Source: Escherichia phage vB_EcoM-ep3
Strand: one strand, 5' to 3'
Length of the DNA: 42,351 nt
Sequence record: NC_025430.1
Part shown: piece by piece, positions 1 to 42,351 of the stretch
How positions within the stretch are numbered: position 1 is the stretch's first letter
Layout of the letters: every line of letters begins with the position of its first letter
Translations under genes and position numbers: made by a program
Notes under the pieces: generated by a model
The model's input: only the letters and a program-made list of their open reading frames with translations
Told to the model about the DNA's origin: nothing
Database searches by the model: none

Positions 1-27
1 AAAAAAAAACCCCGCCATAACGGCGGG
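1..27 (-). terminator. intrinsic terminator downstream of ssb
   Basis: Hairpin CCCGCC-ATAAC-GGCGGG (11-27) preceded on + strand by A9 (1-9), i.e. followed by a U-run on the - strand transcript; lies just 3' of the SSB stop. A near-identical hairpin recurs at 42328-42344. Confidence 0.7.
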
Positions 28-51
28 TTGATTACTTAGAATGATTTGGAA

Positions 52-537
52 TTAAAACGGGATGTCATCGTCAAAATCCATCGGCGGTTCGTTCGCTGGT
101 GGTTTCTGTTGGCCGCTGTGGGTTGGCTGCTGCGGCTTACCCCATCCGCCTTGCTGGCCGCCCTGGCTTTGCCCACCGGCCTGGTTATCGTTGGCCGCTG
201 ACAGCATCAACAACCGGCCATTCATGCCCACCACGATTTCAGTTGTGTAGCGATCAACGCCAGCCTGGTCCTGCCACTTGCGCGTTTGCAGCGCGCCTTC
301 AATGAACACCTTGCTGCCTTTGCGCAGGTACTGGCTGGCGATTTCTGCCAGCTTTCCGAAGATGACCACGCGGTGCCATTCCGTTTTTTCTTTCTTCTCC
401 CCTGTCTGCTTATCCTTCCAGGTTTCAGACGTGGCAATTGATAACTGCGCCACGCCGTTGCCGTTCGGCAGCGTGCGGAATTCTGGATCGTTGCCTAAGT
501 TGCCAATGATTTCTACTTTGTTCAGTGAACCGGCCAT
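52..537 (-). CDS. ssb: single-stranded DNA-binding protein
   Basis: 161-aa ORF; SSB-like N-terminal region, Gly/Gln-rich linker ([15 protein letters not shown]) and acidic C-terminal tip DFDDDIPF typical of bacterial and phage SSB. Confidence 0.93.
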
Positions 538-545
538 AATTGCCC

Positions 546-755
546 CTATTTACGTTTTAAGTGTGCGGCGTGGTCGTTGGCACAATCCGCATCGCAATAA
601 ATTTTCTTGCTGCCTTCCGGGAAATCTTCACCACAGTTCAGGCAGTAACCACGCGCAACAGCTTTAACCGCTGGTGCCTTCTGGAGATGCGCGGCAATCA
701 TCGCCGCGCGTTCCTGTTCTTCACGCTCGCAAGCGCGGTCAATATCATCAGCCAT
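546..755 (-). CDS. TraR/DksA-family C4 zinc-finger protein
   Basis: 69 aa; C-terminal CLNCG...CDADC four-cysteine arrangement as in phage TraR-like proteins; tightly packed in the leftward operon. Confidence 0.6.
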
Positions 756-1143
756 GTTCTGCCACCGTGCATTTTGGATGGTGGAAGCCGTCCTGGTGCT
801 GGCACACAGGGCAGCAATCGCGCGGCTGTTCGTTGTCGTTACCAGCTACCGGATGGCGGCCACGTTCCAGCGCGATGACCGCGCCAGCCAGGTAGTTGAT
901 TGCGCCTAACAGTTCCGCCACATCGCGGCCCGCTGGAAGGCGCTGTGATTCCTGCGCTTTCTTCGCTGCCTGGCCGAGTGCGAACCCTGGCCCGTACAGG
1001 TCAATCAGTTTTTGCATGGGCTGCTGGTCAAACGGCTTGTTTACCGCGTGACGTTCGTGGCCTTTGCCACTGGCAGCCTGCGCAAATGCCCGGTCAAGTA
1101 CATCGCGCAGTGATTCATATCCGTTAGCGGGTGGTCGTGTCAT
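748..1143 (-). CDS. hypothetical protein
   Basis: 131-aa ORF in the leftward operon, 8-bp overlap with the downstream gene; Cys/His-rich C-terminus (CCPVCQHQDGFHHPKC); no family recognised by eye. Confidence 0.5.
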   Translation of the reverse strand: MTRPPANGYESLRDVLDRAFAQAASGKGHERHAVNKPFDQQPMQKLIDLYGPGFALGQAAKKAQESQRLPAGRDVAELLGAINYLAGAVIALERGRHPVAGNDNEQPRDCCPVCQHQDGFHHPKCTVAEHG

Positions 1144-1351
1144 TGTCGTTTGCTCCGATCATGTGTTTTGCTTCATACGCTTCCACGCTGGTGATGGAGT
1201 AGCGAACGCGTGAGCCAAATTTTGTATAGGCTGGCCCTTTACCTTTGTTGCGCCAGTTCGCCAGGGTTCCGGTGGTAACTGCGCCATTCCAGCGCAGCAC
1301 CAGTTCCTGTGGCGTCAGATACGTGCTTTGTTTCTGTGCCGGTTGTGCCAT
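1124..1351 (-). CDS. helix-turn-helix DNA-binding protein (AlpA/excisionase-like)
   Basis: 75 aa; segment LTPQELVLRWNGAVTTGTLANWRNKGKGPAY resembles AlpA/Xis-type HTH proteins; overlaps neighbours by 20 and 0 bp. Confidence 0.55.
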   Translation of the reverse strand: MAQPAQKQSTYLTPQELVLRWNGAVTTGTLANWRNKGKGPAYTKFGSRVRYSITSVEAYEAKHMIGANDNDTTTR

Positions 1352-1364
1352 TTTTTACCCTTTC

Positions 1365-2354
1365 TTACTGTGCGCCGGTGCCCATCACCTGGCTGTTTAA
1401 ATCATCAACGTCCTGCGCATCGCCGTTTGCGTTGGCGCGCTGTTCGTCATATGCGCGGGCGGCTTGCAACAATGATTGTTTGAATTCATCGCCCAGCTTT
1501 TTGCGAATTGCTGGTGGGGTTTTGTCCCAGCATTCCTGCGTGTACTGCTCACCCTGTTCGGTAACGCCGCGCAGCTTGTTGCGGTAGGCTTCCACCTTCG
1601 GATCTAACTTGTTGCCACCCTGAACCCACTGACGCAGCGCCAAACCGTCCTGTGCGCTGATGTAGCCAGTTTCACGTCCTAAGATGCCGCGCAATTCTTC
1701 CGGGCACTTCATGACCTGCTGCGCGCTGCCAGAATCCCACATCATCAGGCTGGCGGTCATTTCAAACATCACGTTCTTTTCCGTCACCGGCATGATGCCT
1801 TGCGGTTCATATTCCGTTTTACCGTTGACCTTCACCAGTTTCACTTTTTCACGTGCGCGGATGCAGCAGATGATGTGCATGTTGGATTGCAGCAACGCGT
1901 TCATGAATCGCTTGTGTTCAGCCTTCGCACGGTTCCACTGTGGCTTCATCGGGTTGGCCAGGGTGGCGATTTCTTCGCAGCCGCCTGTTCCTTCCCATTC
2001 GTGCGAAATGCTATCAATCACCAGCACTTCAACGCCTGCCTGTTCAAATTCGCGGATGGCGTCAATGTATCGCTGCGGGCTGAAAGGCGGTTCTAAATCG
2101 CCAATCCAAAACGCGTCCGGGCGTTCTTTCAGTCCAAGTGATTCCTGGATTTTTTCATAAGTGTCATCACTGGCATACAGTGAGCCACGGCGGTTTTCAG
2201 TATCGAGAAAGCCAACCTTTGTGCCGTCACCGTTAGCCAGGCCATATGCCAGCATAAGTGCTGACAGGGTTTTGCCGCTGCCGCTGATACCTGCCAGGCC
2301 GATTACCAGGCGCGCGCCTTCACGTTCTGCCTTACGAATATTAATTACTGCCAT
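1365..2354 (-). CDS. AAA-family ATPase (RecA-fold, Sak4/AAA_24-like)
   Basis: 329 aa; Walker A GLAGISGSGKT, Walker B-like hydrophobic stretch VLVIDSISHEW; sits between exonuclease and SSB as in phage recombination modules. Confidence 0.75.
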   Translation of the reverse strand: MAVINIRKAEREGARLVIGLAGISGSGKTLSALMLAYGLANGDGTKVGFLDTENRRGSLYASDDTYEKIQESLGLKERPDAFWIGDLEPPFSPQRYIDAIREFEQAGVEVLVIDSISHEWEGTGGCEEIATLANPMKPQWNRAKAEHKRFMNALLQSNMHIICCIRAREKVKLVKVNGKTEYEPQGIMPVTEKNVMFEMTASLMMWDSGSAQQVMKCPEELRGILGRETGYISAQDGLALRQWVQGGNKLDPKVEAYRNKLRGVTEQGEQYTQECWDKTPPAIRKKLGDEFKQSLLQAARAYDEQRANANGDAQDVDDLNSQVMGTGAQ

Positions 2355-2381
2355 TGTTTTTAGTCTCTTAGGTGATGAAAA

Positions 2382-3524
2382 TTAAGCCGCACCAACCAGG
2401 TGGGCGTTTTTGTTGGCGTGCCACGCTGGCAGGCTGATGGTCTGGATTTTATCGCCGTATCCAGGCCAAACACCTGTGCGCACGCATTCAGCGTAGACAC
2501 GCAAATCATGCTGGTATTGTGCGCGGCCAATTTCTACGCCTTCGCTATCCAGTACATAAACACCAACTGCGTAAGGCGGTTTTTTCTCAACGGCGATAAA
2601 CGCAAAGTGTTTAGGATAACCACGCCAGAAATCAGGGCGGCAGCGGCACAGAACACCGGTCACCGGATCAGTCCAGTAAACTGATAATTCTGCTTTGCCT
2701 TCGTGCGGAGGCGTGCACTTGCCCTGTTCCAGAGCCAGACGCGTGCCGTCCATGTAGTATGCGTGTTGCACGTCATAGCGCCAGTTGGCGATTGATTTTG
2801 CGAACCCTTCCGGGCTGGCATCTTCGGTGGTTTTCAAGTCACCAATGATGTCTTTGACGTGGTGCAGGATAGCGAACGCTGCCGGATGATTCATTACCGC
2901 GTCACGCATGGCAAAAATTTGTTCAAACGCTTCCGGTGATAGCACTTTGCGTTCGCTGTTATTGCGCTGCCATTCTTCCAGCACATCTGACCACAGTGTG
3001 ACTTCAACGCCGTTGGCGCGCAGCAGGTTGGCCAGCTCATGACGGCTGCCGCTGGTGGATAGTTTGCCAGGACGGTCAATATTCAACTGGTTGATGATTT
3101 CTTTCAGGTCTGGCGCTTTCATCGCGTTAAGCTGTTCAGTAGTCCAGGTTTCAACAGGCTGGTTTTCCAGGATGCGTTCAACCAGTTCGCCTTTGTTGCC
3201 ACCAGTCAGCAGCTTAGGCAGGCGGCCTTCGTTCAGCTTGTTGACCATTTCCACCAGCACTTCACGGTCATCAATAGCATCAGGCACATCAGGACGGCGC
3301 AGCGCCAGGCAATAGGTTTTTGCGAATTCTTCCGGTTCAAGAATTGCCATATGCACAGCCGTGCCGATTTCCTGCGCTGGTGTTGGCGTGCGGTCATTAG
3401 CAGCAGTCACAACAGCGTTGTAGTGCATCGGGCTGCGGTGCACCAAATCCAGGCCAGATTTACTGATGCCTGGTCCGCCGTGGTATTCAGCGTTGGGAAT
3501 ACCTTCGTAAACTCCTGGTTTCAT
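2382..3524 (-). CDS. PD-(D/E)XK-type nuclease (phage exonuclease-like)
   Basis: About 380 aa; N-terminal GIPNAEYHGG...SKSGL motif typical of phage RecB/Cas4-like exonucleases; start moved to ATG at 3524 (MKPGV) with GAGG 8 nt upstream, rather than the longer ORF-track start at 3539. Confidence 0.7.
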   Translation of the reverse strand: MKPGVYEGIPNAEYHGGPGISKSGLDLVHRSPMHYNAVVTAANDRTPTPAQEIGTAVHMAILEPEEFAKTYCLALRRPDVPDAIDDREVLVEMVNKLNEGRLPKLLTGGNKGELVERILENQPVETWTTEQLNAMKAPDLKEIINQLNIDRPGKLSTSGSRHELANLLRANGVEVTLWSDVLEEWQRNNSERKVLSPEAFEQIFAMRDAVMNHPAAFAILHHVKDIIGDLKTTEDASPEGFAKSIANWRYDVQHAYYMDGTRLALEQGKCTPPHEGKAELSVYWTDPVTGVLCRCRPDFWRGYPKHFAFIAVEKKPPYAVGVYVLDSEGVEIGRAQYQHDLRVYAECVRTGVWPGYGDKIQTISLPAWHANKNAHLVGAA

Positions 3525-3575
3525 TATGTTACCTCGCAATTATTATTTAACATGAATTCGGATTAACTGCGGTGA

Positions 3576-3605
3576 ATTATGGCTGACGTGTTGTTATACT
3601 GTCAA
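3576..3605 (-). promoter_or_regulatory. candidate sigma70 promoter of the leftward early operon
   Basis: On the - strand: TTGACA (rc of 3600-3605), 18-nt spacer, CATAAT (rc of 3576-3581); about 45 nt upstream of the exonuclease start. Confidence 0.45.
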
Positions 3606-3662
3606 CTTATTTGTAACTAACATTGTTTAGATCAGCGTCACGCTCGCTAATCAACAAACCTT

Positions 3663-3714
3663 AGCTGTACATCAGCTATGCGTTTTTTGCACATCGCGGC
3701 TTGATTGACGTCAA
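3663..3714. promoter_or_regulatory. palindromes in the divergent intergenic region (candidate operators)
   Basis: AGCTG-N5-CAGCT at 3663-3677 and perfect 10-bp palindrome TTGACGTCAA at 3705-3714, between the two divergent promoters. Confidence 0.35.
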
Positions 3715-3730
3715 TGAACATTACTACTGG

Positions 3731-3760
3731 TTGCAACGTCGCCATGTAGTAACATACAAT
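3731..3760 (+). promoter_or_regulatory. candidate sigma70 promoter of the rightward operon
   Basis: TTGCAA (3731-3736), 18-nt spacer, TACAAT (3755-3760); about 40 nt upstream of the helicase start. Confidence 0.4.
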
Positions 3761-3797
3761 TGCGAATACTTTAAATGATGGCGAATGAACGATAATT

Positions 3798-5216
3798 ATG
3801 GGCGTAATACTTAGGGACTATCAATCCGACATTATCAATAAGGCGCGCCTTTCTATGCGGCGCAACCGCCGCGTGTTATTGCAGGCACCAACAGGCGCGG
3901 GCAAAACTGCGCTGGCGTCATACATGGCTGGGGAAACATCGGCCAAAGGCCAGCAGGTGTGGTTTATTTGCCACCGCGCTGAACTGGTATTACAGACCAG
4001 TTTGACATTCAGGAAGTTCGGCATTGACCACGGCTTTATTGCCGCAGGCTATCCCATGAACCTGCGCGCCGGGGTGCAGGTGTGCAGCATCGACACCCTG
4101 AAAAACCGCCTGCACACCCTGCCAGCTCCTAAGCTGGCCATCATGGACGAAGCGCACCACTGTGGCGCGGCTGGATGGGCGCGCGTCAACGCCTGGCTGT
4201 TCGAGAATGGCGCGTATGTAATCGGCCTGTCAGCCACGCCAAAGCGCCTGGACGGCACCGGCCTGGATGACCACTTTGATGACATCGTGTTGGGGCCATC
4301 GGTGCGCTGGCTGATGGATAACGGCCACCTGTCTGATTATCGCATGTTCTGCCCGGACATCCCTGACATGAAGGGTGTACGCAAACAGATGGGCGATTTC
4401 TCAAAAGGAGAAACCGCCGAGAAGATGGATAAGCCGAAACTAACCGGCAACATCATCAGCCACTGGCTGAAATACGCCAGGGGCATGAAAACGGTTGGCT
4501 TTGCGGTCAACATCGCGCACAGCCGCCACTTAACGCAGGCATTCATTGATTCAGGCATCCGCGCCGCGCACCTGGATGGCGGCACCGATAAGGCGGAACG
4601 CAAGCGCATCATTCAGGACTATGCCAACGACAACCTGGATGTGATTTTCAACGTGTCGCTGTTCGGTGAAGGTTTCGACCTGTCAGCTATCGCACAGACT
4701 GACGTGACGATTGACTGCCTGATTGACGCGCAGCCCACACAATCATTGTCGCTGGTTTTGCAGAAAGATGGCCGCGTGTTGCGACCGTCCAAAGGCAAAA
4801 CCGCCATCATCCTGGACCACGCAGGCAATGCGCTGCGTCATGGCTTCCCTGACGATGAACGGGAATGGTCACTGGCTGGCGATGATAGCGGCAGCAAATC
4901 CAGCAGTGCTGGTGGTCCACCGCCGCCAGTCATCTGCAAAGGCTGTTTCAACGCCATCCGCCGACCACTGCCGCCGAAGTGCCCGCACTGCCAGAAGGAA
5001 CTACAGGCCGAAGCCAAAGAAATTGAAGTGGCAGAAGGAGAACTGCGCGAAATGGACGAACGCGCCAAAGAAAGCCTGCGCGCCAAGATGAGGCGCGAGG
5101 AGGACGCTTGCAAGGATATTGGCGCACTTACTGCCCTGGCGATGAAACGCGGGCTGCCGAACCCATCAGGGTGGGCCATAGCGAAGATGGGTGGAAGAAG
5201 ATTTAAGCGCAAATAG
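3798..5216 (+). CDS. superfamily-2 DNA helicase with C-terminal zinc ribbon
   Basis: 472 aa; motif I LLQAPTGAGKT, motif II AIMDEAHH (DEAH-like), GLSATP motif III, C-terminal CKGCF...CPHCQ zinc ribbon. Confidence 0.85.
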   Translation: MGVILRDYQSDIINKARLSMRRNRRVLLQAPTGAGKTALASYMAGETSAKGQQVWFICHRAELVLQTSLTFRKFGIDHGFIAAGYPMNLRAGVQVCSIDTLKNRLHTLPAPKLAIMDEAHHCGAAGWARVNAWLFENGAYVIGLSATPKRLDGTGLDDHFDDIVLGPSVRWLMDNGHLSDYRMFCPDIPDMKGVRKQMGDFSKGETAEKMDKPKLTGNIISHWLKYARGMKTVGFAVNIAHSRHLTQAFIDSGIRAAHLDGGTDKAERKRIIQDYANDNLDVIFNVSLFGEGFDLSAIAQTDVTIDCLIDAQPTQSLSLVLQKDGRVLRPSKGKTAIILDHAGNALRHGFPDDEREWSLAGDDSGSKSSSAGGPPPPVICKGCFNAIRRPLPPKCPHCQKELQAEAKEIEVAEGELREMDERAKESLRAKMRREEDACKDIGALTALAMKRGLPNPSGWAIAKMGGRRFKRK

Positions 5217-5320
5217 TAGAGTAATTAATAGGTATAACCGATTGGCGATATTTACCAAAGGAAATGTATAGTTATTTCACCGGCACACAGGTGCCCAACA
5301 ACAAAAGAGGAAACACCCAA

Positions 5321-5989
5321 ATGGCACGTTTAACCGCTGCAATCCGTGATGGCATCATTGCCAACGCAATCAAAACCAAAGACTTTGCAGGCCGTGACAT
5401 GGCTATTGTTCAGAAGCGCGCTGATTTTGCTGAACGTCTGCGCAAGTATGCGCTTGCACAATATGGCCTTACTGATGCGCGCCTTATTGAAATTAAAAAG
5501 CAGATTGAAGAACTGCAAAACGAAGTTAAGCACGAAGGAGCAAGGTTCGTTCGAATTACTTTTGACTCAACTAACCGTGCTTGGGATGTGAACCTGGCAG
5601 GACAGGCGCGCAGGCTTTATCTTGATGGTACTTGTTCAGGGGAAAGCGTAAAACCGCTTTATAGTGATTCACGCGTAGAATACAGCGACGATAAAATTAC
5701 TCCACATTTCCATGAATCTGATTTCACAGTGCGCGATCCTAAATGGCGCGAAGAACTGGACGCCATTGACCTGGAAGCGGCGCAACTGCGTGAAGAATAC
5801 AACACGCTTAAATCAACACTGGCAGCGACAATTTCAGGATTCACGACGGTGGAAAAACTTCTGGAAGCCTGGCCAGACGCGAAAGAACTGATTCCAGAAA
5901 CAACGCCGATTGCTAAACATCCAGGAACAGGCATTGCGCTGTCGGTAGCTGAACTTAACGCGCTGTGTGGAATTCCTACCGGAAAATAA
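5321..5989 (+). CDS. hypothetical protein
   Basis: ORF trimmed to ATG 5321 (MARLTAAIRD) with AAGAGG 10 nt upstream; coding-like composition, coiled-coil-like central region; no family recognised. Confidence 0.55.
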   Translation: MARLTAAIRDGIIANAIKTKDFAGRDMAIVQKRADFAERLRKYALAQYGLTDARLIEIKKQIEELQNEVKHEGARFVRITFDSTNRAWDVNLAGQARRLYLDGTCSGESVKPLYSDSRVEYSDDKITPHFHESDFTVRDPKWREELDAIDLEAAQLREEYNTLKSTLAATISGFTTVEKLLEAWPDAKELIPETTPIAKHPGTGIALSVAELNALCGIPTGK

Positions 5990-6032
5990 CAAACAATGCC
6001 CGGTGCGCCGGGCAGTTCTCACAGGTGACACC

Positions 6033-6425
6033 ATGAAAAAACTTATCATCGCCGCTTTCATCCTGGCGGCCACCAGCGTCACTGCACAGGCGCGCGAATG
6101 TCTGCCAGGCATGGACCCGGCAAAAGACAACTGCCAGGTGACGGAAGAACAGGAACCGGCACCACAGCCGGAATTACAGGACGTTGACCAGGTTTACTAC
6201 TGCCTGGAACTGCAAAAAATCGCCGTCAAAATCGCTGAACTGCGCGACAAAGGCGCAGGCGAACAGGGCGTGGTCACACTGCTGGCTAACAACAACCAGA
6301 ACCGCATCATTTGGGTGGCGCGCCAGGTGTTCTGGCCGCAATCGGCAAGCCTTCGTCCTGAACAAATCGGCCTGCGTGTGTGGATGCGCTGCAATTCTGG
6401 TGAATATCCGGGAGCCGTCAAATGA
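6033..6425 (+). CDS. putative secreted/periplasmic protein
   Basis: Start trimmed to MKKLIIAAFILAATSVTAQA, a typical Sec signal peptide with AQA cleavage motif; about 130 aa. Confidence 0.55.
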   Translation: MKKLIIAAFILAATSVTAQARECLPGMDPAKDNCQVTEEQEPAPQPELQDVDQVYYCLELQKIAVKIAELRDKGAGEQGVVTLLANNNQNRIIWVARQVFWPQSASLRPEQIGLRVWMRCNSGEYPGAVK

Positions 6426-6529
6426 AACTGTTCCTGCGTGGCGTCCTGGCGATGCTGCATGATGAATTATTCTGGCTGCTGGTGGTGCTGGCCGCCTGTG
6501 CTTACCTGGTGGGGGTTATCTATGGCTAA
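6422..6529 (+). CDS. small hydrophobic membrane peptide (35 aa)
   Basis: ATG at 6422 to TAA at 6527-6529, frame checked: MKLFLRGVLAMLHDELFWLLVVLAACAYLVGVIYG; below the ORF-track size cutoff; its stop overlaps the start of the next gene. Confidence 0.35.
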   Translation: MKLFLRGVLAMLHDELFWLLVVLAACAYLVGVIYG

Positions 6530-6932
6530 CAAAGAACACGCGTTGCAGAACGCAATCCGCAACGCACTGGCGGGTCGCTGCCTGCTGTTTCGCGCCAACG
6601 TGGGCAAGGCGTACACCAGCAATGACGTGGTGAAGGTGCCGCGCCAGATGCCGGTTGTGATGGGGCCGCGTGACGTGCTGCTGAAAAACGCCAGGCCGTT
6701 TGACACCGGGCTGCCGCCAGGGTTTTCCGACCTGTTCGGCCTGGTCAGTGTAGAAATCACACCTGACATGGTGGGGCAGAAAGTGGCCATCTTCACCGGC
6801 CTGGAAGTCAAAGACGGTGCCCGCGTGTCACCATTGCAGCGAAACTTCATCAACGCGGTGAACGACAACGGGGGCCGCGCCGGTGTTGTGCGGTCAGTGG
6901 ATGACGCTGAAAAACTGGTGTTCGGAAAATGA
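6522..6932 (+). CDS. VRR-NUC domain nuclease
   Basis: Start trimmed to MANKEHALQNAIRNALAG; conserved-looking GFSDLFG...EVKDGARVSPLQRNFINAV region resembles VRR-NUC (PD-(D/E)XK) proteins. Confidence 0.7.
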   Translation: MANKEHALQNAIRNALAGRCLLFRANVGKAYTSNDVVKVPRQMPVVMGPRDVLLKNARPFDTGLPPGFSDLFGLVSVEITPDMVGQKVAIFTGLEVKDGARVSPLQRNFINAVNDNGGRAGVVRSVDDAEKLVFGK

Positions 6933-7007
6933 GCATAAAACACATAGCAGCCGACGCACTGCGCTACAGCGTCGAAACCGGACAATCAATGATGGAGCGG
7001 CTAAACC

Positions 7008-7172
7008 ATGATGACAATAGAAAGCATTCGCAGACTGTTTGCAGAAGCACTGGTGACCAGGAACCACATCACGTTCCTGGCGGCCAAAACGGCAATGTGG
7101 AATCTGAACCGTTACGGCATGTTGACGGCGATTGACGTGGAAAACCTGAAAAAAACGTGGGGTGTTGAATGA
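7008..7172 (+). CDS. hypothetical small protein (54 aa)
   Basis: Frame-checked ORF MMTIESIRRLFAEALVTRNHITFLAAKTAMWNLNRYGMLTAIDVENLKKTWGVE; GGAGCGG upstream; stop overlaps the next start (ATGA). Preferred over the overlapping ORF-track entry 6929..7135. Confidence 0.45.
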   Translation: MMTIESIRRLFAEALVTRNHITFLAAKTAMWNLNRYGMLTAIDVENLKKTWGVE

Positions 7173-7405
7173 ATATTTTCAAAGTAGCAATGCAGCGGCT
7201 GGTTGACGCCTGGAAGTTATCAGCCAGGGAAATCAGCCTGGGTTTTCAAATGGCGCTGGTGCGCGCTGGCTGGCGTCCAAAGGTGCGGTCAATGCAAGTG
7301 GTGCTGGACTATCCGAAGCCAGGGCCACGCCGTTCACGCTTCACCGGCATTGCAGCCATGCGCCGTGAAGCACGCCGCAAACGTAACCGGAGGCACGCAG
7401 CATGA
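7169..7405 (+). CDS. hypothetical protein
   Basis: 78 aa, basic C-terminus; ATGA-coupled to both neighbours. Confidence 0.45.
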   Translation: MNIFKVAMQRLVDAWKLSAREISLGFQMALVRAGWRPKVRSMQVVLDYPKPGPRRSRFTGIAAMRREARRKRNRRHAA

Positions 7406-7626
7406 ACCCGGTAGACTTCATCAAAAAACAAGTCATGGCCGAACTGGTGAAGCAAGGCGCATCACCTGGCACAGCGCAGCACGCGGCTGACTACGCGGCG
7501 CAACAGTACCGCACCACGTCAGCCATCGGCAAAGACCCGTTCGCTGAACTGATACGCCTGGCAGGCGCAATGGCCATGAAGCACCAGGCCGGTTTCCGCT
7601 TCGTGATGCCGCGCGCATCAAAATGA
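7402..7626 (+). CDS. hypothetical protein
   Basis: 74 aa; ATGA overlap with the upstream gene; coding-like composition. Confidence 0.5.
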   Translation: MNPVDFIKKQVMAELVKQGASPGTAQHAADYAAQQYRTTSAIGKDPFAELIRLAGAMAMKHQAGFRFVMPRASK

Positions 7627-7648
7627 CGTAAGATTATTTCAAAAGGTA

Positions 7649-7686
7649 TTTACTTTCGGAAATGCGCCCTGTACTATGGGCGCATT
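7649..7686 (+). promoter_or_regulatory. candidate promoter with overlapping inverted-repeat operator
   Basis: TTTACT (7649-7654), 17-nt spacer, TACTAT (7672-7677); perfect 9-bp inverted repeat AATGCGCCC (7661-7669) / GGGCGCATT (7678-7686) straddles the -10; 20 nt upstream of the HTH gene. Confidence 0.45.
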
Positions 7687-7706
7687 GTTATTACGAGGCT
7701 ATTACT

Positions 7707-7895
7707 ATGGACGAAAGGACCGAACGACTTCACAACATTATGGCTGAACATGGCTTAACCTGCCGCGACGTTGGCCGTTTACTTGGGCGCACTGAACAAA
7801 CGGTGCTTATCTGGCGCTGTAAGGGCGGGAAAGTCATTCCGACCCACCAGCTTGAATTGCTTGAACTGAAACTGAACGCGCAGGCGGAAAAATGA
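7707..7895 (+). CDS. helix-turn-helix transcriptional regulator
   Basis: Trimmed to ATG 7707 (MDERTERL); HTH-like segment LTCRDVGRLLGRTEQTVLIWR; the longer ORF-track start at 7662 lies inside the palindrome. Confidence 0.55.
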   Translation: MDERTERLHNIMAEHGLTCRDVGRLLGRTEQTVLIWRCKGGKVIPTHQLELLELKLNAQAEK

Positions 7896-8122
7896 ACGCC
7901 TGTACCTGGCAGCCAACCACAGTGACGCTGCAAGATGGGCGCGAAGTGTTGAGCGATAGCCGGGAATGGTTGCTGGAATGCGAAGCCAAATACGTTCTGA
8001 ATCAGCCAACCATTGAAGCACGGCGCACCCTGCTGGCAGCGATAGAAAAACGGCGCGGCGCAACAGCCCGCGAAGAACTAGAACAACGCGCACTGGCCAT
8101 ATGGCGCGCTAACAGGCCATAA
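7892..8122 (+). CDS. hypothetical protein
   Basis: 76 aa; ATGA overlap with the HTH gene; immediately upstream of the primase. Confidence 0.5.
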   Translation: MNACTWQPTTVTLQDGREVLSDSREWLLECEAKYVLNQPTIEARRTLLAAIEKRRGATAREELEQRALAIWRANRP

Positions 8123-8134
8123 AATCGGGGTTCT

Positions 8135-10444
8135 ATGAGTGCACAACAAAACTATAAGGATTTGACCGAACAGGAAATTGCAGAAGCACTTTCCTACATC
8201 GACGCCGGTTGCGACCGTGAAACATGGGTGCGCATGGCGATGGCGGTTAAATCGGAACTAGGCGACGGCGGTTTCACCGTCTGGAATGACTGGTCACGCC
8301 AGTCTGACAAGTACAACAGCAAAGACGCGCGCGACACCTGGAAATCAGTGAAGCGTCACGGCGGCATTGGCATTGGCACCCTGATTGGTGAGGCGCAGCA
8401 GTTCGGCTTTTCCCTGAACGATGCAGAACGCACGCCGCTGACAGCGGAAGAAATCGACGCACGCAAGCGCAAGCGCGAAGCCGAAGAAAAGGCAGAGCAG
8501 CAGCGCCGCGCCGAACGTATGGCGCAGGCAGCCGAACAGGCGCGCAACATATGGGAATCAGCCACCGAACTGGAAGGCGATGAACACCCCTATTTGCAGC
8601 GCAAGCAGGTGCAGGCGTTCGGCCTGCGCGTTGGGCGGTTCTGGACCGAAAAGCGCAGCATTGATGGTGCGCTACTGGTTCCTGTGCGTAACATTGACGG
8701 GCAGATCACCAGCTTGCAGGCCATCTTCCCGAACGAAAACCCACAGCTAGGGCGTGACCGTGATTATTTGCCTGGCGGCCAGAAGCGCGGATGCTTCCAC
8801 GTCATAGGCGGCAAGCCGACTGGCGGAAGCCCGGTTATTGTCATCTGTGAGGGCTATTCAACCGGCGCGTCAATCCACCAGGCAACCGGCTACTGCGTTG
8901 TAGTGGCGTTTGATGCCGGTAACGTTCCGACCGTGGCCAAGTTGATGCGCCAGCAGTTCGGACGCGCAACAATTGTTGTGGCAGCCGATAACGACCAGTG
9001 GCACGAAGATGGCAAGCAAAATGATGGCGTTCACTACGCGCGCCAGGCCGCAACCACATGCGGTGGCCTGCTGGTGGTTCCGAAGTTCGCCGCATTAAGC
9101 GACAAGCCGACCGACTTTAACGACCTGCACAACCTGCAAGGGCTGGCAGAAGTTAAGCGGCAGATTAACGCCGCAATACCTGAACCGGCAAATGACAACT
9201 TTCTGCCGCTGGATGCAACGGTCAACCCGTTCATGTACCCGCACATGAGCCACCAGCAAAAGCCATTAAGCACCTGGGAAAACCTGGAATGGCTGCTGGA
9301 ACAGTACGGCATCACGGCGCGATATAACGAAATCAGCAAAGATGTGGTGGTGACCATTCCAGGGCGTGACTACGGCGTTGACGCTGCGGCCAACTGTTCC
9401 CTGGCGGAAGTTTCCAGCCTGTGTGCCCGCAACGGTATGCCAAAAGGTGATGTGGGCGACTACATCAAGCTGATTGGCGTGGCCAACCGTTACAACCCGG
9501 CTGCTGATTTCATCACGTCACGGCCATGGGATGGCGTCAGCCGCATTTATGACCTGGTTGACACCCTGACCACGCCGGAAGGCTTTGACCGCAGCCTGGT
9601 GCTGATGATGGTGCGCCGCTGGCTGATTTCTGCCGTGGCTGCCGTCATGAAGCCAACCGGGTTCTGGTCCAAAGGCGTCCTGGTGTTACAGGGTGACCAG
9701 TCATTGGGGAAAACGTCCTGGTTTAAAGCACTGCTGCCGCCGACCATGCGCGACCTGGTGAAAGATGGCGCGACCATCGACCCTAGCAACAAAGACAGCG
9801 TGACCACCGCGATTGGCCACTGGATGGTTGAGCTGGGCGAACTAGATGCAACGTTCCGCAAGGCTGACATTGCCAGGCTGAAATCCTTCATCAGTTCTGA
9901 CGTGGACATGCTGCGCCGCCCTTATGACCGGCTTGAATCGAAGTACCAGCGCCGAACGGTGTTTTTTGCGTCAGTGAACCCCAAACACTTCCTGGCCGAT
10001 GACACCGGGAACGTTCGCTGGTGGACCATTCCGGTGACCGGCGTGAACTACGCCCACGACATCGACACGCAACAGTTATGGGCAGAAGTGGCGCAACTGT
10101 ACCGTGACGGCGAACGCTGGTGGCTGGATCGTGATGAAGAAGCCATGCTGGAAGGCGTCAACAAGGAACACGAATCCATTGACCCGGTAGAGGAAATGAT
10201 ACTGGCGCGCTTTGAGTGGGGCAGCGAACGCATCAGCGCCTACCGCGAACATACCGCCAGCCAGGTGTTGCAGGAAATCGGATTTGATAAGCCGAACAAG
10301 TCACAGGCCACGCATTGCAGTAACGTGCTGCGCAAGCTGACCGGGCAGGAACCGCGCAAGACGAAAAACGGGCGGTTCTTCAACCTGCCGCCGAAGGTGT
10401 TGCAGCCGGATTACCGGCGACCAGATGACAATTCACCGTTTTGA
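8135..10444 (+). CDS. DNA primase-helicase (P4 alpha-like)
   Basis: 769 aa; N-terminal primase-like region, TOPRIM-like acidic motifs (VIVICEGYSTG, VVAADNDQ), C-terminal NTPase region with Walker A QGDQSLGKTS; size and domain order match P4 alpha-type primases. Confidence 0.88.
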   Translation: MSAQQNYKDLTEQEIAEALSYIDAGCDRETWVRMAMAVKSELGDGGFTVWNDWSRQSDKYNSKDARDTWKSVKRHGGIGIGTLIGEAQQFGFSLNDAERTPLTAEEIDARKRKREAEEKAEQQRRAERMAQAAEQARNIWESATELEGDEHPYLQRKQVQAFGLRVGRFWTEKRSIDGALLVPVRNIDGQITSLQAIFPNENPQLGRDRDYLPGGQKRGCFHVIGGKPTGGSPVIVICEGYSTGASIHQATGYCVVVAFDAGNVPTVAKLMRQQFGRATIVVAADNDQWHEDGKQNDGVHYARQAATTCGGLLVVPKFAALSDKPTDFNDLHNLQGLAEVKRQINAAIPEPANDNFLPLDATVNPFMYPHMSHQQKPLSTWENLEWLLEQYGITARYNEISKDVVVTIPGRDYGVDAAANCSLAEVSSLCARNGMPKGDVGDYIKLIGVANRYNPAADFITSRPWDGVSRIYDLVDTLTTPEGFDRSLVLMMVRRWLISAVAAVMKPTGFWSKGVLVLQGDQSLGKTSWFKALLPPTMRDLVKDGATIDPSNKDSVTTAIGHWMVELGELDATFRKADIARLKSFISSDVDMLRRPYDRLESKYQRRTVFFASVNPKHFLADDTGNVRWWTIPVTGVNYAHDIDTQQLWAEVAQLYRDGERWWLDRDEEAMLEGVNKEHESIDPVEEMILARFEWGSERISAYREHTASQVLQEIGFDKPNKSQATHCSNVLRKLTGQEPRKTKNGRFFNLPPKVLQPDYRRPDDNSPF

Positions 10445-10451
10445 ATAATAA

Positions 10452-10475
10452 CCCGCTTCGGCGGGTTTTGTTTTT
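10452..10475 (+). terminator. intrinsic terminator after the primase gene
   Basis: CCCGC-TTCG-GCGGG hairpin (10452-10465) followed by TTTTGTTTTT. Confidence 0.8.
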
Positions 10476-10540
10476 ATTGATAGGTATAAACGATTATATC
10501 ATTTACATAAGTAAATATAGAATTCATCTATCGAAAACGA

Positions 10541-10565
10541 GACAAACCAAACAAACCAAACAAAG
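10541..10565 (+). repeat. CA-rich tandem repeat leader (CAAACCAAA x2.5)
   Basis: GACAAACCAAACAAACCAAACAAAG directly upstream of the methyltransferase ATG, where no Shine-Dalgarno is visible; shares the 8-mer GACAAACC with the 17-bp motif. Confidence 0.5.
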
Positions 10566-10567
10566 TA

Positions 10568-11545
10568 ATGGGTAGCATTGTGAATAAATACGAATTGCAT
10601 TTAGGTGATTGCCTGGAAGTTATGAAGTCTATTCCAGCCGGTAGCGTTGATTTGGTTCTGTGTGATCCGCCGTATGGCACCGCTGGCGGAATGGGAAAGG
10701 GTGAAGAACGCTATTCACGAATTGCGAACGCTGAATGGGATAACGCTATTTCTCCGCAGGCCATTTTTGAAGAATGCAACCGCGTTTTGCGAACTAACGG
10801 CGCTCTTATTCTGTTCAGCCAGGAACCTTACACCAGCAAGTTAATCACAGCGGCGCATGGAAATCTGCCTTTCAGTTATCGACTAATGTGGCTGAAAGAC
10901 CATTTCTCTAACTCGCTGTTGGTAAATAAAGCGCCTGTTTCATACTTTGAAGATTTAGTGGTGTTCTTCAAGAAATATGACACGCTGGCACAGCATCCGC
11001 TAAGGGATTATGCCAAAAAAATCATGGAATACATTGGCAGAAATATAAAGCAGATAAACACTGATTTAGGTCACAGGCGCGCGGAACACTTTTTTTATGT
11101 TGAATCAACGCAGTTCGGGCTGTGTACTGAAAAGACATACAACCAGATTATTGCGCACTATGGGCTTAGTGTGTGTGACTGGCTTATGACTTATGCTGAA
11201 ATGTTAGAAATTGACCGCAGGTTTGCCCGCAGGTTTAACCTGGCGGATGGTGCAAAATACAAATCTAACGTTCTTCAGTACAAAAAGGATTATACCGGCC
11301 TTCACCCAACACAGAAGCCGGTAGCACTGCTGGCTGACATCATCAGGACATATTCAAACCCTGGCGAAACGGTTCTAGATTTCACTATGGGGAGCGGGTC
11401 AACAGGAGTCGCCTGCATCAATGAAGGCCGTAACTTCATAGGAATTGAACTTGATGAAACCTATTTCCAGACAGCGCAGGGGCGCATAATGGAAGCAGCA
11501 GCCGCAAACGATAACCAGGCAAGTAGCAATTCTGTTGTAGCATAA
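10568..11545 (+). CDS. DNA methyltransferase (N6-adenine/N4-cytosine, beta-class)
   Basis: 325 aa; motif IV LCDPPYGT precedes motif I LDFTMGSGSTG (beta-class order); AT-rich relative to neighbours; no cognate restriction enzyme gene nearby. Confidence 0.85.
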   Translation: MGSIVNKYELHLGDCLEVMKSIPAGSVDLVLCDPPYGTAGGMGKGEERYSRIANAEWDNAISPQAIFEECNRVLRTNGALILFSQEPYTSKLITAAHGNLPFSYRLMWLKDHFSNSLLVNKAPVSYFEDLVVFFKKYDTLAQHPLRDYAKKIMEYIGRNIKQINTDLGHRRAEHFFYVESTQFGLCTEKTYNQIIAHYGLSVCDWLMTYAEMLEIDRRFARRFNLADGAKYKSNVLQYKKDYTGLHPTQKPVALLADIIRTYSNPGETVLDFTMGSGSTGVACINEGRNFIGIELDETYFQTAQGRIMEAAAANDNQASSNSVVA

Positions 11546-11592
11546 CCACCATTCCCCACCAGTGTGGGCCAATAAAAACGAGGTAACACCCG

Positions 11593-12420
11593 ATGAAACA
11601 AGTAACGATTGACAACGTGCGCGAGCGCATAGCGGAACTGGAAATGGTCAACAGCCACGGTGAACTGTCACTGCGCGGCGAATTTGAACTGGCGTGTTTG
11701 CGGATGCTGGCCGATTCAATGGGCGGCGTTGATGATGACGTGCGCAACGTGGTGGCCCTGCTGGAAAACAACGAATGGGCCGAGCACTGCACTAAAACAG
11801 AGCTTGGCCAGCGCCTGGAAAGCGAAATAACCCGCCTGGTTGGGGACGTGCAGCCAGTGCCGGTGGTAAGCGATGCTGACCCATCACTAAACGCCATGAT
11901 GCGTGCGCTTGATGCGTTCTATGCTGATGACTATGTGCCGGAACGTGCCATGCTGGCAGCTTTCAGAATCCTGCTGGCGGATGTGCGTGAAAAGCCAGCG
12001 CCGGTGGTAACTGATGATAGGCTGCTGGAAAACCTTGAAACGCGCATCAAAAGCCTGGAAATCGGTGAACGCAAAGGCGCATTGAGCACGCATCAGGAAA
12101 TCAGCCTTAAGGCGTATCGCCTGACTGTCCAGTGTCTGCGTTCGTCTGCCATCAGTGATGAAACAGACAACACCGCGCAGCAGTTCGAATCGTTGGCTGG
12201 CATCAATGCGAACAAACATCATGACCAGTGGGTGAATTGCAGCGAAAGGCTTCCAGATCGCTTCCGTGACGTTCCTGTGATGCTTTCTGATGGTTCCCAG
12301 CGAGTTGGGCGCATCAATCATAAAGATACCTGGCTGATTGCCAGTTACCACCATACAAAGCACCAATATACAGGCGACGTTGTTATGTGGTTCGACACGC
12401 CTAATCCCACCAGCGAGTGA
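11593..12420 (+). CDS. DUF551-like domain protein
   Basis: 275 aa; GAGG RBS; C-terminal WVNCSERLPD...VMWFDTPNP resembles the DUF551 pattern found at the C-terminus of many lambdoid early proteins. Confidence 0.55.
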   Translation: MKQVTIDNVRERIAELEMVNSHGELSLRGEFELACLRMLADSMGGVDDDVRNVVALLENNEWAEHCTKTELGQRLESEITRLVGDVQPVPVVSDADPSLNAMMRALDAFYADDYVPERAMLAAFRILLADVREKPAPVVTDDRLLENLETRIKSLEIGERKGALSTHQEISLKAYRLTVQCLRSSAISDETDNTAQQFESLAGINANKHHDQWVNCSERLPDRFRDVPVMLSDGSQRVGRINHKDTWLIASYHHTKHQYTGDVVMWFDTPNPTSE

Positions 12421-12431
12421 AGCGGCAAGCC

Positions 12432-12749
12432 ATGAGCCTGGCAACCGATATTCTGTGGCGCGCTTTTGTTAAGCAGGCGAAACAGAAGCCAACGCCAAAA
12501 TCCGCACCAGTGGAGGCAAAACCAAAACCGGAAGTCACGGCAATCAGCAACCGCAACCTGCACCTGGCGCGCGTCCCTGGCTGTCAGCGTCTGGCTTGGG
12601 GTTGGCAGGTTACGTGCATTGATGGCAAGCAGAAACACAAACTGGGAACCTTCAAAACAATGCCACGCGCACGCATAGCATGGCGACTTTGGCACCTGTG
12701 GAAGCGCCGGGGTTTTGCCGACATCCCAACCGGACCAAACCACGCCTAA
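12432..12749 (+). CDS. hypothetical basic protein
   Basis: Trimmed to ATG 12432 (MSLATDILW); lysine/proline-rich N-terminal half; followed by a terminator. Confidence 0.45.
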   Translation: MSLATDILWRAFVKQAKQKPTPKSAPVEAKPKPEVTAISNRNLHLARVPGCQRLAWGWQVTCIDGKQKHKLGTFKTMPRARIAWRLWHLWKRRGFADIPTGPNHA

Positions 12750-12756
12750 ACACTAA

Positions 12757-12776
12757 CCGCCTTCGGGCGGTTTTTT
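12757..12776 (+). terminator. intrinsic terminator
   Basis: CCGCC-TTCG-GGCGG hairpin followed by TTTTTT (12771-12776). Confidence 0.8.
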
Positions 12777-12838
12777 ATTGCGCAAAAGATGACAAGTATG
12801 ACAAAATAACAACGTCACCAATAACAGAGGAATTCATC

Positions 12839-13120
12839 ATGATTGAACAAAAGCTAGACCGCATCATTGAACTGCTGGAAATCATCGCGGAAGCACAACC
12901 GAAACCGCGCGTTAGTCGTAGTCAAATCAGTGATGCAAAGAGCATTATCGTTTCGCACCGAGAACAACTGAGAGGAAAGCGCATCACGTTTGGTGAATTC
13001 TGTGAAATCATTGGCGTGGAGAATTCAAAGCAAAACCGATTAAAGTTTGGTGCTGCAATGACTGAGGCTGGAGTCAAACAATACAGAACAAAAAACGCAC
13101 GTTATTATTTATTTGCATGA
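12839..13120 (+). CDS. hypothetical protein (AT-rich cargo gene)
   Basis: Trimmed to ATG 12839 (MIEQKLDRIIELLEI) with AGAGGA 8 nt upstream; the longer ORF-track version would read through the upstream terminator; terminators on both sides. Confidence 0.5.
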   Translation: MIEQKLDRIIELLEIIAEAQPKPRVSRSQISDAKSIIVSHREQLRGKRITFGEFCEIIGVENSKQNRLKFGAAMTEAGVKQYRTKNARYYLFA

Positions 13121-13140
13121 TTACTTTTATCTATTGATAC

Positions 13141-13164
13141 AGCGCCTTAATGGCGCTTTTTTTG
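13141..13164 (+). terminator. intrinsic terminator
   Basis: AGCGCC-TTAAT-GGCGCT hairpin followed by TTTTTTTGTTT. Confidence 0.8.
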
Positions 13165-13185
13165 TTTATGAGCGACTCAATAAAA

Positions 13186-13449
13186 AAGTTGGTCACCGTA
13201 GTCACCTGGTAGTCACCGCTTAAACCAATGATATATATACGAAATGACCAAGTGACCAAGGGAGACAAGGAAATAAAAGATTTTAAAAGGTGACAAAAGC
13301 ATTGAGCGCATTAGTACCTAACAGCAACTTTATGAAAACATGGTCGAGTTGGTCACCAAGCCCATAAAAACGGCGCTTTTTCCTTAAAAATCAAGGTGAC
13401 CGAGAAAAACACCGCTTGTCTCCCTGTAGTCACCTATTTCTGGTCACCG
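13186..13449. repeat. iteron array: about 10 copies of GGTCACC/GTCACC core in both orientations (candidate replication origin)
   Basis: Copies at 13191-13197, 13201-13206, 13212-13217 (tandem GTAGTCACC), 13245-13260 (TGACCAAG x2), 13289-13294, 13351-13357 (within palindrome TTGGTCACCAA), 13395-13401, 13429-13434, 13442-13448, with an AT-rich stretch at 13221-13240; no ORF. Confidence 0.7.
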
Positions 13450-13507
13450 TTCATCTTTTCGGCTACAATCCCTATATTGACTTTTATTTATAATTATTGG
13501 GGGTTAC

Positions 13508-13942
13508 ATGGAATTACCGCGCACTGTGCAGGAAATAGCTGACGTTATTGGCCGTGAACGTGCGCTATATCTTATCGGACAACTACCAAAATTGTGGGTG
13601 CCATCGCAGCAGTACCACAAAGTAATTTTGTATGTGCCAAAGCGGATTCGGCCCAATGACCCCCTGGTGAAAATTCTTGGATGGAGTGACGCCAGCAAGA
13701 TGGTGCAGCACTTCGGTGGTGAAATGCTTCACCCGGCTAATTGCGAATACATTTACCGCCGTTTCATCCACAGCAGCATCAAGCGGATGCACAGCGAAGG
13801 AATGGACGCAAAAGCCATTGCGGAACTGCTGGACGTTTCAGAACGCACCGTGAAGCGGCACTGCACTGACAAACCCCACAAAGACACATCACCTGCAAAT
13901 GACAACACTCCCGAACGACTACTAACCGCTATGGGGCAATGA
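13508..13942 (+). CDS. Mor/C-family-like transcriptional activator
   Basis: 144 aa; GGGGG RBS; central FGGE...P segment and C-terminal HTH (MDAKAIAELLDVSERTVKRH) resemble the Mu Mor/C late-activator layout; sits immediately upstream of the lysis and structural genes. Confidence 0.55.
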   Translation: MELPRTVQEIADVIGRERALYLIGQLPKLWVPSQQYHKVILYVPKRIRPNDPLVKILGWSDASKMVQHFGGEMLHPANCEYIYRRFIHSSIKRMHSEGMDAKAIAELLDVSERTVKRHCTDKPHKDTSPANDNTPERLLTAMGQ

Positions 13943-13946
13943 CGAA

Positions 13947-14267
13947 ATGGAGTTTTTCCAGAAATTTCTAGATAACATTGGGTGGGGCATCGCTGGCATA
14001 ATGGGTGCGCTGGTTTCGCTCCCGTTCCACGATGACATCAAATCTGTAAAGGCGCGCATCTGGTTCGTGTGTACCGGTGCAATCTGCGCTTACTTCCTGA
14101 CAGACCTGGTTTCTTTGTATTTCAAAATTGATCGCGGGCTGGCTGGTAGTGTTGGCTTTCTTATGGGGGCATTTGGCGGTTCGCTGCTTGCTGCTGTCAT
14201 CCGGGCCATCAAAGCAGCAGACATTTGGCAACTCCTGAAAAACCGCTTCGGTGGGGGTAACGTATGA
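13947..14267 (+). CDS. holin
   Basis: 106 aa with three predicted hydrophobic helices and a charged C-terminus; first gene of the lysis cassette. Confidence 0.65.
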   Translation: MEFFQKFLDNIGWGIAGIMGALVSLPFHDDIKSVKARIWFVCTGAICAYFLTDLVSLYFKIDRGLAGSVGFLMGAFGGSLLAAVIRAIKAADIWQLLKNRFGGGNV

Positions 14268-14545
14268 TGCTGTTTACGGTCATCAACTTCATTTCAGTCG
14301 TCATTCTATTCCTTTGGGCCACCTGGTGCGTTTTGTATCAGGGCGTGCGTGATGGCATCGTGGGGAAAATATTGTTTTCCTGCGTTGCCATTTCTGCCCT
14401 GGCAATCATCCTGCATGACATCCAGGGCACCTACACAGCCAAACCGGCAGTCACACTTCACGCCTGCATGGCGGCGGTGGCTGTTCGTCATTTCATCGTC
14501 AACACGGTTTGGAAGCCATTTTTCTCAAAGCTGTTTCATAAGTGA
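14264..14545 (+). CDS. membrane protein (second holin/antiholin-like)
   Basis: 93 aa with 2-3 hydrophobic helices; ATGA-coupled to the holin, directly upstream of the endolysin. Confidence 0.5.
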   Translation: MMLFTVINFISVVILFLWATWCVLYQGVRDGIVGKILFSCVAISALAIILHDIQGTYTAKPAVTLHACMAAVAVRHFIVNTVWKPFFSKLFHK

Positions 14546-14553
14546 GGATTGAT

Positions 14554-15033
14554 ATGAAAATTTCATCCAATGGCCTGGCTGTTCTTAAATACTTCGAGAA
14601 TTGCCACCTTAAGGCATATCCAGATCCTGCCACCGGTGGTGCGCCGTGGACGATTGGATGGGGCCACACAGGGCCAGAAGTTAAACGCGGGCTAGTGTGG
14701 ACACAAAAGCAGGCTGATGATGCACTGGTGGCCGACCTGGCACGATTTGAACGCGCAGTTAGTGCCGCCGTTCGTGTTCCGCTGAACCAGGGCCAGTTTG
14801 ATGCGCTGGTTTCGTTCACTTACAACTTGGGTGAAGGCAATCTGAAATCCAGCACGCTGCTGAAAATGGTCAACGCTGGCAACTTTGCCGGTGCTGCTGA
14901 ACAGTTCAAACGCTGGAACAAGGCGAACGGCAAGACGATGCGCGGCCTGACCCGACGCCGTGCCGCTGAACAATGCTTGTTCCTGGGCATGGGTGGTGCG
15001 TCAGCTATTGAACGCGGTGTGGCGGCAGCATGA
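14554..15033 (+). CDS. endolysin (GH24 T4-lysozyme-like)
   Basis: Trimmed to ATG 14554 (MKISSNGL) with GAGGA RBS; FENCHLKAYPD...TIGWGHT motif typical of phage lysozymes. Confidence 0.88.
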   Translation: MKISSNGLAVLKYFENCHLKAYPDPATGGAPWTIGWGHTGPEVKRGLVWTQKQADDALVADLARFERAVSAAVRVPLNQGQFDALVSFTYNLGEGNLKSSTLLKMVNAGNFAGAAEQFKRWNKANGKTMRGLTRRRAAEQCLFLGMGGASAIERGVAAA

Positions 15034-15551
15034 TGGATAAATACGCTACTCCTGTGAAACTCATTGTGGCGATAATCATCGCCTTTGCGCTGGTATCCTT
15101 CGGGTATGTATCAGGGTTCAGCAAATCAGATCGTGAATGGCAGGCCAAATGGTCTGCCCGCGATGCTGCTGACGCACAGGCACGCCAGCAATTTACCGAA
15201 CAACAACGCCGCATTGAAATACAGCGGCAGGGGGCTATTGATGCTATTCAGGAACAAGCACAGCAGGACATTGCTACAGCACAGCGTAATGCTGCCATTG
15301 CTGCTGCTGAGTCTAAGCGCCTGCAAGACGGTATCGCAGACGCCATCACCAGACTACAGGCAGATAGCGGCAATCCCGGCGCTACCATCAGCAGCAAGAC
15401 AAGGGCCAGCACCAGCAGCCTGCTTGCCGAGTTGTTCAGAGAGATTGACGCAGCAGCGGGCATCTATGCAGCAGAGGCTGACAGGGCAAGAGCCGCAGGG
15501 CTGACCTGTGAACGGGCTTACGACGCAGTGAGAGCGACATCACAACAATGA
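15030..15551 (+). CDS. i-spanin (Rz-like)
   Basis: 173 aa; N-terminal transmembrane helix then Q/A/R-rich coiled-coil periplasmic domain; ATGA overlap with the endolysin. Confidence 0.75.
   Translation: MMDKYATPVKLIVAIIIAFALVSFGYVSGFSKSDREWQAKWSARDAADAQARQQFTEQQRRIEIQRQGAIDAIQEQAQQDIATAQRNAAIAAAESKRLQDGIADAITRLQADSGNPGATISSKTRASTSSLLAELFREIDAAAGIYAAEADRARAAGLTCERAYDAVRATSQQ
15289..15504 (+). CDS. o-spanin (Rz1-like lipoprotein) embedded in Rz in the +1 frame
   Basis: Internal ATG at 15289 gives MLPLLLLSLSAC (lipobox LSAC) followed by a proline-rich mature region; fully nested in the Rz gene. Confidence 0.65.
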   Translation: MLPLLLLSLSACKTVSQTPSPDYRQIAAIPALPSAARQGPAPAACLPSCSERLTQQRASMQQRLTGQEPQG

Positions 15552-15715
15552 AAATATTTTCACGCACGACGCAAATAATGCTTGACATCAGCCGAAGTCG
15601 AAAAAGTCAAGGTACTTCCGAGGGGGGTACAGCCTGCGGGGGCATTGGTCCCGCCTAATTCGCGTTGTGCGTGGATAATCAAAATCGATTTTAGCATTAG
15701 ATAAGGCGGCATTAA
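15552..15715. other. candidate cos/packaging-site region
   Basis: ORF-free 164 bp between the spanin stop and the Nu1-like small terminase start; contains G-rich element GAGGGGGGTACAGCCTGCGGGGGCATTGGTCCCGCC (15621-15656). Position matches lambda cos (inference only). Confidence 0.3.
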
Positions 15716-16240
15716 TTGGCTAAAACAATAAAAGGCCGAACAGTAAACCGCAGCGGCCTGGCGGAAGTTTTCGGGGTAGCACCGCCAACAGTTGACCAGT
15801 GGCGAAAAGACGGCGCGCCCTACGTAACACTTGGCGGGCGTGGTAAAGAATGGGAGTACGACACCGCGCAGGTGGCGGCCTGGTTGCGTGAACGCGATGT
15901 GAAGGCGGCCACCGGCGACGTGATGGCGGATGAAACGGAATTGAAGCGCCGCAAGCTGGCAGCCGAAACCGAAAAAGCAGAACTGGAACTGGCCAAAGCC
16001 AAAGGCGAAGTGGCACCACTGGACCAGGTTGAACGCGCCGTTGCCCGCGCCTTCGCGGAAGTGCGCGCCGGGATGCGCAACCTGCCACAGCGCACCGTTT
16101 CAATGCTTATCGGTGAAACCGATGAACGCCGGTTCAAATCGGTGATGATGGGCGAAATTGACGAAGTGCTGAAATCACTGGTGACCGCTTCCCTGCTGGA
16201 TGGCTATGACGAAGGGGGCGACGGTGACAGCGAAGAATAA
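15716..16240 (+). CDS. terminase small subunit (lambda Nu1-like)
   Basis: About 174 aa; N-terminal HTH (LAEVFGVAPPTVDQWRKDGAPY) and overall layout resemble lambda Nu1; TTG start at 15716 after AAGGCGG (start uncertain); 3' end overlaps the large-subunit gene. Confidence 0.78.
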   Translation: MAKTIKGRTVNRSGLAEVFGVAPPTVDQWRKDGAPYVTLGGRGKEWEYDTAQVAAWLRERDVKAATGDVMADETELKRRKLAAETEKAELELAKAKGEVAPLDQVERAVARAFAEVRAGMRNLPQRTVSMLIGETDERRFKSVMMGEIDEVLKSLVTASLLDGYDEGGDGDSEE

Positions 16241-18248
16241 CCCGTTTGCCAACATTGAAGGCATTGACCAGGCTATCCGGCGCGCACAACAACAATTGTT
16301 GCCGCCGCCAGACATGAAGCCGTCAGAGTGGGCGCAGGCTAATATCCGCATTCCGTCTGGCAACGCCGTGCCAGGACCGCTGCGCCTGGATAACGCGCCA
16401 TACCAGCGCGAACCAATGGACATGCTGGTTGACCCTGATTGCTACCGTGTAACGCTGATGTGGGGCGCGCAGGTGGGCAAAACCATGCTGGCACTGTGCG
16501 TGCAGGCGTACAGCGTAGCCGCTGAACCGCGCAGCCAGATGATGATGCAGCCAAGCCAGGATGACTTGCGCACCTGGCTGGAAACGAAATTCAACCCTCT
16601 GGCGGAAGAATGCGCGCCGGTAAACAACGCCATTGCCAAACCGCGTGGCCGCGACGGGGTGAACAACCAGAAAATGAAATCATACCCTGGCGGGTTCTTG
16701 ATGTTCGCCTGGTCCGGTTCGCCAAAGACCATGCGCGGGCGTTCAGCGCCGCTGATTGTATGTGACGAGGTAGACGGATATGAACGAACCAGCGAAGGGC
16801 ACCCGGTTGGCCTGCTGTGGCAGCGTTCTGCCACCTTCGGTGACCAGCGGTTTTTGCTGGAAATCAGCACCCCTACCCTTAAAGGTGAATCGTACATCGA
16901 AAAAGCGTATGAAATGGGCGACCAGCGGCACTTCTTTGTTTGCTGCCCGCACTGTGACGATCACGTTACGCTTGAATGGGAAAACGTCAAATGGGATGGC
17001 CAGCGGGAAACTGACGCGGAAACGCTGGCGGCCATCGAAGAACAGAAGCCGGAAACAGCGCACCTGTATTGCCCATCGTGCGGCGCGCAGTGGAATGACG
17101 GCGAACGGATAGCGGCTATCCGTCAGGCCGAAGAAAAGGGCGCAGGCTGGAAGGCGTCCAGGCCGTTTGAAGGGCACGCAAGCTACCACCTGAACGAACT
17201 ATACAGCACATTCCGCAAAGTACCGGCCATCGTGCGTGACTACCTGGACAAGCTGAAAACGGACGACCTGCAAACCTTCACCAACGTCAGCCTGGCGCGC
17301 ACCTGGGAAGAAGAAGGCGACAAGGTTGACCCGGATTCACTGATGGCACGCCGCGAGGAATACGCCGCGCAGGTGCCTGCTGGTGGGCTGTATATCACCG
17401 CAGGCATAGACATGCAGGTTGACCGCCTGGAATGTGAGGTGGTGGCCTGGGGCGTTGGTGAAGAATCCTGGTCATTGGGTTACCACGTCCTGTGGGGCGA
17501 CCCTCTGACGCCAGATCCGTGGGATGCGCTTGATGACCTGCTGGCGGAAACCTACCAGCACGAAACCGGCGCAGTGCTGCCGATCATGGCCGCCTGCCTG
17601 GATACCGGCGGCACCAGCGGTTACACGCAGGCCGCCTATGACTACGCCAGAGGGCGCACAGGCCGCCGCCTGTTTGCCATCAAAGGAGTGGGCGGTTGGG
17701 GTCGTCCTATCGTGGAGAAGCCGCAGCGCAAGCAATCCGGGAAGGATGCCCGCAAAGTGGATTTATTCCTGGTGGGCACCGATGAAGCCAAGCTGATAAC
17801 TGCACGCCGTTTAAACAAGACGGCACCGGGGCCAGGTTATTGCCACTTCCCTGCTGACCGCGATGAAGAATGGTTTAAGCAAATCACCGCTGAAAAGCTG
17901 ACCATGCGTTACGTGAAGGGCCAGCCAATCCGCGAGTGGAAGAAACCCGACCGGGCGCGCAACGAAGCACTGGACTGCCGCAACTATGCGCTGGCCGCGC
18001 TTAAAATCATGCAGCCGTCATTCCGCCGCCTGGCTGAAAAGTTTGGCGTAGCGAACGACAACGCGCCACCGGAACGCCGCAAGCGGCTTCCGAACGTCAA
18101 ACCCATCGTGAAACCGGTGGAAGTGCCGCAACCGGCCAATGACAAACCCCAAGAAGAAGAAAAACAGCAAGTCACAGAGACTAAGCCCATTAAACGTTCC
18201 GCCAGGGCATCCAAACGCCGTGGCGGTGGATGGGTTAGCCGCTGGTGA
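16200..18248 (+). CDS. terminase large subunit (lambda gpA-like)
   Basis: 682 aa; Walker A-like MWGAQVGKT, CPHCDDH zinc-binding-like segment; overlaps the small-subunit gene as in lambda Nu1/A. Confidence 0.9.
   Translation: MAMTKGATVTAKNNPFANIEGIDQAIRRAQQQLLPPPDMKPSEWAQANIRIPSGNAVPGPLRLDNAPYQREPMDMLVDPDCYRVTLMWGAQVGKTMLALCVQAYSVAAEPRSQMMMQPSQDDLRTWLETKFNPLAEECAPVNNAIAKPRGRDGVNNQKMKSYPGGFLMFAWSGSPKTMRGRSAPLIVCDEVDGYERTSEGHPVGLLWQRSATFGDQRFLLEISTPTLKGESYIEKAYEMGDQRHFFVCCPHCDDHVTLEWENVKWDGQRETDAETLAAIEEQKPETAHLYCPSCGAQWNDGERIAAIRQAEEKGAGWKASRPFEGHASYHLNELYSTFRKVPAIVRDYLDKLKTDDLQTFTNVSLARTWEEEGDKVDPDSLMARREEYAAQVPAGGLYITAGIDMQVDRLECEVVAWGVGEESWSLGYHVLWGDPLTPDPWDALDDLLAETYQHETGAVLPIMAACLDTGGTSGYTQAAYDYARGRTGRRLFAIKGVGGWGRPIVEKPQRKQSGKDARKVDLFLVGTDEAKLITARRLNKTAPGPGYCHFPADRDEEWFKQITAEKLTMRYVKGQPIREWKKPDRARNEALDCRNYALAALKIMQPSFRRLAEKFGVANDNAPPERRKRLPNVKPIVKPVEVPQPANDKPQEEEKQQVTETKPIKRSARASKRRGGGWVSRW
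18141..18157 (+). repeat. 17-bp motif GACAAACCCCAAGAAGA, copy 1
   Basis: Exact copy inside the terminase 3' end, in frame encoding DKPQEE; 114 bp upstream of the GTG start at 18255. Confidence 0.9.
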
Positions 18249-18254
18249 TAAATA

Positions 18255-18794
18255 GTGAAAAACTGCCAAGTACCGCAGAAAATTACTGCTGGATTGACAT
18301 TTGAGACGCGCCTGACGCTTCCCGGCTATCCTGCAACTGAATGGGCTGTTCAGCTACTGCTGCGCGGCCCGCAGTCAATTAACATCAACGCCGTCGCTGA
18401 TGGTAACGATCACGTCATCCGCGCAGCCGCTGGCGTCACTGCAACGTGGCCAGCAGGCGATTACTGGTATTCGCTGCGCGCGACCAAAGGCGATGACGTT
18501 ATGGAGGCCGGAAACGGCCAGATTACCATCCTGCCAGACCTGGCCAGCGCCAGTGATGGATTTAACGGGAAAACTCACGCGCAACGCACCCTGGAAGCCA
18601 TTGAAGCGGTCATAGAGAAGCGCGCGACAATGGACCAGGAACGCTACCGCATCAATAACCGCGAGTTATATCGCACCCCGATTGCGGATTTGCTGAAACT
18701 GCGCGACTTGTACCGCCTGGAAGTAGCACGCGAAAAACAGGCGCAGTGCGGCAAAAACCCGTTCGGGCGTAAAGTTCGGGTGAGCCTTCGCTGA
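18255..18794 (+). CDS. putative head-tail joining protein (gpW-like C-terminal region, N-terminal extension)
   Basis: 179 aa; GTG start with GGTGA RBS; sits between terminase and portal where lambda gpW lies; C-terminal segment loosely gpW-like. Confidence 0.4.
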   Translation: MKNCQVPQKITAGLTFETRLTLPGYPATEWAVQLLLRGPQSININAVADGNDHVIRAAAGVTATWPAGDYWYSLRATKGDDVMEAGNGQITILPDLASASDGFNGKTHAQRTLEAIEAVIEKRATMDQERYRINNRELYRTPIADLLKLRDLYRLEVAREKQAQCGKNPFGRKVRVSLR

Positions 18795-20350
18795 TGAAAC
18801 TGTGGCCATTTACCAGAAACAAGCCTGCCGAACAGGCACAACAGCCGCGCACGCGGCGTTTACCGCTTAACCGCCTGGCGTCCCGTATGTTTACCGGTGC
18901 CAGTGTTGACCGTTTTGGCACCGCGTGGGGTACACAGCCGCTGACGGCTGATGAAGTCATTACCAAAAATCAACGCATCCTGGTGGCCCGTTCCCGCGAA
19001 CAGGCCGCCAACAATGATTATGCCAAAAAGTTCCTGCGTCTGTGCCGCACAAACATTGTGGGGCCAAAAGGCGTTCTGTTGCAGGCAAAAAGCCAGGATA
19101 ACACCGGAAAACTGGACACCCTGGCGAATGAAGCCATTGAACTGGCGTTTGACGCATGGGGCAAAAAGACCAACTGTGACGTGACCGGTAAGTTGTCCTG
19201 GCGCGCCATCCAGGCCGCCTGCGTCAACAGCGTGGCCAAAGACGGTGAATTCTTCGTGCGCCTGGTGTTTGGGGCTGACGCAGGGCCGTGGGGCTTCTCG
19301 CTGCAACTGCTGGACCCGCAACGCTGTCCTGTGGACATGGTTGAAGATCGACTGCCAAACGGAAATTTCATCCGCCAGGGAATCGAGTTTAACCGATACG
19401 GGCGGCCTATCGCGTATTATTTCAGCACAGTTGATGAATCGGATGAAAACTACCGTTGGGCTGGGCGTGACTTCGTGCGCGTGCCTGCGGATGAAATCCT
19501 GCACGGTTTCTTTGATGACATGGTGGGCCAGAAACGCGGCCTGCCCTGGATGGCCACCAGCCTGTTTCGTATGCGCCACCTGGGCGGCATGGAAGAAGCC
19601 GCACTGGTCAACGCGCGAGCAGGTGCCAACAAAATGGGGTTCATCGAATGGGATGAAAACGGCGCTGGACCTGAATTCGACGATGAAGACGAACTGATCA
19701 TTGACAGTGAACCGGGTGAATTCCAGGTGCTGCCACAGGGCGCACGCATCAAAGACTGGTCACCGCAATACCCCAACGGCGAATTTGCCGTGTTCACCAA
19801 ACAGATGCTGCGCGGCATGGCTTCTGGCATGGGCGTGGCTTACAACAACCTGGCCAACGACCTGGAAGGCGTCAATTTCAGTTCCATCCGACAGGGCACG
19901 CTTGACGAGCGCGAAAGCTGGAAGGAATTGCAGGAATGGCTAATCGAAAACCTGCACCAGCCTGTTTTTGACGCCTGGCTGCCGCGCGCCCTGCTGTCTG
20001 GACGCATCACGGTGAAAGGCCGCAGCCTGAAACCGGAACGCATAGACCGTTACAGCAATATTGAATGGCAGCCACGCCGTTGGGCCTGGATTGACCCGTC
20101 ATCTGACGTGGAAGCGGCTGAAAAATCAAAAAACAACATGCTGCAATCGCCTGGCCGCATCATCCGTGAAGGTGGCAGCGACCCTGACACCGTTTGGAAG
20201 GAAACCGCTAGCGACGTGGCACGCATGATTGAGGCGTACACGCAGCACGGTATCAGCCGAGAAATGGCGGAAAAACTGGTCATGCAAAGCATGGGCATGG
20301 ACAAAACACTGTTAATGGGGCAGCAAAATGCAGAAAAACCTGCTGAATAG
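18794..20350 (+). CDS. portal protein (lambda gpB-type)
   Basis: 518 aa, directly after the terminase/gpW-like genes; size and position match lambda-type portals. Confidence 0.88.
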   Translation: MKLWPFTRNKPAEQAQQPRTRRLPLNRLASRMFTGASVDRFGTAWGTQPLTADEVITKNQRILVARSREQAANNDYAKKFLRLCRTNIVGPKGVLLQAKSQDNTGKLDTLANEAIELAFDAWGKKTNCDVTGKLSWRAIQAACVNSVAKDGEFFVRLVFGADAGPWGFSLQLLDPQRCPVDMVEDRLPNGNFIRQGIEFNRYGRPIAYYFSTVDESDENYRWAGRDFVRVPADEILHGFFDDMVGQKRGLPWMATSLFRMRHLGGMEEAALVNARAGANKMGFIEWDENGAGPEFDDEDELIIDSEPGEFQVLPQGARIKDWSPQYPNGEFAVFTKQMLRGMASGMGVAYNNLANDLEGVNFSSIRQGTLDERESWKELQEWLIENLHQPVFDAWLPRALLSGRITVKGRSLKPERIDRYSNIEWQPRRWAWIDPSSDVEAAEKSKNNMLQSPGRIIREGGSDPDTVWKETASDVARMIEAYTQHGISREMAEKLVMQSMGMDKTLLMGQQNAEKPAE

Positions 20351-22376
20351 CATCATTGGGGCCGAATTTACCCGCAAATCAGACAGCAAAACGCTGCCTG
20401 ATTTCAACAAAGGCGGGCTGGTGCGCACTATGGAAGTGCGCAAGTTTGACACCGAAAAACGCACCGTAGAACTGGCGTTTTCCTCCGAAATCGAGGTTGA
20501 ACGCTGGTACGGTATCGAAATTCTGGACCATTCGCCGGAAAGCGTGCGCCTGGACCGTCTGCGTGACGGTGGGGCGCTGCTGGTTGACCACGATTGGACT
20601 GACCAGGTGGGCGTTGTTGAATCCGTCAGCATTGACGCTGACCGCCGGGGGCGGGCTGTGGTGCGCTTTGGCCGAAGTGCACGCGCTGACGAGATTTTCC
20701 AGGACATCGTTGACGGCATTCGCAAGCATGTTTCCGTTGGCTACCGCGTGTTAGCGGCCAAGCTACAGGAAACGCGTGACGAGTGGCAGGATGTCTACCG
20801 CATCACTGAATGGGAACCGTTCGAAATTTCAATTGTGAGCGTTCCCGCTGACACCAGCGTTGGCATTGGGCGTGCGTTTGACAAACCCCAAGAAGAACAA
20901 CGCGGCATCAAATCCGATACTGCGGGCACCGTAGAGGTTCCAGCACCAAAAAAATCATTTGAGGATTCACGAATGTTAGAAAAAATTCTGCGCGACGCTG
21001 CCGGTAACCTGGTGCGCGCGATGGTAGACGAGAAAGGCAACATCACGCAGGTTCTGGAAATGCTGGAACGTGCTGGCGATGATGCGCGCAACGCTGAACA
21101 GCGTGGCCGTGAAGCGGAAAAGGCGCGCGTGCGTTCCATCACTGAAATGGGCGAGAAGTACAACGCACGTGACCTGGCTTTGAAAGCTATTGGCGAAGGC
21201 ACCACCGCCGAAGATTTCCAGCGTTCCTTGCTGGACCACCTGAACAAGCCGAAAGACCCGGCACAACCGGCTGATGACACCCGTTCCGGCAGCAAGCCGC
21301 TGTCAGAAATGCCGTCCAGCGTGATTGGTATGTCTGACAAAGACATCCGCCGCTATAGCATTTTCAACGTGGTTCGCGCGCTGGCTAACCCGAACGATGC
21401 AGCCGCACAGCGTGCCGCAGCGTTTGAAATCGAATGCAGCCACGCAGCGCAACAGCAGTATGGCCGCAGTGCAAAAGGCATCCTGATCCCTGACGATGTT
21501 CTGCGCGCATTCAACGCTGGTGGCGCACCGAACACCCCGACAGGTGCACAGACCGGTTCCAACCTGGTTGGCACTGACTTTATGGCCAGTTCGTTCATCG
21601 ACCTGCTGCGCCCGCGTACCACCATCATGCGCCTGGCGCGTACTATGGGCGGCCTGGTTGGCAACGTTGAAATTCCGAAACAGACTGGCGGCGCTACTGC
21701 CTACTGGATTGGTGAAGGTGATGACGCAACCGAAACCACGCCGACCATCGGCCAGCTTAGTTTGTCACCGAAAACCGTTGCGGCTTACACCGACATTACC
21801 CGCCGCCTGCTGATGCAATCCACCCCGGATGCGGAAGCTATCGTGCGCGGTGACCTGGTGGCAGCTATCGCGCAGGCGATTGATTACGCTGGCTACTACG
21901 GCACCGGCACCAGCAACCAGCCGCTGGGTCTGGCGAACTACACCGGCATTAATGCGGTAGACTTCGCAGCAGCCAACCCGACTTATGCGGAACTGGTGCA
22001 GATGGAAACCGAAATCGCGGCTGACAACGCTGACGTGAACAACATGGCATATGTGCTGAACGCGCGTGGCCGTGGTGCAGCGAAAACCACGCCGAAGTTT
22101 GCCAGTGGTTCTTCCGTGGCTGACGCTGGCGTGATTTGGGAACCGGGCAACACCCTGAACGGTTACCGCGCCGAAGTTACCAACCAGGTTCAGGATGGTG
22201 ACGTGTTCTTTGGCAACTTCGCTGACTTGGTTGTTGGTATGTGGGGCGGCCTGGACATGACGGTTGACCCGTATAGCCTGAGCAAATCCGGTGGCCTGCG
22301 CATCGTGGTATTCCAGGACGTGGATTTTGCGGTGCGCCGCGTTGAATCCTTCTGCCTGGGCCGCAACGCAGCATAA
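20328..22376 (+). CDS. prohead protease-scaffold-major capsid fusion protein (HK97-fold)
   Basis: 682 aa; N-terminal about 200 aa prohead-protease-like, central charged coiled-coil, C-terminal about 350 aa HK97-like major capsid region; internal in-frame ATG at 20973 with GAGGA RBS. Confidence 0.85.
   Translation: MQKNLLNSIIGAEFTRKSDSKTLPDFNKGGLVRTMEVRKFDTEKRTVELAFSSEIEVERWYGIEILDHSPESVRLDRLRDGGALLVDHDWTDQVGVVESVSIDADRRGRAVVRFGRSARADEIFQDIVDGIRKHVSVGYRVLAAKLQETRDEWQDVYRITEWEPFEISIVSVPADTSVGIGRAFDKPQEEQRGIKSDTAGTVEVPAPKKSFEDSRMLEKILRDAAGNLVRAMVDEKGNITQVLEMLERAGDDARNAEQRGREAEKARVRSITEMGEKYNARDLALKAIGEGTTAEDFQRSLLDHLNKPKDPAQPADDTRSGSKPLSEMPSSVIGMSDKDIRRYSIFNVVRALANPNDAAAQRAAAFEIECSHAAQQQYGRSAKGILIPDDVLRAFNAGGAPNTPTGAQTGSNLVGTDFMASSFIDLLRPRTTIMRLARTMGGLVGNVEIPKQTGGATAYWIGEGDDATETTPTIGQLSLSPKTVAAYTDITRRLLMQSTPDAEAIVRGDLVAAIAQAIDYAGYYGTGTSNQPLGLANYTGINAVDFAAANPTYAELVQMETEIAADNADVNNMAYVLNARGRGAAKTTPKFASGSSVADAGVIWEPGNTLNGYRAEVTNQVQDGDVFFGNFADLVVGMWGGLDMTVDPYSLSKSGGLRIVVFQDVDFAVRRVESFCLGRNAA
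20880..20896 (+). repeat. 17-bp motif GACAAACCCCAAGAAGA, copy 2
   Basis: Exact copy inside the capsid fusion ORF, same reading frame (DKPQEE); 93 bp upstream of the internal start at 20973. Confidence 0.9.
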
Positions 22377-22382
22377 TGAACA

Positions 22383-22402
22383 TGGCCGCTTCGGCGGCCA
22401 TA
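22383..22402 (+). terminator. stem-loop after the capsid gene (weak terminator/stabiliser)
   Basis: 8-bp stem ATGGCCGC-TTCG-GCGGCCAT just after the capsid stop; no clean T-run. Confidence 0.35.
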
Positions 22403-22427
22403 GTCTTATCTGACAGGAGAAGTTTTT

Positions 22428-22730
22428 ATGTCTGGTACTTATGTACTGAAATTGACTTCCGCTATTGCTATCAGCGGCGAAGTCATGAAAGCGGGTTCAC
22501 TGGTTGAGGTTTCAGAGCTTGAGGCTAAAAACCTGTTGTCGCGCGGCAAGGCAGAGATGCACGACGAACAACCAGCACGTGATGACGATGTTGAAATCAC
22601 GAAAATGAACAAAGATCAGCTTATCGCTATTGCAGAGCAGATGGAAATTGAAGGCGCTGACAAGATGACCAAAGCGCAGTTGATTGAAGCCATCGAAGCC
22701 GCAGGCGAAATCAAAGAGGGTGACGAATAA
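22428..22730 (+). CDS. hypothetical head-associated protein
   Basis: 100 aa; strong AGGAGA RBS; acidic with a C-terminal helical motif (KMNKDQLIAIAEQMEIEGADKMTKAQLIEAIEA). Confidence 0.5.
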   Translation: MSGTYVLKLTSAIAISGEVMKAGSLVEVSELEAKNLLSRGKAEMHDEQPARDDDVEITKMNKDQLIAIAEQMEIEGADKMTKAQLIEAIEAAGEIKEGDE

Positions 22731-23086
22731 TGCAACACGGCACATCTGTAACGGTTCTGGCCGCACCAGCAACAATCACAGCCAGCGGCAACGGTTCAGC
22801 CGTCAACGTTGGTGATTATCATGGCCTGTGCCTGCTTCACCTTAACGGCATCGGCACTGCTGGCACCACCACTGTAAGCCTGCAACACAGTGATGACGGT
22901 TCAACCAATTGGGCTGACGTACCCAACACCACTTTTGCGCAGATCAGCACCGCAGCTAAGGCTGACACGATCCTGTTTAATGCTGACCGATTCAAAAAAT
23001 TTGTCCGCGTGAAGGATGTTTCAGCCAGTTCCGGTTCGGCAATCCGCAGCGTTGTGCTGGTTGGCAATAAGCGGGAATCACAGTAA
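22730..23086 (+). CDS. hypothetical virion protein
   Basis: 118 aa; translationally coupled to the upstream gene; Thr/Ser/Gly-rich. Confidence 0.45.
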   Translation: MQHGTSVTVLAAPATITASGNGSAVNVGDYHGLCLLHLNGIGTAGTTTVSLQHSDDGSTNWADVPNTTFAQISTAAKADTILFNADRFKKFVRVKDVSASSGSAIRSVVLVGNKRESQ

Positions 23087-23418
23087 TGCCCGCGCCGTCC
23101 TGGGAAAACCTGGACGACTTTTTTGACCTTGACACCAACGGCGGGTTTGCATTTCCCGCCGTTATTCATTCGCAAAAAGGTTGGACCAGAACAATTAACG
23201 CCATCTTTGATGACCCCTACTTCAACGCGCAAATAGGCGAGTATGAAGCGGACACCAGCAGCCCGCGAATCACGGCAAAGGAATCTGACCTGGCTGGCAT
23301 CCTGCGTGGTGACACAATCATTGTGGCCGGTGAAACCTTCGATGTGCTGGCATCCCCTGAACAGGATGGCACAGGCACTGCCGTTGTGAGGATGACGCGC
23401 CAAGATGCTGCATTTTGA
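23086..23418 (+). CDS. putative head-tail connector protein
   Basis: 110 aa; ATGA coupling; between capsid and baseplate genes; function assigned by position only. Confidence 0.4.
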   Translation: MPAPSWENLDDFFDLDTNGGFAFPAVIHSQKGWTRTINAIFDDPYFNAQIGEYEADTSSPRITAKESDLAGILRGDTIIVAGETFDVLASPEQDGTGTAVVRMTRQDAAF

Positions 23419-23959
23419 CCTGGATTGGCAACAACTGCGCGGCGTGGCTACTGAACTGGAAGCCAGTGAAAAGCAGTTCAAAGCCGCATTAAGCCGCGCT
23501 TGCAACCGCACGGCGGCCACCCTGCGCAAAATGTCTGGCCGTGGCCTGAAAGATGAACTGCAACTGCGCACGATGGCGGCTATGCGCAAGCGCCTAAAAT
23601 CCATCAGGCTGCGCACGCGCCAACAGGGCGTTGTGTTGTGGTACGGCTTAAATGATTTGCCGGTGAGTAGCTTTAAGGGCCGCGCCAAGCAGACCAGCGA
23701 CGGTGCCACGTTCCGTGACCAGAAGTTTGACGGCGCATTTGTGGGCCGCAGCACGGTGAAAGGCAAACGTACAGTGTTTAAACGCGCTGGAAAAGCACGC
23801 CTGCCCATCACTGAACAGTTGATGCCCATTAAGGACAAAGCCGAAATTTTCATTGAAGATGAAATATTCACGCAGGTTGAAGAAATATTCTGGAAGCACT
23901 TCGAACGCGATATTAAAGCGCGCGTCAAATACTTTGAAACATCCGACAGGTGGGCATAA
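23405..23959 (+). CDS. putative neck/virion morphogenesis protein
   Basis: 184 aa; overlaps both neighbours; assigned by position. Confidence 0.4.
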   Translation: MLHFDLDWQQLRGVATELEASEKQFKAALSRACNRTAATLRKMSGRGLKDELQLRTMAAMRKRLKSIRLRTRQQGVVLWYGLNDLPVSSFKGRAKQTSDGATFRDQKFDGAFVGRSTVKGKRTVFKRAGKARLPITEQLMPIKDKAEIFIEDEIFTQVEEIFWKHFERDIKARVKYFETSDRWA

Positions 23960-24528
23960 TGAACGCCGATACTCACATTGATTTAGAAGTGCTGCACAGC
24001 GCCATTGTGGCCGACATCAAAGCAGCATTCCCGCAACTGGTCACCGTGGAGTTTTACCAGGATGACCCGGAAGCGCGCAAAACGCTGCCAATTCCCGCCT
24101 GCCTGCTGACCATCAGCGAACTGGAGGCAGACAACGAGATTGACCCCGGCACGGAACAGTTGGCCGTTGTGGCGACGTTTGAGGCGCATTTCATCATTAA
24201 CAGCATCAGGACACCCCGCGCCGCCCTGGCCATCAGGACGCTGGCCGCTGCCTTCATGGCCTGGCTGCGCAAGCGCCGCTGGACCAACCCGGCAGACCCC
24301 GCCAGGAAGCTGCCCACAGGGACAGCCAACGTGGTTGGCGGCTTCCCTGACGACTTCACCCCGGAACTGGACAAATTCGAGGTGTGGCGCGTGGAGTGGC
24401 AGCAAGTCATCCACCTGGGCGAAAGCGTGTGGAACGATGAAGGCATAACCCCATCAGAGGTTTATTTCAGTTGGTTGCCTGAAATTGGCACCGGCAACGA
24501 AGAAGATTACGAGAAGGTGAACCCATGA
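23950..24528 (+). CDS. putative tail-completion/virion protein
   Basis: 192 aa; overlaps both neighbours; assigned by position. Confidence 0.4.
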   Translation: MGIMNADTHIDLEVLHSAIVADIKAAFPQLVTVEFYQDDPEARKTLPIPACLLTISELEADNEIDPGTEQLAVVATFEAHFIINSIRTPRAALAIRTLAAAFMAWLRKRRWTNPADPARKLPTGTANVVGGFPDDFTPELDKFEVWRVEWQQVIHLGESVWNDEGITPSEVYFSWLPEIGTGNEEDYEKVNP

Positions 24529-25178
24529 TCGCAGAAGTTAGCGAACTGAACCGCCAGCTAAACAACGTTGTGCGCATCGGCACCATCAAACAACTGGACC
24601 TGGCCAACGCGCGTGCTAAAGTTTCCGTTGCTGGCTGCACCACTGACTGGCTGCCCTGGGGAACCAACCGTGCCGGGAAGCGCCGCGACTGGTCACCGCC
24701 TGTCATCGGCGAACAGGTAGTTTTGTTTGCGCCTTACGGCGACTTAGGCCAGGCAGTCATTGGGCCGTCAATCTTCCAGGATGACCACGCGGCACCAGCG
24801 GCAAGCGCGGACCAGGAAACAACCGTTTACCCTGACGGCACAACGGTGGACTACAACAGCGCAAGCAACACGCTGACCATCACCGTGGCTGGTGCAGGTA
24901 ATGTCATCATTAACTGCAAACAGGCCAACGTGAACACTGAAACGGCCACCGTGACGGCATCAACAAGCGTCACTCTGGACACGCCTGACACGTTTTGCAC
25001 CGGCAACCTGACCGTGGCCAAAAGTTTCCAGATGGGAAGCGAAGGCGGAACGGCTACGATGACTGGTAACGTGGCGATTGAAGGCGGAAGCCTGACACAC
25101 AACGGCAAAAACATTGGCAGCAACCATGCTCACAGCGGCGTGCAGTCTGGTGGCAGCAACACCGGCGCACCGGTGTGA
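24525..25178 (+). CDS. baseplate assembly protein V (spike, P2 gpV-like)
   Basis: 217 aa; N-terminal VRIGTIKQLDLANARAKV and central CTTDWLPW...VIGEQVVLF match my recollection of P2 gpV; C-terminal Gly-rich HSG..GG.TG tail. Confidence 0.88.
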   Translation: MIAEVSELNRQLNNVVRIGTIKQLDLANARAKVSVAGCTTDWLPWGTNRAGKRRDWSPPVIGEQVVLFAPYGDLGQAVIGPSIFQDDHAAPAASADQETTVYPDGTTVDYNSASNTLTITVAGAGNVIINCKQANVNTETATVTASTSVTLDTPDTFCTGNLTVAKSFQMGSEGGTATMTGNVAIEGGSLTHNGKNIGSNHAHSGVQSGGSNTGAPV

Positions 25179-25181
25179 CCT

Positions 25182-25198
25182 GACAAACCCCAAGAAGA
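25182..25198 (+). repeat. 17-bp motif GACAAACCCCAAGAAGA, copy 3
   Basis: Exact copy in the intergenic gap 3 nt after the gpV stop and in gpV's frame; followed by hairpin ATGCGGGC-ATCATT-GCCCGCAT (25211-25232) that holds the gpW start; 49 bp upstream of gpW. Confidence 0.9.
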
Positions 25199-25231
25199 TA
25201 AACCATCACCCATGCGGGCATCATTGCCCGC

Positions 25232-25570
25232 ATGAAAGGAACAAACGCGGCCACAGGCGCGCCGCTGGATGGTTTAGACCATCTGCGCCAATCCATAAGA
25301 GACATACTCACGACGCCAATTGGCACGCGAGTGATGCGCCGCGACTACGGCAGCCGGTTGCCCTACCTGGTTGATGCACCGATGAACCGCAGCACGCTGC
25401 TGGACCTGTACGCAGCGACTGCGGAAGCACTGGAAGCCTGGGAACCACGCATCAGCGTGCAGCAGGTGACAGCAACATCAGCAGAACCAGGACGCGTGGA
25501 ATTGTCCATTACCGGCGAATACCTGCCAGACGGCAAACAAATAACAATTGACGGCATAGTGGTGACATAA
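25232..25570 (+). CDS. baseplate assembly protein W (P2 gpW-like)
   Basis: 112 aa; LDHLRQSIRDILTTPIGTRVMRRDYGS closely follows the P2 gpW pattern as I recall it. Confidence 0.88.
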   Translation: MKGTNAATGAPLDGLDHLRQSIRDILTTPIGTRVMRRDYGSRLPYLVDAPMNRSTLLDLYAATAEALEAWEPRISVQQVTATSAEPGRVELSITGEYLPDGKQITIDGIVVT

Positions 25571-26473
25571 ATGGCGGGTGCCTTCACAGTTGTAAACTTA
25601 TCTCAATTACCAGCGCCAAACGTTGTTGTGCCGCTGGACTTTGAAACGATTCTGGCGGCCATGATCGCCGATTTGCAGGATCGTGACCCCACATTCACCG
25701 CATTGGTGGAATCTGACCCCGCTTATAAAATCCTGGAGGTCTGCGCTTACCGGGAGTTACTGCTGCGTCAGCGAGTTAATGAAGCGGCCAAAGCAGTTAT
25801 GCTGGCTTACGCGTCTGGTGCAGATCTTGACCAGTTAGGCGCGAACGTTGGTGTTAAGCGCCAGGTGATTACGCCTGCTGATGACACAACTGTGCCGCCA
25901 ACACCTGCAGAAATGGAATCAGATGAAGATTTCCGCGCGCGTATTCAGTTGTCACCGGAAGGCTACACAACAGCGGGTTCAGAAGGCAGTTATGTGTTCC
26001 ACGGATTGGGTGCTGACGCTGACGTGAAAGACATCCAGGCCATAAGCCCGGAGCCAGGAAAAGTCACCGTTTACGTGCTGTCACGCACCGGCGACGGCAC
26101 CGCACCTGCTGAAACCATTACTGCGGTTGCCAACACCCTAAACGGCGAAACCATCAGGCCAATGACCGATGAAGTCACAGTGCTGTCAGCAAACATCGTG
26201 AGTTACACCATTAATGCTGAACTAACGCTGTTCCCTGGCCCTGACTCCACTGTGGTTCTCCAGTCTGCCATTGATGCCGTAACAGCGTTTGCAGAATCTC
26301 AGCGCCGCATTGGCTATGATGTCACGCTGTCTGGTCTGTATCACGCATTGCATCAGCCTGGCGTGCAGAACGTCAACCTGACCAGCCCAACAGCATCACT
26401 GGTGCTTGGCGATGGTCAGGCCAGCTATTGCACAGCAATCAATGTAACCGTGGCGGGTGATACTGATGTCTGA
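25571..26473 (+). CDS. baseplate assembly protein J (P2 gpJ-like)
   Basis: 300 aa; position after W and before I; baseplate-J-like composition. Confidence 0.85.
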   Translation: MAGAFTVVNLSQLPAPNVVVPLDFETILAAMIADLQDRDPTFTALVESDPAYKILEVCAYRELLLRQRVNEAAKAVMLAYASGADLDQLGANVGVKRQVITPADDTTVPPTPAEMESDEDFRARIQLSPEGYTTAGSEGSYVFHGLGADADVKDIQAISPEPGKVTVYVLSRTGDGTAPAETITAVANTLNGETIRPMTDEVTVLSANIVSYTINAELTLFPGPDSTVVLQSAIDAVTAFAESQRRIGYDVTLSGLYHALHQPGVQNVNLTSPTASLVLGDGQASYCTAINVTVAGDTDV

Positions 26474-27059
26474 CTTATTGCCATATAATTCAACAGAACA
26501 GGAACGCGCACTGGCTGAAACAATAGCCAGGATTAGTGACGTTCCGGTTGTCGTGCGTGAAGTCTGGAACCCTGACACATGCCCATCAAGCGTTCTGCCC
26601 TGGCTGGCTTGGGCGTTCAGCGTTGACGATTGGGATACTACCTGGTCAGACGAGCAGAAACGCAAGGTAATTAAAGAGTCGGTTTATTCGCAGCGCATAA
26701 AAGGCACTATCGGGGCTGTTACGCGTCAGCTTGTTGCTTTGGGCTACCAGATTCAGATCCTTGAGTGGTTTAAACAAAGCCCGATTGGCCAGCCGTACAC
26801 ATTTGATGTTTACATTACTGCTAATCAATATCCGTTAACTCAAGAAGATTTTAAAAAAATACTACAAGTGATTGACACTAACAAAAACCTGCGTTCGCAC
26901 CTGGATGAAACGCAGTTGATTGTTAAGTCAGAAAGTAAAACGACTGCTGCCATTGTCTGTGGCACAGGAAATGAAATTAGTCTGACGAACTACACCAGAT
27001 TTGTTGGTGCTTTGAATGACTATGTTATGGTGCAACCAAATATATCTATAGGTGCTTAA
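26466..27059 (+). CDS. tail protein I (P2 gpI-like)
   Basis: Trimmed to ATG 26466 (MSDLLPYN); VREVWNPDTCPSSVLPWLAWAFSVDDWD nearly matches the P2 gpI motif as I recall it. Confidence 0.88.
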   Translation: MSDLLPYNSTEQERALAETIARISDVPVVVREVWNPDTCPSSVLPWLAWAFSVDDWDTTWSDEQKRKVIKESVYSQRIKGTIGAVTRQLVALGYQIQILEWFKQSPIGQPYTFDVYITANQYPLTQEDFKKILQVIDTNKNLRSHLDETQLIVKSESKTTAAIVCGTGNEISLTNYTRFVGALNDYVMVQPNISIGA

Positions 27060-29303
27060 GTGGAACTGAAAACATACTTCGCCCAAGACAGAAACGGAAA
27101 CCTTATTCCATCTGCTACAGTGTCAATTTTTTTGTCTGGCACATCAACCTTAGCCACAGGATTAAAGACCGTTAGCGGCGCTAATCTTACCAATCCTTTC
27201 ACCGCAGGTTCTGACGGTAAAATACAGTTTTACGCTCCAGACGGAATTTATGACATGCAGGTATCACTAGGCAGCGTTGACGGAGTTAAAGTTACGTTTC
27301 AATGTATCGATGTTCAACAGCAACTTAGCGAAGCAAGCAGCGCCGCAGATCGCGCAGAGGCTGCGGCTGAATCCATAGAATCGCAGTCCGCTAACATCGA
27401 ATCAAACAGCCGTGAACAATGGCGCAGATCGCTGGCAGATGCAGGAATAACGCTTGTTAACGGTAGCTTTGAGGCGGGGGCGACAGTCAGTAACGCTTCT
27501 GAAGCTGTCTGGCATATTGCTGGTGGTCAGTGCTACACCTGGGGCGGAGTGATGCCGAAAGTAGTAACAGAAGGTTCAACACCTTCCGAAACAGGTGGCG
27601 TTTCCCCTGGAGCCTGGACTAGCGTTGGTAATAAATCCTTTAGCCAAATCCTGGCATCAAACAAGGGAATGAATCTAATCGGTGACGTTGATTCTGTAGC
27701 TCAGTTAGCATCTGTTTCTGGCGCATCTGTTGGCGATAAGATACTTGTCAGATCATACATCGCCGGTTCTAATAAAGGTGGTGGCACATTTGTTGCAGTT
27801 GAAAACACTGAAACGCCTGATGGCGTGGTAGTATTTGACGGCGTAGGTGTTAAATGGCGGAGACTTTTCTTTGCTGGTGAGGTAAATGTATTTGACGCCG
27901 GATATACGGGAAGCGGCGACATTGCTGTTTACATCAATAAAGTGAATTCCGCAGGATACGATTGTTTTATTCCATGTTCCGGTGCGTTTTCTTCCGCAAT
28001 AGAAATTGATTTCAGCAAAGGAAGTGTAAGAGGCGCAAACAAATGCACACTTACAGAAATTGAAGGAATTCCAGGTGATTATGCGTTGAAGCTTTTCAAC
28101 TCAAACACCGATTATGCTGACCGAGATTCAATTAACGCAAACGCCATATTGGATGGGGTCGCATTTCAGTTTTCTGGAACAAAAAAAATTGCGCTTGGCG
28201 GAGCGGGAACGGGTGAACTATCTGAATTGCGGATAAGTAACTTTGGTTTCATATCTTCTGCTGGATTAGAGTTTCTTGACAACTCTTACCGGATTATTTT
28301 CGATAAAGGCGCTATTTCACGCAGCTTTAATGACACACTCATATTTAATTCACCTGCGAACTCAGGAGAAGTGATTAACTTCAATCATTGCTGGATGGTA
28401 GACAATGGCGGGCCATTAAAATTCAAAAATGGGCAGTTTATATTTAATGGTTGCTCAATGCCTGCCGGGAAGAAGGCAGGATATTTTGACCCAAACATAA
28501 TATTGGAGGACAACGCAACAGTTGTTTACGCAAATGGCAACATTGAATTTCAACCAGGTCAAAGTTTTGTTGCATTTGTGGTTGGCGGCAGTTCCAGATT
28601 GAGTATTAAAGATTCAACGCTGCTAACTCCATCTGGATATTCAGCTATACCAATCGTTGCAAATGATGATGCGGTCGTCTCGCTAACAAACTGTTCGCTT
28701 CCTCTATATGAGCAAACAGAGATTGCCGCTGGTGCTGCTGCGCGTCAAATTATTGGTGGGAACAGTAAGAAAGTAATGTCTTATGGTTGTTATCCCAGGG
28801 CTGGTTTTATAACAGCAAATTGGGATAAAGGTAACATTGTTAGTGCTTACATAAACTCATTGTCGAATGGCAGTGGACAATTTTTAAACTATTCAAACTG
28901 GAGTTTAATGCAAACCGGAAGCGGTGTTGTTACGGCAGGTACTGATACTGACGTACCAAATACAATCATGTTTTCAAGATCGCTATACGTAACTGTCCCT
29001 TCCGTTGGTGCGACAGCAGATTTCTACCAAGACTGCCTTGACTGTTCACCTGGCCGCTATTTTCAACTTGGGTTTTGGGCAAAGAACGCTGTGACATCAC
29101 TGGCATCAATTGAATTCTTTGATAAAGAGGGCAACAGCGTTCAAGGGAAAATACCTTTTAATATACCTTCTGTGAATGCTTGGGGATTCTATGCGCTCGT
29201 AGACATTGTTCCGCCTGGTGCAAGTAAAGCAAGGGTTAACTTTGCAGTTTCTGGTGAAGTAGGTACACTGCATATTCATAACGCTATTTATGGCTTGATT
29301 TAA
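27060..29303 (+). CDS. tailspike-like receptor-binding protein (possible depolymerase)
   Basis: 747 aa; GTG start; markedly AT-rich; Gly/Ser/Asn/Thr-rich repetitive composition suggestive of beta-helix tailspikes; inserted between gpI and the gpH-like fibre. Confidence 0.6.
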   Translation: MELKTYFAQDRNGNLIPSATVSIFLSGTSTLATGLKTVSGANLTNPFTAGSDGKIQFYAPDGIYDMQVSLGSVDGVKVTFQCIDVQQQLSEASSAADRAEAAAESIESQSANIESNSREQWRRSLADAGITLVNGSFEAGATVSNASEAVWHIAGGQCYTWGGVMPKVVTEGSTPSETGGVSPGAWTSVGNKSFSQILASNKGMNLIGDVDSVAQLASVSGASVGDKILVRSYIAGSNKGGGTFVAVENTETPDGVVVFDGVGVKWRRLFFAGEVNVFDAGYTGSGDIAVYINKVNSAGYDCFIPCSGAFSSAIEIDFSKGSVRGANKCTLTEIEGIPGDYALKLFNSNTDYADRDSINANAILDGVAFQFSGTKKIALGGAGTGELSELRISNFGFISSAGLEFLDNSYRIIFDKGAISRSFNDTLIFNSPANSGEVINFNHCWMVDNGGPLKFKNGQFIFNGCSMPAGKKAGYFDPNIILEDNATVVYANGNIEFQPGQSFVAFVVGGSSRLSIKDSTLLTPSGYSAIPIVANDDAVVSLTNCSLPLYEQTEIAAGAAARQIIGGNSKKVMSYGCYPRAGFITANWDKGNIVSAYINSLSNGSGQFLNYSNWSLMQTGSGVVTAGTDTDVPNTIMFSRSLYVTVPSVGATADFYQDCLDCSPGRYFQLGFWAKNAVTSLASIEFFDKEGNSVQGKIPFNIPSVNAWGFYALVDIVPPGASKARVNFAVSGEVGTLHIHNAIYGLI

Positions 29304-29310
29304 CAAACAA

Positions 29311-29326
29311 CCCCACTTCGGTGGGG
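29311..29326 (+). terminator. weak terminator-like hairpin
   Basis: CCCCAC-TTCG-GTGGGG, 8 nt after the tailspike stop; followed by AT-rich sequence rather than a clean T-run. Confidence 0.35.
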
Positions 29327-29356
29327 TAGCAAATTTTAAAATTGAGGCCAAACACA

Positions 29357-30694
29357 ATGCCATTTCTTACAATTCATACTAACTATGGTCTGCAAAAGCT
29401 TGCGCAGGCTGAATCAACAGGAACGCAAATCCGGTTGACGCATATGGCAGTTGGCGACGGCAACGGAAATGCTGCGCCGCCTAATCCAAATCAGACGCAG
29501 TTGGTGCGTGAACGTTTCCGCGCAACCATCAACCGCGTTTATCAGGATGCAAATAACCCGCTGCGCTTCACTGCTGAATTGGTTATCCCGGCCAGCGTTG
29601 GTGGTTTTACTATGCGTGAGGTTGGTGTTTTTGACGCTGATGGTTCTCTGTTTGCTGTTGGCGATCTTCCATCTACTTACAAGCCGGTTGATACAGAAGG
29701 TGCCTACTCTGACACGGTTGTGCGGCTTGACTTCATGGTAAGCAACGCCAGCACTATCACCCTACAAGTTGACCCAAATGTTGTGGTTGTCACACAGCAG
29801 TGGATTTCTAACAACGTGACAGCAGGAACCATCATCCCTGGTGGCACAACCGGGCAGGTTCTTGCAAAGCAGTCAAACGCTGACGGTGACGTCCATTGGG
29901 TTGACCCTACACAAGCAAACGTTGTGGTTGATACCATCACCGAAAAACAAACATTGGCAGCCAACCAGACTGTAGTGATGCTGACAACAACCATAACACG
30001 CGGACTGGCGGTGTATATCGAAGGCATCAGGCTGCCGCAAGGTTCTGGTGTTGATGAGTGGCAGCCTGATGCAACTGACTCGTCGAAATTTACACTTGGG
30101 AAGCCTTACCCAGATGGGTCGATTTTGCAGGCTGTGAACAATGAACCAGCAGGAAGCGCACCTGCTCCACTGGAAAGAAGTAAAAACCTTTCAGATGTTG
30201 CAAGTAAATCCGAGTCACGGAGCAACCTTGAAGTTTACAGCAAAACGGAAACTGACCAAAAGATGCCGACAGGTGGAATTGTTTATTTTCCACGCTCTAC
30301 GGCACCGACAGGATGGTTGAAAGCCAATGGGGCTGCGATCAGTAGAACGGCTTATGCAAATCTTTTTTCTGTAATAGGAACAATGTTTGGCAATGGTGAC
30401 GGTGTTAACACGTTCAATTTGCCAGATCTGCGCGGAGAATTCATCAGAGGATATGATGACGGTAGAGGTGTAGACGCTTCACGGTCACTAGGTAGCTATC
30501 AGGCCGATGAAATAAAAACCCACTATCACAGATTGGGGAGTGAATTTGTAGCAAACGGAGCCGAAAACCTTATTGCTGACGCCTGGGACCAGGGCACTAG
30601 CGGCAATTATCCAGAAGGAATTGGCACTGGATACACAGGCGGTACAGAAACCAGACCGCGAAACATCGCTCTACTGGCGTGCATCAAATTTTGA
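29357..30694 (+). CDS. tail fibre protein (P2 gpH-like N-terminus, tail-collar C-terminal domain)
   Basis: Trimmed to ATG 29357 (MPFLTIHTNYG); N-terminus HMAVGDGNGN...AELVIPASVGGFTMREVGVFD follows the P2 H N-terminal domain; C-terminus carries the tail-collar motif NTFNLPDLRGEFIRG. Confidence 0.85.
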   Translation: MPFLTIHTNYGLQKLAQAESTGTQIRLTHMAVGDGNGNAAPPNPNQTQLVRERFRATINRVYQDANNPLRFTAELVIPASVGGFTMREVGVFDADGSLFAVGDLPSTYKPVDTEGAYSDTVVRLDFMVSNASTITLQVDPNVVVVTQQWISNNVTAGTIIPGGTTGQVLAKQSNADGDVHWVDPTQANVVVDTITEKQTLAANQTVVMLTTTITRGLAVYIEGIRLPQGSGVDEWQPDATDSSKFTLGKPYPDGSILQAVNNEPAGSAPAPLERSKNLSDVASKSESRSNLEVYSKTETDQKMPTGGIVYFPRSTAPTGWLKANGAAISRTAYANLFSVIGTMFGNGDGVNTFNLPDLRGEFIRGYDDGRGVDASRSLGSYQADEIKTHYHRLGSEFVANGAENLIADAWDQGTSGNYPEGIGTGYTGGTETRPRNIALLACIKF

Positions 30695-30702
30695 GGCGAA
30701 TC

Positions 30703-31008
30703 ATGAAGACAAAACCCGTTTATCAATATGACGTCGCTGGCCTTTTTGTTGGCCAGACAGATGCTGATGAATCACCTCTTGAACCTGGTGTTTTTCTAAT
30801 TCCTGCACGCTGCGTAGAGGTGGCACCCCCTGAATTTTCAGGTGACCAATGGCCACGCTGGAACGGCGCAAAGTGGGAACTGATTAGCGTATCGCCAGCT
30901 AACGATAACCAACCGGCAAGCCCGGTTGATAAACTGCGAGAATTCCTGAACGCAAACCCTGACGTGGCCGCGCTGATTGGCGCAACGAATGAGGCAACCA
31001 ATGTATGA
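30703..31008 (+). CDS. putative tail fibre assembly chaperone
   Basis: 101 aa; GAGG RBS; VEVAPPEFSGDQWPRWNGAKWEL resembles the N-terminal domain pattern of Tfa-type chaperones; directly follows the fibre gene. Confidence 0.5.
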   Translation: MKTKPVYQYDVAGLFVGQTDADESPLEPGVFLIPARCVEVAPPEFSGDQWPRWNGAKWELISVSPANDNQPASPVDKLREFLNANPDVAALIGATNEATNV

Positions 31009-31367
31009 GCGAAGTCTTAAGGGGCATCACTAACAAAAACCTTGCAGCGCAAGGATACCAGGAATTACCTGGCGGCATGATTATTCAGTGGGGTAGTTTC
31101 ACCAGCACCGTTACATCTGGTGCAGGCACAACCGATACACGTATGTACCAGGGCACGCAGAGTGTCACGTTTCCAAAACCGTTCCCTACGGCTGTGGTAA
31201 GCATTCAGGCTACGCCAAGAGACAACGAAAACATTATTCTTGAATATGCCAATATCAGTGGTCGGACGCTAACCACATTTTCAAGCATTCTTGGCGGCGT
31301 CCAGAACGAAGGAACGGTGCCAGGAACCACAACACTAACCGTTGACTGGTTCGCTATCGGTTATTGA
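31005..31367 (+). CDS. hypothetical tail-fibre-associated protein
   Basis: 120 aa; ATGA coupling; Thr/Gly-rich; followed by a strong terminator. Confidence 0.45.
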   Translation: MSEVLRGITNKNLAAQGYQELPGGMIIQWGSFTSTVTSGAGTTDTRMYQGTQSVTFPKPFPTAVVSIQATPRDNENIILEYANISGRTLTTFSSILGGVQNEGTVPGTTTLTVDWFAIGY

Positions 31368-31379
31368 TTTGTCGCCTTT

Positions 31380-31401
31380 GCCCGCTTCGGCGGGCTTTTT
31401 T
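31380..31401 (+). terminator. intrinsic terminator
   Basis: GCCCGC-TTCG-GCGGGC hairpin followed by TTTTTT. Confidence 0.8.
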
Positions 31402-31404
31402 ACG

Positions 31405-31421
31405 GACAAACCCCAAGAAGA
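31405..31421 (+). repeat. 17-bp motif GACAAACCCCAAGAAGA, copy 4
   Basis: Exact copy 4 nt after the terminator T-run, intergenic; 89 bp upstream of the tail sheath start; followed by inverted repeat ACTGTG..CACAGT (31456-31469). Confidence 0.9.
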
Positions 31422-31493
31422 AGCCACGCACGGTTCCTGCGACCATCACACTGCGAATTTTCACTGTGTGCACAGTTAATAGGAAACCGAATA

Positions 31494-32921
31494 ATGGCAG
31501 GTACTGATTTTTTACATGGCGTGGAGGTGCTGGAAATTGATTCCGGTTCACGCGTCATTCAAACCGTTAAATCAAGCGTCATCGGTATTGTTGGCACCGC
31601 GCCAAATGCTGACCCTGACGCATTCCCGCTAAACACCCCAACCCTGATTGCAGGCAGCCAGCGCGAAGCGGCCAAACTGGACATGCTTGGCACCGGTGAA
31701 GGCACCCTTCCCAAAGCACTGGATGCCATCCTGGACCAGATCGGCGCTGTGGTCATCGTTGTGCGTGTTGAAGAAGGCGAAAACGAAGCCGCAACGCTGG
31801 CCAACATCATGGGTGGAGTTAACGCATCAACCGGCAAATATGAAGGCGTTCACGCACTGCTTGGCGCTGAATCCGTTGTGGGCTACTCGCCGCGCATTCT
31901 GTGCGTTCCCGGCTTCACGCATACCCGCGTTCAGGATGGCGTCACCGCTATCACCATCGGCAACGGCGGCAGCGGTTACACCGAAGCGCCTACGGTCACC
32001 CTGGCTGGTGGCGGCGGTGGTTCTGGCGCAACTGCGCAAGCAACCGTGGTTGGTGGCGTCATCACCAAAATCATCGTCACCAACGCTGGCATGGGTTACA
32101 CCAAAGCGCCAACCGTCACCATCACTGGCGGCAACGGCACCGGCGCAACTGCAACCGCATCCGTTGGTATCGCAGCCAATGCCGTGGTTTCTGAACTGCT
32201 TGGCATCGCCAACCGCCTGCGTGCTGTCATCATCGCTGACGGTCCAAACACCAACGACGCTGACGCCATCGCCTACCGCAAAGACTTTGGCAGCAAGCGC
32301 GTTTATGTGGTTGACCCAAAAGTGCTGGTGCTTGACGAGGATGGCACCACGATTACTGACTGGGCATCGCCGCGCGTGGCTGGACTGATTGCCCGCATCG
32401 ACAACGAGCGCGGTTTCTGGTGGTCACCATCAAACCAGGAAATCTATGGCATCCAGGGCACGGCCAGAACCATTGATTTCACCCTGGGTGACACGTCCAG
32501 CCGTGCAAACCTGCTGAACGAAAACGAAGTCACCACCATCATTCGCCAGGACGGTTTCCGCCTGTGGGGCAACCGCACCACTTCCAGCGATCCGAAATGG
32601 GCGTTTCTGTGCGTTGTTCGCACGGCTGACATCATCAATGACAGCCTGTTGCGTGCACACCTGTGGGCCGTAGACCGTGGCATCACCAAACAATACGTCA
32701 ATGACGTGATTGAAGGCGTGAACGCGTACCTGCGCAACCTGGTGAGCCTGGGCGCAATTCTTGGCGGCACGTGTTGGGCTGACCCTGACTTAAATACTGC
32801 TGACCAAATCGCTGACGGTAAGGTATACTTTGATTTTGATTTCACGCCTGTTTATCCGGCTGAACACATTATCTTCCGCAGCCAATTGACCAACGATTAT
32901 ATTAGTGAGGTATTCGAATAA
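31494..32921 (+). CDS. tail sheath protein (P2 FI-like)
   Basis: 475 aa; N-terminus [20 protein letters not shown] and C-terminal [14 protein letters not shown]...CWADPD follow the P2 FI pattern; carries an internal Gly-rich tandem-repeat insertion. Confidence 0.9.
31941..32170 (+). repeat. internal tandem repeat within the sheath gene
   Basis: Two about 105-bp units encoding [25 protein letters not shown] and [24 protein letters not shown]; similarity visible at the nucleotide level. Confidence 0.6.
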
Positions 32922-33427
32922 TGGCCGCACGTGACGTTTTGAAAAACATCAACTTATTTGTTGATGGCCGTGGTTACGCGGGCCAGGTGGAGAGCGTCAC
33001 GCCGCCCACCTTAACCCTGCAAACCGAAGAATTCCGCGCAGGCGGCATGGATGCGCCCATTGATGTGACGTTGGGCATGGAAAAGCTGGAAGCCAGCTTT
33101 GCGCTGCGTGCTTATGATTCTGACGTGCTGGCGCTGTTTGGCCTGTCAGAAGGTGCAAGCGTTCCGCTGACGTTTCGCGGTGCGCTAGAATCCTATGACG
33201 GCAGCGTGAAAGCCGTTGTCATGAACATGCGCGGCAAAATCACCAGCATGGAGCCAGGCACCTGGACGCCTGGGGAACTGAGTTCCCTTAACGTCACTGT
33301 CAGCCTGAACTATTTCAAGCAGCAGCATAACGGAAAGACCATCCACGAAATCGACGTGGAAAACATGGTGCGCATCATCAACGGTGTAGACACCCTGGCA
33401 GCCATCCGTTCTGCGCTGGCGCTGTAA
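32921..33427 (+). CDS. tail tube protein (P2 FII-like)
   Basis: 168 aa; directly follows the sheath with stop/start overlap; size and position match FII. Confidence 0.88.
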   Translation: MAARDVLKNINLFVDGRGYAGQVESVTPPTLTLQTEEFRAGGMDAPIDVTLGMEKLEASFALRAYDSDVLALFGLSEGASVPLTFRGALESYDGSVKAVVMNMRGKITSMEPGTWTPGELSSLNVTVSLNYFKQQHNGKTIHEIDVENMVRIINGVDTLAAIRSALAL

Positions 33428-33434
33428 TTTTTAC

Positions 33435-33459
33435 GGCCAGTCATTTGGCTGGCCATTTT
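33435..33459 (+). terminator. weak terminator/attenuator after the tube gene
   Basis: GGCCAG-N8-CTGGCC hairpin followed by ATTTTC. Confidence 0.35.
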
Positions 33460-33487
33460 CAACAATCATTGTTTGAGGCGATAAGAA

Positions 33488-33772
33488 ATGGCTAAATTAC
33501 CTGATTATCTGAAATTCAACCACGAAACCGGCCACTGTGACATCACCCTGTCACGACCGCTGAAAATCGCAGGCGTTGACGTTTCCGTGCTGCGTATGCG
33601 CGAACCAACCGTGGCTGACCAGGAAATTGCAAGCGACATGGGCGGCAGCGATGCTGCGCGCGAAATACAGACGTTTGCCAACCTGTGTGAACAGGCACCT
33701 GATGACATCCGCCGCCTGCCGCTGAAAGATTACAAGCGTTTGCAATCCGCTTACATCAGTTTTTTAGATTAA
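33488..33772 (+). CDS. tail assembly chaperone (P2 gpE-like), zero-frame product
   Basis: 94 aa; sits between tube and tape-measure as in P2 E; ends just after a TTTTTTA slippery heptamer. Confidence 0.75.
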   Translation: MAKLPDYLKFNHETGHCDITLSRPLKIAGVDVSVLRMREPTVADQEIASDMGGSDAAREIQTFANLCEQAPDDIRRLPLKDYKRLQSAYISFLD

Positions 33773-33903
33773 GCCCGGAATACATACGTGCGGGCGCTTT
33801 GGCGCTCGCAAGTCATACGGGCTGGCAGTTATCGGAAATTCAAAGGTTGCGGGTTTCCCGTTTTGTGTGGTGGTTGGAAGGATTGCCGAAGGCTAACAGC
33901 TAA
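33488..33903 (+). CDS. tail assembly chaperone frameshift-extended product (E+E'-like)
   Basis: After a -1 slip the reading frame stays open for 45 more codons (RLSPEYIRAGALALASHTGWQLSEIQRLRVSRFVWWLEGLPKANS) to TAA at 33901-33903. Confidence 0.5.
33760..33795 (+). other. programmed -1 frameshift site: slippery heptamer plus downstream stem-loop
   Basis: T_TTT_TTA at 33760-33766 in the chaperone zero frame, 6-nt spacer, then stem-loop GCCCG-N13-CGGGC (33773-33795). Confidence 0.55.
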
Positions 33904-33974
33904 AACAATTGAAGGTAAAGTAAATATGCGTGTATCATTATAAATAACTTTAAGTAATTTAGTGGTGGTGCACG

Positions 33975-34658
33975 ATGAAGAAAGTAACCAAGAGTGAGGC
34001 GATAGAGCAAGGGCTTAATTATTACTTTACTGGTAAGCCATGTAAGCATGGGCACGTCAGCGAAAGGTATATAAAAGGCGGAGCTTGCGTGGCTTGCCAG
34101 AGAATTAAAAGCAAAGAGTTCAGTAAAAACAATGTTGAATCAGAAAGGATTAGGAAGCATCTAGATTATCTTGCGCACAAGGAAGAAAGGAACGAGAGAA
34201 ATAAATCTTGGCAAAAAAGAAACAGGGCAAAAGTCTCAGAGTATGTTGCAAAATGGAGGAAAAAAAACAGGGAGAAGGTGAACGAAATGGCCGCTGAGTT
34301 AAGGCGCAAAAACCCAGAAAAGCAAAAAGAGGCTGACAGGAGATGGAGAGCAAAAAACAAACACAAGGTGGCCAAGAAAGACGGTCTTAAAAGGGCAGCA
34401 AAACTGGCAAGAATTCCAGTTTGGTTTGGTGAATTTGATGATTTTGTGATTCAGGAAGCGCACACGCTGGCAGCGTTAAGAGGTGATGAAACCGGAATAC
34501 CCTGGCACGTTGACCACATGTTGCCAATGAGGGGGAGAAAAATTTCCGGGTTACACTGCGCGCATAATATCCAGGTGATTCCGGCAGCCATGAATGTGAG
34601 AAAAATCAACAAAATGGTTTTGACCAACCCACTAGAGTGGTTACGCGATGGCGTCTAA
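33975..34658 (+). CDS. HNH endonuclease (free-standing, homing-type)
   Basis: 227 aa; N-terminal Cys/His cluster (CKHGH...CVACQ), C-terminal HNH-like motif WHVDHMLP...LHCAHNIQVIPAAMNVRK; lysine-rich middle; AT-rich; inserted between chaperone and tape-measure. Confidence 0.65.
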   Translation: MKKVTKSEAIEQGLNYYFTGKPCKHGHVSERYIKGGACVACQRIKSKEFSKNNVESERIRKHLDYLAHKEERNERNKSWQKRNRAKVSEYVAKWRKKNREKVNEMAAELRRKNPEKQKEADRRWRAKNKHKVAKKDGLKRAAKLARIPVWFGEFDDFVIQEAHTLAALRGDETGIPWHVDHMLPMRGRKISGLHCAHNIQVIPAAMNVRKINKMVLTNPLEWLRDGV

Positions 34659-37005
34659 CAAGAAATTATCTGCAACAATAGTAATTGGCGGTGCCGTATC
34701 CAGCAGCCTGAAAGGCGCATTCAGCACCGTCAAATCTTCCGTTGACCAGGTTGGCGCAGCAATGGCCAAACTGGAACGCGAGCAACGACAACTAACCAAC
34801 GCCATCCAGACGTTTGGCCGCCAGGGCAAAAACGTTGATTCACTGCGCGCCAAGTACGCCGCCAACGTTTCTGCGGTGGACAAACTGCGCGCAGCCACCG
34901 AACGCCTGAAACGCGTGGAGGATGCCCGCGAACGCAACCTGGCGAAGCGCGACCAATACAAAGATGGGATCATGGGCACCATTGCCCTGGGTGCCACTAT
35001 CGCCGCGCCAATCAAAGCCGCGATGGATTTTGAAAGCACCGTTGCCGACATCAAAAAGGTAGTGGATGCGCCGAAGGGTGCCGACGAAGATACTTTCTTC
35101 AAAGCCATCAGCAAACAGGTTTTGGATATGTCCAAAACCCTGCCGATGACGGCCAACGAAATTGGCCGCATCTTTGCGCTTGGCGGCCAGTCTGGCATCG
35201 CAGCCGAAGATTTGGGCAAGTTCACAGAATCAGCCGTAAAAATGGGCGTGGCGTTTGATGTCAGCGCGGAACAGGCTGGCCAGTCAATGGCGGAACTGCG
35301 TTCTGCTTTCGGCATGACGCAAGACCAGGTGAACACGCTGGCCGACCAGATGAACTACCTGGACAACAACGGCAGCGCCGCAGCAAAAGATATTCTGGAA
35401 ATCGTCCAGCGCGTTGGGCCGCTTGGCAAGGTTGCTGGCACTGCTGCCGGTCAGATCGCCGCGATGGCATCAACACTGCGCGGCATGGGTGTGCAGAATG
35501 AAGTTGCCGCAACCGGCATTCAAAACTTCATGCTGGCGCTCACTGCTGGTGATGCTGCCACGAAGTCACAGAGGGCGGCCCTTGCCGAATTAGGCTACGG
35601 TTCACGCGAAGTGGCGAAGTCAATGCAGTTGGATGCGCAAAAAACCATGACGGTGATTCTGAAACAAATCAGAAAACTACCGAAGTGGAAACAGGCGTCA
35701 GCACTAACTGATTTATTCGGCAAAGAGTCGATTAAGGCCATCGCACCACTGCTGGATCAGCTTGAACAGCTTGAAGATAACTTCGCAAAGGTAGCCGACA
35801 AATCGAAGTATGCCGGTTCCATGCAGAAAGAATTTGAAGCGCGCGCGGCCACCACAGCAAACCAGCTTATTTTGTTCCGTAACCAGATCACCGGCCTGGG
35901 CGTCACGATTGGTTCAGTCCTGCTTCCTGCGGTCAACAGCGTCCTGCAAACCGTTGGGCCGTGGATTGGCAAAATCACTGAACTGGCTGACGCGCACCCG
36001 GTTGTCACCAAAGCCATTGTGGCCACGGCTGGCGCACTAATTACCATGCGCATTGCCACGTTTGCGGCTGGCTTCGCTTTCACGTACCTGCGCGGCGGCG
36101 CGCTGCGTGTTGTGGGTGCCCTGGCTGGTGCCCGCGCACAGATGGCACTGACGGCGGTTTCCGCGCGTGCAGTGGGTGCCGCAGCTACCGTGGCCAACGG
36201 CGGCCTGGTGGGCATGGCATCACGTGGAATCCCTGCCGTTGTTACTGGCGTGCGCGCCATCGGTGCGGCGTTCATTTCCACCGGCATTGGTGCCCTGATT
36301 ACCGGCCTGGCGCTTGGCGGCCTGTGGATTTACCGCAATTGGGCTGGCGTCAAAGCGTTCATGACCGGCACTTTGCAGGGCATCCAGCAAGGGTTGCAGC
36401 CTGTTACGGAGAAATTCCAGGCGCTGTGGGATAAGTTAGGACCAGTCAAAACCGCTTTCCAGTGGGTTGCTGACGCTGCTGGCAAGGCGTGGGATTGGTT
36501 CACCAAACTGGCCGAACCGGTGAGCTACAGCGGCGAAGAACTGAAAAAGGCCGGTGACGCTGGCCAGCAGTTCGGCAAGGCGCTGGCGGCAGGTATTGAT
36601 TTTGTGTTGGGGCCGATTCAGTTCCTGATTGATAAGATCATTTGGGTTTCTGACAACATTGGCGCGCTGACGCAAAAAGCCGTTGAGTTCAAAAACAGCG
36701 TTTCTGACATGGCTGGTGGTGCCTGGCAGAAAACGAAAGACTTTTTCAGCAACCCGTTTGGCGATGACGCGCCGCAGGGCAACGCGCTGACGACGCCGCA
36801 GACACCGGCCAGCGCATTGCCAGCGCCTGCCCTGGCGAACCGTGGCGGCAGTACATACACCGACAGCAGCACAACCACCATTCAGGTGACGCAGCGCCCT
36901 GGTGAGAACAACGCAGACCTGGCCAAACGCATTGCCGACGAACAGGAGCGCCGACGCCAAGTGCGCCAGCGCAGCATGATGAATGACGGAGTGACGGCAC
37001 CATGA
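34648..37005 (+). CDS. tail tape measure protein
   Basis: 785 aa; Ala/Gly-rich, long helical composition; position between chaperone and gpU. Confidence 0.9.
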   Translation: MASNKKLSATIVIGGAVSSSLKGAFSTVKSSVDQVGAAMAKLEREQRQLTNAIQTFGRQGKNVDSLRAKYAANVSAVDKLRAATERLKRVEDARERNLAKRDQYKDGIMGTIALGATIAAPIKAAMDFESTVADIKKVVDAPKGADEDTFFKAISKQVLDMSKTLPMTANEIGRIFALGGQSGIAAEDLGKFTESAVKMGVAFDVSAEQAGQSMAELRSAFGMTQDQVNTLADQMNYLDNNGSAAAKDILEIVQRVGPLGKVAGTAAGQIAAMASTLRGMGVQNEVAATGIQNFMLALTAGDAATKSQRAALAELGYGSREVAKSMQLDAQKTMTVILKQIRKLPKWKQASALTDLFGKESIKAIAPLLDQLEQLEDNFAKVADKSKYAGSMQKEFEARAATTANQLILFRNQITGLGVTIGSVLLPAVNSVLQTVGPWIGKITELADAHPVVTKAIVATAGALITMRIATFAAGFAFTYLRGGALRVVGALAGARAQMALTAVSARAVGAAATVANGGLVGMASRGIPAVVTGVRAIGAAFISTGIGALITGLALGGLWIYRNWAGVKAFMTGTLQGIQQGLQPVTEKFQALWDKLGPVKTAFQWVADAAGKAWDWFTKLAEPVSYSGEELKKAGDAGQQFGKALAAGIDFVLGPIQFLIDKIIWVSDNIGALTQKAVEFKNSVSDMAGGAWQKTKDFFSNPFGDDAPQGNALTTPQTPASALPAPALANRGGSTYTDSSTTTIQVTQRPGENNADLAKRIADEQERRRQVRQRSMMNDGVTAP

Positions 37006-37412
37006 CCAGTTTCACGATTTTAACCGGGCAGACCAACATCATGATGATGTTGGGCGGCTTCCAGTTCTGCATCCTTACTGCGGCATATCAGGAACTGAAC
37101 CGCCACAGCGAATATAAGTGGCCATCGCAGCACCGCTTTGGCCTGCGCCCATCATCGCAATTCGTGGGCATCGGAGAGGAAACCATCACCCTGGCTGGCA
37201 TCATTTACCCTGAATACCGTGGCGGGTTTCAGCAGGTGGAGCAAATGCGCAGCATGGCTGGCCGTGGTCAGCCGCTGTTGCTGGTTGATGGCCTGGGCAA
37301 ACTGTGGGGCCGTTGGGTGATTGAAGCTATTGACGAAAAACAATCATTGTTTGCGGCGTTCGGTGCGCCGCGCAAACAGGAATTCAATTTGCAACTGCGG
37401 CGGTTCAACTGA
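37002..37412 (+). CDS. tail protein U (P2 gpU-like)
   Basis: 136 aa; MMMLGGFQFCILTAAYQEL and FVGIGEETITLAGIIYPEY follow the P2 gpU pattern as I recall it. Confidence 0.85.
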   Translation: MTSFTILTGQTNIMMMLGGFQFCILTAAYQELNRHSEYKWPSQHRFGLRPSSQFVGIGEETITLAGIIYPEYRGGFQQVEQMRSMAGRGQPLLLVDGLGKLWGRWVIEAIDEKQSLFAAFGAPRKQEFNLQLRRFN

Positions 37413-37621
37413 TGCAAACTTACATTACCAAAGACGGTGACACGGCGGATTACATCGCCTGGAAATACTACGGCAACCAGGATGCGGGCACCGTGGAAGC
37501 ACTGGTGGACGCCAACAAGGGGCTGGCCGACCGTGGGCCTGTGTTGCCTGCTGGCCTGGTCATCAACCTGCCGGAAATTACGACACCAGCGACCACGCAA
37601 GGTATCAAATTATGGGATTGA
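37412..37621 (+). CDS. tail protein X (P2 gpX-like, LysM-like)
   Basis: 69 aa; DTADYIAWKYYGNQDAGTVEALVDANKGLADRGPVLPAG matches the gpX/LysM-like pattern. Confidence 0.82.
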   Translation: MQTYITKDGDTADYIAWKYYGNQDAGTVEALVDANKGLADRGPVLPAGLVINLPEITTPATTQGIKLWD

Positions 37622-38718
37622 CTGGAATTGCGCCAGCGTTTCGCGTGCTGGCCAACGGCGATGACATCACCGCCAAAATCAATGAACGACTGATAAGCCT
37701 TAGTCTGTCTGACGGCGTGGGGCTGGAATCTGACACGCTGGAAATCAGCCTGGCGGATGATGAACCGGCCAACCCAATCCAGATGCCGGAAACAGGCGCA
37801 GAACTGGAACTGTTCCTGGGCTATGACAACTGGACCCAACGCATGGGCCTGTTTATCTGTGACGAAGTGGAACTGGCTGGCTGGCCAGGCACCATGACCA
37901 TCAGGGCGCGCGCTGCCACCTATGACAAGTCAAAGGGCGGCAAAACCGACCTGCAAACGCAGAAATCACGAAGCTGGACCAAAGGCACGAAGTTTGGCGA
38001 CATGGTGAAGAAGATAGCCAGCGAACACGGCATGGAATCCGCCGTGTCAGAAAGCATGGCCAAAATCACCCTGCCCCACACCGACCAGGCCGATGAATCT
38101 GACCTGAACCTGTTGCTGCGCCTCGCCAAGAAATATGACGGCGTAGTGAAGCCAGCAGGCGGCAAAATCACGGTCACGAAGAAAGGCGAAGGCAAGACGG
38201 CCAGCGGCGAAGAACTGCCAACCATCACGCTGACGGCGCAGGATTGCACCGCATTCAGGCTGACCAGCCAGAAGCGCGAAAACGCAGGCACGGTGGTGGC
38301 TTACTACCAGGTGACGAAGAAGGCCGCGCGCAACGAAGTGAAGGTGGGCGAAGGTGAGCCGGTCAAACGGATTGGCAAATACTACCCGACGCAGGCAATG
38401 GCCCTGGACGCTGCCAAAGCCGAACTGGCCAAGCGCCAGCGCAACCAGGTGACCGTTGCCGTTACGCTGCCGGGTGACCCATCCATTGCCGCAGAATGCA
38501 AACTGGTGCTGGTTGGGTTCCGTGATGGCATTGATGGCGAATGGCTGATTACCCGCGCAGATCACCGGCTGGATGACAACGGCTATTCTTGCGACGTGGA
38601 AGCAACGAAGCCGAACAGCGAAGAAGAACCGAAGGTGGAAGTTATCGAGCGCAAGAAGCCGCAAGAAAGCGACCCGCCTGACGATGATGGCCCTGGGCAC
38701 GTCATCGAAGAAAAATAA
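37612..38718 (+). CDS. tail protein D (P2 gpD-like)
   Basis: 368 aa; N-terminus PAFRVLANGDDITAKINERLISLSLSD matches the P2 gpD pattern; last gene of the tail operon. Confidence 0.88.
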   Translation: MGLTGIAPAFRVLANGDDITAKINERLISLSLSDGVGLESDTLEISLADDEPANPIQMPETGAELELFLGYDNWTQRMGLFICDEVELAGWPGTMTIRARAATYDKSKGGKTDLQTQKSRSWTKGTKFGDMVKKIASEHGMESAVSESMAKITLPHTDQADESDLNLLLRLAKKYDGVVKPAGGKITVTKKGEGKTASGEELPTITLTAQDCTAFRLTSQKRENAGTVVAYYQVTKKAARNEVKVGEGEPVKRIGKYYPTQAMALDAAKAELAKRQRNQVTVAVTLPGDPSIAAECKLVLVGFRDGIDGEWLITRADHRLDDNGYSCDVEATKPNSEEEPKVEVIERKKPQESDPPDDDGPGHVIEEK

Positions 38719-38810
38719 CAACAAACATTGTTGTAATCATTCTACATCATCGTATATCATTACCTTAACCGGGCGGATAACCTGCCCGGATAAATAACGA
38801 GGTAATGCCC

Positions 38811-39284
38811 ATGTGTTTATTACTTTCCCACTCTATCGCCGGAACCGGCGGACCGTACCCACAACCTAAAAATAACGGCTGGATTGATTGGCATGGTGGT
38901 GAATGTCCGGTGGATAGTGACGAAATTGTTGAGGTCAAATTCCGTGAACCTTGCCCGATTCATTTCAGTAATGACAGAGCAGGAGATTTTACATGGCTTC
39001 ATTATGGACATACCGCCGACATCATTGCTTACAGACTGGTGAACAAGCATGAATTAGAAACCGCTTGCATTGATGTGAAGCGCGATGCTGTCAAATCCAA
39101 TGATGCGCAGTTAGAAGCCGACCTGAATGACTGCATTGGCCAGCCGCAAAGCGATGACGATGCGCGTGATGAAATACTTTACGAACTGGCTAACTTTGCG
39201 GCCACTACAAAAACCAGTCTTGACATTGGTGTTGCCACAGAAATTGCAATTTGGCTTTCTGGCAAAGGTTATCGTAAACAATGA
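38811..39284 (+). CDS. hypothetical protein
   Basis: About 157 aa; first gene after the tail operon; several Cys/His residues; no family recognised. Confidence 0.45.
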   Translation: MCLLLSHSIAGTGGPYPQPKNNGWIDWHGGECPVDSDEIVEVKFREPCPIHFSNDRAGDFTWLHYGHTADIIAYRLVNKHELETACIDVKRDAVKSNDAQLEADLNDCIGQPQSDDDARDEILYELANFAATTKTSLDIGVATEIAIWLSGKGYRKQ

Positions 39285-39364
39285 TTGTTAAAAAACGCGA
39301 TCTGCCCATCATTATTGTATGGGCTTCATTTCTAATCACTTCATTTGTATTGGGATTTATGTAA

Positions 39365-40240
39365 ATGGCTACTATCGGGCAACTGTATAAATCAAAACAA
39401 ACCGCAGCAACGCCGCGCAAGGTGTTTTGGGTGCCGCTGGCTGAACTGTATGTGGAAGATGGCTACAACATCCGCGACGTGGACCAGGCGCACGTTGAAG
39501 AATTCCGCGATGCGTACCTGGCCGGTGAATATGTGCCGCCGCTGACCGTGGAAGTGACGCAGCAGGGCATCAAGGTGATTGATGGCCACCACCGCTTTGC
39601 CGGTGCAAAGATGGCCGCAGAAACCGGCCTGGAACTGCGCCTGGAAGTGAACGACATCACCGGCACCAGTGAGGCTGACAAAATCGCGCTGATGGTCACC
39701 AGCAGCCAGGGCAAGCCGCTGGAACCGCTGGAACGCGCCAAAGCCTATTCGCGCCTGAAAGCGCAGGGCTGGACCAATGACGAGATAGCCAAGAAGGTGA
39801 AGCGCAGCCCGTCAGACGTGGCCAACATGCTGGCCCTGGCTGAATGCCCGGAACCCATCAAAGACATGGTGCGCGGTGGCCAGATGTCCTACGTGACCGC
39901 CACCGAACTGACCCGCCAGCACGGCACCGAAGCCGAAGCCGTGGCCGCACAGGCGCTGGAAGAAGCCAAAGCCGCTGGCAAGGATAAAGTAACAAAGAAA
40001 TTCACCGAACCGAAGGCACCAAAAGCGCCGAAGGCCAAGCCGGAAGCAATCCAGCCACCGTTCGGCAAAGACAAGCTGACGCGCCTGGCTGACCTGGCCG
40101 TGCAAATCGAACTGGTCCACAGCGATGAACGCCTGGAAGATGCCGAGCCTGACGAATCCATGACCCTGCGCGCACCTGCTGGCGTGGTGCGTGAATTCAT
40201 GGCGCTGGTGGCTGACTACGTGGGCGGGGTGCCGGAATGA
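39365..40240 (+). CDS. ParB-like nuclease-domain protein
   Basis: 291 aa; N-terminal ParB/Srx-type motif (KVIDGHHRF) plus HTH-like segment (GWTNDEIAKKVKRSPSDVANMLAL); Lys/Ala/Pro-rich linker; no parA nearby. Confidence 0.7.
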   Translation: MATIGQLYKSKQTAATPRKVFWVPLAELYVEDGYNIRDVDQAHVEEFRDAYLAGEYVPPLTVEVTQQGIKVIDGHHRFAGAKMAAETGLELRLEVNDITGTSEADKIALMVTSSQGKPLEPLERAKAYSRLKAQGWTNDEIAKKVKRSPSDVANMLALAECPEPIKDMVRGGQMSYVTATELTRQHGTEAEAVAAQALEEAKAAGKDKVTKKFTEPKAPKAPKAKPEAIQPPFGKDKLTRLADLAVQIELVHSDERLEDAEPDESMTLRAPAGVVREFMALVADYVGGVPE

Positions 40241-40548
40241 AAGGCGAACTGAAAGCCGGTGGCCTGGCGCTGGTGATTGGTAACAACCCGCACGCTGGGA
40301 AGTGTGTAACGCTGGTTCGTTTTGTAACCCCTGGCCAGATGTTTAACATTCCTACAGGCGGAGAGACTTTCTTATCTCTGAAAGCCGATGCCTCATGGTT
40401 GGTGACCGGAAATGTTTATCCAAAAGGATGTGAACATGATCAAGGCTGGTCGCTTTTTGCGCCAAGATGCCTGCTGCCAATCGACGGCGACGACCACCAG
40501 GAACAGGAACAACTAACCAAAGACAAACCAGCCGAACTGACGGCGTAA
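40237..40548 (+). CDS. hypothetical protein
   Basis: 103 aa; ATGA-coupled to the ParB-like gene. Confidence 0.45.
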   Translation: MKGELKAGGLALVIGNNPHAGKCVTLVRFVTPGQMFNIPTGGETFLSLKADASWLVTGNVYPKGCEHDQGWSLFAPRCLLPIDGDDHQEQEQLTKDKPAELTA

Positions 40549-40557
40549 GGGGCATAT

Positions 40558-40779
40558 GTGAAACTGCGAAAAGTGGATGTGAAAGGAACCTATAACATCA
40601 GGTTCATCATTTCGATGACGGCAAGTGATGGCCGTGAGGCGTGCTGGTATCTTGAAACAGTAGAACGTTCTCTGAATAAAGCAGATAAGGGGAACTGGCG
40701 TAATGCAATAGCAGCCGATCTGCTACGAGGACGCCAGGCGCTGCGTGACATTATAAACAACCTAGCCGGTGAGGCGTAA
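40558..40779 (+). CDS. hypothetical protein (GTG start)
   Basis: 73 aa; GTG preceded by GCGTAAGGGG, the same context seen before the next gene. Confidence 0.4.
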   Translation: MKLRKVDVKGTYNIRFIISMTASDGREACWYLETVERSLNKADKGNWRNAIAADLLRGRQALRDIINNLAGEA

Positions 40780-40788
40780 GGGGATAGT

Positions 40789-40968
40789 GTGGAAGAAATA
40801 GAATACGTTGTAACACTGAAAATGGAAGATGGCGCGATGTATGAGGCTTTACGCGCCACCGCAACCAAAGATGGTGATCTATCTGTGCAGGCACCAGACC
40901 AGGAAGCCCTACTGGCAGTCCTGGATAAGATGCAGGAAATGATAGATTATATCCGTGAAAACATGTAA
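40789..40968 (+). CDS. hypothetical small protein (GTG start)
   Basis: 59 aa, frame checked; GTG preceded by GCGTAAGGGG; followed by a strong terminator. Confidence 0.35.
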   Translation: MEEIEYVVTLKMEDGAMYEALRATATKDGDLSVQAPDQEALLAVLDKMQEMIDYIRENM

Positions 40969-40973
40969 CACAC

Positions 40974-40998
40974 AGCCCGCCTCTTCGGCGGGCTTTTT
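40974..40998 (+). terminator. intrinsic terminator
   Basis: AGCCCGCC-TCTTC-GGCGGGCT hairpin followed by TTTTT. Confidence 0.8.
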
Positions 40999-41003
40999 GT
41001 TGG

Positions 41004-41030
41004 TGGCGACCCAGGAAGGAATCGAACCTG
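41004..41030 (-). other. tRNA 3'-end-like fragment (T-loop, acceptor 3' strand, CCA); candidate att core
   Basis: - strand reads CAGGTTCGATTCC TTC CTGGGTC G CCA: canonical T-loop, 7-nt acceptor strand, discriminator and CCA, but no matching 5' acceptor strand (GACCCAG) or D/anticodon arms upstream. Confidence 0.5.
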
Positions 41031-41571
41031 TAACATACAGCTTATACTACCTGCCGCAGACGCGCGAGGCGATGAATAAATGGGAAATATTGTTGCGAAA
41101 TGCACTTGCGTGATATAGGATTAAATTGTCAGTTGTAGAGATTCACGCTGTCGAGAGATACACGATGACCGCCGTGAAAGGACGGCACACAACAGGTAAG
41201 AGCATTGAACCCGTAGACCTCGCGGATTTGGTGAAAGGTGCCGCGCATTGCTCTTTCCGTTGTGGTGAATGCGCAGGCTGATGCGCGACCAATGTATAAA
41301 CAGCGCTCATGGCAAGCAGTAACCAATCTGCGCCTCAAGACAGCGTCACTGGTAGTGCGGGCGCTCTAACCAGTAAGCCGGAGTTCAGCACCGGCCACCA
41401 CAACACGCGCCGTGATGCGCTTTTGCGAACACTTCCAACCACCAGGGTGTTACCTCGCAACGTGAAAGCGCATCGCAGTGCGACATTCGCACAGACTGGA
41501 ACTTACCAGACTAGTGATTCCAATAAGGCAGGTGATCTGTATCTCGCATCACAGCGTCACGTGACACAAAA

Positions 41572-41592
41572 CCCCGCTTAGGCGGGGTTTTT
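41572..41592. terminator. bidirectional intrinsic terminator
   Basis: CCCCGC-TTAG-GCGGGG hairpin flanked by ACAAAA upstream and TTTTTCTTT downstream; lies just 3' of the - strand SprT-like gene and at the end of the + strand ORF-poor region. Confidence 0.75.
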
Positions 41593-41598
41593 CTTTGG

Positions 41599-42270
41599 TC
41601 ATTCGTCATCGCCTTCCGGAGTCATCGCGCCATGTTCCGGGCAGTGAGGCGGCCCGACCTCCAACCATTTTTGCGTTACCCGAACCGTGTAGCCGCATTC
41701 CTGGCATTCGCATTTTTTCAGCCTGGTGGTTTGCTTAGGCTTCGCCGTGGACGCACCGCCGACCGGTGCCACTTCGATTTCCTCCCCTTCATCATCGTCA
41801 CCGCCTTCATCCAGGCCGATGCGCAGGCGTGGCACTTTTATGGATATGCCACGGTCAAACGTCAGCTTGGCGTGCGGCATGGGGCCAAGTTCGTCCAGGA
41901 ACGGTTTGACGTACTCTTTGAATTTCTCGCCAGGCGTGGTGGCGGTCATCGGTCCATTCAGGCCAACAGCCTTGCACACAGTGGCAAACGCGCCCTTGTG
42001 GCCACAGTCAAAACCAACGGTGGCGTGCGTCAGTTCGTGCCACAGGTGGTTTGCGACCAGGTACGGTTCCACCTGGTCTGGCATGATGAATATTTCAAAG
42101 GTGTTGTCTGCACTGCACTTGCTGTGCCAGCACTGTGCCGCCGTACTGGACCGCGCGCCGCTGCTGCAAAAGCCAACTGACACCCGGAATTTTGGCATTT
42201 CATAGCCGAATTCTTTAAAACGCGGCGCAAACTTCGCCGCCAAAGCATTTAACCAACCTTCACGGTCCAT
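41599..42270 (-). CDS. SprT-like zinc metalloprotease with C-terminal zinc ribbon
   Basis: 223 aa; HExxH motif (WHELTHA) after a basic N-terminal region, acidic linker, C-terminal CECQECG...HCPEHG zinc ribbon; GAGG RBS and a perfect TATAAT (rc of 42306-42311) upstream on the - strand. Confidence 0.55.
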   Translation of the reverse strand: MDREGWLNALAAKFAPRFKEFGYEMPKFRVSVGFCSSGARSSTAAQCWHSKCSADNTFEIFIMPDQVEPYLVANHLWHELTHATVGFDCGHKGAFATVCKAVGLNGPMTATTPGEKFKEYVKPFLDELGPMPHAKLTFDRGISIKVPRLRIGLDEGGDDDEGEEIEVAPVGGASTAKPKQTTRLKKCECQECGYTVRVTQKWLEVGPPHCPEHGAMTPEGDDE

Positions 42271-42322
42271 ATATATTTCCTCTCAATGCGTTTAAACGTG
42301 TTTAGATTATACAAAGGCAAAG

Positions 42323-42344
42323 AAAAACCCGCCATAACGGCGGG
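42323..42344 (-). terminator. intrinsic terminator for a - strand transcript entering from beyond the window
   Basis: CCCGCC-ATAAC-GGCGGG hairpin (42328-42344) preceded on + by AAAAA; 22-nt near-identical to the terminator at 1-27. Confidence 0.6.
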
Positions 42345-42351
42345 GTGGTTA

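Follow-up and report, generated by a model that had tools for sequence, protein, structure and literature searches.

In phages related to Escherichia phage vB_EcoM-ep3 (ep3) at 90-93% identity, a lysogeny set occupies fixed positions and comprises a tRNA-Arg(TCT) gene, an adjoining P4-family tyrosine integrase, and a cI-like HTH + S24 repressor between divergent early operons. For several Jilinviruses, integrase and cI have been described as 'deteriorated or absent' (PMC11990801). Enterobacter phage Arya, a member of the same group, carries a truncated integrase beside its tRNA-Arg, described as an 'integrase pseudogene', and plates as lytic (Tikhe et al. 2018, PMC5754474). ECOO78 was lytic when isolated (PMC5539073), and ep3 and its nearest relatives have been published as lytic (PMC5754474, PMC5539073, PMC11990801). 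Decay of the lysogeny genes is ordinary in the Jilinvirus group and has been documented before. HeidiAbel, with intact int and cI, still gives clear plaques (PMC11990801), so gene content maps imperfectly onto behaviour in the group.

The window, by which we mean the whole 42,351-bp stretch of DNA analysed here, has a G+C content of 53.347% (53.35% rounded); the published values for ep3 are 42,351 bp and 53.35%, with 98% identity to ECOO78 at 89% coverage (PMC5539073). We read it as the entire genome of an E. coli myovirus of the genus Jilinvirus, subfamily Iiscvirinae, obligately lytic and of temperate ancestry, and assign this reading a probability of about 0.87. ECOO78 and ECO1230-10 share its gene order throughout, at 97% and 90-91% nucleotide identity, respectively, as well as a cI-less allele. 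Over segments 1-14000 and 14001-39000, ECOO78 is 97.2% and 96.4% identical across 88% and 87% of the sequence, yet ~12% is unshared, including the window's HNH ORF between E and T and its 223-aa gene, in whose place ECOO78 has an endonuclease gene. HeidiAbel (Bas97) and Salmonella phage PT1 match two query segments at 92-95% identity over 49-80% of their length. Both have the head, tail, replication and lysis modules, the iteron cluster and the cos element in common with the window, but retain tRNA-Arg(TCT), a 403-aa integrase and a 180-aa cI-like repressor, all three of which the window lacks save for scars (Table 1).

Table 1. Features of the window, in order of position.
Feature	Position	Strand	Basis
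Single-strand DNA-binding protein; last gene of leftward early operon	52-537	-	Pfam SSB, E = 9e-39
75-aa HTH_17 protein (MerR/AlpA/Xis-like)	1124-1351	-	Pfam HTH_17, E = 1.4e-5, slightly under curated cutoff
AAA_24 ATPase	1365-2354	-	Pfam
PDDEXK/DUF3799 exonuclease VIII-like protein	2382-3539	-	Pfam
Divergent early control region, 244 bp, in place of relatives' 180-aa cI-like repressor gene	3542-3785	.	BLASTN
SF2 DNA helicase; opens rightward early operon	3798-5216	+	Pfam ResIII, DEAD, Helicase_C
77-aa HTH protein	7662-7895	+	phrog_14341, E = 1.3e-18; Pfam HTH_23 weak
Primase-helicase: PriCT_2 + Toprim_3 + VapE-like NTPase	8135-10444	+	Pfam; PDB 7pds VapE-like, E = 1e-18
Iteron-like cluster, putative origin	13192-13448	.	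GTCACC x8 (TGGTCACC / GTAGTCACC, both orientations), A+T-rich non-coding
Late transcriptional activator	13508-13942	+	phrog_836; relatives' annotations
Two ORFs at holin position	within 13508-15551	+	relatives' annotations
Endolysin	14542-15033	+	Pfam Phage_lysozyme
Rz-like spanin	15030-15551	+	Pfam DUF2514
Candidate cos: 73-bp conserved element, just 5' of small terminase gene	15602-15673	.	conserved in every Jilinvirus genome compared
Small terminase, Nu1-like	15716-16240	+	Pfam Phage_Nu1
Large terminase, gpA	16200-18248	+	Pfam GpA_ATPase + GpA_nuclease
179-aa ORF, lambda W position	18255-18794	+	position
Portal, lambda-family	18794-20350	+	Pfam
Protease-capsid fusion, HK97-type, 682 aa	20328-22376	+	Pfam Peptidase_S78 + Phage_capsid
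Head-tail attachment, lambda FII-like	23086-23418	+	Pfam Phage_attach
Tail completion, gpZ-like	23405-23959	+	Pfam Minor_tail_Z
V (P2-type baseplate)	24525-25178	+	Pfam
W (P2-type baseplate)	25232-25570	+	Pfam
J (P2-type baseplate)	25571-26473	+	Pfam
I (P2-type baseplate)	26457-27059	+	Pfam
Tailspike, 747 aa	27060-29303	+	Pfam; 99.9% identical to ECOO78 gp42 (Dpo42)
Tail-collar fibre	29342-30694	+	Pfam
Two small fibre-associated ORFs	within 24525-31367	+	
Sheath	31494-32921	+	Pfam
Tube	32921-33427	+	Pfam
Chaperone E	33488-33772	+	Pfam
HNH ORF inserted between E and tape measure (T)	within 31494-38718	+	
Tape measure	34648-37005	+	Pfam
U	37002-37412	+	Pfam
X	37412-37621	+	Pfam
D	37612-38718	+	Pfam
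ParB-like protein (ParB HTH), without ParA partner	39365-40240	+	Pfam HTH_ParB; phrog_1033; TIGR00180 under cutoff
tRNA-Arg(TCT) remnant, 3' CCA end to anticodon loop, T-stem substitutions	41004-41044	-	aligns to HeidiAbel 22819-22859
Integrase pseudogene remnant: terminal 21 codons (41048-41110) + stop	41048-41113	+	tblastn, 18/21 identical to HeidiAbel integrase aa 383-403
223-aa conserved protein, function unassigned; HExxH motif + C-terminal Cys cluster by eye	41599-42270	-	phrog_6361; 98.7% identical to HeidiAbel Bas97_0032

In both HeidiAbel and a contig of E. coli isolate USECESBL382, the end of the window adjoins its start; the window thus represents a whole, circularly contiguous genome with nothing outside it. 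This adjacency removes the option, raised in the initial annotation, of a lysogeny module beyond the window. Nor do we give more than a negligible probability to a fragment of an integrated prophage whose integrase and repressor sit in the flanks. All that speaks for it is that the window has neither gene and that a tRNA fragment lies close to one of its ends, whereas the ends are joined seamlessly in the relatives, every genome module is present once, length and G+C equal those of the published complete genome, and the relatives' int and cI positions lie inside the window, where they bear deletion scars.

The tRNA-Arg(TCT) gene is intact in HeidiAbel, Alux-21, PT1 and Arya. In the window, ARAGORN detects no intact tRNA, and the 3' half of the gene is joined directly to the final integrase codons. 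The DNA of the integrase remnant is 92% identical to HeidiAbel 24344-24416, and tblastn with a relative's integrase returned nothing in the window beyond the 21 terminal codons. Set against the relatives' sequences, a single 1,484-bp deletion is evident that took the tRNA's 5' half and the spacer up to int along with integrase codons 1-382. Its endpoints lie in an 8/10-nt microhomology (ACAGCTTAGA / ACCGCTTTGA), and ECOO78 and ECO1230-10 carry the identical junction. Arya, by contrast, has an independent deletion that left the tRNA intact, integrase aa 330-403 in place and cI retained. Because one deletion cut tRNA and integrase together, the tRNA fragment is a deletion scar. The stretch 41004-41030, first annotated as an att-like site, is real tRNA sequence and aligns with the relatives' gene over its 3' half, but we reject an att site left by integration: the fragment belongs to a phage-borne tRNA-Arg.

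At the repressor locus, a 244-bp segment substitutes for HeidiAbel 29075-29839 (BLASTN), and tblastn with a relative's cI found no trace of that gene in the window. Within the segment, matches to sigma-70-like promoters run in both directions (3605->3576, 11/12; 3731-3760, 9/12). In these alignments, the cI gene is seen to be replaced by a segment bearing predicted promoters. The same cI-less allele occurs in ECOO78 (100%), the USECESBL382 contig (95%), Alux-21 (94.5%) and ECO1230-10 (87%). Alux-21 and the USECESBL382 contig have an integrase alongside this allele, so loss of the repressor probably preceded that of the now-useless integrase, an order that assumes vertical descent; recombination among these mosaic genomes could produce the identical cI/int pattern. 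Deletion of both lysogeny genes of the close relatives supports the 'lytic' option of the initial annotation, as does the published record of the nearest phages, and we infer lytic behaviour from gene content together with the published phenotypes of ep3 and its sister phages.

Were the phage still temperate, the 77-aa or 75-aa HTH protein would serve as a P2-C-like immunity repressor and a host or unrecognised phage recombinase would integrate the genome. In favour of this arrangement, which we hold to be very unlikely, phrog_14341 is annotated 'transcriptional repressor', the Xis/AlpA-like HTH_17 gene (in HeidiAbel, 'excisionase and transcriptional regulator') is retained, and several ORFs have no assigned function. 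The 77-aa protein is indeed the sole match to a 'repressor'-labelled profile, but the match is limited to the HTH third of that profile (positions 1-63/184). Relatives with cI and integrase have both HTH genes too (the HeidiAbel homologue of the 77-aa protein is Bas97_0049), so these genes are not replacements, and the remnants indicate decay. Pfam scans took in ~58 ORFs (all ORFs called genes plus the short ones at the site once occupied by int, leaving out numerous overlapping six-frame ORFs) and matched no tyrosine/serine recombinase, Peptidase_S24/CI repressor or protelomerase; the initial annotation, which saw none of these and named a profile search as the way to overturn that statement, was thus borne out. 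At the sensitivity of megablast, none of 5,426 complete E. coli genomes contained a homologous prophage. Among the best 120 matches in each case, all integrase homologues of at least 70% identity and all capsid homologues of at least 80% identity lie on contigs of at most 44.6 kb.

Like P4 alpha, the window's primase is a fused primase-NTPase of ~770 aa, and the two are 30% identical (E = 1e-18) in a region limited to aa 178-419 (Toprim). Its N-terminus is PriCT-2, unlike that of alpha, and the Zn-ribbon domain is not matched; its NTPase is VapE-like, and BLASTP shows no similarity between it and either the alpha helicase or alpha's C-terminal origin-binding part. The description of a P4-alpha-type primase therefore holds for Toprim and not for the N-terminal and helicase domains, which come from different families. 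The accompanying claim of matching iterons stands as a resemblance between the window's repeat, (T/G)GTCACC, and the P4 ori/crr type-1 iteron TGTTCACC. As with the P4 iterons, these putative iterons are clustered, in both orientations, in a non-coding stretch: 8 copies of GTCACC are observed in 13192-13448 versus ~0.3 expected (Poisson p ~1e-9), and HeidiAbel and ECOO78 keep the cluster in the same place. Its location suggests that it may be the replication origin.

Such autonomous-replicon features, together with the ParB-like gene, would suit a phage-plasmid or carrier state, in which a non-integrated episome uses the iteron origin and P4-alpha-like primase-helicase, segregates through ParB and needs no integrase. 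Related ~9-kb plasmids use a primase of 60% identity and an iteron array of their own to replicate, and the USECESBL382 assembly includes an int+ cI- relative as a free contig of 42.4 kb, circularly permuted. The free contig hints at some persistence without integration, but contamination or an ongoing lytic infection could account for it. We consider the carrier state improbable and set aside the phage-plasmid option of the initial annotation: ParA is absent, as is a repressor to silence the lytic genes, and no plasmid in PLSDB contains this genome. ParB is equally present in integrase-bearing relatives and so is no substitute for integration, and the published isolates form clear plaques and show no sign of lysogens (PMC11990801, PMC5754474).

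The head had been called lambda-like, which holds for the Nu1, gpA, lambda-family portal, FII and Z-like profiles that the window has in common with lambda. Rather than lambda C/Nu3/D/E, however, it has the S78 protease and HK97-fold capsid of HK97, fused in one protein. The P2-type tail was read correctly, with P2 profiles in the order V-W-J-I ... FI-FII-E-T-U-D and, unlike P2, X between U and D (Pfam). On the P2 map, X is located among the lysis genes. The same head-tail combination is carried by integrated prophages of E. coli whose early genes are lambdoid, which makes the mosaic a common set of modules.

For the obligately lytic phage that we favour, absence of the repressor would let the divergent early promoters fire upon infection, and the PriCT-2/Toprim/VapE primase-helicase would start replication at the GTCACC iteron cluster. 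The late activator would then turn on the lysis, head and tail genes, and the lambda-type Nu1/gpA terminase would package DNA from the 73-bp cos-like element. By its position, this element is the probable cos site; it holds a 13-nt candidate cohesive end, GGGGCATTGGTCC, at 15639-15651, a spot at which the two ends of the linear ECOO78 record share a 13-nt overlap. The 73-bp element also occurs in ~9-kb satellite-like islands and plasmids.

HeidiAbel and a contig from E. coli isolate USECESBL382 have the last bases of the window directly beside its first ones, so the window is not part of a larger sequence. Of the three ALTERNATIVES that the initial annotation offered for the missing integrase, namely a lytic element, a phage-plasmid, or a lysogeny module beyond the window, the last is thereby excluded. 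The window measures 42,351 bp with a G+C content of 53.347%; vB_EcoM-ep3 (KM360178) has been described with 42,351 bp, 53.35% G+C and 98% identity to ECOO78 at 89% coverage (PMC5539073, Table 2). We ranked relatives by megablast against 50,697 phage records, using window positions 1-14000 and 14001-39000 as query segments. ECOO78 matched 88% of the first segment at 97.2% identity and 87% of the second at 96.4%, Salmonella phage PT1 at 92-95%, HeidiAbel_Bas97 and Alux-21 at ~93% each, ECO1230-10 (Jilinvirus CVM10) at 90-91% over 74-79%, and Arya and KA2-1 at ~79-84%. ECOO78 and ECO1230-10 are classified in the Iiscvirinae, genus Jilinvirus, and by comparison with both the window falls within the ICTV genus convention of at least ~70% genome-wide nucleotide identity to a classified member. 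Pfam matches, compared with the annotations of relatives, likewise display the architecture of the genus: 41-44 kb, a lambda-type terminase and portal, a fused protease-capsid, a P2-type contractile tail and divergent early operons.

The window ends carry an imperfect direct duplication of ~33 bp, a terminator hairpin downstream of the SSB gene. Its two copies are distinguished mainly by the lengths of their homopolymers, and in HeidiAbel and the USECESBL382 contig the hairpin is present once. The duplication is either a true tandem terminator pair or an assembly overlap. The records of ECO1230-10 and Alux-21 are also cut just after the SSB gene.

Within the complete genome, the functions needed for lysogeny are missing. 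Our Pfam scan covered ~58 of the ORFs listed in six frames, namely every one taken as a gene and the short ones at the former integrase locus; selected ORFs were also scanned against PHROGs and NCBIfam, the latter adding nothing for the primase, the small HTH proteins and the unknown ORFs. None of the ~58 ORFs matched a tyrosine or serine recombinase, an S24-type repressor or a protelomerase. Among the scanned ORFs, the window hence has neither the functional integrase of an integrative temperate phage, nor an immunity repressor (CI-like HTH plus S24, or an equivalent), nor the protelomerase of an N15-like linear plasmid-prophage, and the profile search bears out what the initial annotation had concluded from the sequence alone. 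The match of a 77-aa HTH protein to a 'repressor' PHROG is confined to the HTH part, and relatives have this protein alongside cI. ARAGORN detected no intact tRNA gene in the window. Searches by tblastn with the relatives' proteins retrieved only residues 383-403 of the lineage integrase (18 of 21 identical) and no trace of the lineage cI.

The relatives reveal what has been lost. A tRNA-Arg(TCT), an integrase and cI occupy fixed places in HeidiAbel, in PT1 and in two contigs of metagenomic or isolate-run origin; all three genes are intact in a Jilinvirus contig (Logan SRR31227328_3124) that is 77-89% identical to the window by BLAST. The integrase, of 403 aa with Arm-DNA-bind_3 and Phage_integrase domains, lies ~300 bp beyond the tRNA gene, and the cI-like repressor, of 180 aa with HTH and Peptidase_S24 domains, lies between the exonuclease operon and the helicase operon. 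DNA alignment with HeidiAbel resolves the integrase locus of the window into one clean 1,484-bp deletion, which fuses the 3' half of the tRNA gene to the 3' end of the integrase gene. The tRNA remnant extends from the encoded CCA to the anticodon loop, with T-stem substitutions already present. The tRNA fragment that had been taken for an att-like site (41004-41030) is therefore real as sequence, but it is the scar of a deletion in a phage tRNA gene and not an att site left by integration. The deletion endpoints lie within an 8/10-nt microhomology (ACAGCTTAGA / ACCGCTTTGA), which fits an origin by illegitimate recombination. Int-promoted att deletions occur in lambda, and the left end of the deletion falls in the tRNA anticodon loop; given the endpoint microhomology and the differing endpoints in Arya, we consider a deletion made by Int less likely. 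The identical junction is found in ECOO78 and ECO1230-10, indicating that the deletion is ancestral to these three isolates. In Arya, the tRNA gene is intact and integrase residues 330-403 are left, in line with the 'integrase pseudogene' reported for this phage (PMC5754474); judged by these sequences, its integrase loss is independent of the deletion common to the other three. Coordinates are collected in the table.

Table. Positions of the features discussed, in the window unless another sequence is named.
Feature	Position	Remarks
cI-less segment	3542-3785	244 bp
Nmad5 protein	5264-5989	among early genes
Primase	8135-10444	769 aa
N6/N4 DNA methyltransferase	10568-11545	among early genes
Iteron-like cluster	13192-13448	non-coding
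73-bp element	15602-15673	just upstream of the small terminase gene
Tailspike	27060-29303	747 aa; 99.9% identical to ECOO78 gp42
Insertion between E and tape measure genes	33892-34656	765 bp; absent from HeidiAbel, ECOO78 and ECO1230-10
ORF in the insertion	33975-34658	227 aa; HNH-like motif HVDH...N...H; phrog_1035 'endonuclease VII'
tRNA 3' half	41004-41044	minus strand
Integrase residues 383-403	41048-41110	
Kept 3' end of the integrase gene	41048-41113; L019 5469-5690; L018 ~1390-1460	
Terminal duplication	42319-42351 and 1-35	
Segment deleted from the window	HeidiAbel 22860-24343	
73-bp element in plasmid pSCU-121-2 (L023)	634-706	plasmid 9,138 bp, circular
73-bp element in plasmid pECQ4552_IHU03		plasmid 17,382 bp, circular, apparently a dimer
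73-bp element in L024 and L026	L024; L026 12002-12070	93-99% identity overall, sharp boundaries

Both independent integrase deletions stop short of the 3' end of the gene and spare at least 21 codons. This end may overlap something functional, for example a promoter of the convergent minus-strand genes or a terminator for them. Searching one-genome-per-species contigs with peptide patterns of the HeidiAbel integrase yielded nothing that was confirmed, and thus neither an integrated close relative nor an attB.

The repressor locus points to the order in which the lysogeny functions may have decayed. A 244-bp segment of the window replaces 765 bp of HeidiAbel containing cI, and this cI-less segment contains consensus-like promoters in both directions (pattern matches only). 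The same cI-less allele occurs in ECOO78 (100% identity), the USECESBL382 contig (95%), Alux-21 (94.5%) and ECO1230-10 (87%), and in two of these, Alux-21 and the USECESBL382 contig, the integrase and tRNA are intact. The simplest history suggested by this distribution, assuming descent without recombination, is that cI was lost before the integrase. Loss of the repressor would have made the phage obligately lytic; the integrase would then have been left without a role, and would have been deleted in one sub-lineage.

A lytic lifestyle, the first of the three explanations, agrees with this gene content and with the literature on Jilinviruses. ECOO78 is a lytic isolate whose latent period is 60 min (PMC5539073). 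Humolli et al. (2025) stated that a few Jilinviruses have an intact integrase and cI, both being 'deteriorated or absent' in the others, and called the lifestyle of the genus enigmatic because even HeidiAbel gives clear plaques (PMC11990801). Megablast queries with the integrase locus and with head and baseplate regions found no Jilinvirus-like sequence in 5,426 complete E. coli genomes. Among the matches listed (the best 120 per search), all integrase homologues of at least 70% identity and all capsid homologues of at least 80% identity lay on contigs no longer than a phage genome, so that neither these contigs nor the complete genomes provided an integrated copy with host flanks. Maintenance of the phage as a plasmid would be the remaining way to persist without an integrase among those that had been proposed, and a ParB-like gene in the window speaks for it. 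The scanned ORFs include no ParA, however, relatives that have an integrase possess the ParB gene equally, and the genome occurs in no plasmid of PLSDB, where the sole matches are to a 73-bp element. The combination seen in P1- or SSU5-like phage-plasmids (ParA plus ParB or an equivalent, and a plasmid record) was thus not found, and we consider a phage-plasmid much less likely than a lytic phage.

The USECESBL382 contig (AATBGZ010000031.1) has been cited as an exemplary E. coli prophage of the group. We found it to be a 42,429-bp circular permutation of a whole phage genome, with both ends falling within the tape measure gene (325 + 456 = 781 residues) and no host flank; its integrase and tRNA are intact and it lacks cI. 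From its structure, the contig is a free genome and not an integrated prophage. It may represent a carrier state, an episome or contamination, which are indistinguishable by sequence.

The integrase-less lytic state was already known for ep3, ECO1230-10 and ECOO78, as was the fact that lysogeny genes are intact in some Jilinviruses and decayed in others, and because this situation has been published the finding itself is of low interest. Our analysis adds the exact deletion and microhomology common to three isolates, the shared cI-less allele suggesting that the repressor was lost before the integrase, and the recognition that the cited E. coli 'prophage' is a free genome-length contig. The missing integrase reflects a stable ancestral loss rather than an assembly gap, a detail that is useful when such phages are chosen for therapy.

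The replication module had been described as a P4-alpha-type primase with matching iterons, a description that stands in part. The 769-aa primase contains PriCT_2, Toprim_3 and VapE-like domains by Pfam, and its sole solved relative by sequence is a VapE-like helicase (7pds). It shares the Toprim domain with the P4 alpha family (Pfam Toprim_3; BLASTP, 30% identity over 242 positions confined to the Toprim region, E = 1e-18). By contrast, BLASTP detected no similarity to P4 alpha outside this region, where the P4 protein has its own type of helicase and a C-terminal origin-binding domain; the NTPase of the window is VapE-like. The iteron-like cluster contains eight GTCACC motifs in both orientations, against ~0.3 expected, in a non-coding stretch of 61% A+T between the early-right operon and the late activator gene, and its position is conserved in HeidiAbel and ECOO78. 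A single position separates the fuller motif of the window, TGGTCACC, from the type-1 repeat annotated in the P4 record, TGTTCACC. A small plasmid whose primase is 60% identical carries eleven copies of a shifted motif, TGACACCT, which fits the notion that these primases recognize cognate iterons. By analogy, the window primase plausibly works like P4 alpha, combining origin recognition, priming and unwinding in one protein.

Conservation of the 73-bp element matched in PLSDB extends to every Jilinvirus in the comparison. Within this element, 13 nt (GGGGCATTGGTCC, window 15639-15651) are common to both termini of the linear ECOO78 record, and this overlap, together with the adjoining lambda-type terminase, suggests that the element is the cos site. 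Arya has been reported as circularly permuted, unlike what is expected of a cos phage. In the lambdoid-early prophages of E. coli and Salmonella described below (L016 and L017), BLASTN found no match to the element.

Copies of the 73-bp element with sharp boundaries and 93-96% identity reside in two circular E. coli plasmids, pSCU-121-2 and pECQ4552_IHU03. Megablast with pSCU-121-2 uncovered three more ~9-kb relatives in E. coli, Salmonella and Proteus, which the initial PLSDB search with the window had not picked up. Of 5,426 complete E. coli chromosomes, 48 (~1%) likewise contain the element, each in a single copy, with identities of 94.5-98.6%. The whole of pSCU-121-2 matched 65 chromosomes, and in the 24 chromosomal matches listed, the match starts exactly at the 73-bp element. 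One such island, in strain EF7-18-51, was examined in detail; strains 13P484A and 127 carry the fis island as well. The EF7-18-51 island is 9.6 kb long and inserted in the 3' end of fis, between copies of a 17-bp direct repeat in which the fis stop codon lies. Its products are an integrase, a small HTH protein, a VapE protein that matches the C-terminal half of the window primase at 65% identity, and a tape measure protein of 762 aa that is 42% identical over its full length to that of the phage; TGACACCT repeats, a cos-like element and six small unknown ORFs complete it. Apart from the 73-bp element, these elements share with the phage only the diverged primase/helicase (60-65% aa identity) and the tape measure (42%), and their iteron array is their own (TGACACCT, eleven copies in the plasmid).

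These comparisons raise the possibility, which we consider tentative and rather unlikely, that the integrase-less phage is the helper of an undescribed family of phage satellites. P4 copies the packaging signal of its helper P2, and the layout of the fis island is alike, but the island has its own tape measure and would depend on an infecting helper. Because no Jilinvirus prophage appeared in the 5,426 complete E. coli genomes by megablast, such elements would be mobilized when a mostly virulent helper infects the cell, and the tape measure that they bring would be their own. In the literature searched we found no description of a satellite with a tape measure gene or of fis-integrated islands, an absence that is not proof of novelty. 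If the relationship is true, the cos element shared with tape-measure-bearing islands and plasmids would offer a tractable E. coli satellite system with a virulent helper, and this side observation could matter more than the loss of lysogeny.

The structural genes had been read as a lambda-like head followed by a P2-like tail. Up to the portal, the packaging and head genes are indeed of lambda type, with Nu1, the gpA ATPase and nuclease, a 179-aa ORF without profile match at the position of W, and a lambda-family portal; FII and a Z-like protein follow further downstream, giving the order Nu1, A, B, FII, Z-like by Pfam. In place of lambda C, Nu3, D and E, however, the window has a single 682-aa fusion of Peptidase_S78 and Phage_capsid (HK97-type). 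For the tail, the initial annotation proved accurate: the genes run V, W, J, I, tailspike, collar fibre, sheath, tube, E, tape measure, U, X, D. All P2 profiles (V, W, J, I, fibre, FI, FII, E, T, U and D) are matched in order, and only X has moved, to a place between U and D. Integrated E. coli and Salmonella prophages with a ~69% identical capsid (L016, L017; the E. coli contig JBFQYX010000006.1 measures 320 kb) share this combination of head and tail, and in them lambdoid early genes (RusA, Dam, a Q-like antiterminator) lie upstream. The mosaic is thus a common set of modules rather than a peculiarity of the window.

Several genes vary around this backbone. The ECOO78 counterpart of the tailspike, gp42, is the capsule depolymerase Dpo42 (PMC5539073); other relatives have different receptor-binding genes at this position. 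Judging from its motif and PHROG match, the HNH-like ORF that separates the tail chaperone gene E from the tape measure gene probably encodes a homing endonuclease of the free-standing type. Alux-21 carries a different ORF at this spot. The early genes of the window include those for an Nmad5 (nucleotide modification associated domain 5) protein and a DNA methyltransferase, and the methyltransferase changes position between relatives, thus behaving as variable cargo.

Follow-up and report, generated by a model that had tools for sequence, protein, structure and literature searches.

Sequence-specific errors of Illumina sequencing were described by Nakamura et al. (2011; Nucleic Acids Res 39:e90; PMC3141275), who found them to be triggered by GGC and by the inverted repeats of terminators. 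Such errors are limited to one reading direction; at terminators the error sites of opposite directions overlap, and the consequences are loss of coverage, branching and gaps in assembly (PMC3141275). Only some of the GGC or inverted-repeat sites set off errors (PMC3141275).

The locus considered here is formed by the two ends of the window, i.e. of the whole stretch of DNA analyzed (42,351 nt; Escherichia phage vB_EcoM-ep3, record NC_025430.1). The window is 91-96% identical to ECO1230-10, ECOO78, PT1, Alux-21 and HeidiAbel_Bas97, and judging by its sequence it is the complete genome of a Jilinvirus-like (Iiscvirinae) myophage. We consider it very probable that the hairpins present at its two ends are a single terminator seen twice: the circular map was broken at the hairpin in the course of assembly and the tips of the resulting contig were miscalled.

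The terminal hairpin

The sequence-only reading of the window had reported a near-identical terminator hairpin at both ends, with both copies oriented as minus-strand terminators and with diverging flanks; all of this was borne out. An exact 17-nt core, CCCGCCATAACGGCGGG, is present at both ends (Table 1). The exact 22-mer AAAAACCCGCCATAACGGCGGG occurs once, at 42323-42344, and the left copy (6-27, AAAACCCCGCC...) differs from it by one mismatch; the chance expectation for a repeat of the 22-mer is nil (matches in 0 of 100 shuffles). Ungapped similarity between 2-34 and 42319-42351 reaches the last base of the window, with 29 of 33 positions identical (88%). An exact overlap left by an assembler at the ends of a closed circular contig is ruled out by these mismatches (29/33, with 17 nt exact). 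The terminator scan scored both copies as terminator-like on the minus strand, with stem CCCGCCGTTATGGCGGG and with minus-strand tails GTTTTTTTTT at the left end and TTTTTCTTTG at the right end. The flanks on the right side of the two copies read TTGATTA versus GTGGTTA; those on the left side read AAAAAAAAAC versus CAAAGAAAAA.

The stem, CCCGCC/GGCGGG, consists of six G+C base pairs and encloses a 5-nt loop; it is invariant across relatives, while the loop is variable (ATAAC, ATAAA, ACAGC, ATTGC). The hairpin begins at position 27, 24-25 nt past the SSB stop codon on the coding strand, and in the right copy as well as in all relatives the stem is followed on the minus strand immediately by the T-rich tract TTTTTCTTTG. 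Predicted fold energy was -11.5 kcal/mol for the hairpin alone and -15.3 kcal/mol in the merged minus-strand context (z = -3.15). We characterized the hairpin as, in all probability, one ordinary intrinsic terminator located between the SSB stop and the SprT-like start and belonging to a leftward early operon; the SSB gene would be the last gene of this operon, whose transcript the hairpin is predicted to terminate. A protein identical to the SSB of the window is encoded by the Logan contig SRR7530098_76901, a close relative to which this protein led; the window itself was absent from IMG/VR, and searches with its SprT-like and portal proteins gave no record of them. At the other end, the homologue of the 41599..42270 product is labelled 'SprT-like domain-containing protein' in KA2-1; the Pfam search of the window gave no match for this product. 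No Rfam family matched anywhere in the window.

Table 1. Features of the window bearing on the interpretation of its ends
Feature	Coordinates	Strand	Description
Left contig tip	1..10		AAAAAAAAAC; redundant, apparently an error-laden, degraded copy of the true left flank 42318-42327, CAAAGAAAAA
Left hairpin core copy	11..27	-	CCCGCCATAACGGCGGG; very probably the same physical terminator as 42328-42344; maps to the same bases in relatives
True right flank	28..51	-	TTGATTACTTAGAATGATTTGGAA; spacer from SSB stop codon to hairpin, collinear with all relatives
SSB gene	52..537	-	Pfam SSB, E = 9e-39; C-terminal ...DFDDDIPF; stop codon 52-54
Small (Nu1-type) and large (GpA-type) terminase genes	15716..18248	+	Pfam Phage_Nu1, GpA_ATPase, GpA_nuclease
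Lysogeny-module remnant	41000..41118		tRNA 3' fragment abutting last integrase codons; read from sequence
Gene annotated SprT-like in relatives	41599..42270	-	223 aa; start 58 nt downstream of the hairpin on the minus strand
Right hairpin core copy	42328..42344	-	with its left flank (T-rich on the minus strand, TTTTTCTTTG) a predicted intact intrinsic terminator
Right contig tip	42345..42351		GTGGTTA; redundant, apparently an error-laden, degraded copy of 28-34

Nine sequences cross the junction at which the ends of the window would meet: HeidiAbel_Bas97, PT1, KA2-1, Arya, the circular ECO1230-10 record, the metagenome contig OBJT01002426, Logan contig SRR7530098_76901 (98.7% identical to the window over 2 kb) and the IMG/VR contigs L047 and L049. 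All nine carry one hairpin between the SprT-like start and the SSB stop; two hairpins in series were found at the junction in none of them. In each of these relatives the two window ends are adjacent and map to one and the same stretch of 29-35 nt. The earlier suggestion of a circular molecule linearised between tandem terminators was therefore right with respect to the circle, the ends being adjacent in relatives, and wrong with respect to the two terminators, as 9 of 9 relatives have a single hairpin.

Tandem terminators are known from phage and bacterial operons. One could suppose that a 34-bp tandem duplication produced two real terminators which have since diverged, and that the circle was opened between them; the ends of the window, if joined, would read ...GGCGGGGTGGTTAAAAAAAAAACCCCGCC..., i.e. 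two consecutive terminator-like hairpins, and a coverage gap in the interval separating two hairpins is another way in which an assembly could break. We regard such a history as improbable, however: the arrangement is seen in 0 of 9 relatives, including one that is 98.7% identical beside the site; in comparison with the joined ends HeidiAbel, KA2-1, Arya and PT1 are shorter by 32-35 nt; and a divergence of 12% between the copies is out of scale with a lineage so close to single-copy relatives. Also, the differences between the copies are confined to the outermost 7-10 nt and are all of the lagging type described below.

Contig tips in two unrelated phages

We saw that each copy in the window agrees with the relatives in the inward direction; disagreement is limited to the outermost 7 nt in the right copy and to the outermost 10 nt in the left. 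At the position of the left tip all relatives read AAAGAAAAA or a close variant; at 28-34 most relatives read CTGATTA, the window TTGATTA. Base 28, the first one after the hairpin, is T in the window and in Arya and C in the other relatives including the closest one; this T could be either a real polymorphism or a further miscall beside the hairpin.

With the 'true' flank for the window tips drawn from the other copy and the relatives, the left tip is identical to it at 7 of 10 positions and the right tip at 5 of 7. For a small pooled sample of 30 bases, taken from four tips of two contigs (the window and IMGVR_UViG_3300045988_060849, see below), 20 bases (67%) match the true flank, with P ~2e-6 in comparison with unrelated sequence. 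All 10 mismatches in these tips equal the template base one or two positions upstream in the outward reading direction, seven of them at lag 1; under random substitution such a pattern has P ~2.7e-4. In the window itself each tip mismatch (3 left, 2 right) equals the preceding template base, if read outward from GGCGGG. The hexamer GGCGGG is present on both strands, ending each arm of the stem, and errors begin at the next base: the first base past GGCGGG was miscalled as G at four of four tips, which explains the extra C that precedes the stem in the left copy and the extra G that follows it in the right one. A sequence-specific error is expected to have GGC and/or an inverted repeat no more than about 10 nt upstream of the error start (PMC3141275), and this was observed in both directions. 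The outer bases of the tips thus appear to be derived not from foreign DNA but from the flank of the phage itself, in degraded form. A fold-back chimera (hairpin turn-around) was ruled out by sequence inspection, as the reverse complement of the inner flanks does not match the tips.

Judging from the error pattern alone, the most likely cause is the Illumina sequence-specific lagging-phase error; both the sequencing platform and the exact behaviour of the assembler are what we infer from this pattern. Plus-strand reads would be correct through the hairpin and then degrade, producing the right tip; minus-strand reads would do likewise from the opposite side, producing the left tip. No clean k-mers would then bridge both flanks and the circle would stay open, with each tip coming to a dead end a few miscalled bases past the stem, through quality trimming or dead-ends of the graph. 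The hairpin would hence appear at both ends, and the 7-10 bases outside of it would be miscalled copies of the flank.

The artefact itself, one terminator and a broken circle, may be real without lagging-phase errors of Illumina being its source. Polymerase stalling or low coverage on another platform could be responsible, as could an imperfect manual circularisation or re-orientation onto the ECO1230-10 start, or an overlap-layout assembler which left the ends untrimmed and poorly polished. In favor of such a cause, it is at the edge of this hairpin that the older ECO1230-10 record begins, which would be compatible with re-orientation or with a platform-independent problem posed by the hairpin. 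Still, a set of mismatches that is of the lagging type in 10 cases out of 10 is specific to phased sequencing-by-synthesis; moreover, manual re-orientation would yield no miscalled duplicate tips, nor would it explain the like pattern in a raw IMG/VR contig. We consider a technical cause of this other kind unlikely, though not negligibly so.

Scanning IMG/VR for the 17-mer, we found it 7 nt from the start and 6 nt from the end of one more contig, IMGVR_UViG_3300045988_060849 (48,109 bp; L014, 1-30, and L015, 12700-12728), a Webervirus-like Klebsiella siphophage unrelated to the phage of the window. There were no junction-spanning relatives of this contig, because the tail-fibre end is variable, and the gene order of the circular SCNJ1-C was used instead. 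In SCNJ1-C the genes for SSB (96% aa identity), for the convergent tail fibre and for the homologue of an 826-aa protein (97% aa identity) are contiguous; therefore, the ends of IMGVR_UViG_3300045988_060849 should be adjacent on a circular map. At its tips we observed GGTCAC where TCTAAC was expected and GGTGTTT where TCTGTTT was expected. To explain this contig by a tandem duplication, one would have to assume that the duplication, the G-biased differences and the break point all recurred in an unrelated phage; the same diverged duplication with the same break point in two unrelated genomes is very unlikely. One could also speculate that the 17-nt hairpin is a DNA-level hotspot in two unrelated enterobacterial phages, one a Jilinvirus and one a Webervirus, where replication slippage promoted by the hairpin makes tandem copies that diverge, or a site-specific nick or recombination takes place, the contig ends representing real molecular heterogeneity and not miscalls; we find this highly improbable.

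The hairpin is no universal breaker of assemblies, since five other IMG/VR contigs and two metagenome contigs, as well as HeidiAbel, PT1 and the Logan contig, have the identical 17-mer in their interior. In L047, which comes from the same metagenome as the broken Webervirus-like contig, the same stem with a different loop was assembled through, a fact that may also be counted in favor of a technical cause other than lagging-phase error. As to stability, other terminators in the window are, by RNA folding, as stable as the end hairpin or stabler, which rules out hairpin stability as the cause of the lone break in the assembly. The presence of GGC on both strands separates the end hairpin from three other terminators of the window but not from the terminator at 40974-40994, where the stability is no lower and GGC is likewise found on both strands, but the assembly is unbroken.

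A further observation concerns the record of Alux-21 (L008, 4200-4230), which ends at ...GTGACACCTTTGGT. Compared with window 41555-41600, it appears to be without the 25-nt terminator hairpin AAAACCCCGCTTAGGCGGGGTTTTT (window 41568-41591), ending just there; this end may be another record boundary or a deletion at a GGC hairpin.

Packaging and the lysogeny module

A direct repeat at both ends of a phage-sized sequence can also be read as the physical direct terminal repeat of virion DNA, as the sequence-only reading had proposed. This repeat, though, is just 33 nt long and imperfect, and the GpA/Nu1 terminase together with the lambda-family portal encoded in the window (both assigned by Pfam) indicate packaging of the lambda type, with cos ends. 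Arya, KA2-1 and ECOO78 have linear records whose first bases correspond to window ~15,635-15,651, a short distance upstream of the Nu1 gene. From the terminase type and these record starts the physical ends are expected near 15,640 rather than at the ends of the window; the proposal was dropped, its probability being practically negligible.

The same records draw attention to a probable cos site at window ~15,630-15,651, upstream of the small terminase gene (15716-16240); judging by how far the record starts are offset from one another, a cohesive end within CAGCCTGCGGGGGCATTGGTCC would measure roughly 13-17 nt.

We also observed a 19-nt motif, TGACAAACCCCAAGAAGAA, which occurs five times on the plus strand (13867-13885, 18140-18158, 20879-20897, 25181-25199 and 31404-31422), always on the late-gene strand, in comparison with 0.01 copies expected by chance. 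ECO1230-10 also has five copies, all on the late-gene strand. Four of the copies in the window are situated 50-115 nt upstream of late blocks (lysis, head-tail/portal, baseplate, sheath); two are inside coding sequence (the 3' end of TerL and a protease-capsid fusion) and encode DKPQEE. A homologue of a late activator is found at 13508-13942. The motif is a candidate late-promoter or activator site.

The possibility that the two copies are att-like repeats was raised by the sequence-only reading as well. In this interpretation the copies would be attL and attR of a prophage whose insertion site was a host terminator with the longer stem CCCCGCC...GGCGGGG, crossover would have taken place in the 17-nt core, and the empty host site would read AAAAAAAAACCCCGCCATAACGGCGGGGTGGTTA. 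The identical core, the diverging outer flanks and the ability of these flanks to rebuild a perfect 7-bp stem are what one would expect from such a site; besides, prophages of this group are on record, and some members of Jilinvirus have an integrase gene (PMC11990801). The same source describes the lysogeny modules of Jilinvirus as 'deteriorated or absent', in agreement with the remnant present in the window.

This remnant includes a 3' fragment of a tRNA on the minus strand (~41000-41030) and the last ~24 codons of int (41046-41118); the latter stretch aligns at 92% with the 3' end of an intact integrase gene located at the same place in the Logan relative. No tRNA was detected in the window. 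Both tRNA-Arg and the integrase are intact in HeidiAbel, and the integrase is intact in KA2-1. We conclude that the integrase was deleted and that the phage is a presumably lysogeny-defective derivative. The intact relatives have the integrase/tRNA-Arg module ~1-2.5 kb from the hairpin, with the ParB-like gene on one side and the SprT-like gene on the other. Against the att interpretation, then, stand the deletion of this module, its position away from the hairpin in intact relatives, and the fact that the element in the window encodes no site-specific recombinase.

Searches for the host site point the same way. None of 5,426 complete E. coli genomes matched the hypothetical attB 34-mer over its full length, and the best partial matches (E >= 3) were at chance level. 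The 19-mer stem version of attB had 23 matches in 100,044 species genomes, all being generic terminators of unrelated taxa; among these genomes none of the matches was in Escherichia, Klebsiella, Salmonella or Enterobacter, and none had the required flanks. The tips resemble the phage flank (20/30), with no host DNA outside the core. The Webervirus-like replicate IMGVR_UViG_3300045988_060849 would not be expected to integrate, since the group to which it is likened is known as virulent. With the integrase deleted, no attB in E. coli or in the 100,044 species genomes and the outer flanks being phage-like, the att proposal did not survive; we find it extremely improbable.

An integrated E. coli prophage was likewise ruled out: the left 1.5 kb of the window had no match in the 5,426 complete E. 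coli genomes, and the right end was matched only through an unrelated 138-bp element. About 190 complete E. coli genomes contain unannotated DNA that is 96-97% identical to this element (41263-41400), and so do many unrelated phages (IME10, Stx2c phages, Gally). In one E. coli genome examined the match is in the immunity region of a lambdoid prophage, between the genes for a cI-like repressor and the N antiterminator. Rfam gave no family for the element, whose sequence overlaps with the beginning of a 90-aa ORF (41309-41581); a mobile module and a small RNA are two candidate identities.

Record curation and comparison with known systems

The biology of the phage is unchanged by this finding, the value of which is in curation. 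Trimming of the 34 redundant bases (1-27 and 42345-42351, five of them probable miscalls) should leave one terminator on a circle of about 42,317 bp. Imperfect terminal repeats of this kind are at risk of being misread as att sites, terminal repeats or tandem terminators, and they are missed by checks of completeness that search for exact repeats; IMGVR_UViG_3300045988_060849, apparently a complete circular map, would escape such checks. One small GGC hairpin seems to have broken the assemblies of two unrelated phages, which suggests that strong terminators are recurrent break points for short reads.

Among known systems, the hairpin is predicted to be an intrinsic (Rho-independent) terminator, which it matches in its stem, U-tract and position at the end of a gene, with nothing unusual about it. 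With the attL/attR sites of temperate phages the locus shares an identical short core, divergent arms and a position at the ends of a phage-length sequence; it differs in that no integrase, attB or host DNA is present and in that the outer arms are apparently degraded phage flanks. As in the 'DTR' terminal overlap, which is used as a signal of completeness for viral genomes, both ends of the string represent the same locus of a circular map; however, the overlaps left by assemblers are exact and of k-mer length, while the overlap in the window comprises 33 nt with 4 mismatches and, being imperfect, would be missed by exact-repeat checks.

In comparison with the sequence-specific errors of Illumina, the process here is deduced from contig tips alone, and the same hairpin was assembled through in other data sets. 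The likeness is in the GC-rich inverted repeat with GGC on both strands, in the errors situated immediately past the motif in the reading direction, in the miscalls that equal the preceding one or two template bases, and in the gap or branching that follows in de novo assembly.

Follow-up and report, generated by a model that had tools for sequence, protein, structure and literature searches.

A segment-swapped RecE-type exonuclease in a probable recombination cassette of the early leftward operon of Escherichia phage vB_EcoM-ep3

The six genes described here make up the early operon, transcribed leftward, of a small myophage of E. coli (genus Jilinvirus). The most likely reading, which we hold with good though incomplete confidence, is that the phage was formerly temperate and that the core of this operon is a recombination cassette. 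The operon is ordinary in kind, as expected for the early region of such a phage. The new feature is in the nuclease core, where two segments have exchanged places. This reading draws on the gene structure, the protein families and folds, the promoter and terminator, the synteny and the purifying selection on the rearranged nuclease.

The operon was located in vB_EcoM-ep3, which has about 97% identity to vB_EcoM_ECOO78; the window is the whole 42,351-nt stretch that was analysed. Six tightly packed minus-strand genes, 3524..52, were found between a promoter (3605..3576) and an intrinsic terminator (27..11) (Table 1). All six open reading frames were present on the minus strand at the positions given in a preliminary description of this DNA, which had called them a compact leftward module. 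The gaps and overlaps between successive genes, from exonuclease to SSB, were 27, 13, −20, −8 and 8 nt, and the operon is therefore compact. The promoter, described as strong, held up as well. It matched 11 of 12 consensus positions and ranked first among the 6 promoter-like sites of a 5.4-kb stretch, for which 4.0 would be expected by chance. Its −35 sequence TTGACAG was invariant in six phages (vB_EcoM-ep3, ECOO78, ECO1230-10, KA2-1, HeidiAbel and PT1). The terminator, absent from the preliminary description, consists of CCCGCCGTTATGGCGGG followed by a T-run and is located 24 nt past the SSB stop codon. When the whole window was scanned with Rfam and for tRNAs, no RNA genes were found. A ResIII/Helicase_C (SF2) helicase gene is the divergent neighbour of the operon (3798..5216), and a primase-helicase with PriCT_2, Toprim and VapE domains is encoded separately (8135..10444).

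Table 1. Features of the early leftward operon of vB_EcoM-ep3, from promoter to terminator.
Feature	Position	Strand	Remarks
Sigma-70-type promoter TTGACA-18-CATAAT, drives the leftward operon	3576..3605	-	11/12 consensus; -35 conserved
RecE-family (DUF3799) exonuclease (predicted), 380 aa	2382..3524	-	ATG start
Insertion in the exonuclease (aa ~85-175): two SAP-like helix-extended-helix repeats	3000..3272	-	PF02037, model
Block B: (D/E)xK strand (D229-L-K231) and helix Y250-D-V-Q253..Y257	2739..2855	-	Matches RecE chain residues 156-189
Block A, relocated: linker and beta-hairpin AELSVYWTDPVTGVLCRCRPD, catalytic D298	2610..2738	-	Matches RecE chain residues 111-147
AAA_24 ATPase, 329 aa	1365..2354	-	PF13479, RecA/Rad51 fold (predicted)
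Excisionase/MerR-type winged HTH protein, 75 aa	1124..1351	-	PF12728, phrog_66
131-aa protein, conserved N-terminal domain	748..1143	-	phrog_13898, function unknown
Variable CCHC-type knuckle at the C terminus of the 131-aa protein	769..816	-	
TraR/DksA-like zinc-finger protein, 69 aa	546..755	-	phrog_54, DxxDxA
SSB, 161 aa	52..537	-	PF00436, TIGR00621
Intrinsic terminator closing the operon, 7-bp GC stem (27..11) and T-run to position 1	1..27	-	

The gene order exonuclease, ATPase, HTH, 131-aa protein, TraR-like protein and SSB was conserved in Jilinvirus, Harrisonburgvirus, Micavirus, Foxunavirus and Klebsiella phage KA2-1; the Foxunavirus operon was without the 131-aa gene. In seven distant contigs the ATPase was only 35-43% identical, and in six of them a RecE-like gene was located immediately upstream of it. 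The ATPase partner in the seventh was an SMC_N/AAA_23 protein. As the RecE-like gene is directly upstream in six of seven contigs, a recombination cassette is the best reading, and the recombination set proposed earlier is supported by synteny both in the five genera and in the distant contigs. Against it count the seventh contig, the length and extra domain of the ATPase (see below) and the three unrelated small genes that lie between this gene and ssb. In addition, PHROGs assigns the ATPase to phrog_1366, a family of unknown function, and BLASTP against HK620 Sak4 gave a match at the Walker A motif only.

We infer the biochemical activities of the proteins and the physical coupling between them as follows. 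At double-strand ends, for instance at genome termini or broken replication forks, the RecE-type exonuclease would resect the 5' strand, and the 3' single strand left exposed would be coated by the phage SSB. Next, the RecA-fold AAA_24 ATPase would be recruited, probably through the acidic tip of the SSB and/or its own C-terminal helical domain. It would then pair the strand with complementary DNA in an ATP-dependent manner, as Sak4 does; this annealing activity is presumed for the ATPase. The outcome would be a circularised genome, replication that depends on recombination, and repair. None of the three small genes that lie between those of the ATPase and the SSB would encode a recombination enzyme.

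The ATPase matched PF13479/AAA_24 at 43.3 bits (GA 27), and the HK620 Sak4 scored 30 bits on the same model. PF13479 has been equated with Sak4 (PMC8093625), and judged by this family match the ATPase is placed in the Sak4 family in the broad sense (Pfam AAA_24). Its predicted fold was RAD51/RecA-like. It has Walker A and B motifs and a catalytic Glu, and its C-terminal beta-hairpin contains an Arg; the RecA-superfamily signatures E53 (the Glu after strand 2) and R166 (in that hairpin) were conserved. The core comprises aa 1-233 and is followed by a helical domain of about 95 aa (aa 234-323), which was conserved across the ATPase subfamily. Sak4 proteins have been defined as 'core-only', with fewer than 290 aa and no additional N- or C-terminal domain (Lopes 2010, Hutinet 2018). 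With 329 aa and its C-terminal domain, the ATPase is therefore not a 'core-only' Sak4, and the rule of fewer than 290 aa would have excluded it. The term Sak4-like in the preliminary description is borne out by the AAA_24 match and the predicted fold and does not extend to the core-only form. An hhalign comparison of a 68-sequence ATPase profile with the single HK620 Sak4 sequence gave a probability of 6%, which is not significant. As one and the same Pfam model accepts both proteins, we regard the HK620 comparison as carrying no information and not as a negative result. The same source (PMC8093625) provided the lead that the C-terminal domain might be a Red-beta-like adaptor; this was rejected, as hhalign against lambda Bet gave a probability of 0.2%. 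A profile search of the PDB with this domain gave nothing below E=0.17.

The Sak4 and SSB module of HK620 (also in PA73, phi31 and S. aureus 52A) has the same Pfam family and the same RecA/Rad51 core with Walker A/B, catalytic Glu and C-terminal-hairpin Arg. As in vB_EcoM-ep3, its ssb is in the same leftward early operon, its SSB has an acidic C-terminal tip and a ResIII/Helicase_C helicase is nearby. The vB_EcoM-ep3 module differs in the length and C-terminal helical domain of its ATPase, in the three genes between ATPase and ssb, and in its canonical PF00436 SSB, that of HK620 being DUF669-type. In HK620, Abc2 hijacks RecBCD, whereas the vB_EcoM-ep3 ATPase is paired with its own RecE-type exonuclease. 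In published work up to 80% of sak4 genes adjoin ssb, and ResIII/Helicase_C helicases are also found near them. In vB_EcoM-ep3 ssb is in the ATPase operon but three genes downstream, and in one distant contig (L016) it is two genes downstream. In RecE/RecT of the E. coli Rac prophage and in lambda Exo/Bet, the genes of the exonuclease and the pairing protein are likewise adjacent in an early leftward operon; the vB_EcoM-ep3 partner, however, is a RecA-fold ATPase and not the Rad52-like RecT or Red-beta. Compared with RecE, the vB_EcoM-ep3 nuclease is without the long N-terminal region, has SAP-like repeats and has blocks A and B swapped.

It is possible, though we consider it unlikely, that the ATPase is a strand-exchange, filament-forming recombinase or a Rad51-paralogue-like mediator and not a single-strand annealing protein. 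The module would then act by strand invasion, nearer to UvsX/RecA than to Sak4/RecT, a mode of action that we find just as unlikely. The solved Sak4 itself forms Rad51-like filaments, as published, and the absence of a secondary DNA-binding site is the published argument for core-only Sak4 not doing strand exchange; the extra C-terminal domain of the ATPase could act as such a site. [quoted passage not shown]

A role as replicative helicase or helicase loader, which would make the operon a replication and not a recombination module, is improbable. It would agree with the SSB in the same operon and with the GenBank label 'putative replicative DNA helicase' on the ATPase of ECO1230-10, ECOO78, KA2-1, FoX3 and PPpW-3. 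The labels are inconsistent, however, since the same protein is called 'RecT' in PT1 and 'RecA-like recombinase' in Mica. The ATPase is without a DnaB N-terminal or linker domain, and its gene recurs in close linkage with a RecE-like exonuclease. The phage already encodes the SF2 helicase and the separate primase-helicase; given the latter, the ATPase is not needed as a replicative helicase. The 'RecT' of PT1 was considered as a real RecT in this slot and rejected: this protein is the ATPase once more, with 97% identity and with an N terminus cut short in the annotation. One ATPase thus bears both 'replicative DNA helicase' and 'RecT' as labels, and the public annotation is corrected accordingly.

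Among proteobacterial phages whose ATPases are only 35-40% identical, a RecE-type exonuclease and an SSB repeatedly accompany a long Sak4-like ATPase. From this coupling a cassette can be defined that is open to testing and has a clear candidate for an adaptor domain. Phage pairs of exonuclease and annealase are the basis of recombineering, and Sak4-type systems are the least understood of them. A RecE-like exonuclease with a RecA-fold partner carrying a C-terminal adaptor domain could, if the reading is true, serve as a new recombineering tool.

The exonuclease gene product is assigned to the RecE/DUF3799 (PF12684) PD-(D/E)XK exonucleases, with a predicted 5'-3' polarity. Similarity to the RecE nuclease domain was found in both the sequence and the structure model, and the PD-(D/E)XK residues were present (D298 in RCRPD, D229-L-K231 and Q253..Y257), in line with the PD-(D/E)XK exonuclease first proposed. 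An overall dN/dS of 0.22 indicates purifying selection. The SAP-like repeats scored 20.8 bits with PF02037, below the GA of 23.9; the PT1 orthologue has three repeats and scored 27.6 bits. In the structure model the helices of the repeats were located at 87-98/111-121 and 137-148/161-170. dS was 0.78 in the SAP-like stretch vs 0.1-0.2 elsewhere. An alternative upstream TTG start at 3539 is possible.

In the vB_EcoM-ep3 exonuclease the RCRPD hairpin (block A) is placed after the DLK/QxxxY segment (block B), the reverse of RecE. The canonical order of the core elements, with the D hairpin before the (D/E)xK strand, was thus not found in this enzyme; in Persinger, PT1, HeidiAbel, Mica, FoX3 and KA2-1 block A is upstream of DLKT. 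The segment swap is a new feature of the nuclease core, and it was missed in the preliminary description. It was shared by 104 of the 120 closest protein clusters, with identities down to 65%, and D229, K231, Q253, Y257, E279 and D298 were invariant among 45 permuted homologues. dN/dS was 0.076 for block A and about 0.06 across the swapped region. The structure model of the swapped nuclease kept the RecE fold, with linker residues 271-280 modelled at lower confidence (pLDDT 78). Judged by its sequence and model, the nuclease with two core segments exchanged still looks functional. That it is an inactivated relic, its PD-(D/E)XK site destroyed and the module left without a nuclease of its own, is hardly credible: a segment order opposite to RecE and to all other isolated relatives and a less confidently modelled linker would suit a relic, but the sharing of this order among the closest clusters, the invariant residues and the low dN/dS in the swapped region all speak against it.

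The beta1-beta2 hairpin was probably moved behind the beta3-helix unit by an internal duplication followed by two deletions. The swap would permute the catalytic core in a non-circular way that has not been described for RecE/DUF3799; the 2012 survey of the PD-(D/E)XK superfamily includes RecE/DUF3799 and mentions no permutation. In Hef-type circular permutations of PD-(D/E)XK the order of core elements is likewise rearranged, with fold and active-site residues kept. In Hef, however, the first core helix is supplied by the C terminus, whereas in vB_EcoM-ep3 the termini are not permuted and the exchange is between two neighbouring internal segments, namely the beta1-beta2 hairpin and the beta3-helix unit. 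Canonical and swapped forms of one enzyme occur in sister phages of one genus and are directly comparable; in the swapped core, nature has run a clean experiment on protein topology. We tentatively propose that the Jilinvirus RecE-type nuclease is a naturally segment-swapped, fully active PD-(D/E)XK enzyme and also that this nuclease makes up, with the long AAA_24 ATPase, a widespread two-component recombination system; for both parts to hold together would be a little less probable than for at least one to fail.

The SSB named in the preliminary description was confirmed, with 132 bits for PF00436 and 181.6 bits for TIGR00621 (cut-off 53.95). An OB-fold domain and the acidic C-terminal tip DFDDDIPF were present, and by these matches the 161-aa protein is classed as a canonical SSB. 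[quoted passage not shown]

Early transcription regulation, and not recombination, is the most likely role of both the TraR-like and the HTH protein. The HTH protein matched PF12728 HTH_17 at 25.7 bits, borderline and just under the GA of 27, and phrog_66 'excisionase and transcriptional regulator' with E=3.8e-5; its orthologues occupy the same operon slot in five genera. It would be an excisionase-type regulator left over from a temperate ancestor. The TraR-like zinc finger proposed earlier agrees with phrog_54 (E=1.8e-15) and with a DxxDxA motif at residues 3-8 (D3-D-I-D6-R-A8), which had the same spacing in four other genera (Persinger, Mica, FoX3 and KA2-1). TraR and lambda Orf73 need this motif to function (PMC9239242). 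The score with TIGR02419 was 27.9 bits, below the cut-off of 59.7, and neither Pfam nor the PDB sequences, solved TraR included, gave a match. With TraR of the F plasmid and lambda Orf73 the protein shares a length of about 70 aa, the position of DxxDxA and a central Cys4 cluster, and its gene, like lambda orf73 in the exo-xis region, adjoins phage recombination genes. The zinc site differs, being CxxC-12-CxxxC (CLNC-12-CDADC) instead of the CxxC-17-CxxC of TraR. The protein is a putative RNA polymerase secondary-channel regulator on these likenesses; it most likely would bind that channel of the host enzyme and reprogram host transcription, as lambda Orf73 does. The gene was naturally deleted in the viable phage ECO1230-10.

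The 131-aa protein would be a conserved factor. It matched phrog_13898, a family of unknown function, with E=3e-60, and none of its 915 homologues had a Pfam domain. The conserved part is an N-terminal helical domain of about 95 aa with the motifs GKGxERH and GQAxKKxxE; an NDN motif is also present. A resemblance of this domain to MazG-like dNTP pyrophosphohydrolase domains would be conceivable but is not claimed. The protein had been called Cys/His-rich, which is true of its last 20 or so residues (CCPVCQHQDGFHHPKC) and not of the conserved part; the C-terminal Cys/His knuckle is dispensable. Single-sequence and profile searches found no PDB relative, Pfam gave no match at E up to 10, NCBIfam gave none, and a Pfam run on all 40 aligned family members gave no significant match. 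The sole recurring signal, a weak and non-significant likeness of CPVC to the Rad50 zinc-hook motif, was seen in 13 of the 40 members (best E=0.079). The possibility of a second gene copy was rejected, as local tblastn gave one copy only. In two GenBank records the 131-aa gene was called in the wrong frame.

The six minus-strand ORFs of the leftward operon fill 3524..52, with spacings of 27, 13, −20, −8 and 8 nt (negative values are overlaps). A promoter lies upstream and a strong intrinsic terminator downstream, so the transcription unit is bounded at both ends. The TTGACA-18-CATAAT promoter claimed in the preliminary description is real, and its −35 hexamer was invariant across six aligned relatives, among them Salmonella phage PT1 and HeidiAbel, in which the promoter occupies the short gap separating cI from the exonuclease gene. 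No RNA families or tRNAs were found in a scan of the whole window. The families assigned there, a PD-(D/E)XK exonuclease, a Sak4-like ATPase, an HTH protein, a TraR-like protein and SSB, were borne out.

Coordinates of the features discussed in the window
Feature	Coordinates	Strand	Remarks
Promoter TTGACA-18-CATAAT	3605..3576	−	11/12 consensus positions; top site in region
Exonuclease	3524..2382	−	
Swapped adjacent core segments	2610-2855	−	exonuclease aa 224-305
ATPase	2354..1365	−	329 residues
HTH protein	1351..1124	−	75 aa
131-aa protein	1143..748	−	
TraR-like protein	755..546	−	69 aa
SSB	537..52	−	
Intrinsic terminator	27..11	−	GC stem, then T-run; 24 nt past SSB stop
Repressor slot	3540-3797		between exonuclease and helicase genes
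Inverted repeat TAGCTGATGTACAGCTA	3662-3678		divergent intergenic region
Rightward promoter-like site	3731-3760	+	weaker than leftward promoter
SF2 helicase	3798..5216		divergent from leftward operon
Nmad5 protein	5264-5989	+	241 aa; nucleotide modification associated domain 5, E=2e-36; just downstream of SF2 helicase
VRR-NUC nuclease	6438-6932	+	labelled Holliday junction resolvase in relatives
PriCT_2 + Toprim + VapE-like primase-helicase	8135-10444	+	
N6/N4 DNA methylase	10568-11545	+	
ParB-like protein	39365-40240	+	
Integrase remnant	41048..41110		final 21 codons only
Homologues of HeidiAbel Bas97_0032 and 0031	41403-42270	−	far end of window

The exonuclease matched PF12684/DUF3799 and phrog_412 'exonuclease VIII', and its match to 3H4R, the E. 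coli RecE nuclease domain of known structure, had E=8.6e-25. Its AlphaFold2 model, built on 45 homologues, had a mean pLDDT of 87.6. The canonical order of the nuclease core is an R-x-R-P-D hairpin carrying the first catalytic Asp, then a D-L-K-T strand, then a Y-x-x-Q-x-x-x-Y helix. RecE has this arrangement, as do the PT1, HeidiAbel, Persinger, Mica, FoX3 and KA2-1 orthologues. The proteins of the window, ECOO78 and ECO1230-10 have it the other way round, with DLKT beginning at residue 229 of the window protein and RCRPD at 294. The phmmer alignment with 3H4R was accordingly non-collinear (query 262-298 to RecE 111-147, query 227-262 to RecE 156-189), and in BLASTP against Persinger a block of about 30 residues (AELSVYW.DP.TGVLCRCRPD.WR) was missing at one site and reinserted about 40 residues downstream.

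A dying gene or an assembly artefact was ruled out. Of the 120 protein clusters closest to the exonuclease, 104 (identity down to 65%) have the swapped order, and all catalytic and structural motif residues are invariant among 45 of these. Between the window and ECO1230-10, dN/dS was 0.06 in the rearranged region (0.076 in the moved block, 0.22 in the whole gene); judged from these ratios, the rearranged core is under purifying selection. We infer that the swap was topologically cheap. The core would form a β1-β2-β3 meander from which a helix crosses over to β4, and the start of β1, the end of β2 and the starts of β3 and β4 would share one sheet edge, so that new linkers of 18 and 8 residues could reconnect these four points. 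The leftover 'LALEQGKCTPPHEGKAE' in the window exonuclease aligns with the RecE segment preceding β1, which suggests an internal tandem duplication, after which the first hairpin and the second β3-helix unit would have been lost. A 2012 survey of the PD-(D/E)XK superfamily noted a circular permutation of the first helix (Hef) and mentioned no comparable segment swap for RecE/DUF3799. This conserved exchange of core segments goes beyond the routine.

Residues ~85-175 of the exonuclease form two SAP-like repeats. The SAP-like helix-extended-helix repeat is a DNA-binding motif; its score was sub-threshold in the window protein and above threshold in the PT1 orthologue, and repeat number varies (two in the window, three in PT1 and KA2-1). 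Relative to ECO1230-10, dS was 0.78 in this region (3000-3272, given as aa 96-196) and 0.1-0.2 elsewhere in the gene, which suggests mosaic exchange inside it.

The ATPase scored 43.3 bits on Pfam AAA_24, passing; the family is equated with Sak4 in the literature (PMC8093625), and the Sak4 of phage HK620, a biochemically characterised annealase, scored 30 bits. At E<=1e-3 its large family comprised 6880 cluster representatives, falling to 282 at E<=1e-30, and most matches ran from residue 1 to around residue 310. Among the conserved positions are the Walker A GK (G27, K28), D51-T-E53, R56, the Walker B D114, H118 and R166. The AlphaFold2 model was very confident (pLDDT 95.2, pTM 0.88), and RecA was also picked up in a profile search of PDB sequences, the alignment spanning Walker A to Walker B. 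On these grounds the protein is a RecA/Rad51-fold member of the Sak4 Pfam family, yet it departs from the textbook Sak4: Lopes et al. defined Sak4 as having fewer than 290 residues and excluded extra domains, whereas the window ATPase is longer and carries a conserved helical C-terminal domain (234-323) plus an acidic tail. A Red-β-like C-terminal adaptor has been proposed for some SSAPs (PMC8093625), but the idea found no support for the window domain, which showed no similarity to λ Bet or to any solved chain. Matches among predicted viral structures were phage 'AAA domain', 'AAA-ATPase' and 'RecA-like DNA recombinase' proteins. Public labels conflict ('replicative DNA helicase', 'RecT', 'RecA-like recombinase', 'hypothetical'); since a separate primase-helicase and an SF2 helicase are encoded nearby, the ATPase need not be the replicative helicase.

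Jilinvirus, Pseudomonas phage Persinger, Burkholderia phage Mica and Klebsiella phage KA2-1 share the gene order exonuclease, ATPase, HTH, 131-aa, TraR-like, SSB; Xanthomonas phage FoX3 has it minus the 131-aa gene. We also sampled seven metagenomic contigs whose ATPases are 35-43% identical to that of the window. In six, a RecE-like gene lies directly upstream of the ATPase gene, often overlapping its start, and one of these six also has SSB two genes downstream. In the remaining contig an SMC_N/AAA_23 protein is encoded downstream instead. That the two genes adjoin so repeatedly argues most strongly for joint action of nuclease and ATPase, like that of the nuclease-partner pairs RecE/RecT and Exo/Bet. 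The long ATPase with a conserved exonuclease partner also goes beyond the routine. The window protein is a canonical SSB (132 bits) with DFDDDIPF at its C-terminus; in HK620, stimulation of Sak4 requires the final six residues of its cognate SSB. The reading of the operon as a recombination module is thus supported by comparative evidence, while the single-strand annealing activity proposed with it is a prediction. As a whole, the module varies on the known Sak4+SSB and RecE/RecT-type systems.

The TraR-like protein matched phrog_54 (E=1.8e-15) and, below cut-off, the TraR model TIGR02419. Its zinc site is a variant, CxxC-12-CxxxC. Residues 3-8 form a DxxDxA motif, which the counterparts from four other genera share; the motif extends to the active site of RNA polymerase, and TraR and λ Orf73 need it to function (PMC9239242). 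Like the window gene, λ Orf73 adjoins recombination genes, so a TraR-like gene in this operon is normal. The Mica gene (NC_054148; locus L007, 7548-7766) is labelled 'putative DNA-directed RNA polymerase subunit alpha' from an HHpred match to PDB 6PST chain N; 6PST being a TraR-RNA polymerase complex, the label probably copies the entry name, not the chain name.

The 131-aa protein has 915 homologues, a strongly conserved N-terminal domain (GKGxERH, GQAxKKxxE), an NDN motif and a variable CCHC-type knuckle at its C-terminus; no relative was found in Pfam, NCBIfam or PDB. ECO1230-10 Orf55 (locus L004, 519-860) joins the N-terminal domain of the 131-aa protein, as far as NDNE, in frame to the final eight residues of the TraR-like protein. 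This natural deletion removes the knuckle and almost all of the TraR-like protein, both of which are therefore dispensable for a viable phage. The 98-aa ORF and DksA-like N-terminal extensions annotated in the GenBank records of HeidiAbel (PQ850606; locus L001, 3540-4400) and PT1 (MT012302; locus L002, 2530-3120) are wrong-frame artefacts, an intact 131-aa homologue lying there in another frame.

Over its first 6 kb the window was 97% identical to vB_EcoM_ECOO78 and 92% to vB_EcoM_ECO1230-10, with weaker matches to HeidiAbel (Bas97), PT1, KA2-1 and Enterobacter phage Arya. These phages belong to Jilinvirus (subfamily Iiscvirinae), whose members are small 41-44 kb myoviruses described as facultatively temperate, some of which lack integrase and cI-like repressor. 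In PT1 and HeidiAbel, a gene for a cI-like S24 repressor lies between the exonuclease and divergent helicase genes; this slot lacks one in the window, and a search of the window found no cI homologue. Of the integrase only a remnant is left. The phage is a reduced form of a temperate lineage, by now probably obligately lytic. The HTH protein is of excisionase/MerR type (25.7 bits, under the 27-bit cut-off) and, the integrase being gone, is most likely a regulator or a relic.

Other DNA-metabolism genes are listed in the table; no DNA polymerase was seen among the window ORFs examined. HeidiAbel has been reported to be restriction-sensitive. The inverted repeat between the leftward promoter and the rightward promoter-like site may act as an operator or form a hairpin in both directions, and the sequence around it is kept in ECOO78, ECO1230-10 and KA2-1. 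The Bas97_0032 homologue belongs to phrog_6361; the genes at the corresponding position in Mica and KA2-1 bear the label SprT-like. Since the Bas97_0032 and 0031 homologues follow the SSB terminator on a circular map, read-through leftward transcription may reach them.

Follow-up and report, generated by a model that had tools for sequence, protein, structure and literature searches.

Gene content of the locus

The window analysed here is the whole 42,351-nt stretch of Escherichia phage vB_EcoM-ep3 DNA (NC_025430.1). The region under study, around positions 7008-7895, contains three small ORFs followed by an HTH gene. The following genes and terminator surround it:

5321..5989, plus strand: Nmad5-domain gene (PF18757, E 2e-36), first gene of the small-ORF operon
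6522..6932, plus strand: VRR-NUC nuclease gene, annotated as Holliday junction resolvase, upstream of the small ORFs
7008..7172, plus strand: ORF54, 54 aa, phrog_19635, clade-restricted and fast-evolving
7169..7405, plus strand: ORF78, 78 aa, phrog_21931, basic C-terminus, clade-restricted
7402..7626, plus strand: ORF74, 74 aa, phrog_4439, predicted three-helix bundle, last gene of the upstream operon
7707..7895, plus strand: HTH gene, 62 aa, phrog_14341, predicted four-helix XRE/Cro-type fold, RBS GAGG at 7695-7698
7892..8122, plus strand: DUF7696 ORF, 76 aa (PF24751, E 7e-17), ATGA-coupled to the HTH gene (7892-7895)
8135..10444, plus strand: primase/helicase gene with PriCT_2, Toprim and VapE-like domains, main cargo of the HTH operon
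10450..10476, plus strand: intrinsic terminator AACCCGC-TTCG-GCGGGTT followed by a T-run, ending the HTH-primase operon
10568-11545: N6/N4 DNA methyltransferase gene, in the operon starting at the 10501 dyad

The three small ORFs (54, 78, and 74 aa) described in the earlier note are present and linked by ATGA overlaps, located at 7169-7172 (ORF54/ORF78) and 7402-7405 (ORF78/ORF74). Since four-base overlaps are common in the ep3 genome, this coupling is unremarkable in itself. The small ORFs are kept as coding sequence, their frames being intact in 9-17 relatives; the earlier note had named a lack of such conservation as one finding that would count against it. The chain of coupled genes had been described as running from the 54-aa ORF to the HTH gene. 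In fact, it extends upstream to 6422 and 6522, and the HTH gene is itself coupled to the DUF7696 ORF, with the primase gene next. In the VRR-NUC gene, synonymous changes greatly exceed non-synonymous ones among relatives. An alternative ORF at 6929-7135, which forms an ATGA overlap with the nuclease stop codon, was rejected as coding because non-synonymous changes greatly exceed synonymous ones in relatives and because it overlaps the conserved ORF54. The probable true start of the Nmad5 gene is M20 of the 5264 ORF; the PF18757 match begins at residue 22, and the proteins of relatives are 222-224 aa long.

Searches of Pfam, NCBIfam, and PHROGs with ORF54, ORF78, and ORF74 returned solely families of unknown function. 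An exhaustive HMMER search with ORF54 yielded one real cluster, homologues of ORF74 and ORF78 were found in this clade only, and the model of ORF74 had no match in the PDB (E > 2), all of its viral matches being unnamed. None of the three could be matched to a known family, a solved structure, or a published protein. The profile and structure searches therefore assign them no function and give no support to the suggestion that they may be host-takeover or anti-defence factors. Extra ORFs are inserted at the small-ORF site in ECOO78 and L049. The site after the HTH gene also receives optional insertions: two unrelated methylase families use it in relatives, and a DNA methyltransferase gene stands immediately after the HTH gene in some of them and is absent from that position in the window. 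In relatives, a cI-like gene is found in the interval from exoVIII to helicase, 4 kb from the HTH gene; the cI-like proteins belong to phrog_4 and show generic HTH similarity only. No cI-like gene was found in the window.

The HTH protein and its conservation

The earlier note was right that the HTH gene is real. Its product matches phrog_14341 with E 6e-19 (residues 1-61 on profile positions 1-63 of 184), and its AF2 model has a pLDDT of 94. The name of this PHROG, "transcriptional repressor," is an annotation and its function label a prediction. The gene probably starts at ATG 7707 rather than at the in-palindrome ATG 7662, since the relatives keep the 62-aa form only and the GAGG RBS precedes the former codon. 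Helices in the model span residues 3-15, 19-26, 30-37, and 46-61, and the predicted structure is a compact helical HTH of the XRE/Cro-C1 fold with the third helix as the recognition helix. The top Foldseek matches are all XRE-type (TM 0.6-0.77, E of at least 0.09), comprising HipB, CapH, Aca10, C.EcoT38IS, ClgR, P22 c2, and 434 Cro. In Pfam, the protein scores below the curated threshold (HTH_23, 20.3 bits versus a cut-off of 24.6; HTH_31 and HTH_26 are weaker), while HTH_23 matches 66 of its 85 homologues at E ≤ 0.01. NCBIfam gave nothing meaningful, a single-sequence search of solved structures found no match, and the HTH profile retrieved weak XRE matches only from the PDB (3op9, E 0.007; 3b7h, E 0.14).

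Homologues of the HTH protein form ~190 clusters, nearly all on 40-44-kb contigs of this phage lineage. A scan for related loci returned 3 with the single HTH protein and 25 with a sub-alignment. The gene lies directly upstream of primase in more than 25 relatives from seven or more host genera, and a primase gene follows at every homologue locus inspected. All relatives examined share the gene order HTH, one of DUF7696, methylase, or EndoVII, and primase, and their hosts are Escherichia, Salmonella, Klebsiella, Enterobacter, Serratia, Pseudomonas, Burkholderia, Ralstonia, Achromobacter, and Xanthomonas. A gap of 60-95 nt precedes the gene in all relatives examined. The HTH gene is a core gene, not an accessory one. 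Its recognition helix varies among relatives, and in the L040-L044 clade two HTH domains are fused in one chain, which supports action of the protein as a dimer.

Promoter, hairpin, and dyads

Two overlapping elements lie in the gap before the HTH gene, in addition to the dyad listed further below:

7649-7654 and 7672-7677: promoter of the HTH gene (TTTACT, N17, TACTAT), 8/12 consensus matches
7661..7686, plus strand: inverted repeat AATGCGCCC-N8-GGGCGCATT, perfect over 9 bp, with the -10 (TACTAT) in its loop

The promoter proposed in the earlier note is conserved in position across relatives, though at 8/12 it falls below the threshold of the promoter scan (9/12) and was hence unlisted. A -35 (TTTAC(T/A) or ATTCAC) and a -10 (TACAAT, TACTAT, TATCAT, or TATAGT) are found ~45 nt before the HTH ATG in more than 20 diverse loci; we infer a transcription start near A7684. 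The perfect 9-bp inverted repeat around the -10-like TACTAT was likewise confirmed. Among relatives whose HTH proteins are 70-90% identical, TGTACTAT in the loop gives way to GTTATTAT or TGTAGTAT, and TAnnAT is always kept. The T-rich tail ATTGTTATTA follows the repeat.

The repeat is unique in the window even at up to 3 mismatches (1 match versus 0.04 expected). By chance, a 9-bp repeat with a 4-12-nt spacer is expected ~1.4 times in 42 kb and ~0.003 times in this 80-bp gap. Another inverted repeat, at 7057-7080 inside ORF54, was dismissed as a chance match; it is not kept in relatives and decays without compensation, so that a repeat like the one at the promoter is evidently not preserved by default. 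In many independent clades, a repeat around the -10 beats flank shuffles (p ≤ 0.001 in the window, MQ-4, Arya, FoX5, and L040/41); 6 of the 21 loci tested lack a significant perfect repeat. The arms are unrelated in sequence between clades yet complementary, with loops of 8-15 nt. Summed over the 21 loci, the stems comprise 129 bp, rising to 158 when sense-strand G·U pairs are allowed and to 140 with A·C pairs, the antisense equivalent; the larger gain comes from G·U in 12 loci (+29 bp in total) and from A·C in 2 (+11 bp in total). One C-to-T substitution on the left side of the L046 stem produces a G·U pair. The predicted fold of 7627-7710 has an energy of -21.5 kcal/mol (z -2.3) and includes the 9-bp stem. 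Because MAFFT anchors on the -10, whose place within the loop differs from clade to clade, a consensus fold by RNAalifold is not applicable to the hairpin, and pairing was assessed by the shuffle and G·U tests.

The compensatory arm changes, the 8-15-nt loops, and the sense-strand G·U pairs argue for an RNA hairpin rather than a protein site. The GC palindrome is more likely such a hairpin, which may act as a terminator or insulator that ends the small-ORF operon. As in intrinsic terminators, there is a 9-bp GC-rich stem with flanking A and U residues, located 35 nt past a stop codon (that of ORF74), and pairing rather than sequence is kept, the arms covarying with G·U tolerated. In contrast to intrinsic terminators, the loop is at least 8 nt long because it carries the -10 of the next promoter, and the U-tract is broken up in the window and missing where the hosts of relatives have high GC. 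Of the 8 letters of the tail GTTATTAC, 4 are T, and the hairpin was not listed by the terminator scan. A T-rich tail is present in the enterobacterial, MQ-4, Arya, and L040 clades, and no U-tract was found after the hairpin in the relatives infecting Pseudomonas, Burkholderia, and Xanthomonas. With its 8-nt loop and interrupted U-tract, the hairpin is a poor canonical terminator, unlike the canonical terminators of this phage, which have 4-5-nt loops and clean T-runs.

The palindrome might instead be the operator of the HTH protein, so that a dimer sitting on it would block access to the -10 and shut off the HTH gene. HipB, an XRE protein, binds TATCC-N8-GGATA. A HipB structure is among the fold matches of the HTH model, and N8 is the commonest spacer of the palindrome (the window, Arya, FoX5, Mano, L039, and Phobosvirus). 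The repeat is also perfect, genome-unique, and centred on the -10, and in MQ-4 and Arya, where the recognition helix differs too, both arms have changed in a symmetrical way. In Phobosvirus, an 8-bp repeat stands before the HTH homologue; its spacer is N8 and its loop is not -10-like, and this repeat looks more like an operator. However, among Burkholderia-type relatives the recognition helix (RTAQTVRVW) is identical while the arms differ and the spacers measure 8, 10, 11, 14, and 15 nt, the stem is offset differently from the -10 in different clades, and the preference of mismatches for sense-strand G·U points to RNA. Taken as half-sites, the full 9-bp arms would have their centres 17 bp apart, which is far for a dimer of a 62-aa four-helix HTH protein. 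As a repeated operator the palindrome was rejected, since no second copy exists in the window even with 3 mismatches; half-site searches gave scattered matches in coding sequence only. A fixed-spacing dyad present at several promoters accounts for the regulation more economically, and we regard the palindrome as an unlikely operator.

This dyad, ATTTAC-N4-GTAAAT, and the elements associated with it are located as follows:

7648..7663: ATTTAC-TTTC-GGAAAT, left half coinciding with the -35 (TTTACT, 7649-7654), proposed operator of the HTH protein
5250..5265: ATTTAC-CAAA-GGAAAT, then -10-like TATAGT at 5267-5272, start of the small-ORF operon
10501..10516: ATTTAC-ATAA-GTAAAT, perfect, then -10-like TAGAAT at 10518-10523, start of the methyltransferase operon
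3562..3577: weaker dyad ATTAAC-TGCG-GTGAAT, 2 mismatches, over the -10/start region of a leftward early promoter
3605-3600 and 3581-3576, minus strand: leftward early promoter (TTGACA, CATAAT)
5226..5243, plus strand: upstream promoter element TAATAGGTATAACCGATT, second copy at 10478-10495

At up to 1 mismatch, the dyad occurs 3 times in the window versus 0.06 expected, a number reached in 0 of 100 shuffles, and all three copies (5250, 7648, and 10501) are at operon starts. Together with the fourth, which has 2 mismatches, all dyads lie in intergenic gaps of the early region. The weak dyad at 3562-3577, which may or may not be functional, is also present in ECO1230-10. At the HTH promoter of relative L053 the dyad is a perfect palindrome, ATTTAC-TTTG-GTAAAT. 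Mica, MQ-4, and Persinger have clade-specific dyads at the corresponding three places, which are downstream of helicase, in front of the HTH gene, and downstream of primase: ATTCAC-N4-GTGAAC in Mica (5 matches versus 0.74 expected) and GTTTAC-N4-GTAAAC in the other two. Arya has GTTTAA-N4-TTAAAC at both sites seen, and its aberrant TTTAA half-site is accompanied by replacement of the conserved Gln31 of the HTH protein by Ser. The N4 spacing is constant in all genomes compared.

The better operator candidate is probably this 16-bp dyad over the -35, not the GC palindrome. The earlier impression of an autoregulated HTH gene is thus consistent with the layout of the locus, with the dyad preferred over the palindrome that had been proposed as its operator. 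Sequence, conservation, and recurrence of the dyad are directly observed; that the HTH protein binds it we infer by exclusion and from a loose covariation that is confounded by phylogeny. The left half of the dyad is at the same time a -35-like hexamer, so the promoter by itself may account for some of the conservation.

Alternatively, the dyad could be bound by another factor, for example the HTH_17 protein, a host protein, or the cI-like repressor of temperate relatives, in which case the HTH protein would have another target or would activate from the promoter spacer. Promoters activated by MerR have a 19-bp spacing with the site between -35 and -10. The dyads at 5250 and 10501, which span roughly -14 to -29, fall within a 19-bp spacing that separates a possible TTGGnn -35 from the -10; this geometry is also typical of MerR-type activation, so that both repression and activation are conceivable there. 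A second factor is also implied by the conserved upstream element GATAGGTnTAAAC at these two promoters, which has 2 matches in the window versus 0.04 expected and equivalents in MQ-4, Persinger, Mica, and all Jilinvirus relatives. The HTH_17 protein (75 aa, 1124-1351), the only other family-wide small DNA-binding protein, is annotated as MerR-like in relatives. Yet VTTGTLANWR, the region by which it would recognise DNA, does not vary across five genera although their dyad half-sites do, which makes it less fitting as a dyad binder; at 75 aa it lacks the dimerisation and effector domains of MerR. A cI-like repressor was rejected as the binder, as the window keeps all dyads without a cI-like gene; in addition, no dyad was found in the cI-helicase gap of MQ-4. 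We consider binding by such a factor rather improbable.

Proposed circuit and comparison with known systems

In the reading that we favour, to which we assign a probability of about one-half as a whole, two delayed-early transcription units of a Jilinvirus-like (Iiscvirinae) myophage meet in this region, the dyad is the operator of the HTH protein and mediates Cro-like control, and the palindrome is an RNA hairpin. The first unit would be transcribed from the promoter at ~5250-5272 and encode Nmad5, a secreted protein, the VRR-NUC nuclease, and the three translationally coupled small ORFs. The second, from TTTACT-N17-TACTAT (7649-7677), would encode the 62-aa HTH protein, DUF7696, and primase and end at the 10450 terminator. 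The HTH protein would bind as a dimer to ATTTAC-N4-G(T/G)AAAT, and the dyad over the -35 of its own promoter would provide negative autoregulation of the HTH-primase operon. Through the dyads in the spacers of the 5250 and 10501 promoters it may also tune the small-ORF and methylase operons, and the weaker dyad over the leftward promoter (3562) may mark a further target. Should the protein indeed bind the dyad, it would control the small ORFs as well, because their operon promoter at 5250 carries a copy. The covariation of the hairpin arms is an observation; in read-through RNA from the first unit the hairpin would form and serve as a terminator, insulator, or 3'-end stabiliser, whereas transcripts from ~7684 would start beyond the stem and so escape it.

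A stronger version holds that the -10 inside the hairpin constitutes a functional switch by terminator-promoter overlap, lineage-wide from enterobacteria to Xanthomonas, that times primase. RNA arriving from the small-ORF operon would then fold into the hairpin and end right at the promoter of the HTH-primase operon, and primase expression would be timed jointly by read-through, by the HTH protein sitting on the dyad, and by a GC-rich discriminator, which might be read by the phage's own DksA-like protein. We think such a switch distinctly unlikely.

Returning to the favoured Cro-like reading, the HTH protein resembles lambda-type Cro in being small (62 aa), in its predicted XRE/Cro fold, and in being encoded by the first gene of an operon with replication genes. 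If the dyad is its operator, the protein would also share with Cro a palindromic site of 14-18 bp over its own promoter and further copies at other early promoters (5250, 10501, and 3562). A further parallel is that this phage lineage is facultatively temperate (PMC11990801). The differences are that the HTH gene is neither adjacent nor divergent to cI, lying 4 kb downstream of it in relatives, that the window has no cI, that there is no sign of operators shared between the HTH protein and cI, and that the protein has no sequence similarity to Cro families and is four-helical versus the five helices of 434 Cro. The C proteins (C.BclI and C.EcoT38IS) are likewise small XRE HTH proteins with dyad "boxes" over their own promoter, and in some relatives a DNA methyltransferase gene directly follows the HTH gene. 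In contrast to C-protein systems, no restriction gene is present here, and the methylase is optional and missing from this site in the window; a C-box pair consists of neighbouring palindromes that precede the -35, whereas here there is one dyad plus the hairpin.

The earlier note had likened the locus to acr-aca operons. In an arrangement of that type, the small ORFs would be anti-defence or host-takeover genes and the HTH protein a dedicated Aca-like repressor. Small unknown ORFs do adjoin a small XRE-fold HTH gene with inverted repeats in its promoter, and the HTH model superposes on Aca10 and Aca1 with TM 0.73-0.83, but at E of at least 0.3; this is the generic XRE fold common to Cro, C proteins, and HipB. 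The small ORFs are short, fast-evolving, and clade-restricted, their site has taken up extra ORFs in ECOO78 and L049, and their operon promoter bears a dyad. However, the HTH gene stands behind the hairpin with its own promoter, in a transcription unit separate from the small ORFs, and is coupled to DUF7696 and primase. It is vertically linked to primase across the whole phage lineage, fixed in one place rather than moving with variable acr cargo, and the operon possibly under its control comprises mostly core DNA-metabolism genes. No sequence-level Aca match to the HTH protein was found in the PDB profile search, Pfam, or NCBIfam. An acr-aca-type arrangement is, in our estimate, very improbable.

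Jilinvirus and other Iiscvirinae are poorly characterised, and their lifestyle has been called "enigmatic" (PMC11990801); our literature search found no paper on promoters or regulators of these phages. The circuit looks like ordinary Cro-style phage control previously undescribed in this group, its one unusual detail being a -10 inside a covarying hairpin. The result is a first testable regulatory map, with a 62-aa core HTH protein, an operator-like dyad of 16 bp that marks three or four promoters of the early region, the limits of three delayed-early operons, and a conserved hairpin that embeds a promoter -10. The map corrects the starts of the HTH and Nmad5 genes, places three orphan small ORFs in a defined operon that is probably HTH-controlled, and marks two accessory-gene insertion hot spots, with methyltransferases among the inserts. 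General principles are left unchanged: a circuit of a classical phage kind is now described for this group as well.

The small-ORF operon and its genomic setting

The window is an essentially complete ~42-kb genome of a Jilinvirus-like (Iiscvirinae) myophage, in which positions 6400-8200 share 97% identity with Salmonella phage PT1 and 92-96% with Escherichia phages HeidiAbel_Bas97, Alux-21, ECO1230-10, and ECOO78. According to the BASEL paper, the group comprises small myoviruses of unclear lifestyle, only a few of which carry intact integrase and cI-like genes (PMC11990801). No cI-like gene was found in the window between the exonuclease VIII and helicase genes; Bas97, by contrast, has a 180-aa cI-like gene there (window gap 3540-3797).

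Features of the window
546-755, minus strand: DksA-like zinc-finger protein (phrog_54)
1124-1351, minus strand: 75-aa HTH_17 protein
2382-3539, minus strand: exonuclease VIII gene
3798, plus strand: helicase gene
5264-5989: Nmad5-domain gene
6033-6425: signal-peptide protein of the early operon (phrog_22028; N-terminal MKKLIIAAFILAATSVTAQA)
6422-6529: 35-aa hydrophobic peptide of the early operon, ATGA-coupled
7008-7172, 7169-7405, 7402-7626: ORF54, ORF78, ORF74
7661-7686: GC palindrome
7707-7895, plus strand: HTH gene
7892-8122: DUF7696 ORF
8135-10444: primase gene
10450-10476: canonical terminator after the primase gene
13141: canonical terminator, AGCGCC-TTAAT-GGCGCT with a T-run
13508-13942: late-activator-like gene (phrog_836), downstream of a repeat-rich 390-bp gap

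The three small ORFs, like their ATGA overlaps, match the earlier note exactly. All three are conserved, with intact frames in 9 phage and 9 metagenomic relatives. Change is mainly synonymous in ORF74 and the adjoining nuclease gene, and ORF54 is fast-evolving. Their homologues are confined to this clade (20 clusters, each at least 62% identical, for ORF74; 77 clusters for ORF78; one real 50%-identity cluster, from an exhaustive search, for ORF54), and none of the three matches a curated family in Pfam or NCBIfam. For ORF74, the predicted structure (pLDDT 85) is a bundle of three helices, without a PDB match (E > 2) and with structural neighbours only among unnamed viral proteins. Since certain relatives have additional ORFs inserted (99 aa in ECOO78, L014 2385-2684; 64 aa in the related locus L049, 1769-1963), the chain is a variable, insertion-tolerant accessory region. 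A 68-aa ORF in another frame (6929-7135), which has an ATGA overlap with the nuclease stop codon and is open in close relatives, is probably not a gene: it overlaps ORF54, and its non-synonymous changes far outnumber the synonymous ones.

Upstream in the operon, the gene at 5264-5989 matches nucleotide-modification-associated domain 5 (Nmad5, PF18757; E 2e-36) from residue 22, and relatives are 222-224 aa long, so that the true start is probably 5321; ATG 5264 falls inside a promoter (-10 TATAGT, 5267-5272). The products of 6033-6425 and 6422-6529 are possible envelope or exclusion factors.

Several repeats lie elsewhere in the genome. The repeat TAGCTG-TACAT-CAGCTA with a T-run (3662-3690) separates divergent early promoters. 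Near-identical hairpins, CCCGCC-ATAAC-GGCGGG, occupy the window ends (11-27 and 42328-42344) and, if the genome is circular, form a tandem terminator-like pair behind the SSB gene. The motif GGTCACC, GTAGTCACC, or GGTGAC(C) occurs about 10 times, in direct and inverted orientation, within the 390-bp gap at 13121-13507; these copies could be replication-origin iterons or late-activator sites.

The HTH gene and its promoter

The HTH ORF is a real gene, as indicated by its match to phrog_14341 (E 6e-19) and a four-helix AF2 model (pLDDT 94); its Pfam matches (HTH_23, HTH_31, and HTH_26) are all weak. The conserved start is ATG 7707, giving 62 aa and preceded by GAGG at 7695-7698, and the ATG at 7662 within the palindrome is not kept as a start in relatives. 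The chain does not end at this gene, as had been proposed: it is ATGA-coupled onward to the DUF7696 ORF, which the primase gene follows.

Searches by tblastn and profiles yielded ~190 homologue clusters of the HTH protein, nearly all of them on phage contigs of 40-44 kb. Among the loci examined were those of Jilinvirus relatives, Serratia phage MQ-4, Enterobacter phage Arya, Pseudomonas phages PPpW-3 and Persinger, Burkholderia phage Mica, Ralstonia phage phiRSP, Achromobacter phage Mano, Xanthomonas phage FoX5, Phobosvirus PspYZU01, and IMG/VR and Logan contigs. In every inspected locus, a 60-95-nt non-coding gap precedes the HTH gene and the primase/helicase gene comes directly after it, sometimes separated from it by a DUF7696, methyltransferase, or endonuclease VII gene. 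In one clade of IMG/VR contigs (L040-L044) the HTH domain is tandemly duplicated within a single 129-aa protein. The resemblance to acr-aca operons drawn in the earlier note was not borne out when their defining features were tested. Judged by its fixed association with the primase gene, the HTH gene appears to be a vertically inherited regulator of the replication module, whereas an aca gene would be patchily distributed.

Some relatives (L002, L015, L048, L049, and L050) carry methyltransferase genes of two kinds (232 aa, in ECO1230-10 and KA2-1; 350 aa, PF00145 type), placed precisely between the HTH gene and DUF7696 (7892 junction); the 232-aa ORF at this junction in L049 has no recorded Pfam hit. 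The junction is a hot spot for cargo, immediately behind the regulated promoter.

That promoter, TTTACT-N17-TACTAT, has 8/12 consensus matches and scores just below the threshold of the promoter scan, which did not list it. Its position ahead of the HTH gene is kept across more than 20 diverse loci, where a -35-like hexamer (TTTAC[T/A] or ATTCAC) and a -10 element (TACAAT, TACTAT, TATCAT, TATAGT, or TATAAT, often as TGGTACAAT) occur ~45 nt upstream of the ATG. Even relatives whose HTH proteins are only 70-90% identical have a nearly invariant 80-bp gap; the loop changes there from TGTACTAT to GTTATTAT or TGTAGTAT, with TAnnAT kept each time.

A probable hairpin around the -10 element

The repeat AATGCGCCC-N8-GGGCGCATT at 7661-7686 is perfect, and the window holds no second copy even at three mismatches. 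A repeat enclosing the -10 element recurs family-wide with unrelated arms (AATGCGCCC, AATGCGCCG, AATGGTCCT, GCGCCC, CGCGACGT, GGCCGA, TGCGG, GAAGGCG, and AAACGTCCA). When flanks were shuffled with the -10 held fixed, pairing was significant at p <= 0.001 in the window, MQ-4, Arya, FoX5, and L040/L041, gave p = 0.004-0.07 in eight further loci, and was not significant in six. An 8-bp repeat with an 8-nt spacer inside ORF54 (CCAGGAAC...GTTCCTGG, 7057-7080), the negative control, is a chance match whose left arm decays uncompensated in relatives.

The palindrome had been proposed as the operator of the HTH protein, which we consider unlikely. The loop varies from 8 to 15 nt, and the register of the -10 within it shifts between loci; Burkholderia-type relatives share one recognition helix (RTAQTVRVW), yet their arms and spacers differ. 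Moreover, sense-strand G·U pairs raise the summed stem length from 129 to 158 bp, while the equivalent antisense A·C pairs reach only 140; the gain is larger with G·U in 12 loci vs. 2 with A·C. G·U pairs also create 8-9-bp stems in three otherwise stemless loci (L026, L034, and L039), and the sole arm variant within the Jilinvirus clade (L046) is a C-to-T change producing a G·U pair. In favour of an operator, the Phobosvirus relatives PspYZU01 and Phobos carry AGTTGTCC-N8-GGACAACT directly before the RBS of the homologous HTH gene (L008 2433-2456; L033 1442-1465); the loop of this repeat is not -10-like, and the repeat may serve either as an operator or as a hairpin in the 5'-UTR. The GC palindrome itself behaves like a hairpin.

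The hairpin lies 35 nt past the ORF74 stop codon, with A-rich and T-rich flanks in the enterobacterial and L040 clades. Transcription is predicted to start near A7684, just beyond the stem, so that transcripts from the HTH promoter would lack the hairpin and read-through transcripts from upstream would contain it. Since it is unlisted by the terminator scan and departs from a textbook terminator in its large loop and, in relatives from high-GC hosts, in having no U-tract, we can only infer a role, which may be that of a terminator, insulator, or 3'-end stabiliser.

A 16-bp dyad as candidate operator

Immediately upstream of the hairpin, the sequence ATTTAC-TTTC-GGAAAT (7648-7663) overlaps the -35 element and, through its right half, the outer part of the left hairpin arm. 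It is perfectly palindromic at the HTH promoter of the related locus L053 (ATTTAC-TTTG-GTAAAT) and of MQ-4 (TTTAC-ATAA-GTAAA). A search of the window for ATTTAC-N4-GTAAAT gave three matches with at most one mismatch vs. 0.06 expected (0/100 shuffles reached three). All four window dyads are intergenic, and clade-specific dyads recur at the same three positions in other genomes.

Dyads in the window and in related phages
Window, 3562: 2 mismatches, over the start region of the leftward early promoter
Window, 5250: 1 mismatch, after the helicase gene
Window, 7648: 1 mismatch, before the HTH gene
Window, 10501: 0 mismatches, after the primase terminator
All Jilinvirus relatives: dyad at the three positions
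Mica, 31605, 34798, 36079, 38942: ATTCAC-N4-GTGAAC (5 matches vs. 0.74 expected)
MQ-4, 34233, 36571, 39802: GTTTAC-N4-GTAAAC
Persinger: three equivalent sites
Arya: GTTTAA-N4-TTAAAC after the helicase gene, TTTAA-ATTC-TTAAA at the HTH promoter

The tandem-HTH clade (L040-L044) has the same layout, with ATTTAC-CTAT-GGAAAC, a 9-10-bp hairpin around TATAAT, and a T-run. The non-HTH dyad promoters share a conserved upstream element, TnATAGGTATAAnCGATT (2 copies vs. 0.04 expected), and have the -10 directly after the dyad. With its fixed spacing, the dyad appears a better operator candidate than the GC palindrome.

A cI-like repressor is excluded as the dyad binder in the window, where its gene is absent. 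The only other family-wide small DNA-binding protein, the HTH_17 protein (MerR-like or excisionase-like in annotations of relatives), has an HTH region (VTTGTLANWR) and C-terminal GANDN that are invariant across five host genera with differing dyads; speculatively, it binds the conserved GATAGG...AAAC element upstream of dyad promoters. Among relatives, the 62-aa HTH protein has a variable recognition helix, and in Arya, with its odd TTTAA half-site, Ser replaces the conserved Gln31. By elimination, the 62-aa protein is the best candidate for the dyad binder, with a probability of roughly 0.55-0.6. Repression would be the natural reading at its own promoter, with the dyad over the -35; at the remaining promoters, where the dyad may fall within a 19-bp spacer, either repression or MerR-style activation is conceivable. 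A GC-rich discriminator (TACTAT-GGGCGC-A, 7678-7683) marks the HTH promoter, as in all family members, and the other dyad promoters have AT-rich ones; with a DksA-like protein also encoded, a link to stringent-type control is possible.

Foldseek neighbours of the HTH model (TM 0.6-0.8) are HipB, CapH, Aca10, Aca1, C.EcoT38IS, C.BclI, ClgR, P2 C, P22 c2, and 434 Cro, none with E < 0.09. The modelled fold is of the generic XRE/Cro type and therefore cannot separate these functional classes. C-proteins resemble the HTH protein only in their fold and in the methylase genes that some relatives carry as optional insertions behind the HTH gene. By behaviour, Cro would be the closest analogue, being likewise a small HTH protein whose gene heads an operon with replication genes and whose operator (here the candidate dyad) covers its own promoter and recurs at other early ones. 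Unlike Cro, the HTH protein here is not paired with cI. The earlier note was correct in its observation of the locus, and its interpretation is supported in part, for the promoter and the conserved small ORFs rather than for the palindromic operator. The circuit is of a classical phage control kind previously undescribed in Jilinvirus-like (Iiscvirinae) phages, and its sole unusual feature is the -10 element embedded in a covarying hairpin.

Follow-up and report, generated by a model that had tools for sequence, protein, structure and literature searches.

The locus comprises a DNA methyltransferase gene preceded by a transcription terminator, a promoter-like module and an A/C-rich leader (Table 1), all on the plus strand of the window, by which we mean the whole 42,351-nt stretch of DNA that was analysed. 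In a Pfam profile search the product matched PF01555 (N6_N4_Mtase) over residues 27-304 with 106.8 bits (2e-30; curated cut-off 26.7 bits), and the ORF matched phrog_67 with 5e-77. Motif IV, DPPY, was located at residues 33-36 (nt 10664-10675) and the SAM motif I, FTMGSGS, at residues 272-278 (nt 11381-11401). Since DPPY lies upstream of this FxGxG-type motif, the enzyme has the beta-class order. Both motifs fall in invariant columns of the family alignment; all of the family's invariant columns are kept in the window enzyme and the coding sequence is intact, while the length of the N-terminus varies across the family. The gene sits among early/replication genes, with a primase (PriCT_2/Toprim/VapE, 8135..10444) upstream and an EaA-like/DUF551-like gene, then phrog_4947, downstream.

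Table 1. Features of the methyltransferase locus, in window coordinates
Feature	Position	Strand	Details
Intrinsic terminator of the primase/VapE gene	10450..10475	+	7-pair stem (5 G-C), loop of 4, T-run
Jilinvirus-native promoter-like module, TTGATAGGTATAAAC-N10-TTTACATAAGTAAA-TA-TAGAAT	10477..10523	+	recognised by conservation
Cassette-derived A/C-rich 5' leader (TCGAAAACGAGACAAACC...AAAGTA)	10531..10567	+	alignment A1
Perfect tandem repeat, ACAAACCAA x2.6	10542..10564	+	TRF period 9, 100% match, score 46
Beta-class N6_N4 DNA methyltransferase CDS	10568..11545	+	325 aa from ATG, 321 aa from GTG
Annotated ATG start	10568..10570	+	anti-SD pairing -0.4 kcal/mol
GGGT, Shine-Dalgarno remnant	10570..10573	+	6 nt before GTG 10580; -3.7 kcal/mol
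Segment with 88% DNA identity (104 nt) to the Webervirus methyltransferase	10577..10680	+	DNA comparison
GTG, conserved start codon of the cassette	10580..10582	+	in frame, 12 nt downstream of ATG 10568
Helical insert, aa 146-221	11003..11230	+	separates the N-terminal catalytic half from the SAM-binding half
In-frame 12-nt tandem repeat, TTGACCGCAGGT x2.5	11211..11240	+	encodes RRFARRF; TRF score 46

The solved structures closest in sequence were adenine methyltransferases, namely the DpnA-type M1.HpyAVI (5hek), CcrM (6pbd), M.RsrI (1eg2) and M.MboIIA (1g60). Together with the DPPY motif, which suggests adenine specificity without proving it, these relatives make the enzyme probably N6-adenine-specific. 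The window protein has in common with the solved beta-class N6-adenine enzymes and the E. coli YhdJ family (NF008572) the domain, the DPPY-before-FxGxG order and the HPTQKP/SAM-binding half, but only its C-terminal ~65 residues resemble the solved enzymes in sequence. The protein reached none of the NCBIfam equivalogs (about 88 bits compared with a cut-off of 292 for YhdJ), and comparison with solved structures and NCBIfam returned no characterised close homologue. Unlike the short members of the N6_N4_Mtase family, it carries the helical insert of ~75 aa, which is also missing from the 254-aa Webervirus enzyme. The insert was modelled by AF2 as helical with a pLDDT of about 76-94, in a model that is weak as a whole (mean pLDDT 65, from a 16-sequence alignment), and it is probably the target-recognition domain.

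Between 10400 and 11600 the window is 99.9% identical to Escherichia phage vB_EcoM_ECOO78 (NC_041926; Jilinvirus, Iiscvirinae). The sole difference in this interval lies at position 11307, the leaders are identical, and the ECOO78 ORF is already annotated there as gp09, 'DNA methyltransferase'. Outside the interval the window differs from the ECOO78 record, for example by another gene in the slot after SSB; judged by these differences, it is a close relative of ECOO78 and a separate isolate. In IMG/VR, ECOO78 was the only close relative of the methyltransferase protein. The nearest proteins, 80-93% identical, came from metagenome assemblies, and the close relatives came from Logan/ENA assemblies. 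Among 5,426 complete E. coli genomes the cassette had no DNA match on any chromosome, which leaves a prophage source in E. coli without evidence.

The gene behaves as a mobile unit. Jilinviruses that are devoid of the methyltransferase keep the same primase/VapE and EaA-like/DUF551 neighbours: in PT1, Alux-21, HeidiAbel/Bas97, ECO1230-10 and KA2-1 the cassette is missing, homology to the window stops at about 10515-10528, and an unrelated GC-rich segment precedes the EaA-like gene in the cassette's place. Elsewhere the cassette was recovered in five different contexts in unrelated phages. In a Jilinvirus-like contig that is 93.6% identical to the window's left arm (L005) it occupies a different slot, behind SSB, and a P22-like contig (L095) likewise has it behind SSB. 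L090/L091 carry it between Mu-F and portal genes, L008 carries it after a ParB-like gene, and in L098 it is followed by NinB. No nuclease partner was found beside the cassette in any recovered context, and domain and profile searches of the genes flanking the window methyltransferase found no nuclease domain. The GC content of the ORF is 0.453, against 0.533 for the window and 0.575 for the adjacent primase, with a GC3 of 0.469 compared with 0.684 in the primase, and a foreign, AT-rich origin of the gene is supported by this composition. The sequence-only reading had described an AT-rich beta-class methyltransferase, with motif IV before motif I and no restriction partner, and on each of these points it was borne out.

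The 5' segment shared with Webervirus, a group of T1-like Klebsiella phages that includes BUCT556A, begins 3 nt upstream of the GTG codon and ends shortly after the DPPY codons, and beyond it the Webervirus enzyme retains only ~38% protein identity to the window; the gene is therefore mosaic, with a junction at DPPY. The Webervirus gene, annotated as 'DNA adenine methyltransferase', likewise has an A-rich leader and an upstream terminator, but differs in its strong AAGGAG Shine-Dalgarno sequence, the absence of a repeat, its length of 254 aa and the absence of the helical insert. In its lack of an endonuclease partner, its moron-like cassette and its early/replication position the window gene resembles the solitary methyltransferases with which phages protect themselves against restriction. 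The locus is of a commonplace kind, a solitary phage methyltransferase already annotated in ECOO78, and beyond annotation it matters little.

Upstream of the gene, the primase terminator is kept in PT1, Bas97 and Alux-21. The module that follows it contains a 5-bp inverted repeat (TTTAC/GTAAA) and a -10-like hexamer, TAGAAT, at 10518-10523. The same module follows the primase terminator in the methyltransferase-less Jilinviruses and in L005, and a second copy was found in the window at 5225-5270, upstream of the Nmad5 gene. The hexamer is conserved in function-like form (TAATAT, TAGTAT, TATAGT). A consensus scan called no canonical sigma-70 promoter at the locus and manual inspection found no -35 element at 16-18 bp from the hexamer; because of this, we infer no more than a probable phage promoter/operator at the module. 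Homology to the cassettes outside Jilinvirus starts at TCGAAA (10531). If transcription begins near 10530, the entire leader would have arrived with the cassette.

The leader is homologous to the TCGAAAGCAGCACAAAA... sequence of the other cassettes. In all cassette copies it is A-rich and C-containing, with one or two ACA triplets (for example TCGAAAGCAGCACAAAAAATAATGGAG and TCGGAGGCAGCACAAACAAGACATCAATGGGG). The window leader has three such triplets within its perfect 9-nt tandem repeat, which forms a 23-nt A/C-only run ending 4 nt before the ATG. Neither strand of the window has a longer run of A and C alone; over 200 shuffles the longest such run averaged 15.6 nt and never exceeded 21. The duplication of the 9-nt unit occurs in the window and ECOO78 only and is missing from all eight other cassette copies; no other allele of the leader or of the repeat was found in the viral, metagenome and genome collections searched. 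By comparison with these relatives, the repeat is a recent, lineage-specific duplication in a leader that was already A/C-rich in all of them.

The leader is predicted to be unstructured: folding of 10530-10600 gave an MFE of -4.9 kcal/mol (z +0.40), the centroid structure leaves the repeat unpaired, and the MFE structure does so almost throughout. When 10440-10620 was folded, the terminator U-tract paired with 10532-10545, to which the repeat contributes no more than roughly its first four bases. Long-range pairing between the leader and the U-tract, for which an inverted repeat of 74% complementarity was seen, was judged to be chance in low-complexity A/U sequence. Matches to Rfam families in 10300-11700 were all sub-threshold and driven by the terminator.

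The start codon was examined by comparing the 20 nt before ATG 10568 with the 16S 3' end. The pairing energy of -0.4 kcal/mol is the third weakest among the 56 annotated genes of ECOO78, for which the median is -5.6 kcal/mol. At the in-frame GTG codon 12 nt downstream, the window reads GGGT-AGCATT-GTG with a 6-nt spacing. All eight other cassette copies (L005, L007, L093, L095, L100/L103, L101, L102 and Klebsiella Webervirus BUCT556A, L003) start at a GTG homologous to 10580 and read GG(A/G)G-TTTAATT-GTG-A..-AAATACGAATT, with a Shine-Dalgarno pairing between -5.4 and -8.2 kcal/mol compared with -3.7 kcal/mol for the window GTG. In L005, whose protein is 93% identical, in L007 and in BUCT556A the start has been called or annotated at this GTG, and the two closest proteins begin MNKYELHLGDC and MSKYELHLGDC, their first residue corresponding to V5 of the window protein. 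In alignment A1 the sequence is invariant from ATTGTGA onward into the coding region, and all columns upstream of it are variable. Six relatives read (C/T)AATGG(A/G)G; there an ATG overlaps the Shine-Dalgarno sequence out of frame, at -13 relative to the GTG. The window has its ATG at -12, in frame. The annotated ATG derives from the one in this ancestral (C/T)AATGG(A/G)G region. Given the conserved GTG with its Shine-Dalgarno sequence in the relatives, and the out-of-frame ATG in six of them, the simplest history is an ancestral GTG start behind a normal Shine-Dalgarno sequence, which small changes in the interval weakened while bringing the ATG into frame. The ancestral start codon is probably a different one from that annotated, which makes the N-terminus of the protein uncertain. 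We are highly confident both that the methyltransferase is solitary and mobile and that the GTG was its ancestral start.

These comparisons also bear on how the leader was first interpreted. The sequence-only reading had noted CA repeats before the ATG, which are present as the perfect 9-nt repeat, and the lack of a Shine-Dalgarno sequence, which holds for ATG 10568 but fails for GTG 10580 with its GGGT. The further proposal, that a dedicated CA-repeat leader may take the place of a Shine-Dalgarno sequence, is in that form unsupported by the relatives, in which the GTG is preceded by a normal one and the repeat is absent, being specific to one lineage.

The explanation that we regard as moderately probable combines a mobile methyltransferase cassette with a decayed Shine-Dalgarno sequence, split starts and a compensating ACA leader. 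In the ECOO78 lineage a self-contained cassette with a solitary beta-class, probably N6-adenine-specific methyltransferase was acquired horizontally and landed just 3' of the primase terminator and the phage-native promoter-like module, where the methyltransferase would have become the first gene of an early operon running into the EaA-like gene. The ancestral cassette started at the GTG corresponding to 10580; this was preceded by GGAG/GGGG-TTTAATT and, before that, by an unstructured leader rich in A and C and containing ACA. In the window phage the Shine-Dalgarno sequence has decayed to GGGT, the overlapping ATG has shifted into frame at 10568, and slippage has duplicated the 9-nt unit of the leader. 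Because the Shine-Dalgarno sequence has decayed and the ATG has come into frame, initiation would be weak and probably split between GTG 10580 and ATG 10568. The predicted fold places GTG 10580 in a weak hairpin, and this could work to the advantage of the ATG. The single-stranded, ACA-rich leader may serve as a landing site for the ribosome, through protein S1, and so partly offset the weak Shine-Dalgarno sequence.

This last, compensating step is the tentative part of the explanation, and we rate it a little short of an even chance; that the duplication compensates for the decayed Shine-Dalgarno sequence is something we infer from a single lineage. ACA triplets and CA multimers have been described as position-independent translation enhancers in enteric bacteria, possibly acting via S1, and ACAA repeats as supporting initiation without a Shine-Dalgarno sequence (PMC3879156 and its references to Martin-Farmer & Janssen 1999 and Tzareva et al. 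1994). By analogy with these documented enhancers, a translation-enhancing or standby role of the A/C-rich leader is plausible for the whole cassette family. The window leader resembles the yifK and dppA motifs, the CA repeats of Martin-Farmer & Janssen and the ACAA repeats of the TMV omega leader in E. coli in being A/C-only and unstructured, with repeated ACA upstream of the start. A difference is that the motifs of yifK and dppA work with a good Shine-Dalgarno sequence. The cassette and its relatives form a natural series from a strong Shine-Dalgarno sequence to a weak one with a repeat, which could be used to test compensation by an ACA leader.

A serious competitor, though we hold it for a minority possibility, is that the 9-nt repeat is a neutral slippage duplication in a gene that is poorly translated or decaying in this lineage. 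The restriction of the repeat to ECOO78 and the window would agree with this, as would the decay of the Shine-Dalgarno sequence, which fits relaxed selection on expression signals. The in-frame 12-nt repeat in the coding region, at which homologues differ by one extra 4-aa unit, is a second sign of slippage within the cassette and points in the same direction. Against it, the coding sequence is intact, with every invariant residue of the family kept, and the repeat leaves the leader purely A/C and unstructured, with no disruption.

It is doubtful, if still worth weighing, that ATG 10568 is the genuine main start, with the CA repeats as a dedicated enhancer or regulatory leader that has replaced the Shine-Dalgarno sequence and works independently of one. 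The in-frame ATG is a stronger start codon than GTG, and the RNA in which it lies is predicted to be fully unpaired; the repeat supplies additional ACA units, for which enhancement of translation has been demonstrated elsewhere, the Shine-Dalgarno sequence of the GTG is weakened, and, the N-termini of the family varying in length, four extra residues should be tolerated. Against this, the spacing of the GGGT remnant, which is downstream of the ATG, serves the GTG, the GTG is used by all eight relatives, and the origin of the ATG is readily explained by the old Shine-Dalgarno region, to which it belonged. Moreover, the same solution was met in no second lineage in the viral, metagenome and genome collections. 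The stricter evolutionary form of this idea, in which the expanded ACA-repeat leader came to drive S1-driven initiation at the new in-frame ATG, independently of a Shine-Dalgarno sequence and after its decay, we consider improbable. If true, it would be a natural and datable switch from a Shine-Dalgarno-led GTG to an enhancer-led ATG, with the ancestral state kept in the sister cassettes.

The leader could alternatively be a regulatory target, either of a factor that recognises the 17-bp motif GACAAACCCCAAGAAGA or of the G/U-rich host small RNA GcvB, whose targets are C/A-rich. The motif is present in five plus-strand copies (13868, 18141, 20880, 25182 and 31405) and is conserved in ECOO78 and PT1. 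The octamer GACAAACC occurs both within it and at 10541, as the sequence-only reading had noted, and is over-represented in the window with 7 copies, all on the plus strand, against 2 expected. A link between leader and motif is unsupported: a search for the 17-mer with up to 3 mismatches matched the five known copies and not the leader, which ruled the leader out as a member of the motif family. By eye, 11 of 17 positions are shared; the first 8 bases are common and the second half is absent, giving 6 mismatches. In addition, ACAAAC is found at the homologous position in the L095 and L101 cassettes, and the DNA fetched for those phages contains no copy of the motif. Because of the 6 mismatches and the inheritance of ACAAAC from the cassette, the common octamer is most likely a coincidence. 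As for GcvB, which silences ACA enhancers in enteric bacteria (PMC3879156), duplexes of the leader with E. coli GcvB, whole or region R1, were no better than shuffles and genome background, a weak negative from a crude model. With R1 the leader gave -14.1 kcal/mol, weaker than the mean of -18.8 for 57-nt pieces taken across the genome, and in this crude duplex model 86% of genome windows paired at least as well. The GcvB pairing that defines the yifK and dppA leaders is therefore unsupported here, and the region holds no Rfam family match. We regard a regulatory target of either type as very unlikely.

Methyltransferases whose phase variation is controlled by simple repeats are known, and the tract is a perfect tandem repeat, but a switch that toggles methyltransferase expression by copy number is scarcely credible, as there are only 2.6 copies of the 9-mer, outside the coding region and the promoter spacer, in equal number in the two available genomes (window and ECOO78), and other alleles were not found in the viral, metagenome and genome collections.

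Finally, under the explanation of a mobile cassette with a decayed Shine-Dalgarno sequence, the enzyme made during replication would methylate the phage DNA and thereby shield the progeny from host restriction enzymes with the same presumed target. Such an anti-restriction role, with which the sequence-only reading had found the gene consistent, is plausible. The Jilinvirus HeidiAbel, which has no cassette, was reported to be very sensitive to restriction-modification systems (10.1101/2024.09.12.612763), and this sensitivity offers a plausible selective reason for the acquisition of the cassette. A comparison of ECOO78 with methyltransferase-less Jilinviruses such as HeidiAbel could reveal what the enzyme protects against.

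Within the methyltransferase gene, the first ~100 nt (window 10577-10680) showed 88% identity to the methyltransferase gene of Klebsiella Weberviruses; beyond this shared 5' end, the two proteins were ~38% identical. This is an intragenic recombination at the DPPY motif (the catalytic motif IV), by which the target-recognition and SAM-binding parts were exchanged behind a common 5' end. Because several homologues carry one additional 4-aa unit at the in-frame 12-nt tandem repeat, this site within the insert domain of the enzyme is a slippage hotspot.

In Jilinviruses without the methyltransferase, the same slot was filled by a GC-rich segment of ~200 nt that is highly conserved among them. Its termini, GGGCGGCGGC...GCCGCCC, are complementary, and ACCA comes after them. 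The segment, annotated in Salmonella phage PT1 as a minus-strand ORF, could be a non-coding RNA; it gave no Rfam match and no tRNA/tmRNA match, and its fold energy was unremarkable (z -0.84).

The promoter-like module at 10477-10523 also contains a perfect extended -10 on the minus strand, TGATATAAT at 10493-10501, directed back into the primase terminator. This element, which is resembled by TGTTCTAAT in PT1 and has no counterpart in the Jilinvirus-like contig L005 or in the second copy of the module, may reflect chance or an antisense promoter. The gene immediately following that second copy encodes 241 aa with a Pfam Nmad5 domain (2e-36, region 5225-5989). According to PMC11846954, the Nmad5 of Dhillonvirus is a DNA-modification enzyme, and once it is mutated the Tmn defence no longer senses the phage. 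The window phage may therefore carry a second DNA-modification function.

The slot after the SSB gene is a variable site, with different contents in the window, in the closely related phage ECOO78 and in L005. Near-identical copies of the SSB terminator were found at both window ends (1-40 and 42320-42351), which suggests that the sequence has a terminal repeat or that its assembly is permuted. Finally, the 17-bp motif GACAAACCCCAAGAAGA occurred five times in the window against 0.1 copies expected and was kept in ECOO78 and PT1. Copies are located 50-115 nt 5' of late genes, and one is found within the 682-aa head ORF 20328..22376. The HTH 'late transcriptional activator' possibly uses the motif as its late promoter or regulatory site.

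Coordinates and contents of the features discussed
Feature	Record	Position	Strand	Content
Promoter-like module, second copy	window	5225-5270		TTAATAGGTATAACC-N11-TTTACCAAAGGAAA-TG-TATAGT
In-frame tandem repeat, 12-nt unit	window	11211-11240		encodes RRFARRF
HTH 'late transcriptional activator' gene	window	13508..13942		
17-bp motif	window	13868, 18141, 20880, 25182, 31405	+	GACAAACCCCAAGAAGA
Slot after SSB	window	41599..42270	-	223-aa phrog_6361 gene
Slot after SSB	ECOO78			'endonuclease'
Slot after SSB	L005			methyltransferase cassette
GC-rich segment	PT1 (L002)	3134-3345		after module
GC-rich segment	Bas97 (L104), Alux-21 (L105)			after module

Follow-up and report, generated by a model that had tools for sequence, protein, structure and literature searches.

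The intergenic region upstream of the late-activator gene

We analysed the 42,351-nt sequence of Escherichia phage vB_EcoM-ep3 (NC_025430.1; hereafter the window), a complete or nearly complete Jilinvirus genome (subfamily Iiscvirinae) whose closest relatives are Salmonella phage PT1 and Escherichia phages ECOO78, HeidiAbel (Bas97), Alux-21 and ECO1230-10. An intergenic region of 387 bp (13121-13507), with an intrinsic terminator on its left (13141-13167, + strand) and the gene of a late transcriptional activator on its right (13508-13942, + strand), carries a dense array of GTCACC hexamers. Between 13192 and 13448 we found eight exact and three one-mismatch copies in both orientations: GTCACC on the + strand at 13192, 13201, 13212, 13352, 13429 and 13443, its inverse GGTGAC at 13289 and 13395, and the degenerate copies AGTGAC at 13251, GGAGAC at 13261 and GTCTCC at 13418, all three of which are exact in aligned relatives. 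This agrees with the preliminary description, which had put the number of GTCACC/GGTGAC copies at about 10. Whereas the other 42 kb contain 48 exact copies, this stretch of 257 bp has eight (0.29 expected; Poisson P = 1.0e-9), and the array is the top strand-collapsed 6-mer cluster of the whole window, with eight copies per 300 bp versus a maximum of four to five in 20 block-shuffled genomes.

Isolated GGTNACC sites had been described as occurring at background frequency. The cluster is indeed unique, but the GTCACC background is itself about threefold above expectation, with 56 copies in the window versus 18.7 after shuffling. This genome-wide excess reflects the common use of GTC-ACC as a Val-Thr codon pair, and phages that use other repeats have a similar GTCACC background (36-65 copies). 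A repeat cluster at 31941-32534 was considered as an equivalent of the crr locus of phage P4 and rejected, since its GTCACC copies, in the sheath gene (31941-32529), are in-frame Val-Thr codons and the same background is present in phages with other iterons. No second, crr-like cluster was detected in the window; there is one array per genome.

The extended repeat unit is T-N-GTCACC, the T two bases upstream being present in 25/25 sites of the ECOO78 and Arya arrays and also at the inspected sites of the window. From left to right, cluster I (13190-13217, + strand) consists of three direct T-N-GTCACC units with cores at 13192, 13201 and 13212, spaced by 9 and 11 bp and positionally homologous to four units in relatives. 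It is followed by the AT-rich patch TTAAACCAATGATATATATACGAAAT (13220-13245, 73% A+T), which corresponds to the AT-rich stretch noted earlier at 13221-13240, separates oppositely oriented iterons and contains a TTAA...TGATAT motif conserved across iteron types; the patch is a candidate DNA-unwinding element. Cluster II (13251-13294, - strand) comprises the inverted sites AGTGAC 13251, GGAGAC 13261 and GGTGAC 13289, together with a second AT-rich tract (13270-13288). Further downstream, one iteron (+ strand, core 13352-13357) is embedded in the 11-bp palindrome TTGGTCACCAA at 13349-13359, as previously reported. The adjoining motif CATAAAAACGGCGCTTTTTCCTTAAAAATCAA (13363-13394, no strand assigned) is kept in both GTCACC- and GTCCCA-type relatives in our alignment A4, its AATCAA element being invariant, and is possibly a host-factor or bending site. 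An inverted GGTGAC (13395-13400, - strand) then precedes the promoter-proximal cluster IV (13418-13448, + strand), made up of the degenerate GTCTCC at 13418 and GTCACC at 13429 and 13443. Overall, this phage has eight exact repeats where relatives have 12-13, several being degenerate here.

The array runs into a sigma-70-like promoter of the late-activator gene (13441-13469, + strand; -35 TGGTCA, 17-bp spacer, -10 TACAAT), whose -35-like element overlaps the last iteron in this phage. The ECO1230-10 array lacks this overlap with the -35 position. The -10 element, GCTACAATC, is invariant in six aligned arrays. The downstream gene, earlier called Mor-like, encodes a 144-aa protein with a C-terminal helix-turn-helix (HTH) and was assigned to the late activators (PHROG 836, E 1e-30). 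A Pfam search returned no match to the Mor family and only generic HTH families below or near the cut-offs.

To the left of the array lie two terminators. The first, CCGCCTTCGGGCGG followed by a T-run (12757-12776, + strand), is the ancestral terminator of the early/middle operon; the same hairpin is found in PT1, HeidiAbel, Alux-21, ECO1230-10 and Arya, and most relatives have it immediately before the array. In the window, a small gene for a 93-aa protein (12839-13120, + strand; true start ATG 12839) is inserted between this hairpin and the left end of the array, and brings its own terminator, the one at 13141-13167. Upstream of the inserted gene are outlying iteron-like sites in both orientations (12788-12819): the degenerate GATGAC (12788-12793, - strand) and TATGAC (12797-12802, - strand), and an exact GTCACC (12814-12819, + strand). 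Because of these sites, the array reaches beyond the interval 13186-13449 to which it had initially been confined.

The region was also said to be free of ORFs. Its ORF list contains only a 45-aa TTG ORF and a 48-aa GTG ORF, neither of them credible, and no gene is annotated there in the record of any relative examined. A search of the intergenic region against Rfam matched no family, and RNA folding of the region together with the 5' UTR revealed no significant structure (z = 0.39). GC/AT skew follows the direction of transcription only and is uninformative as an origin locator.

Conservation of the array among relatives

Megablast of the intergenic region aligned only its flanks. When the sequences were read by eye, however, every relative examined had the same array layout in the same place: a terminator, a run of direct repeats, the AT-rich patch with TTAA...TGATAT, inverted repeats and an AT-rich spacer, followed by repeats in both orientations around the A-tract/AATCAA motif, the GCTACAATC -10 element and the activator gene. 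Further arrays came from 79 IMG/VR loci (L numbers below) recovered with the primase-helicase as query. What differs is the core of the repeat. It is GTCACC in the window, PT1, ECOO78, HeidiAbel, Alux-21, KA2-1, Arya and L093-L095, and GTCCCA in ECO1230-10, ET-SD-TH, L015, L019, L017, L021, L024 and, weakly, PPpW-3. With the IMG/VR loci included, GTCCCA arrays fall into three clades (L015/L019, L017/L021/PPpW-3 and L024). Other cores are GTGACCA/GTCACT (Persinger and L037), CCCTACAC (L026), GTGCAC/GTACAC (L029/30), GGGTAT (L035) and GGTTAC (Serratia phage MQ-4, L040, L044 and L046). In alignment A4, which covers six arrays, the repeat positions are homologous and have gone from GTCACC to GTCCCA in concert, on a scaffold of invariant motifs. 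Such a concerted change is characteristic of sites that a co-evolving, sequence-specific protein reads.

The distance between the array and the primase-helicase gene (8135-10444, + strand) is variable. In L026 the array begins right after the primase-helicase stop codon and the activator gene comes directly next, and in L031 the two genes are separated only by a 590-bp intergenic region. In the window, the array is not adjacent, lying 2.3-2.7 kb past the stop codon at 10444. In Jilinvirus, variable genes are inserted between the two.

The primase-helicase and its predicted C-terminal winged helix

To find the protein that follows the repeat, we scanned every ORF of at least 45 aa in 40-aa windows, covering the proteins shared by all compared genomes and scoring each window as its minimum identity to four GTCACC genomes minus its maximum identity to GTCCCA genomes. 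Among 2885 windows, the top scorers all belonged to the primase-helicase (residues about 686-769 and 406-465). After L015 and L019 had been added, only residues 681-769 stayed above 0.05 among 831 windows, the other hit above this value being an antisense ORF on the same DNA. The helicase core of L015, L019 and KA2-1 is equally close to that of the window (95% identity), whereas identity over residues 700-755 is 68% for L015/L019, which have GTCCCA, and 88% for KA2-1, which has GTCACC. Within Jilinvirus, 51 residues separate GTCACC from GTCCCA phages, and 18 of the 51 lie in the last 70 residues of the protein.

Several other proteins were considered as the repeat binder and rejected. The ParB-like protein (39365-40240) is 97% identical to its ECO1230-10 homologue and only 50-57% to those of KA2-1 and Arya; for the late activator, the corresponding values are 92% versus 59-61%; and the 77-aa HTH protein (7662-7895) is 93-95% identical to its homologues in ECO1230-10 and ET-SD-TH and 57% to that of Arya. 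None of the three co-varies with the repeat. The DUF7696 protein (7892-8122) and the product of the gene next upstream of the array (12417-12749) either do not co-vary or are not universal, and the DksA-like protein (546-755, - strand) is missing from ECO1230-10 and therefore cannot be the common binder.

The 769-aa primase-helicase, assigned by PHROG to DNA primase/helicase, contains PriCT-2 (residues 16-86), Toprim (234-336) and VapE-like SF3-type helicase (462-680; PF05272, E 2.5e-51) domains according to Pfam, and phmmer aligned residues 447-652 with the Rep protein of the staphylococcal island SaPI1 (7pds_A, E 1.1e-18). Pfam gave no annotation for the C-terminal part, the segment that co-varies with the repeat (residues 681-769; 10175-10444, + strand). 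A word-indexed protein search with this domain alone returned one hit, and an exhaustive HMMER search identified 899 representative proteins that carry it, in most cases as the terminal part of a 700-850-aa protein. AlphaFold2, run on a 48-sequence alignment, predicted with a pLDDT of 91 three helices followed by a canonical winged helix: a strand at 704-706, a helix at 708-715, the recognition helix at 722-736 and strands at 741-743 and 746-751, with the wing at 743-746 (TKNG).

The discriminating residues map to the recognition helix of this model (723, 725, 729 and 730) and to the surroundings of the wing (739-750). The wing tripeptide 743-745 is Thr-Lys-Asn in all GTCACC phages and Ser-Gly-Ser in 8/8 GTCCCA phages from three clades, the recognition helices of these eight being clade-specific. 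Persinger, which is sister to the GTCCCA Pseudomonas phages, has the wing Thr-Ala-Ser and the core GTGACCA. In MQ-4-type phages, everything after residue 375, that is, the helicase and the C-terminal half, is replaced, and the repeat is GGTTAC.

The inserted 93-aa gene appears to encode a stand-alone version of the same fold. The C-terminal half of its product aligned in register with the winged helix of the primase-helicase (hhalign probability 88.8%, E 2.5e-6), and AlphaFold2 predicted the same winged-helix topology (pLDDT 86), with RTKNARYY as the wing. By profile alignment and predicted fold, the 93-aa protein is thus a paralogue of the primase-helicase C-terminal domain. A homologous gene is found at this position in L093, L094 and L095, three further phage contigs, all of which have GTCACC iterons and TKN-wing primase-helicases and carry iteron-like sites ahead of the gene, arranged as at 12788-12819. 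The protein may be a regulator or competitor at the array, and we propose a functional parallel with Cnr of P4, which acts as a copy-number brake.

A candidate replication origin and its alternatives

Taken together, the repeat pattern, its co-variation with the primase-helicase and the modelled winged helix argue that the array is a replication origin whose initiator is the 8135-10444 protein acting through its C-terminal domain, a reading to which we assign a probability of roughly 0.7. The preliminary description had proposed an iteron origin for the C-terminal domain of a P4-alpha-like primase. The link between repeat and domain gained support from their co-variation, while the P4-alpha label turned out to be only partly right (see below). 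Binding, melting, self-loading and initiation at the array are steps that we infer. The origin would comprise about 11-14 T-N-GTCACC units in both orientations around the AT-rich patch, and several protomers of the initiator would dock on these units through their C-terminal winged helices. The recognition helix, itself largely conserved, may read the conserved 5' part T-N-G-T-C, and the wing may read the 3' triplet, which varies. Assembly of protomers on the oppositely oriented clusters could then melt 13220-13245, after which the VapE-like helicase ring would self-load on the DNA, the Toprim domain in the same protein would make primers and the host polymerase would take over.

The same array could be a purely transcriptional control region that times the late activator and the late genes, its repeats being operator or activator sites, and has no role in replication. 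It always lies directly upstream of the TACAAT promoter of the activator, whatever the distance to the primase-helicase gene, and in the window its last repeat covers part of the -35-like TGGTCA. That overlap is not kept in ECO1230-10, and the sole co-varying protein segment belongs to the primase-helicase rather than to a transcription factor, neither the activator nor the small HTH proteins following the repeat. Moreover, an AT-rich patch flanked by 11-14 sites of both orientations looks like an origin and has more sites than a single promoter would need, so that we regard an exclusively transcriptional function as unlikely. A regulatory side-role at the late-activator promoter is nevertheless possible: since the promoter-proximal repeats lie beside or on the -35 element, initiator occupancy may, speculatively, also modulate the late genes.

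The co-variation could also be incidental, with the repeats bound by another host or phage protein and the primase-helicase C-terminus merely hitch-hiking in a recombination block. The scan covered only proteins common to all compared genomes, and the GTCCCA lineage of Jilinvirus could have gained the C-terminal domain and the array jointly. The C-terminal domains of ECO1230-10 and L015 are nearly identical, and the diverged block in these two may run from this domain to the array, as the gene in between is 82% identical where at least 90% is typical. Taken alone, this lineage could thus owe part of its co-variation to physical linkage. Transfer of one recombination block becomes less likely across the three clades, in which the Ser-Gly-Ser wing accompanies GTCCCA while the rest of the C-terminal sequence follows phylogeny. 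Likewise, MQ-4-type phages, in which the whole C-terminal half is exchanged, use a new repeat; the pattern is absent from all other conserved ORFs; and a host protein could not explain at least six cores among phages with overlapping hosts. We therefore consider hitch-hiking improbable. Still less credible, to the point of being very improbable, is a parS-like site for the ParB-like protein or a cos/pac packaging site. Partition sites typically contain short repeats in clusters, and the phage does encode a ParB-like HTH protein, but this protein is nearly the same where the repeat differs (ECO1230-10) and strongly diverged where it is the same (KA2-1 and Arya). As for packaging, the GenBank entries of KA2-1, Arya, MQ-4 and PPpW-3, all linear, start ~80 bp upstream of the small terminase gene; these record ends make a packaging role of the array unlikely and suggest a packaging site near that gene, about 2 kb downstream of the array.

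For an origin fired by the primase-helicase, the closer known system is the Pri-Rep/ori of the Staphylococcus aureus pathogenicity islands (SaPIs) rather than P4 alpha. SaPI Reps are self-loading SF3 helicases with a C-terminal winged helix that recognises penta- or hexanucleotide iterons; their origins have 6-12 iterons just downstream of rep, in opposite orientations flanking an AT-rich centre, and in SaPI5 a primase is fused to Rep (PriRep) (PMC9371898). The window matches this design in its VapE-like/SF3-type helicase, homologous to that of SaPI Rep (7pds, E 1e-18), in its predicted C-terminal winged helix, in the fusion of primase and helicase as in the SaPI5 PriRep, and in the arrangement of + hexamers (13192-13217), AT-rich patch (13220-13245) and - hexamers (13251-13294). 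In both systems, a change of iteron sequence from one element to another goes with a change in the C-terminal domain. Unlike in SaPIs, the array of the window is not immediately downstream of the initiator gene, although L026 and L031 do have that layout.

The likeness to P4 is partial. The occurrence of type I iterons in P4 ori and crr, as given in the preliminary description, was confirmed in the P4 record, where the 8-mer type 1 repeats TGTTCACC/GGTGAACA flank an AT-rich stretch in both orientations and are located in ori (9310-9413) and crr (4291-4590). As had been stated, the window repeat TGGTCACC is one base apart from TGTTCACC. Both systems combine primase, helicase and C-terminal winged-helix origin binding in one polypeptide (the binding being predicted for the window), and P4 ori is also upstream of a late operon. 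The description of the primase-helicase as alpha-like was borne out for the Toprim domain, which is homologous (30% identity over 242 aa, BLASTP E 1e-18; Toprim_3 in both). Beyond it, BLASTP gave no alignment between the two proteins: alpha carries a Zn ribbon, a helicase of the D5_N/DUF5906 type and, C-terminally, Pox_D5, whereas the window protein has PriCT-2, a VapE-like rather than D5 helicase and an unrelated C-terminal sequence, for which hhalign found no relationship to the alpha origin-binding domain (probability 0.08%). As the binding domains are non-homologous, the one-base likeness of the iterons may be coincidence. The suggested comparison with P4 ori and crr yielded a similar iteron, without homology of the binding domains and without a counterpart of crr in the window. 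Lambda O/ori-lambda and the RepA, RepE and pi plasmids share with the proposed origin the repeated initiator sites beside an AT-rich unwinding element, as well as the co-evolution of the initiator DNA-binding domain with its iterons and their exchange as a module. They differ in having iterons of 17-22 bp and initiators that are neither helicase nor primase and depend on helicase loaders of the host or phage; the lambda origin, moreover, is inside the initiator gene.

A broader version of the origin model is conceivable but doubtful. Here, primase-helicase bound to the promoter-proximal iterons would couple the late activator, and through it all late genes, to replication, the 93-aa paralogue would act on the same repeats as a brake or as a weapon against co-infecting relatives with the same iteron, and the paired swaps of repeat and wing would amount to a recognition code. 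If this were true, the series from TKN/GTCACC to SGS/GTCCCA would be a readable recognition code for the winged-helix family.

The design itself is already known from SaPIs, P4, lambda and iteron plasmids. For this phage group, no origin or iterons are mentioned in the BASEL collection paper, the ECOO78 paper or the titles and abstracts of other publications on its phages and taxa, and our search of the literature on primase-helicase iteron origins found nothing on the Iiscvirinae group. What is probably new, then, is such an origin in these phages, together with an informative set of naturally swapped specificities and a candidate for an accessory regulator. The stand-alone winged-helix gene is a candidate for a new regulator of origin firing. 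With at least six repeat specificities on one conserved scaffold and changes focused in a few winged-helix residues, the group would offer a natural experiment from which initiator-origin specificity could be decoded and engineered, and orthogonal replicons built. The SaPI-type combination of a self-loading primase-helicase with hexamer iterons, known from Gram-positive satellites, would extend to tailed phages of Gram-negative hosts. For the Iiscvirinae (Jilinvirus, Hiroshimavirus and relatives), poorly characterised small myophages of which some have been proposed for therapy, the array and the primase-helicase would provide a testable origin and initiator.

Residues 406–465 of the primase-helicase

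Directly ahead of the VapE-like domain of the primase-helicase (8135–10444), the proposed initiator, lies a second diverged segment, residues 406–465. Its divergence is seen in ECO1230-10 and ET-SD-TH, where identity is ∼65%, and is absent from the IMG/VR loci L015 and L019 (88%), although all four carry iterons of the GTCCCA type. Residues 406–465 therefore do not track the iteron type. They may be the left boundary of a recombination block.

A stand-alone winged-helix gene beside the array

A separately encoded 93-aa winged-helix protein (12839–13120, + strand), whose N-terminal helix, MIEQKLDRIIELLEIIA, is invariant, is paralogous to the C-terminal domain of the initiator. The gene and its own terminator form an insertion that separates the ancestral terminator from the iteron array, and iteron-like sites are present ahead of the gene at 12788–12819. 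The protein was found only in some phages of the GTCACC type, namely vB_EcoM-ep3 and the phage contigs L093, L094 and L095.

Repeats and variable genes outside the array

A secondary GTCACC cluster, with seven sites within 600 bp, is located inside the tail-sheath gene (31941–32534). All but one of the seven fall in frame 0: five read GTC-ACC (Val-Thr) and one, on the other strand, GGT-GAC (Gly-Asp). The cluster reflects a coding effect and is not a set of iterons. The second-highest 6-mer cluster of the window, seven copies of GCAAAA, falls in the region of a 227-aa ORF (33975–34658, + strand) with an HNH-like motif (HVDHMLP...H..N), situated between the tail-chaperone and tape-measure genes. 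At this locus, close relatives have only ∼130 bp and KA2-1 shows only a partial match; the ORF looks like an inserted homing-type endonuclease. Two variable 'moron' genes are found at 10568–11545 and 5264–5989 (both + strand). The first encodes an N6/N4 DNA methyltransferase common only to the window and ECOO78 (100% identity). The second, an ORF of 241 aa, is common only to the window and ECO1230-10 (76%). PT1, Arya and MQ-4 have a tRNA-Arg, but the window yielded no tRNA.

Conserved elements in and around the array

Ahead of the activator coding sequence, the 5′ leader (13470–13507; ATTGACTTTTATTTATAATTATTGGGGG) is near-invariant among the aligned Jilinvirus arrays, and no significant RNA structure was predicted for it (z = 0.39). 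The array of PPpW-3 (L012, 41022–41356) is degenerate, with four GTCCC copies, and differs from the other arrays in having a large palindrome rich in A+T, GATACAGATATATACCTGTATC / TAGATACAGGTATCTATATGTATCTA, at its centre. Two motifs, an A-tract...TTTATAAATCAA (13363–13394) and TTAA...TGATAT (13220–13245), are kept across arrays that differ in iteron type. These scaffold motifs may serve to bind a host factor (IHF-like) or to unwind the DNA; agreement with the IHF consensus is only partial.
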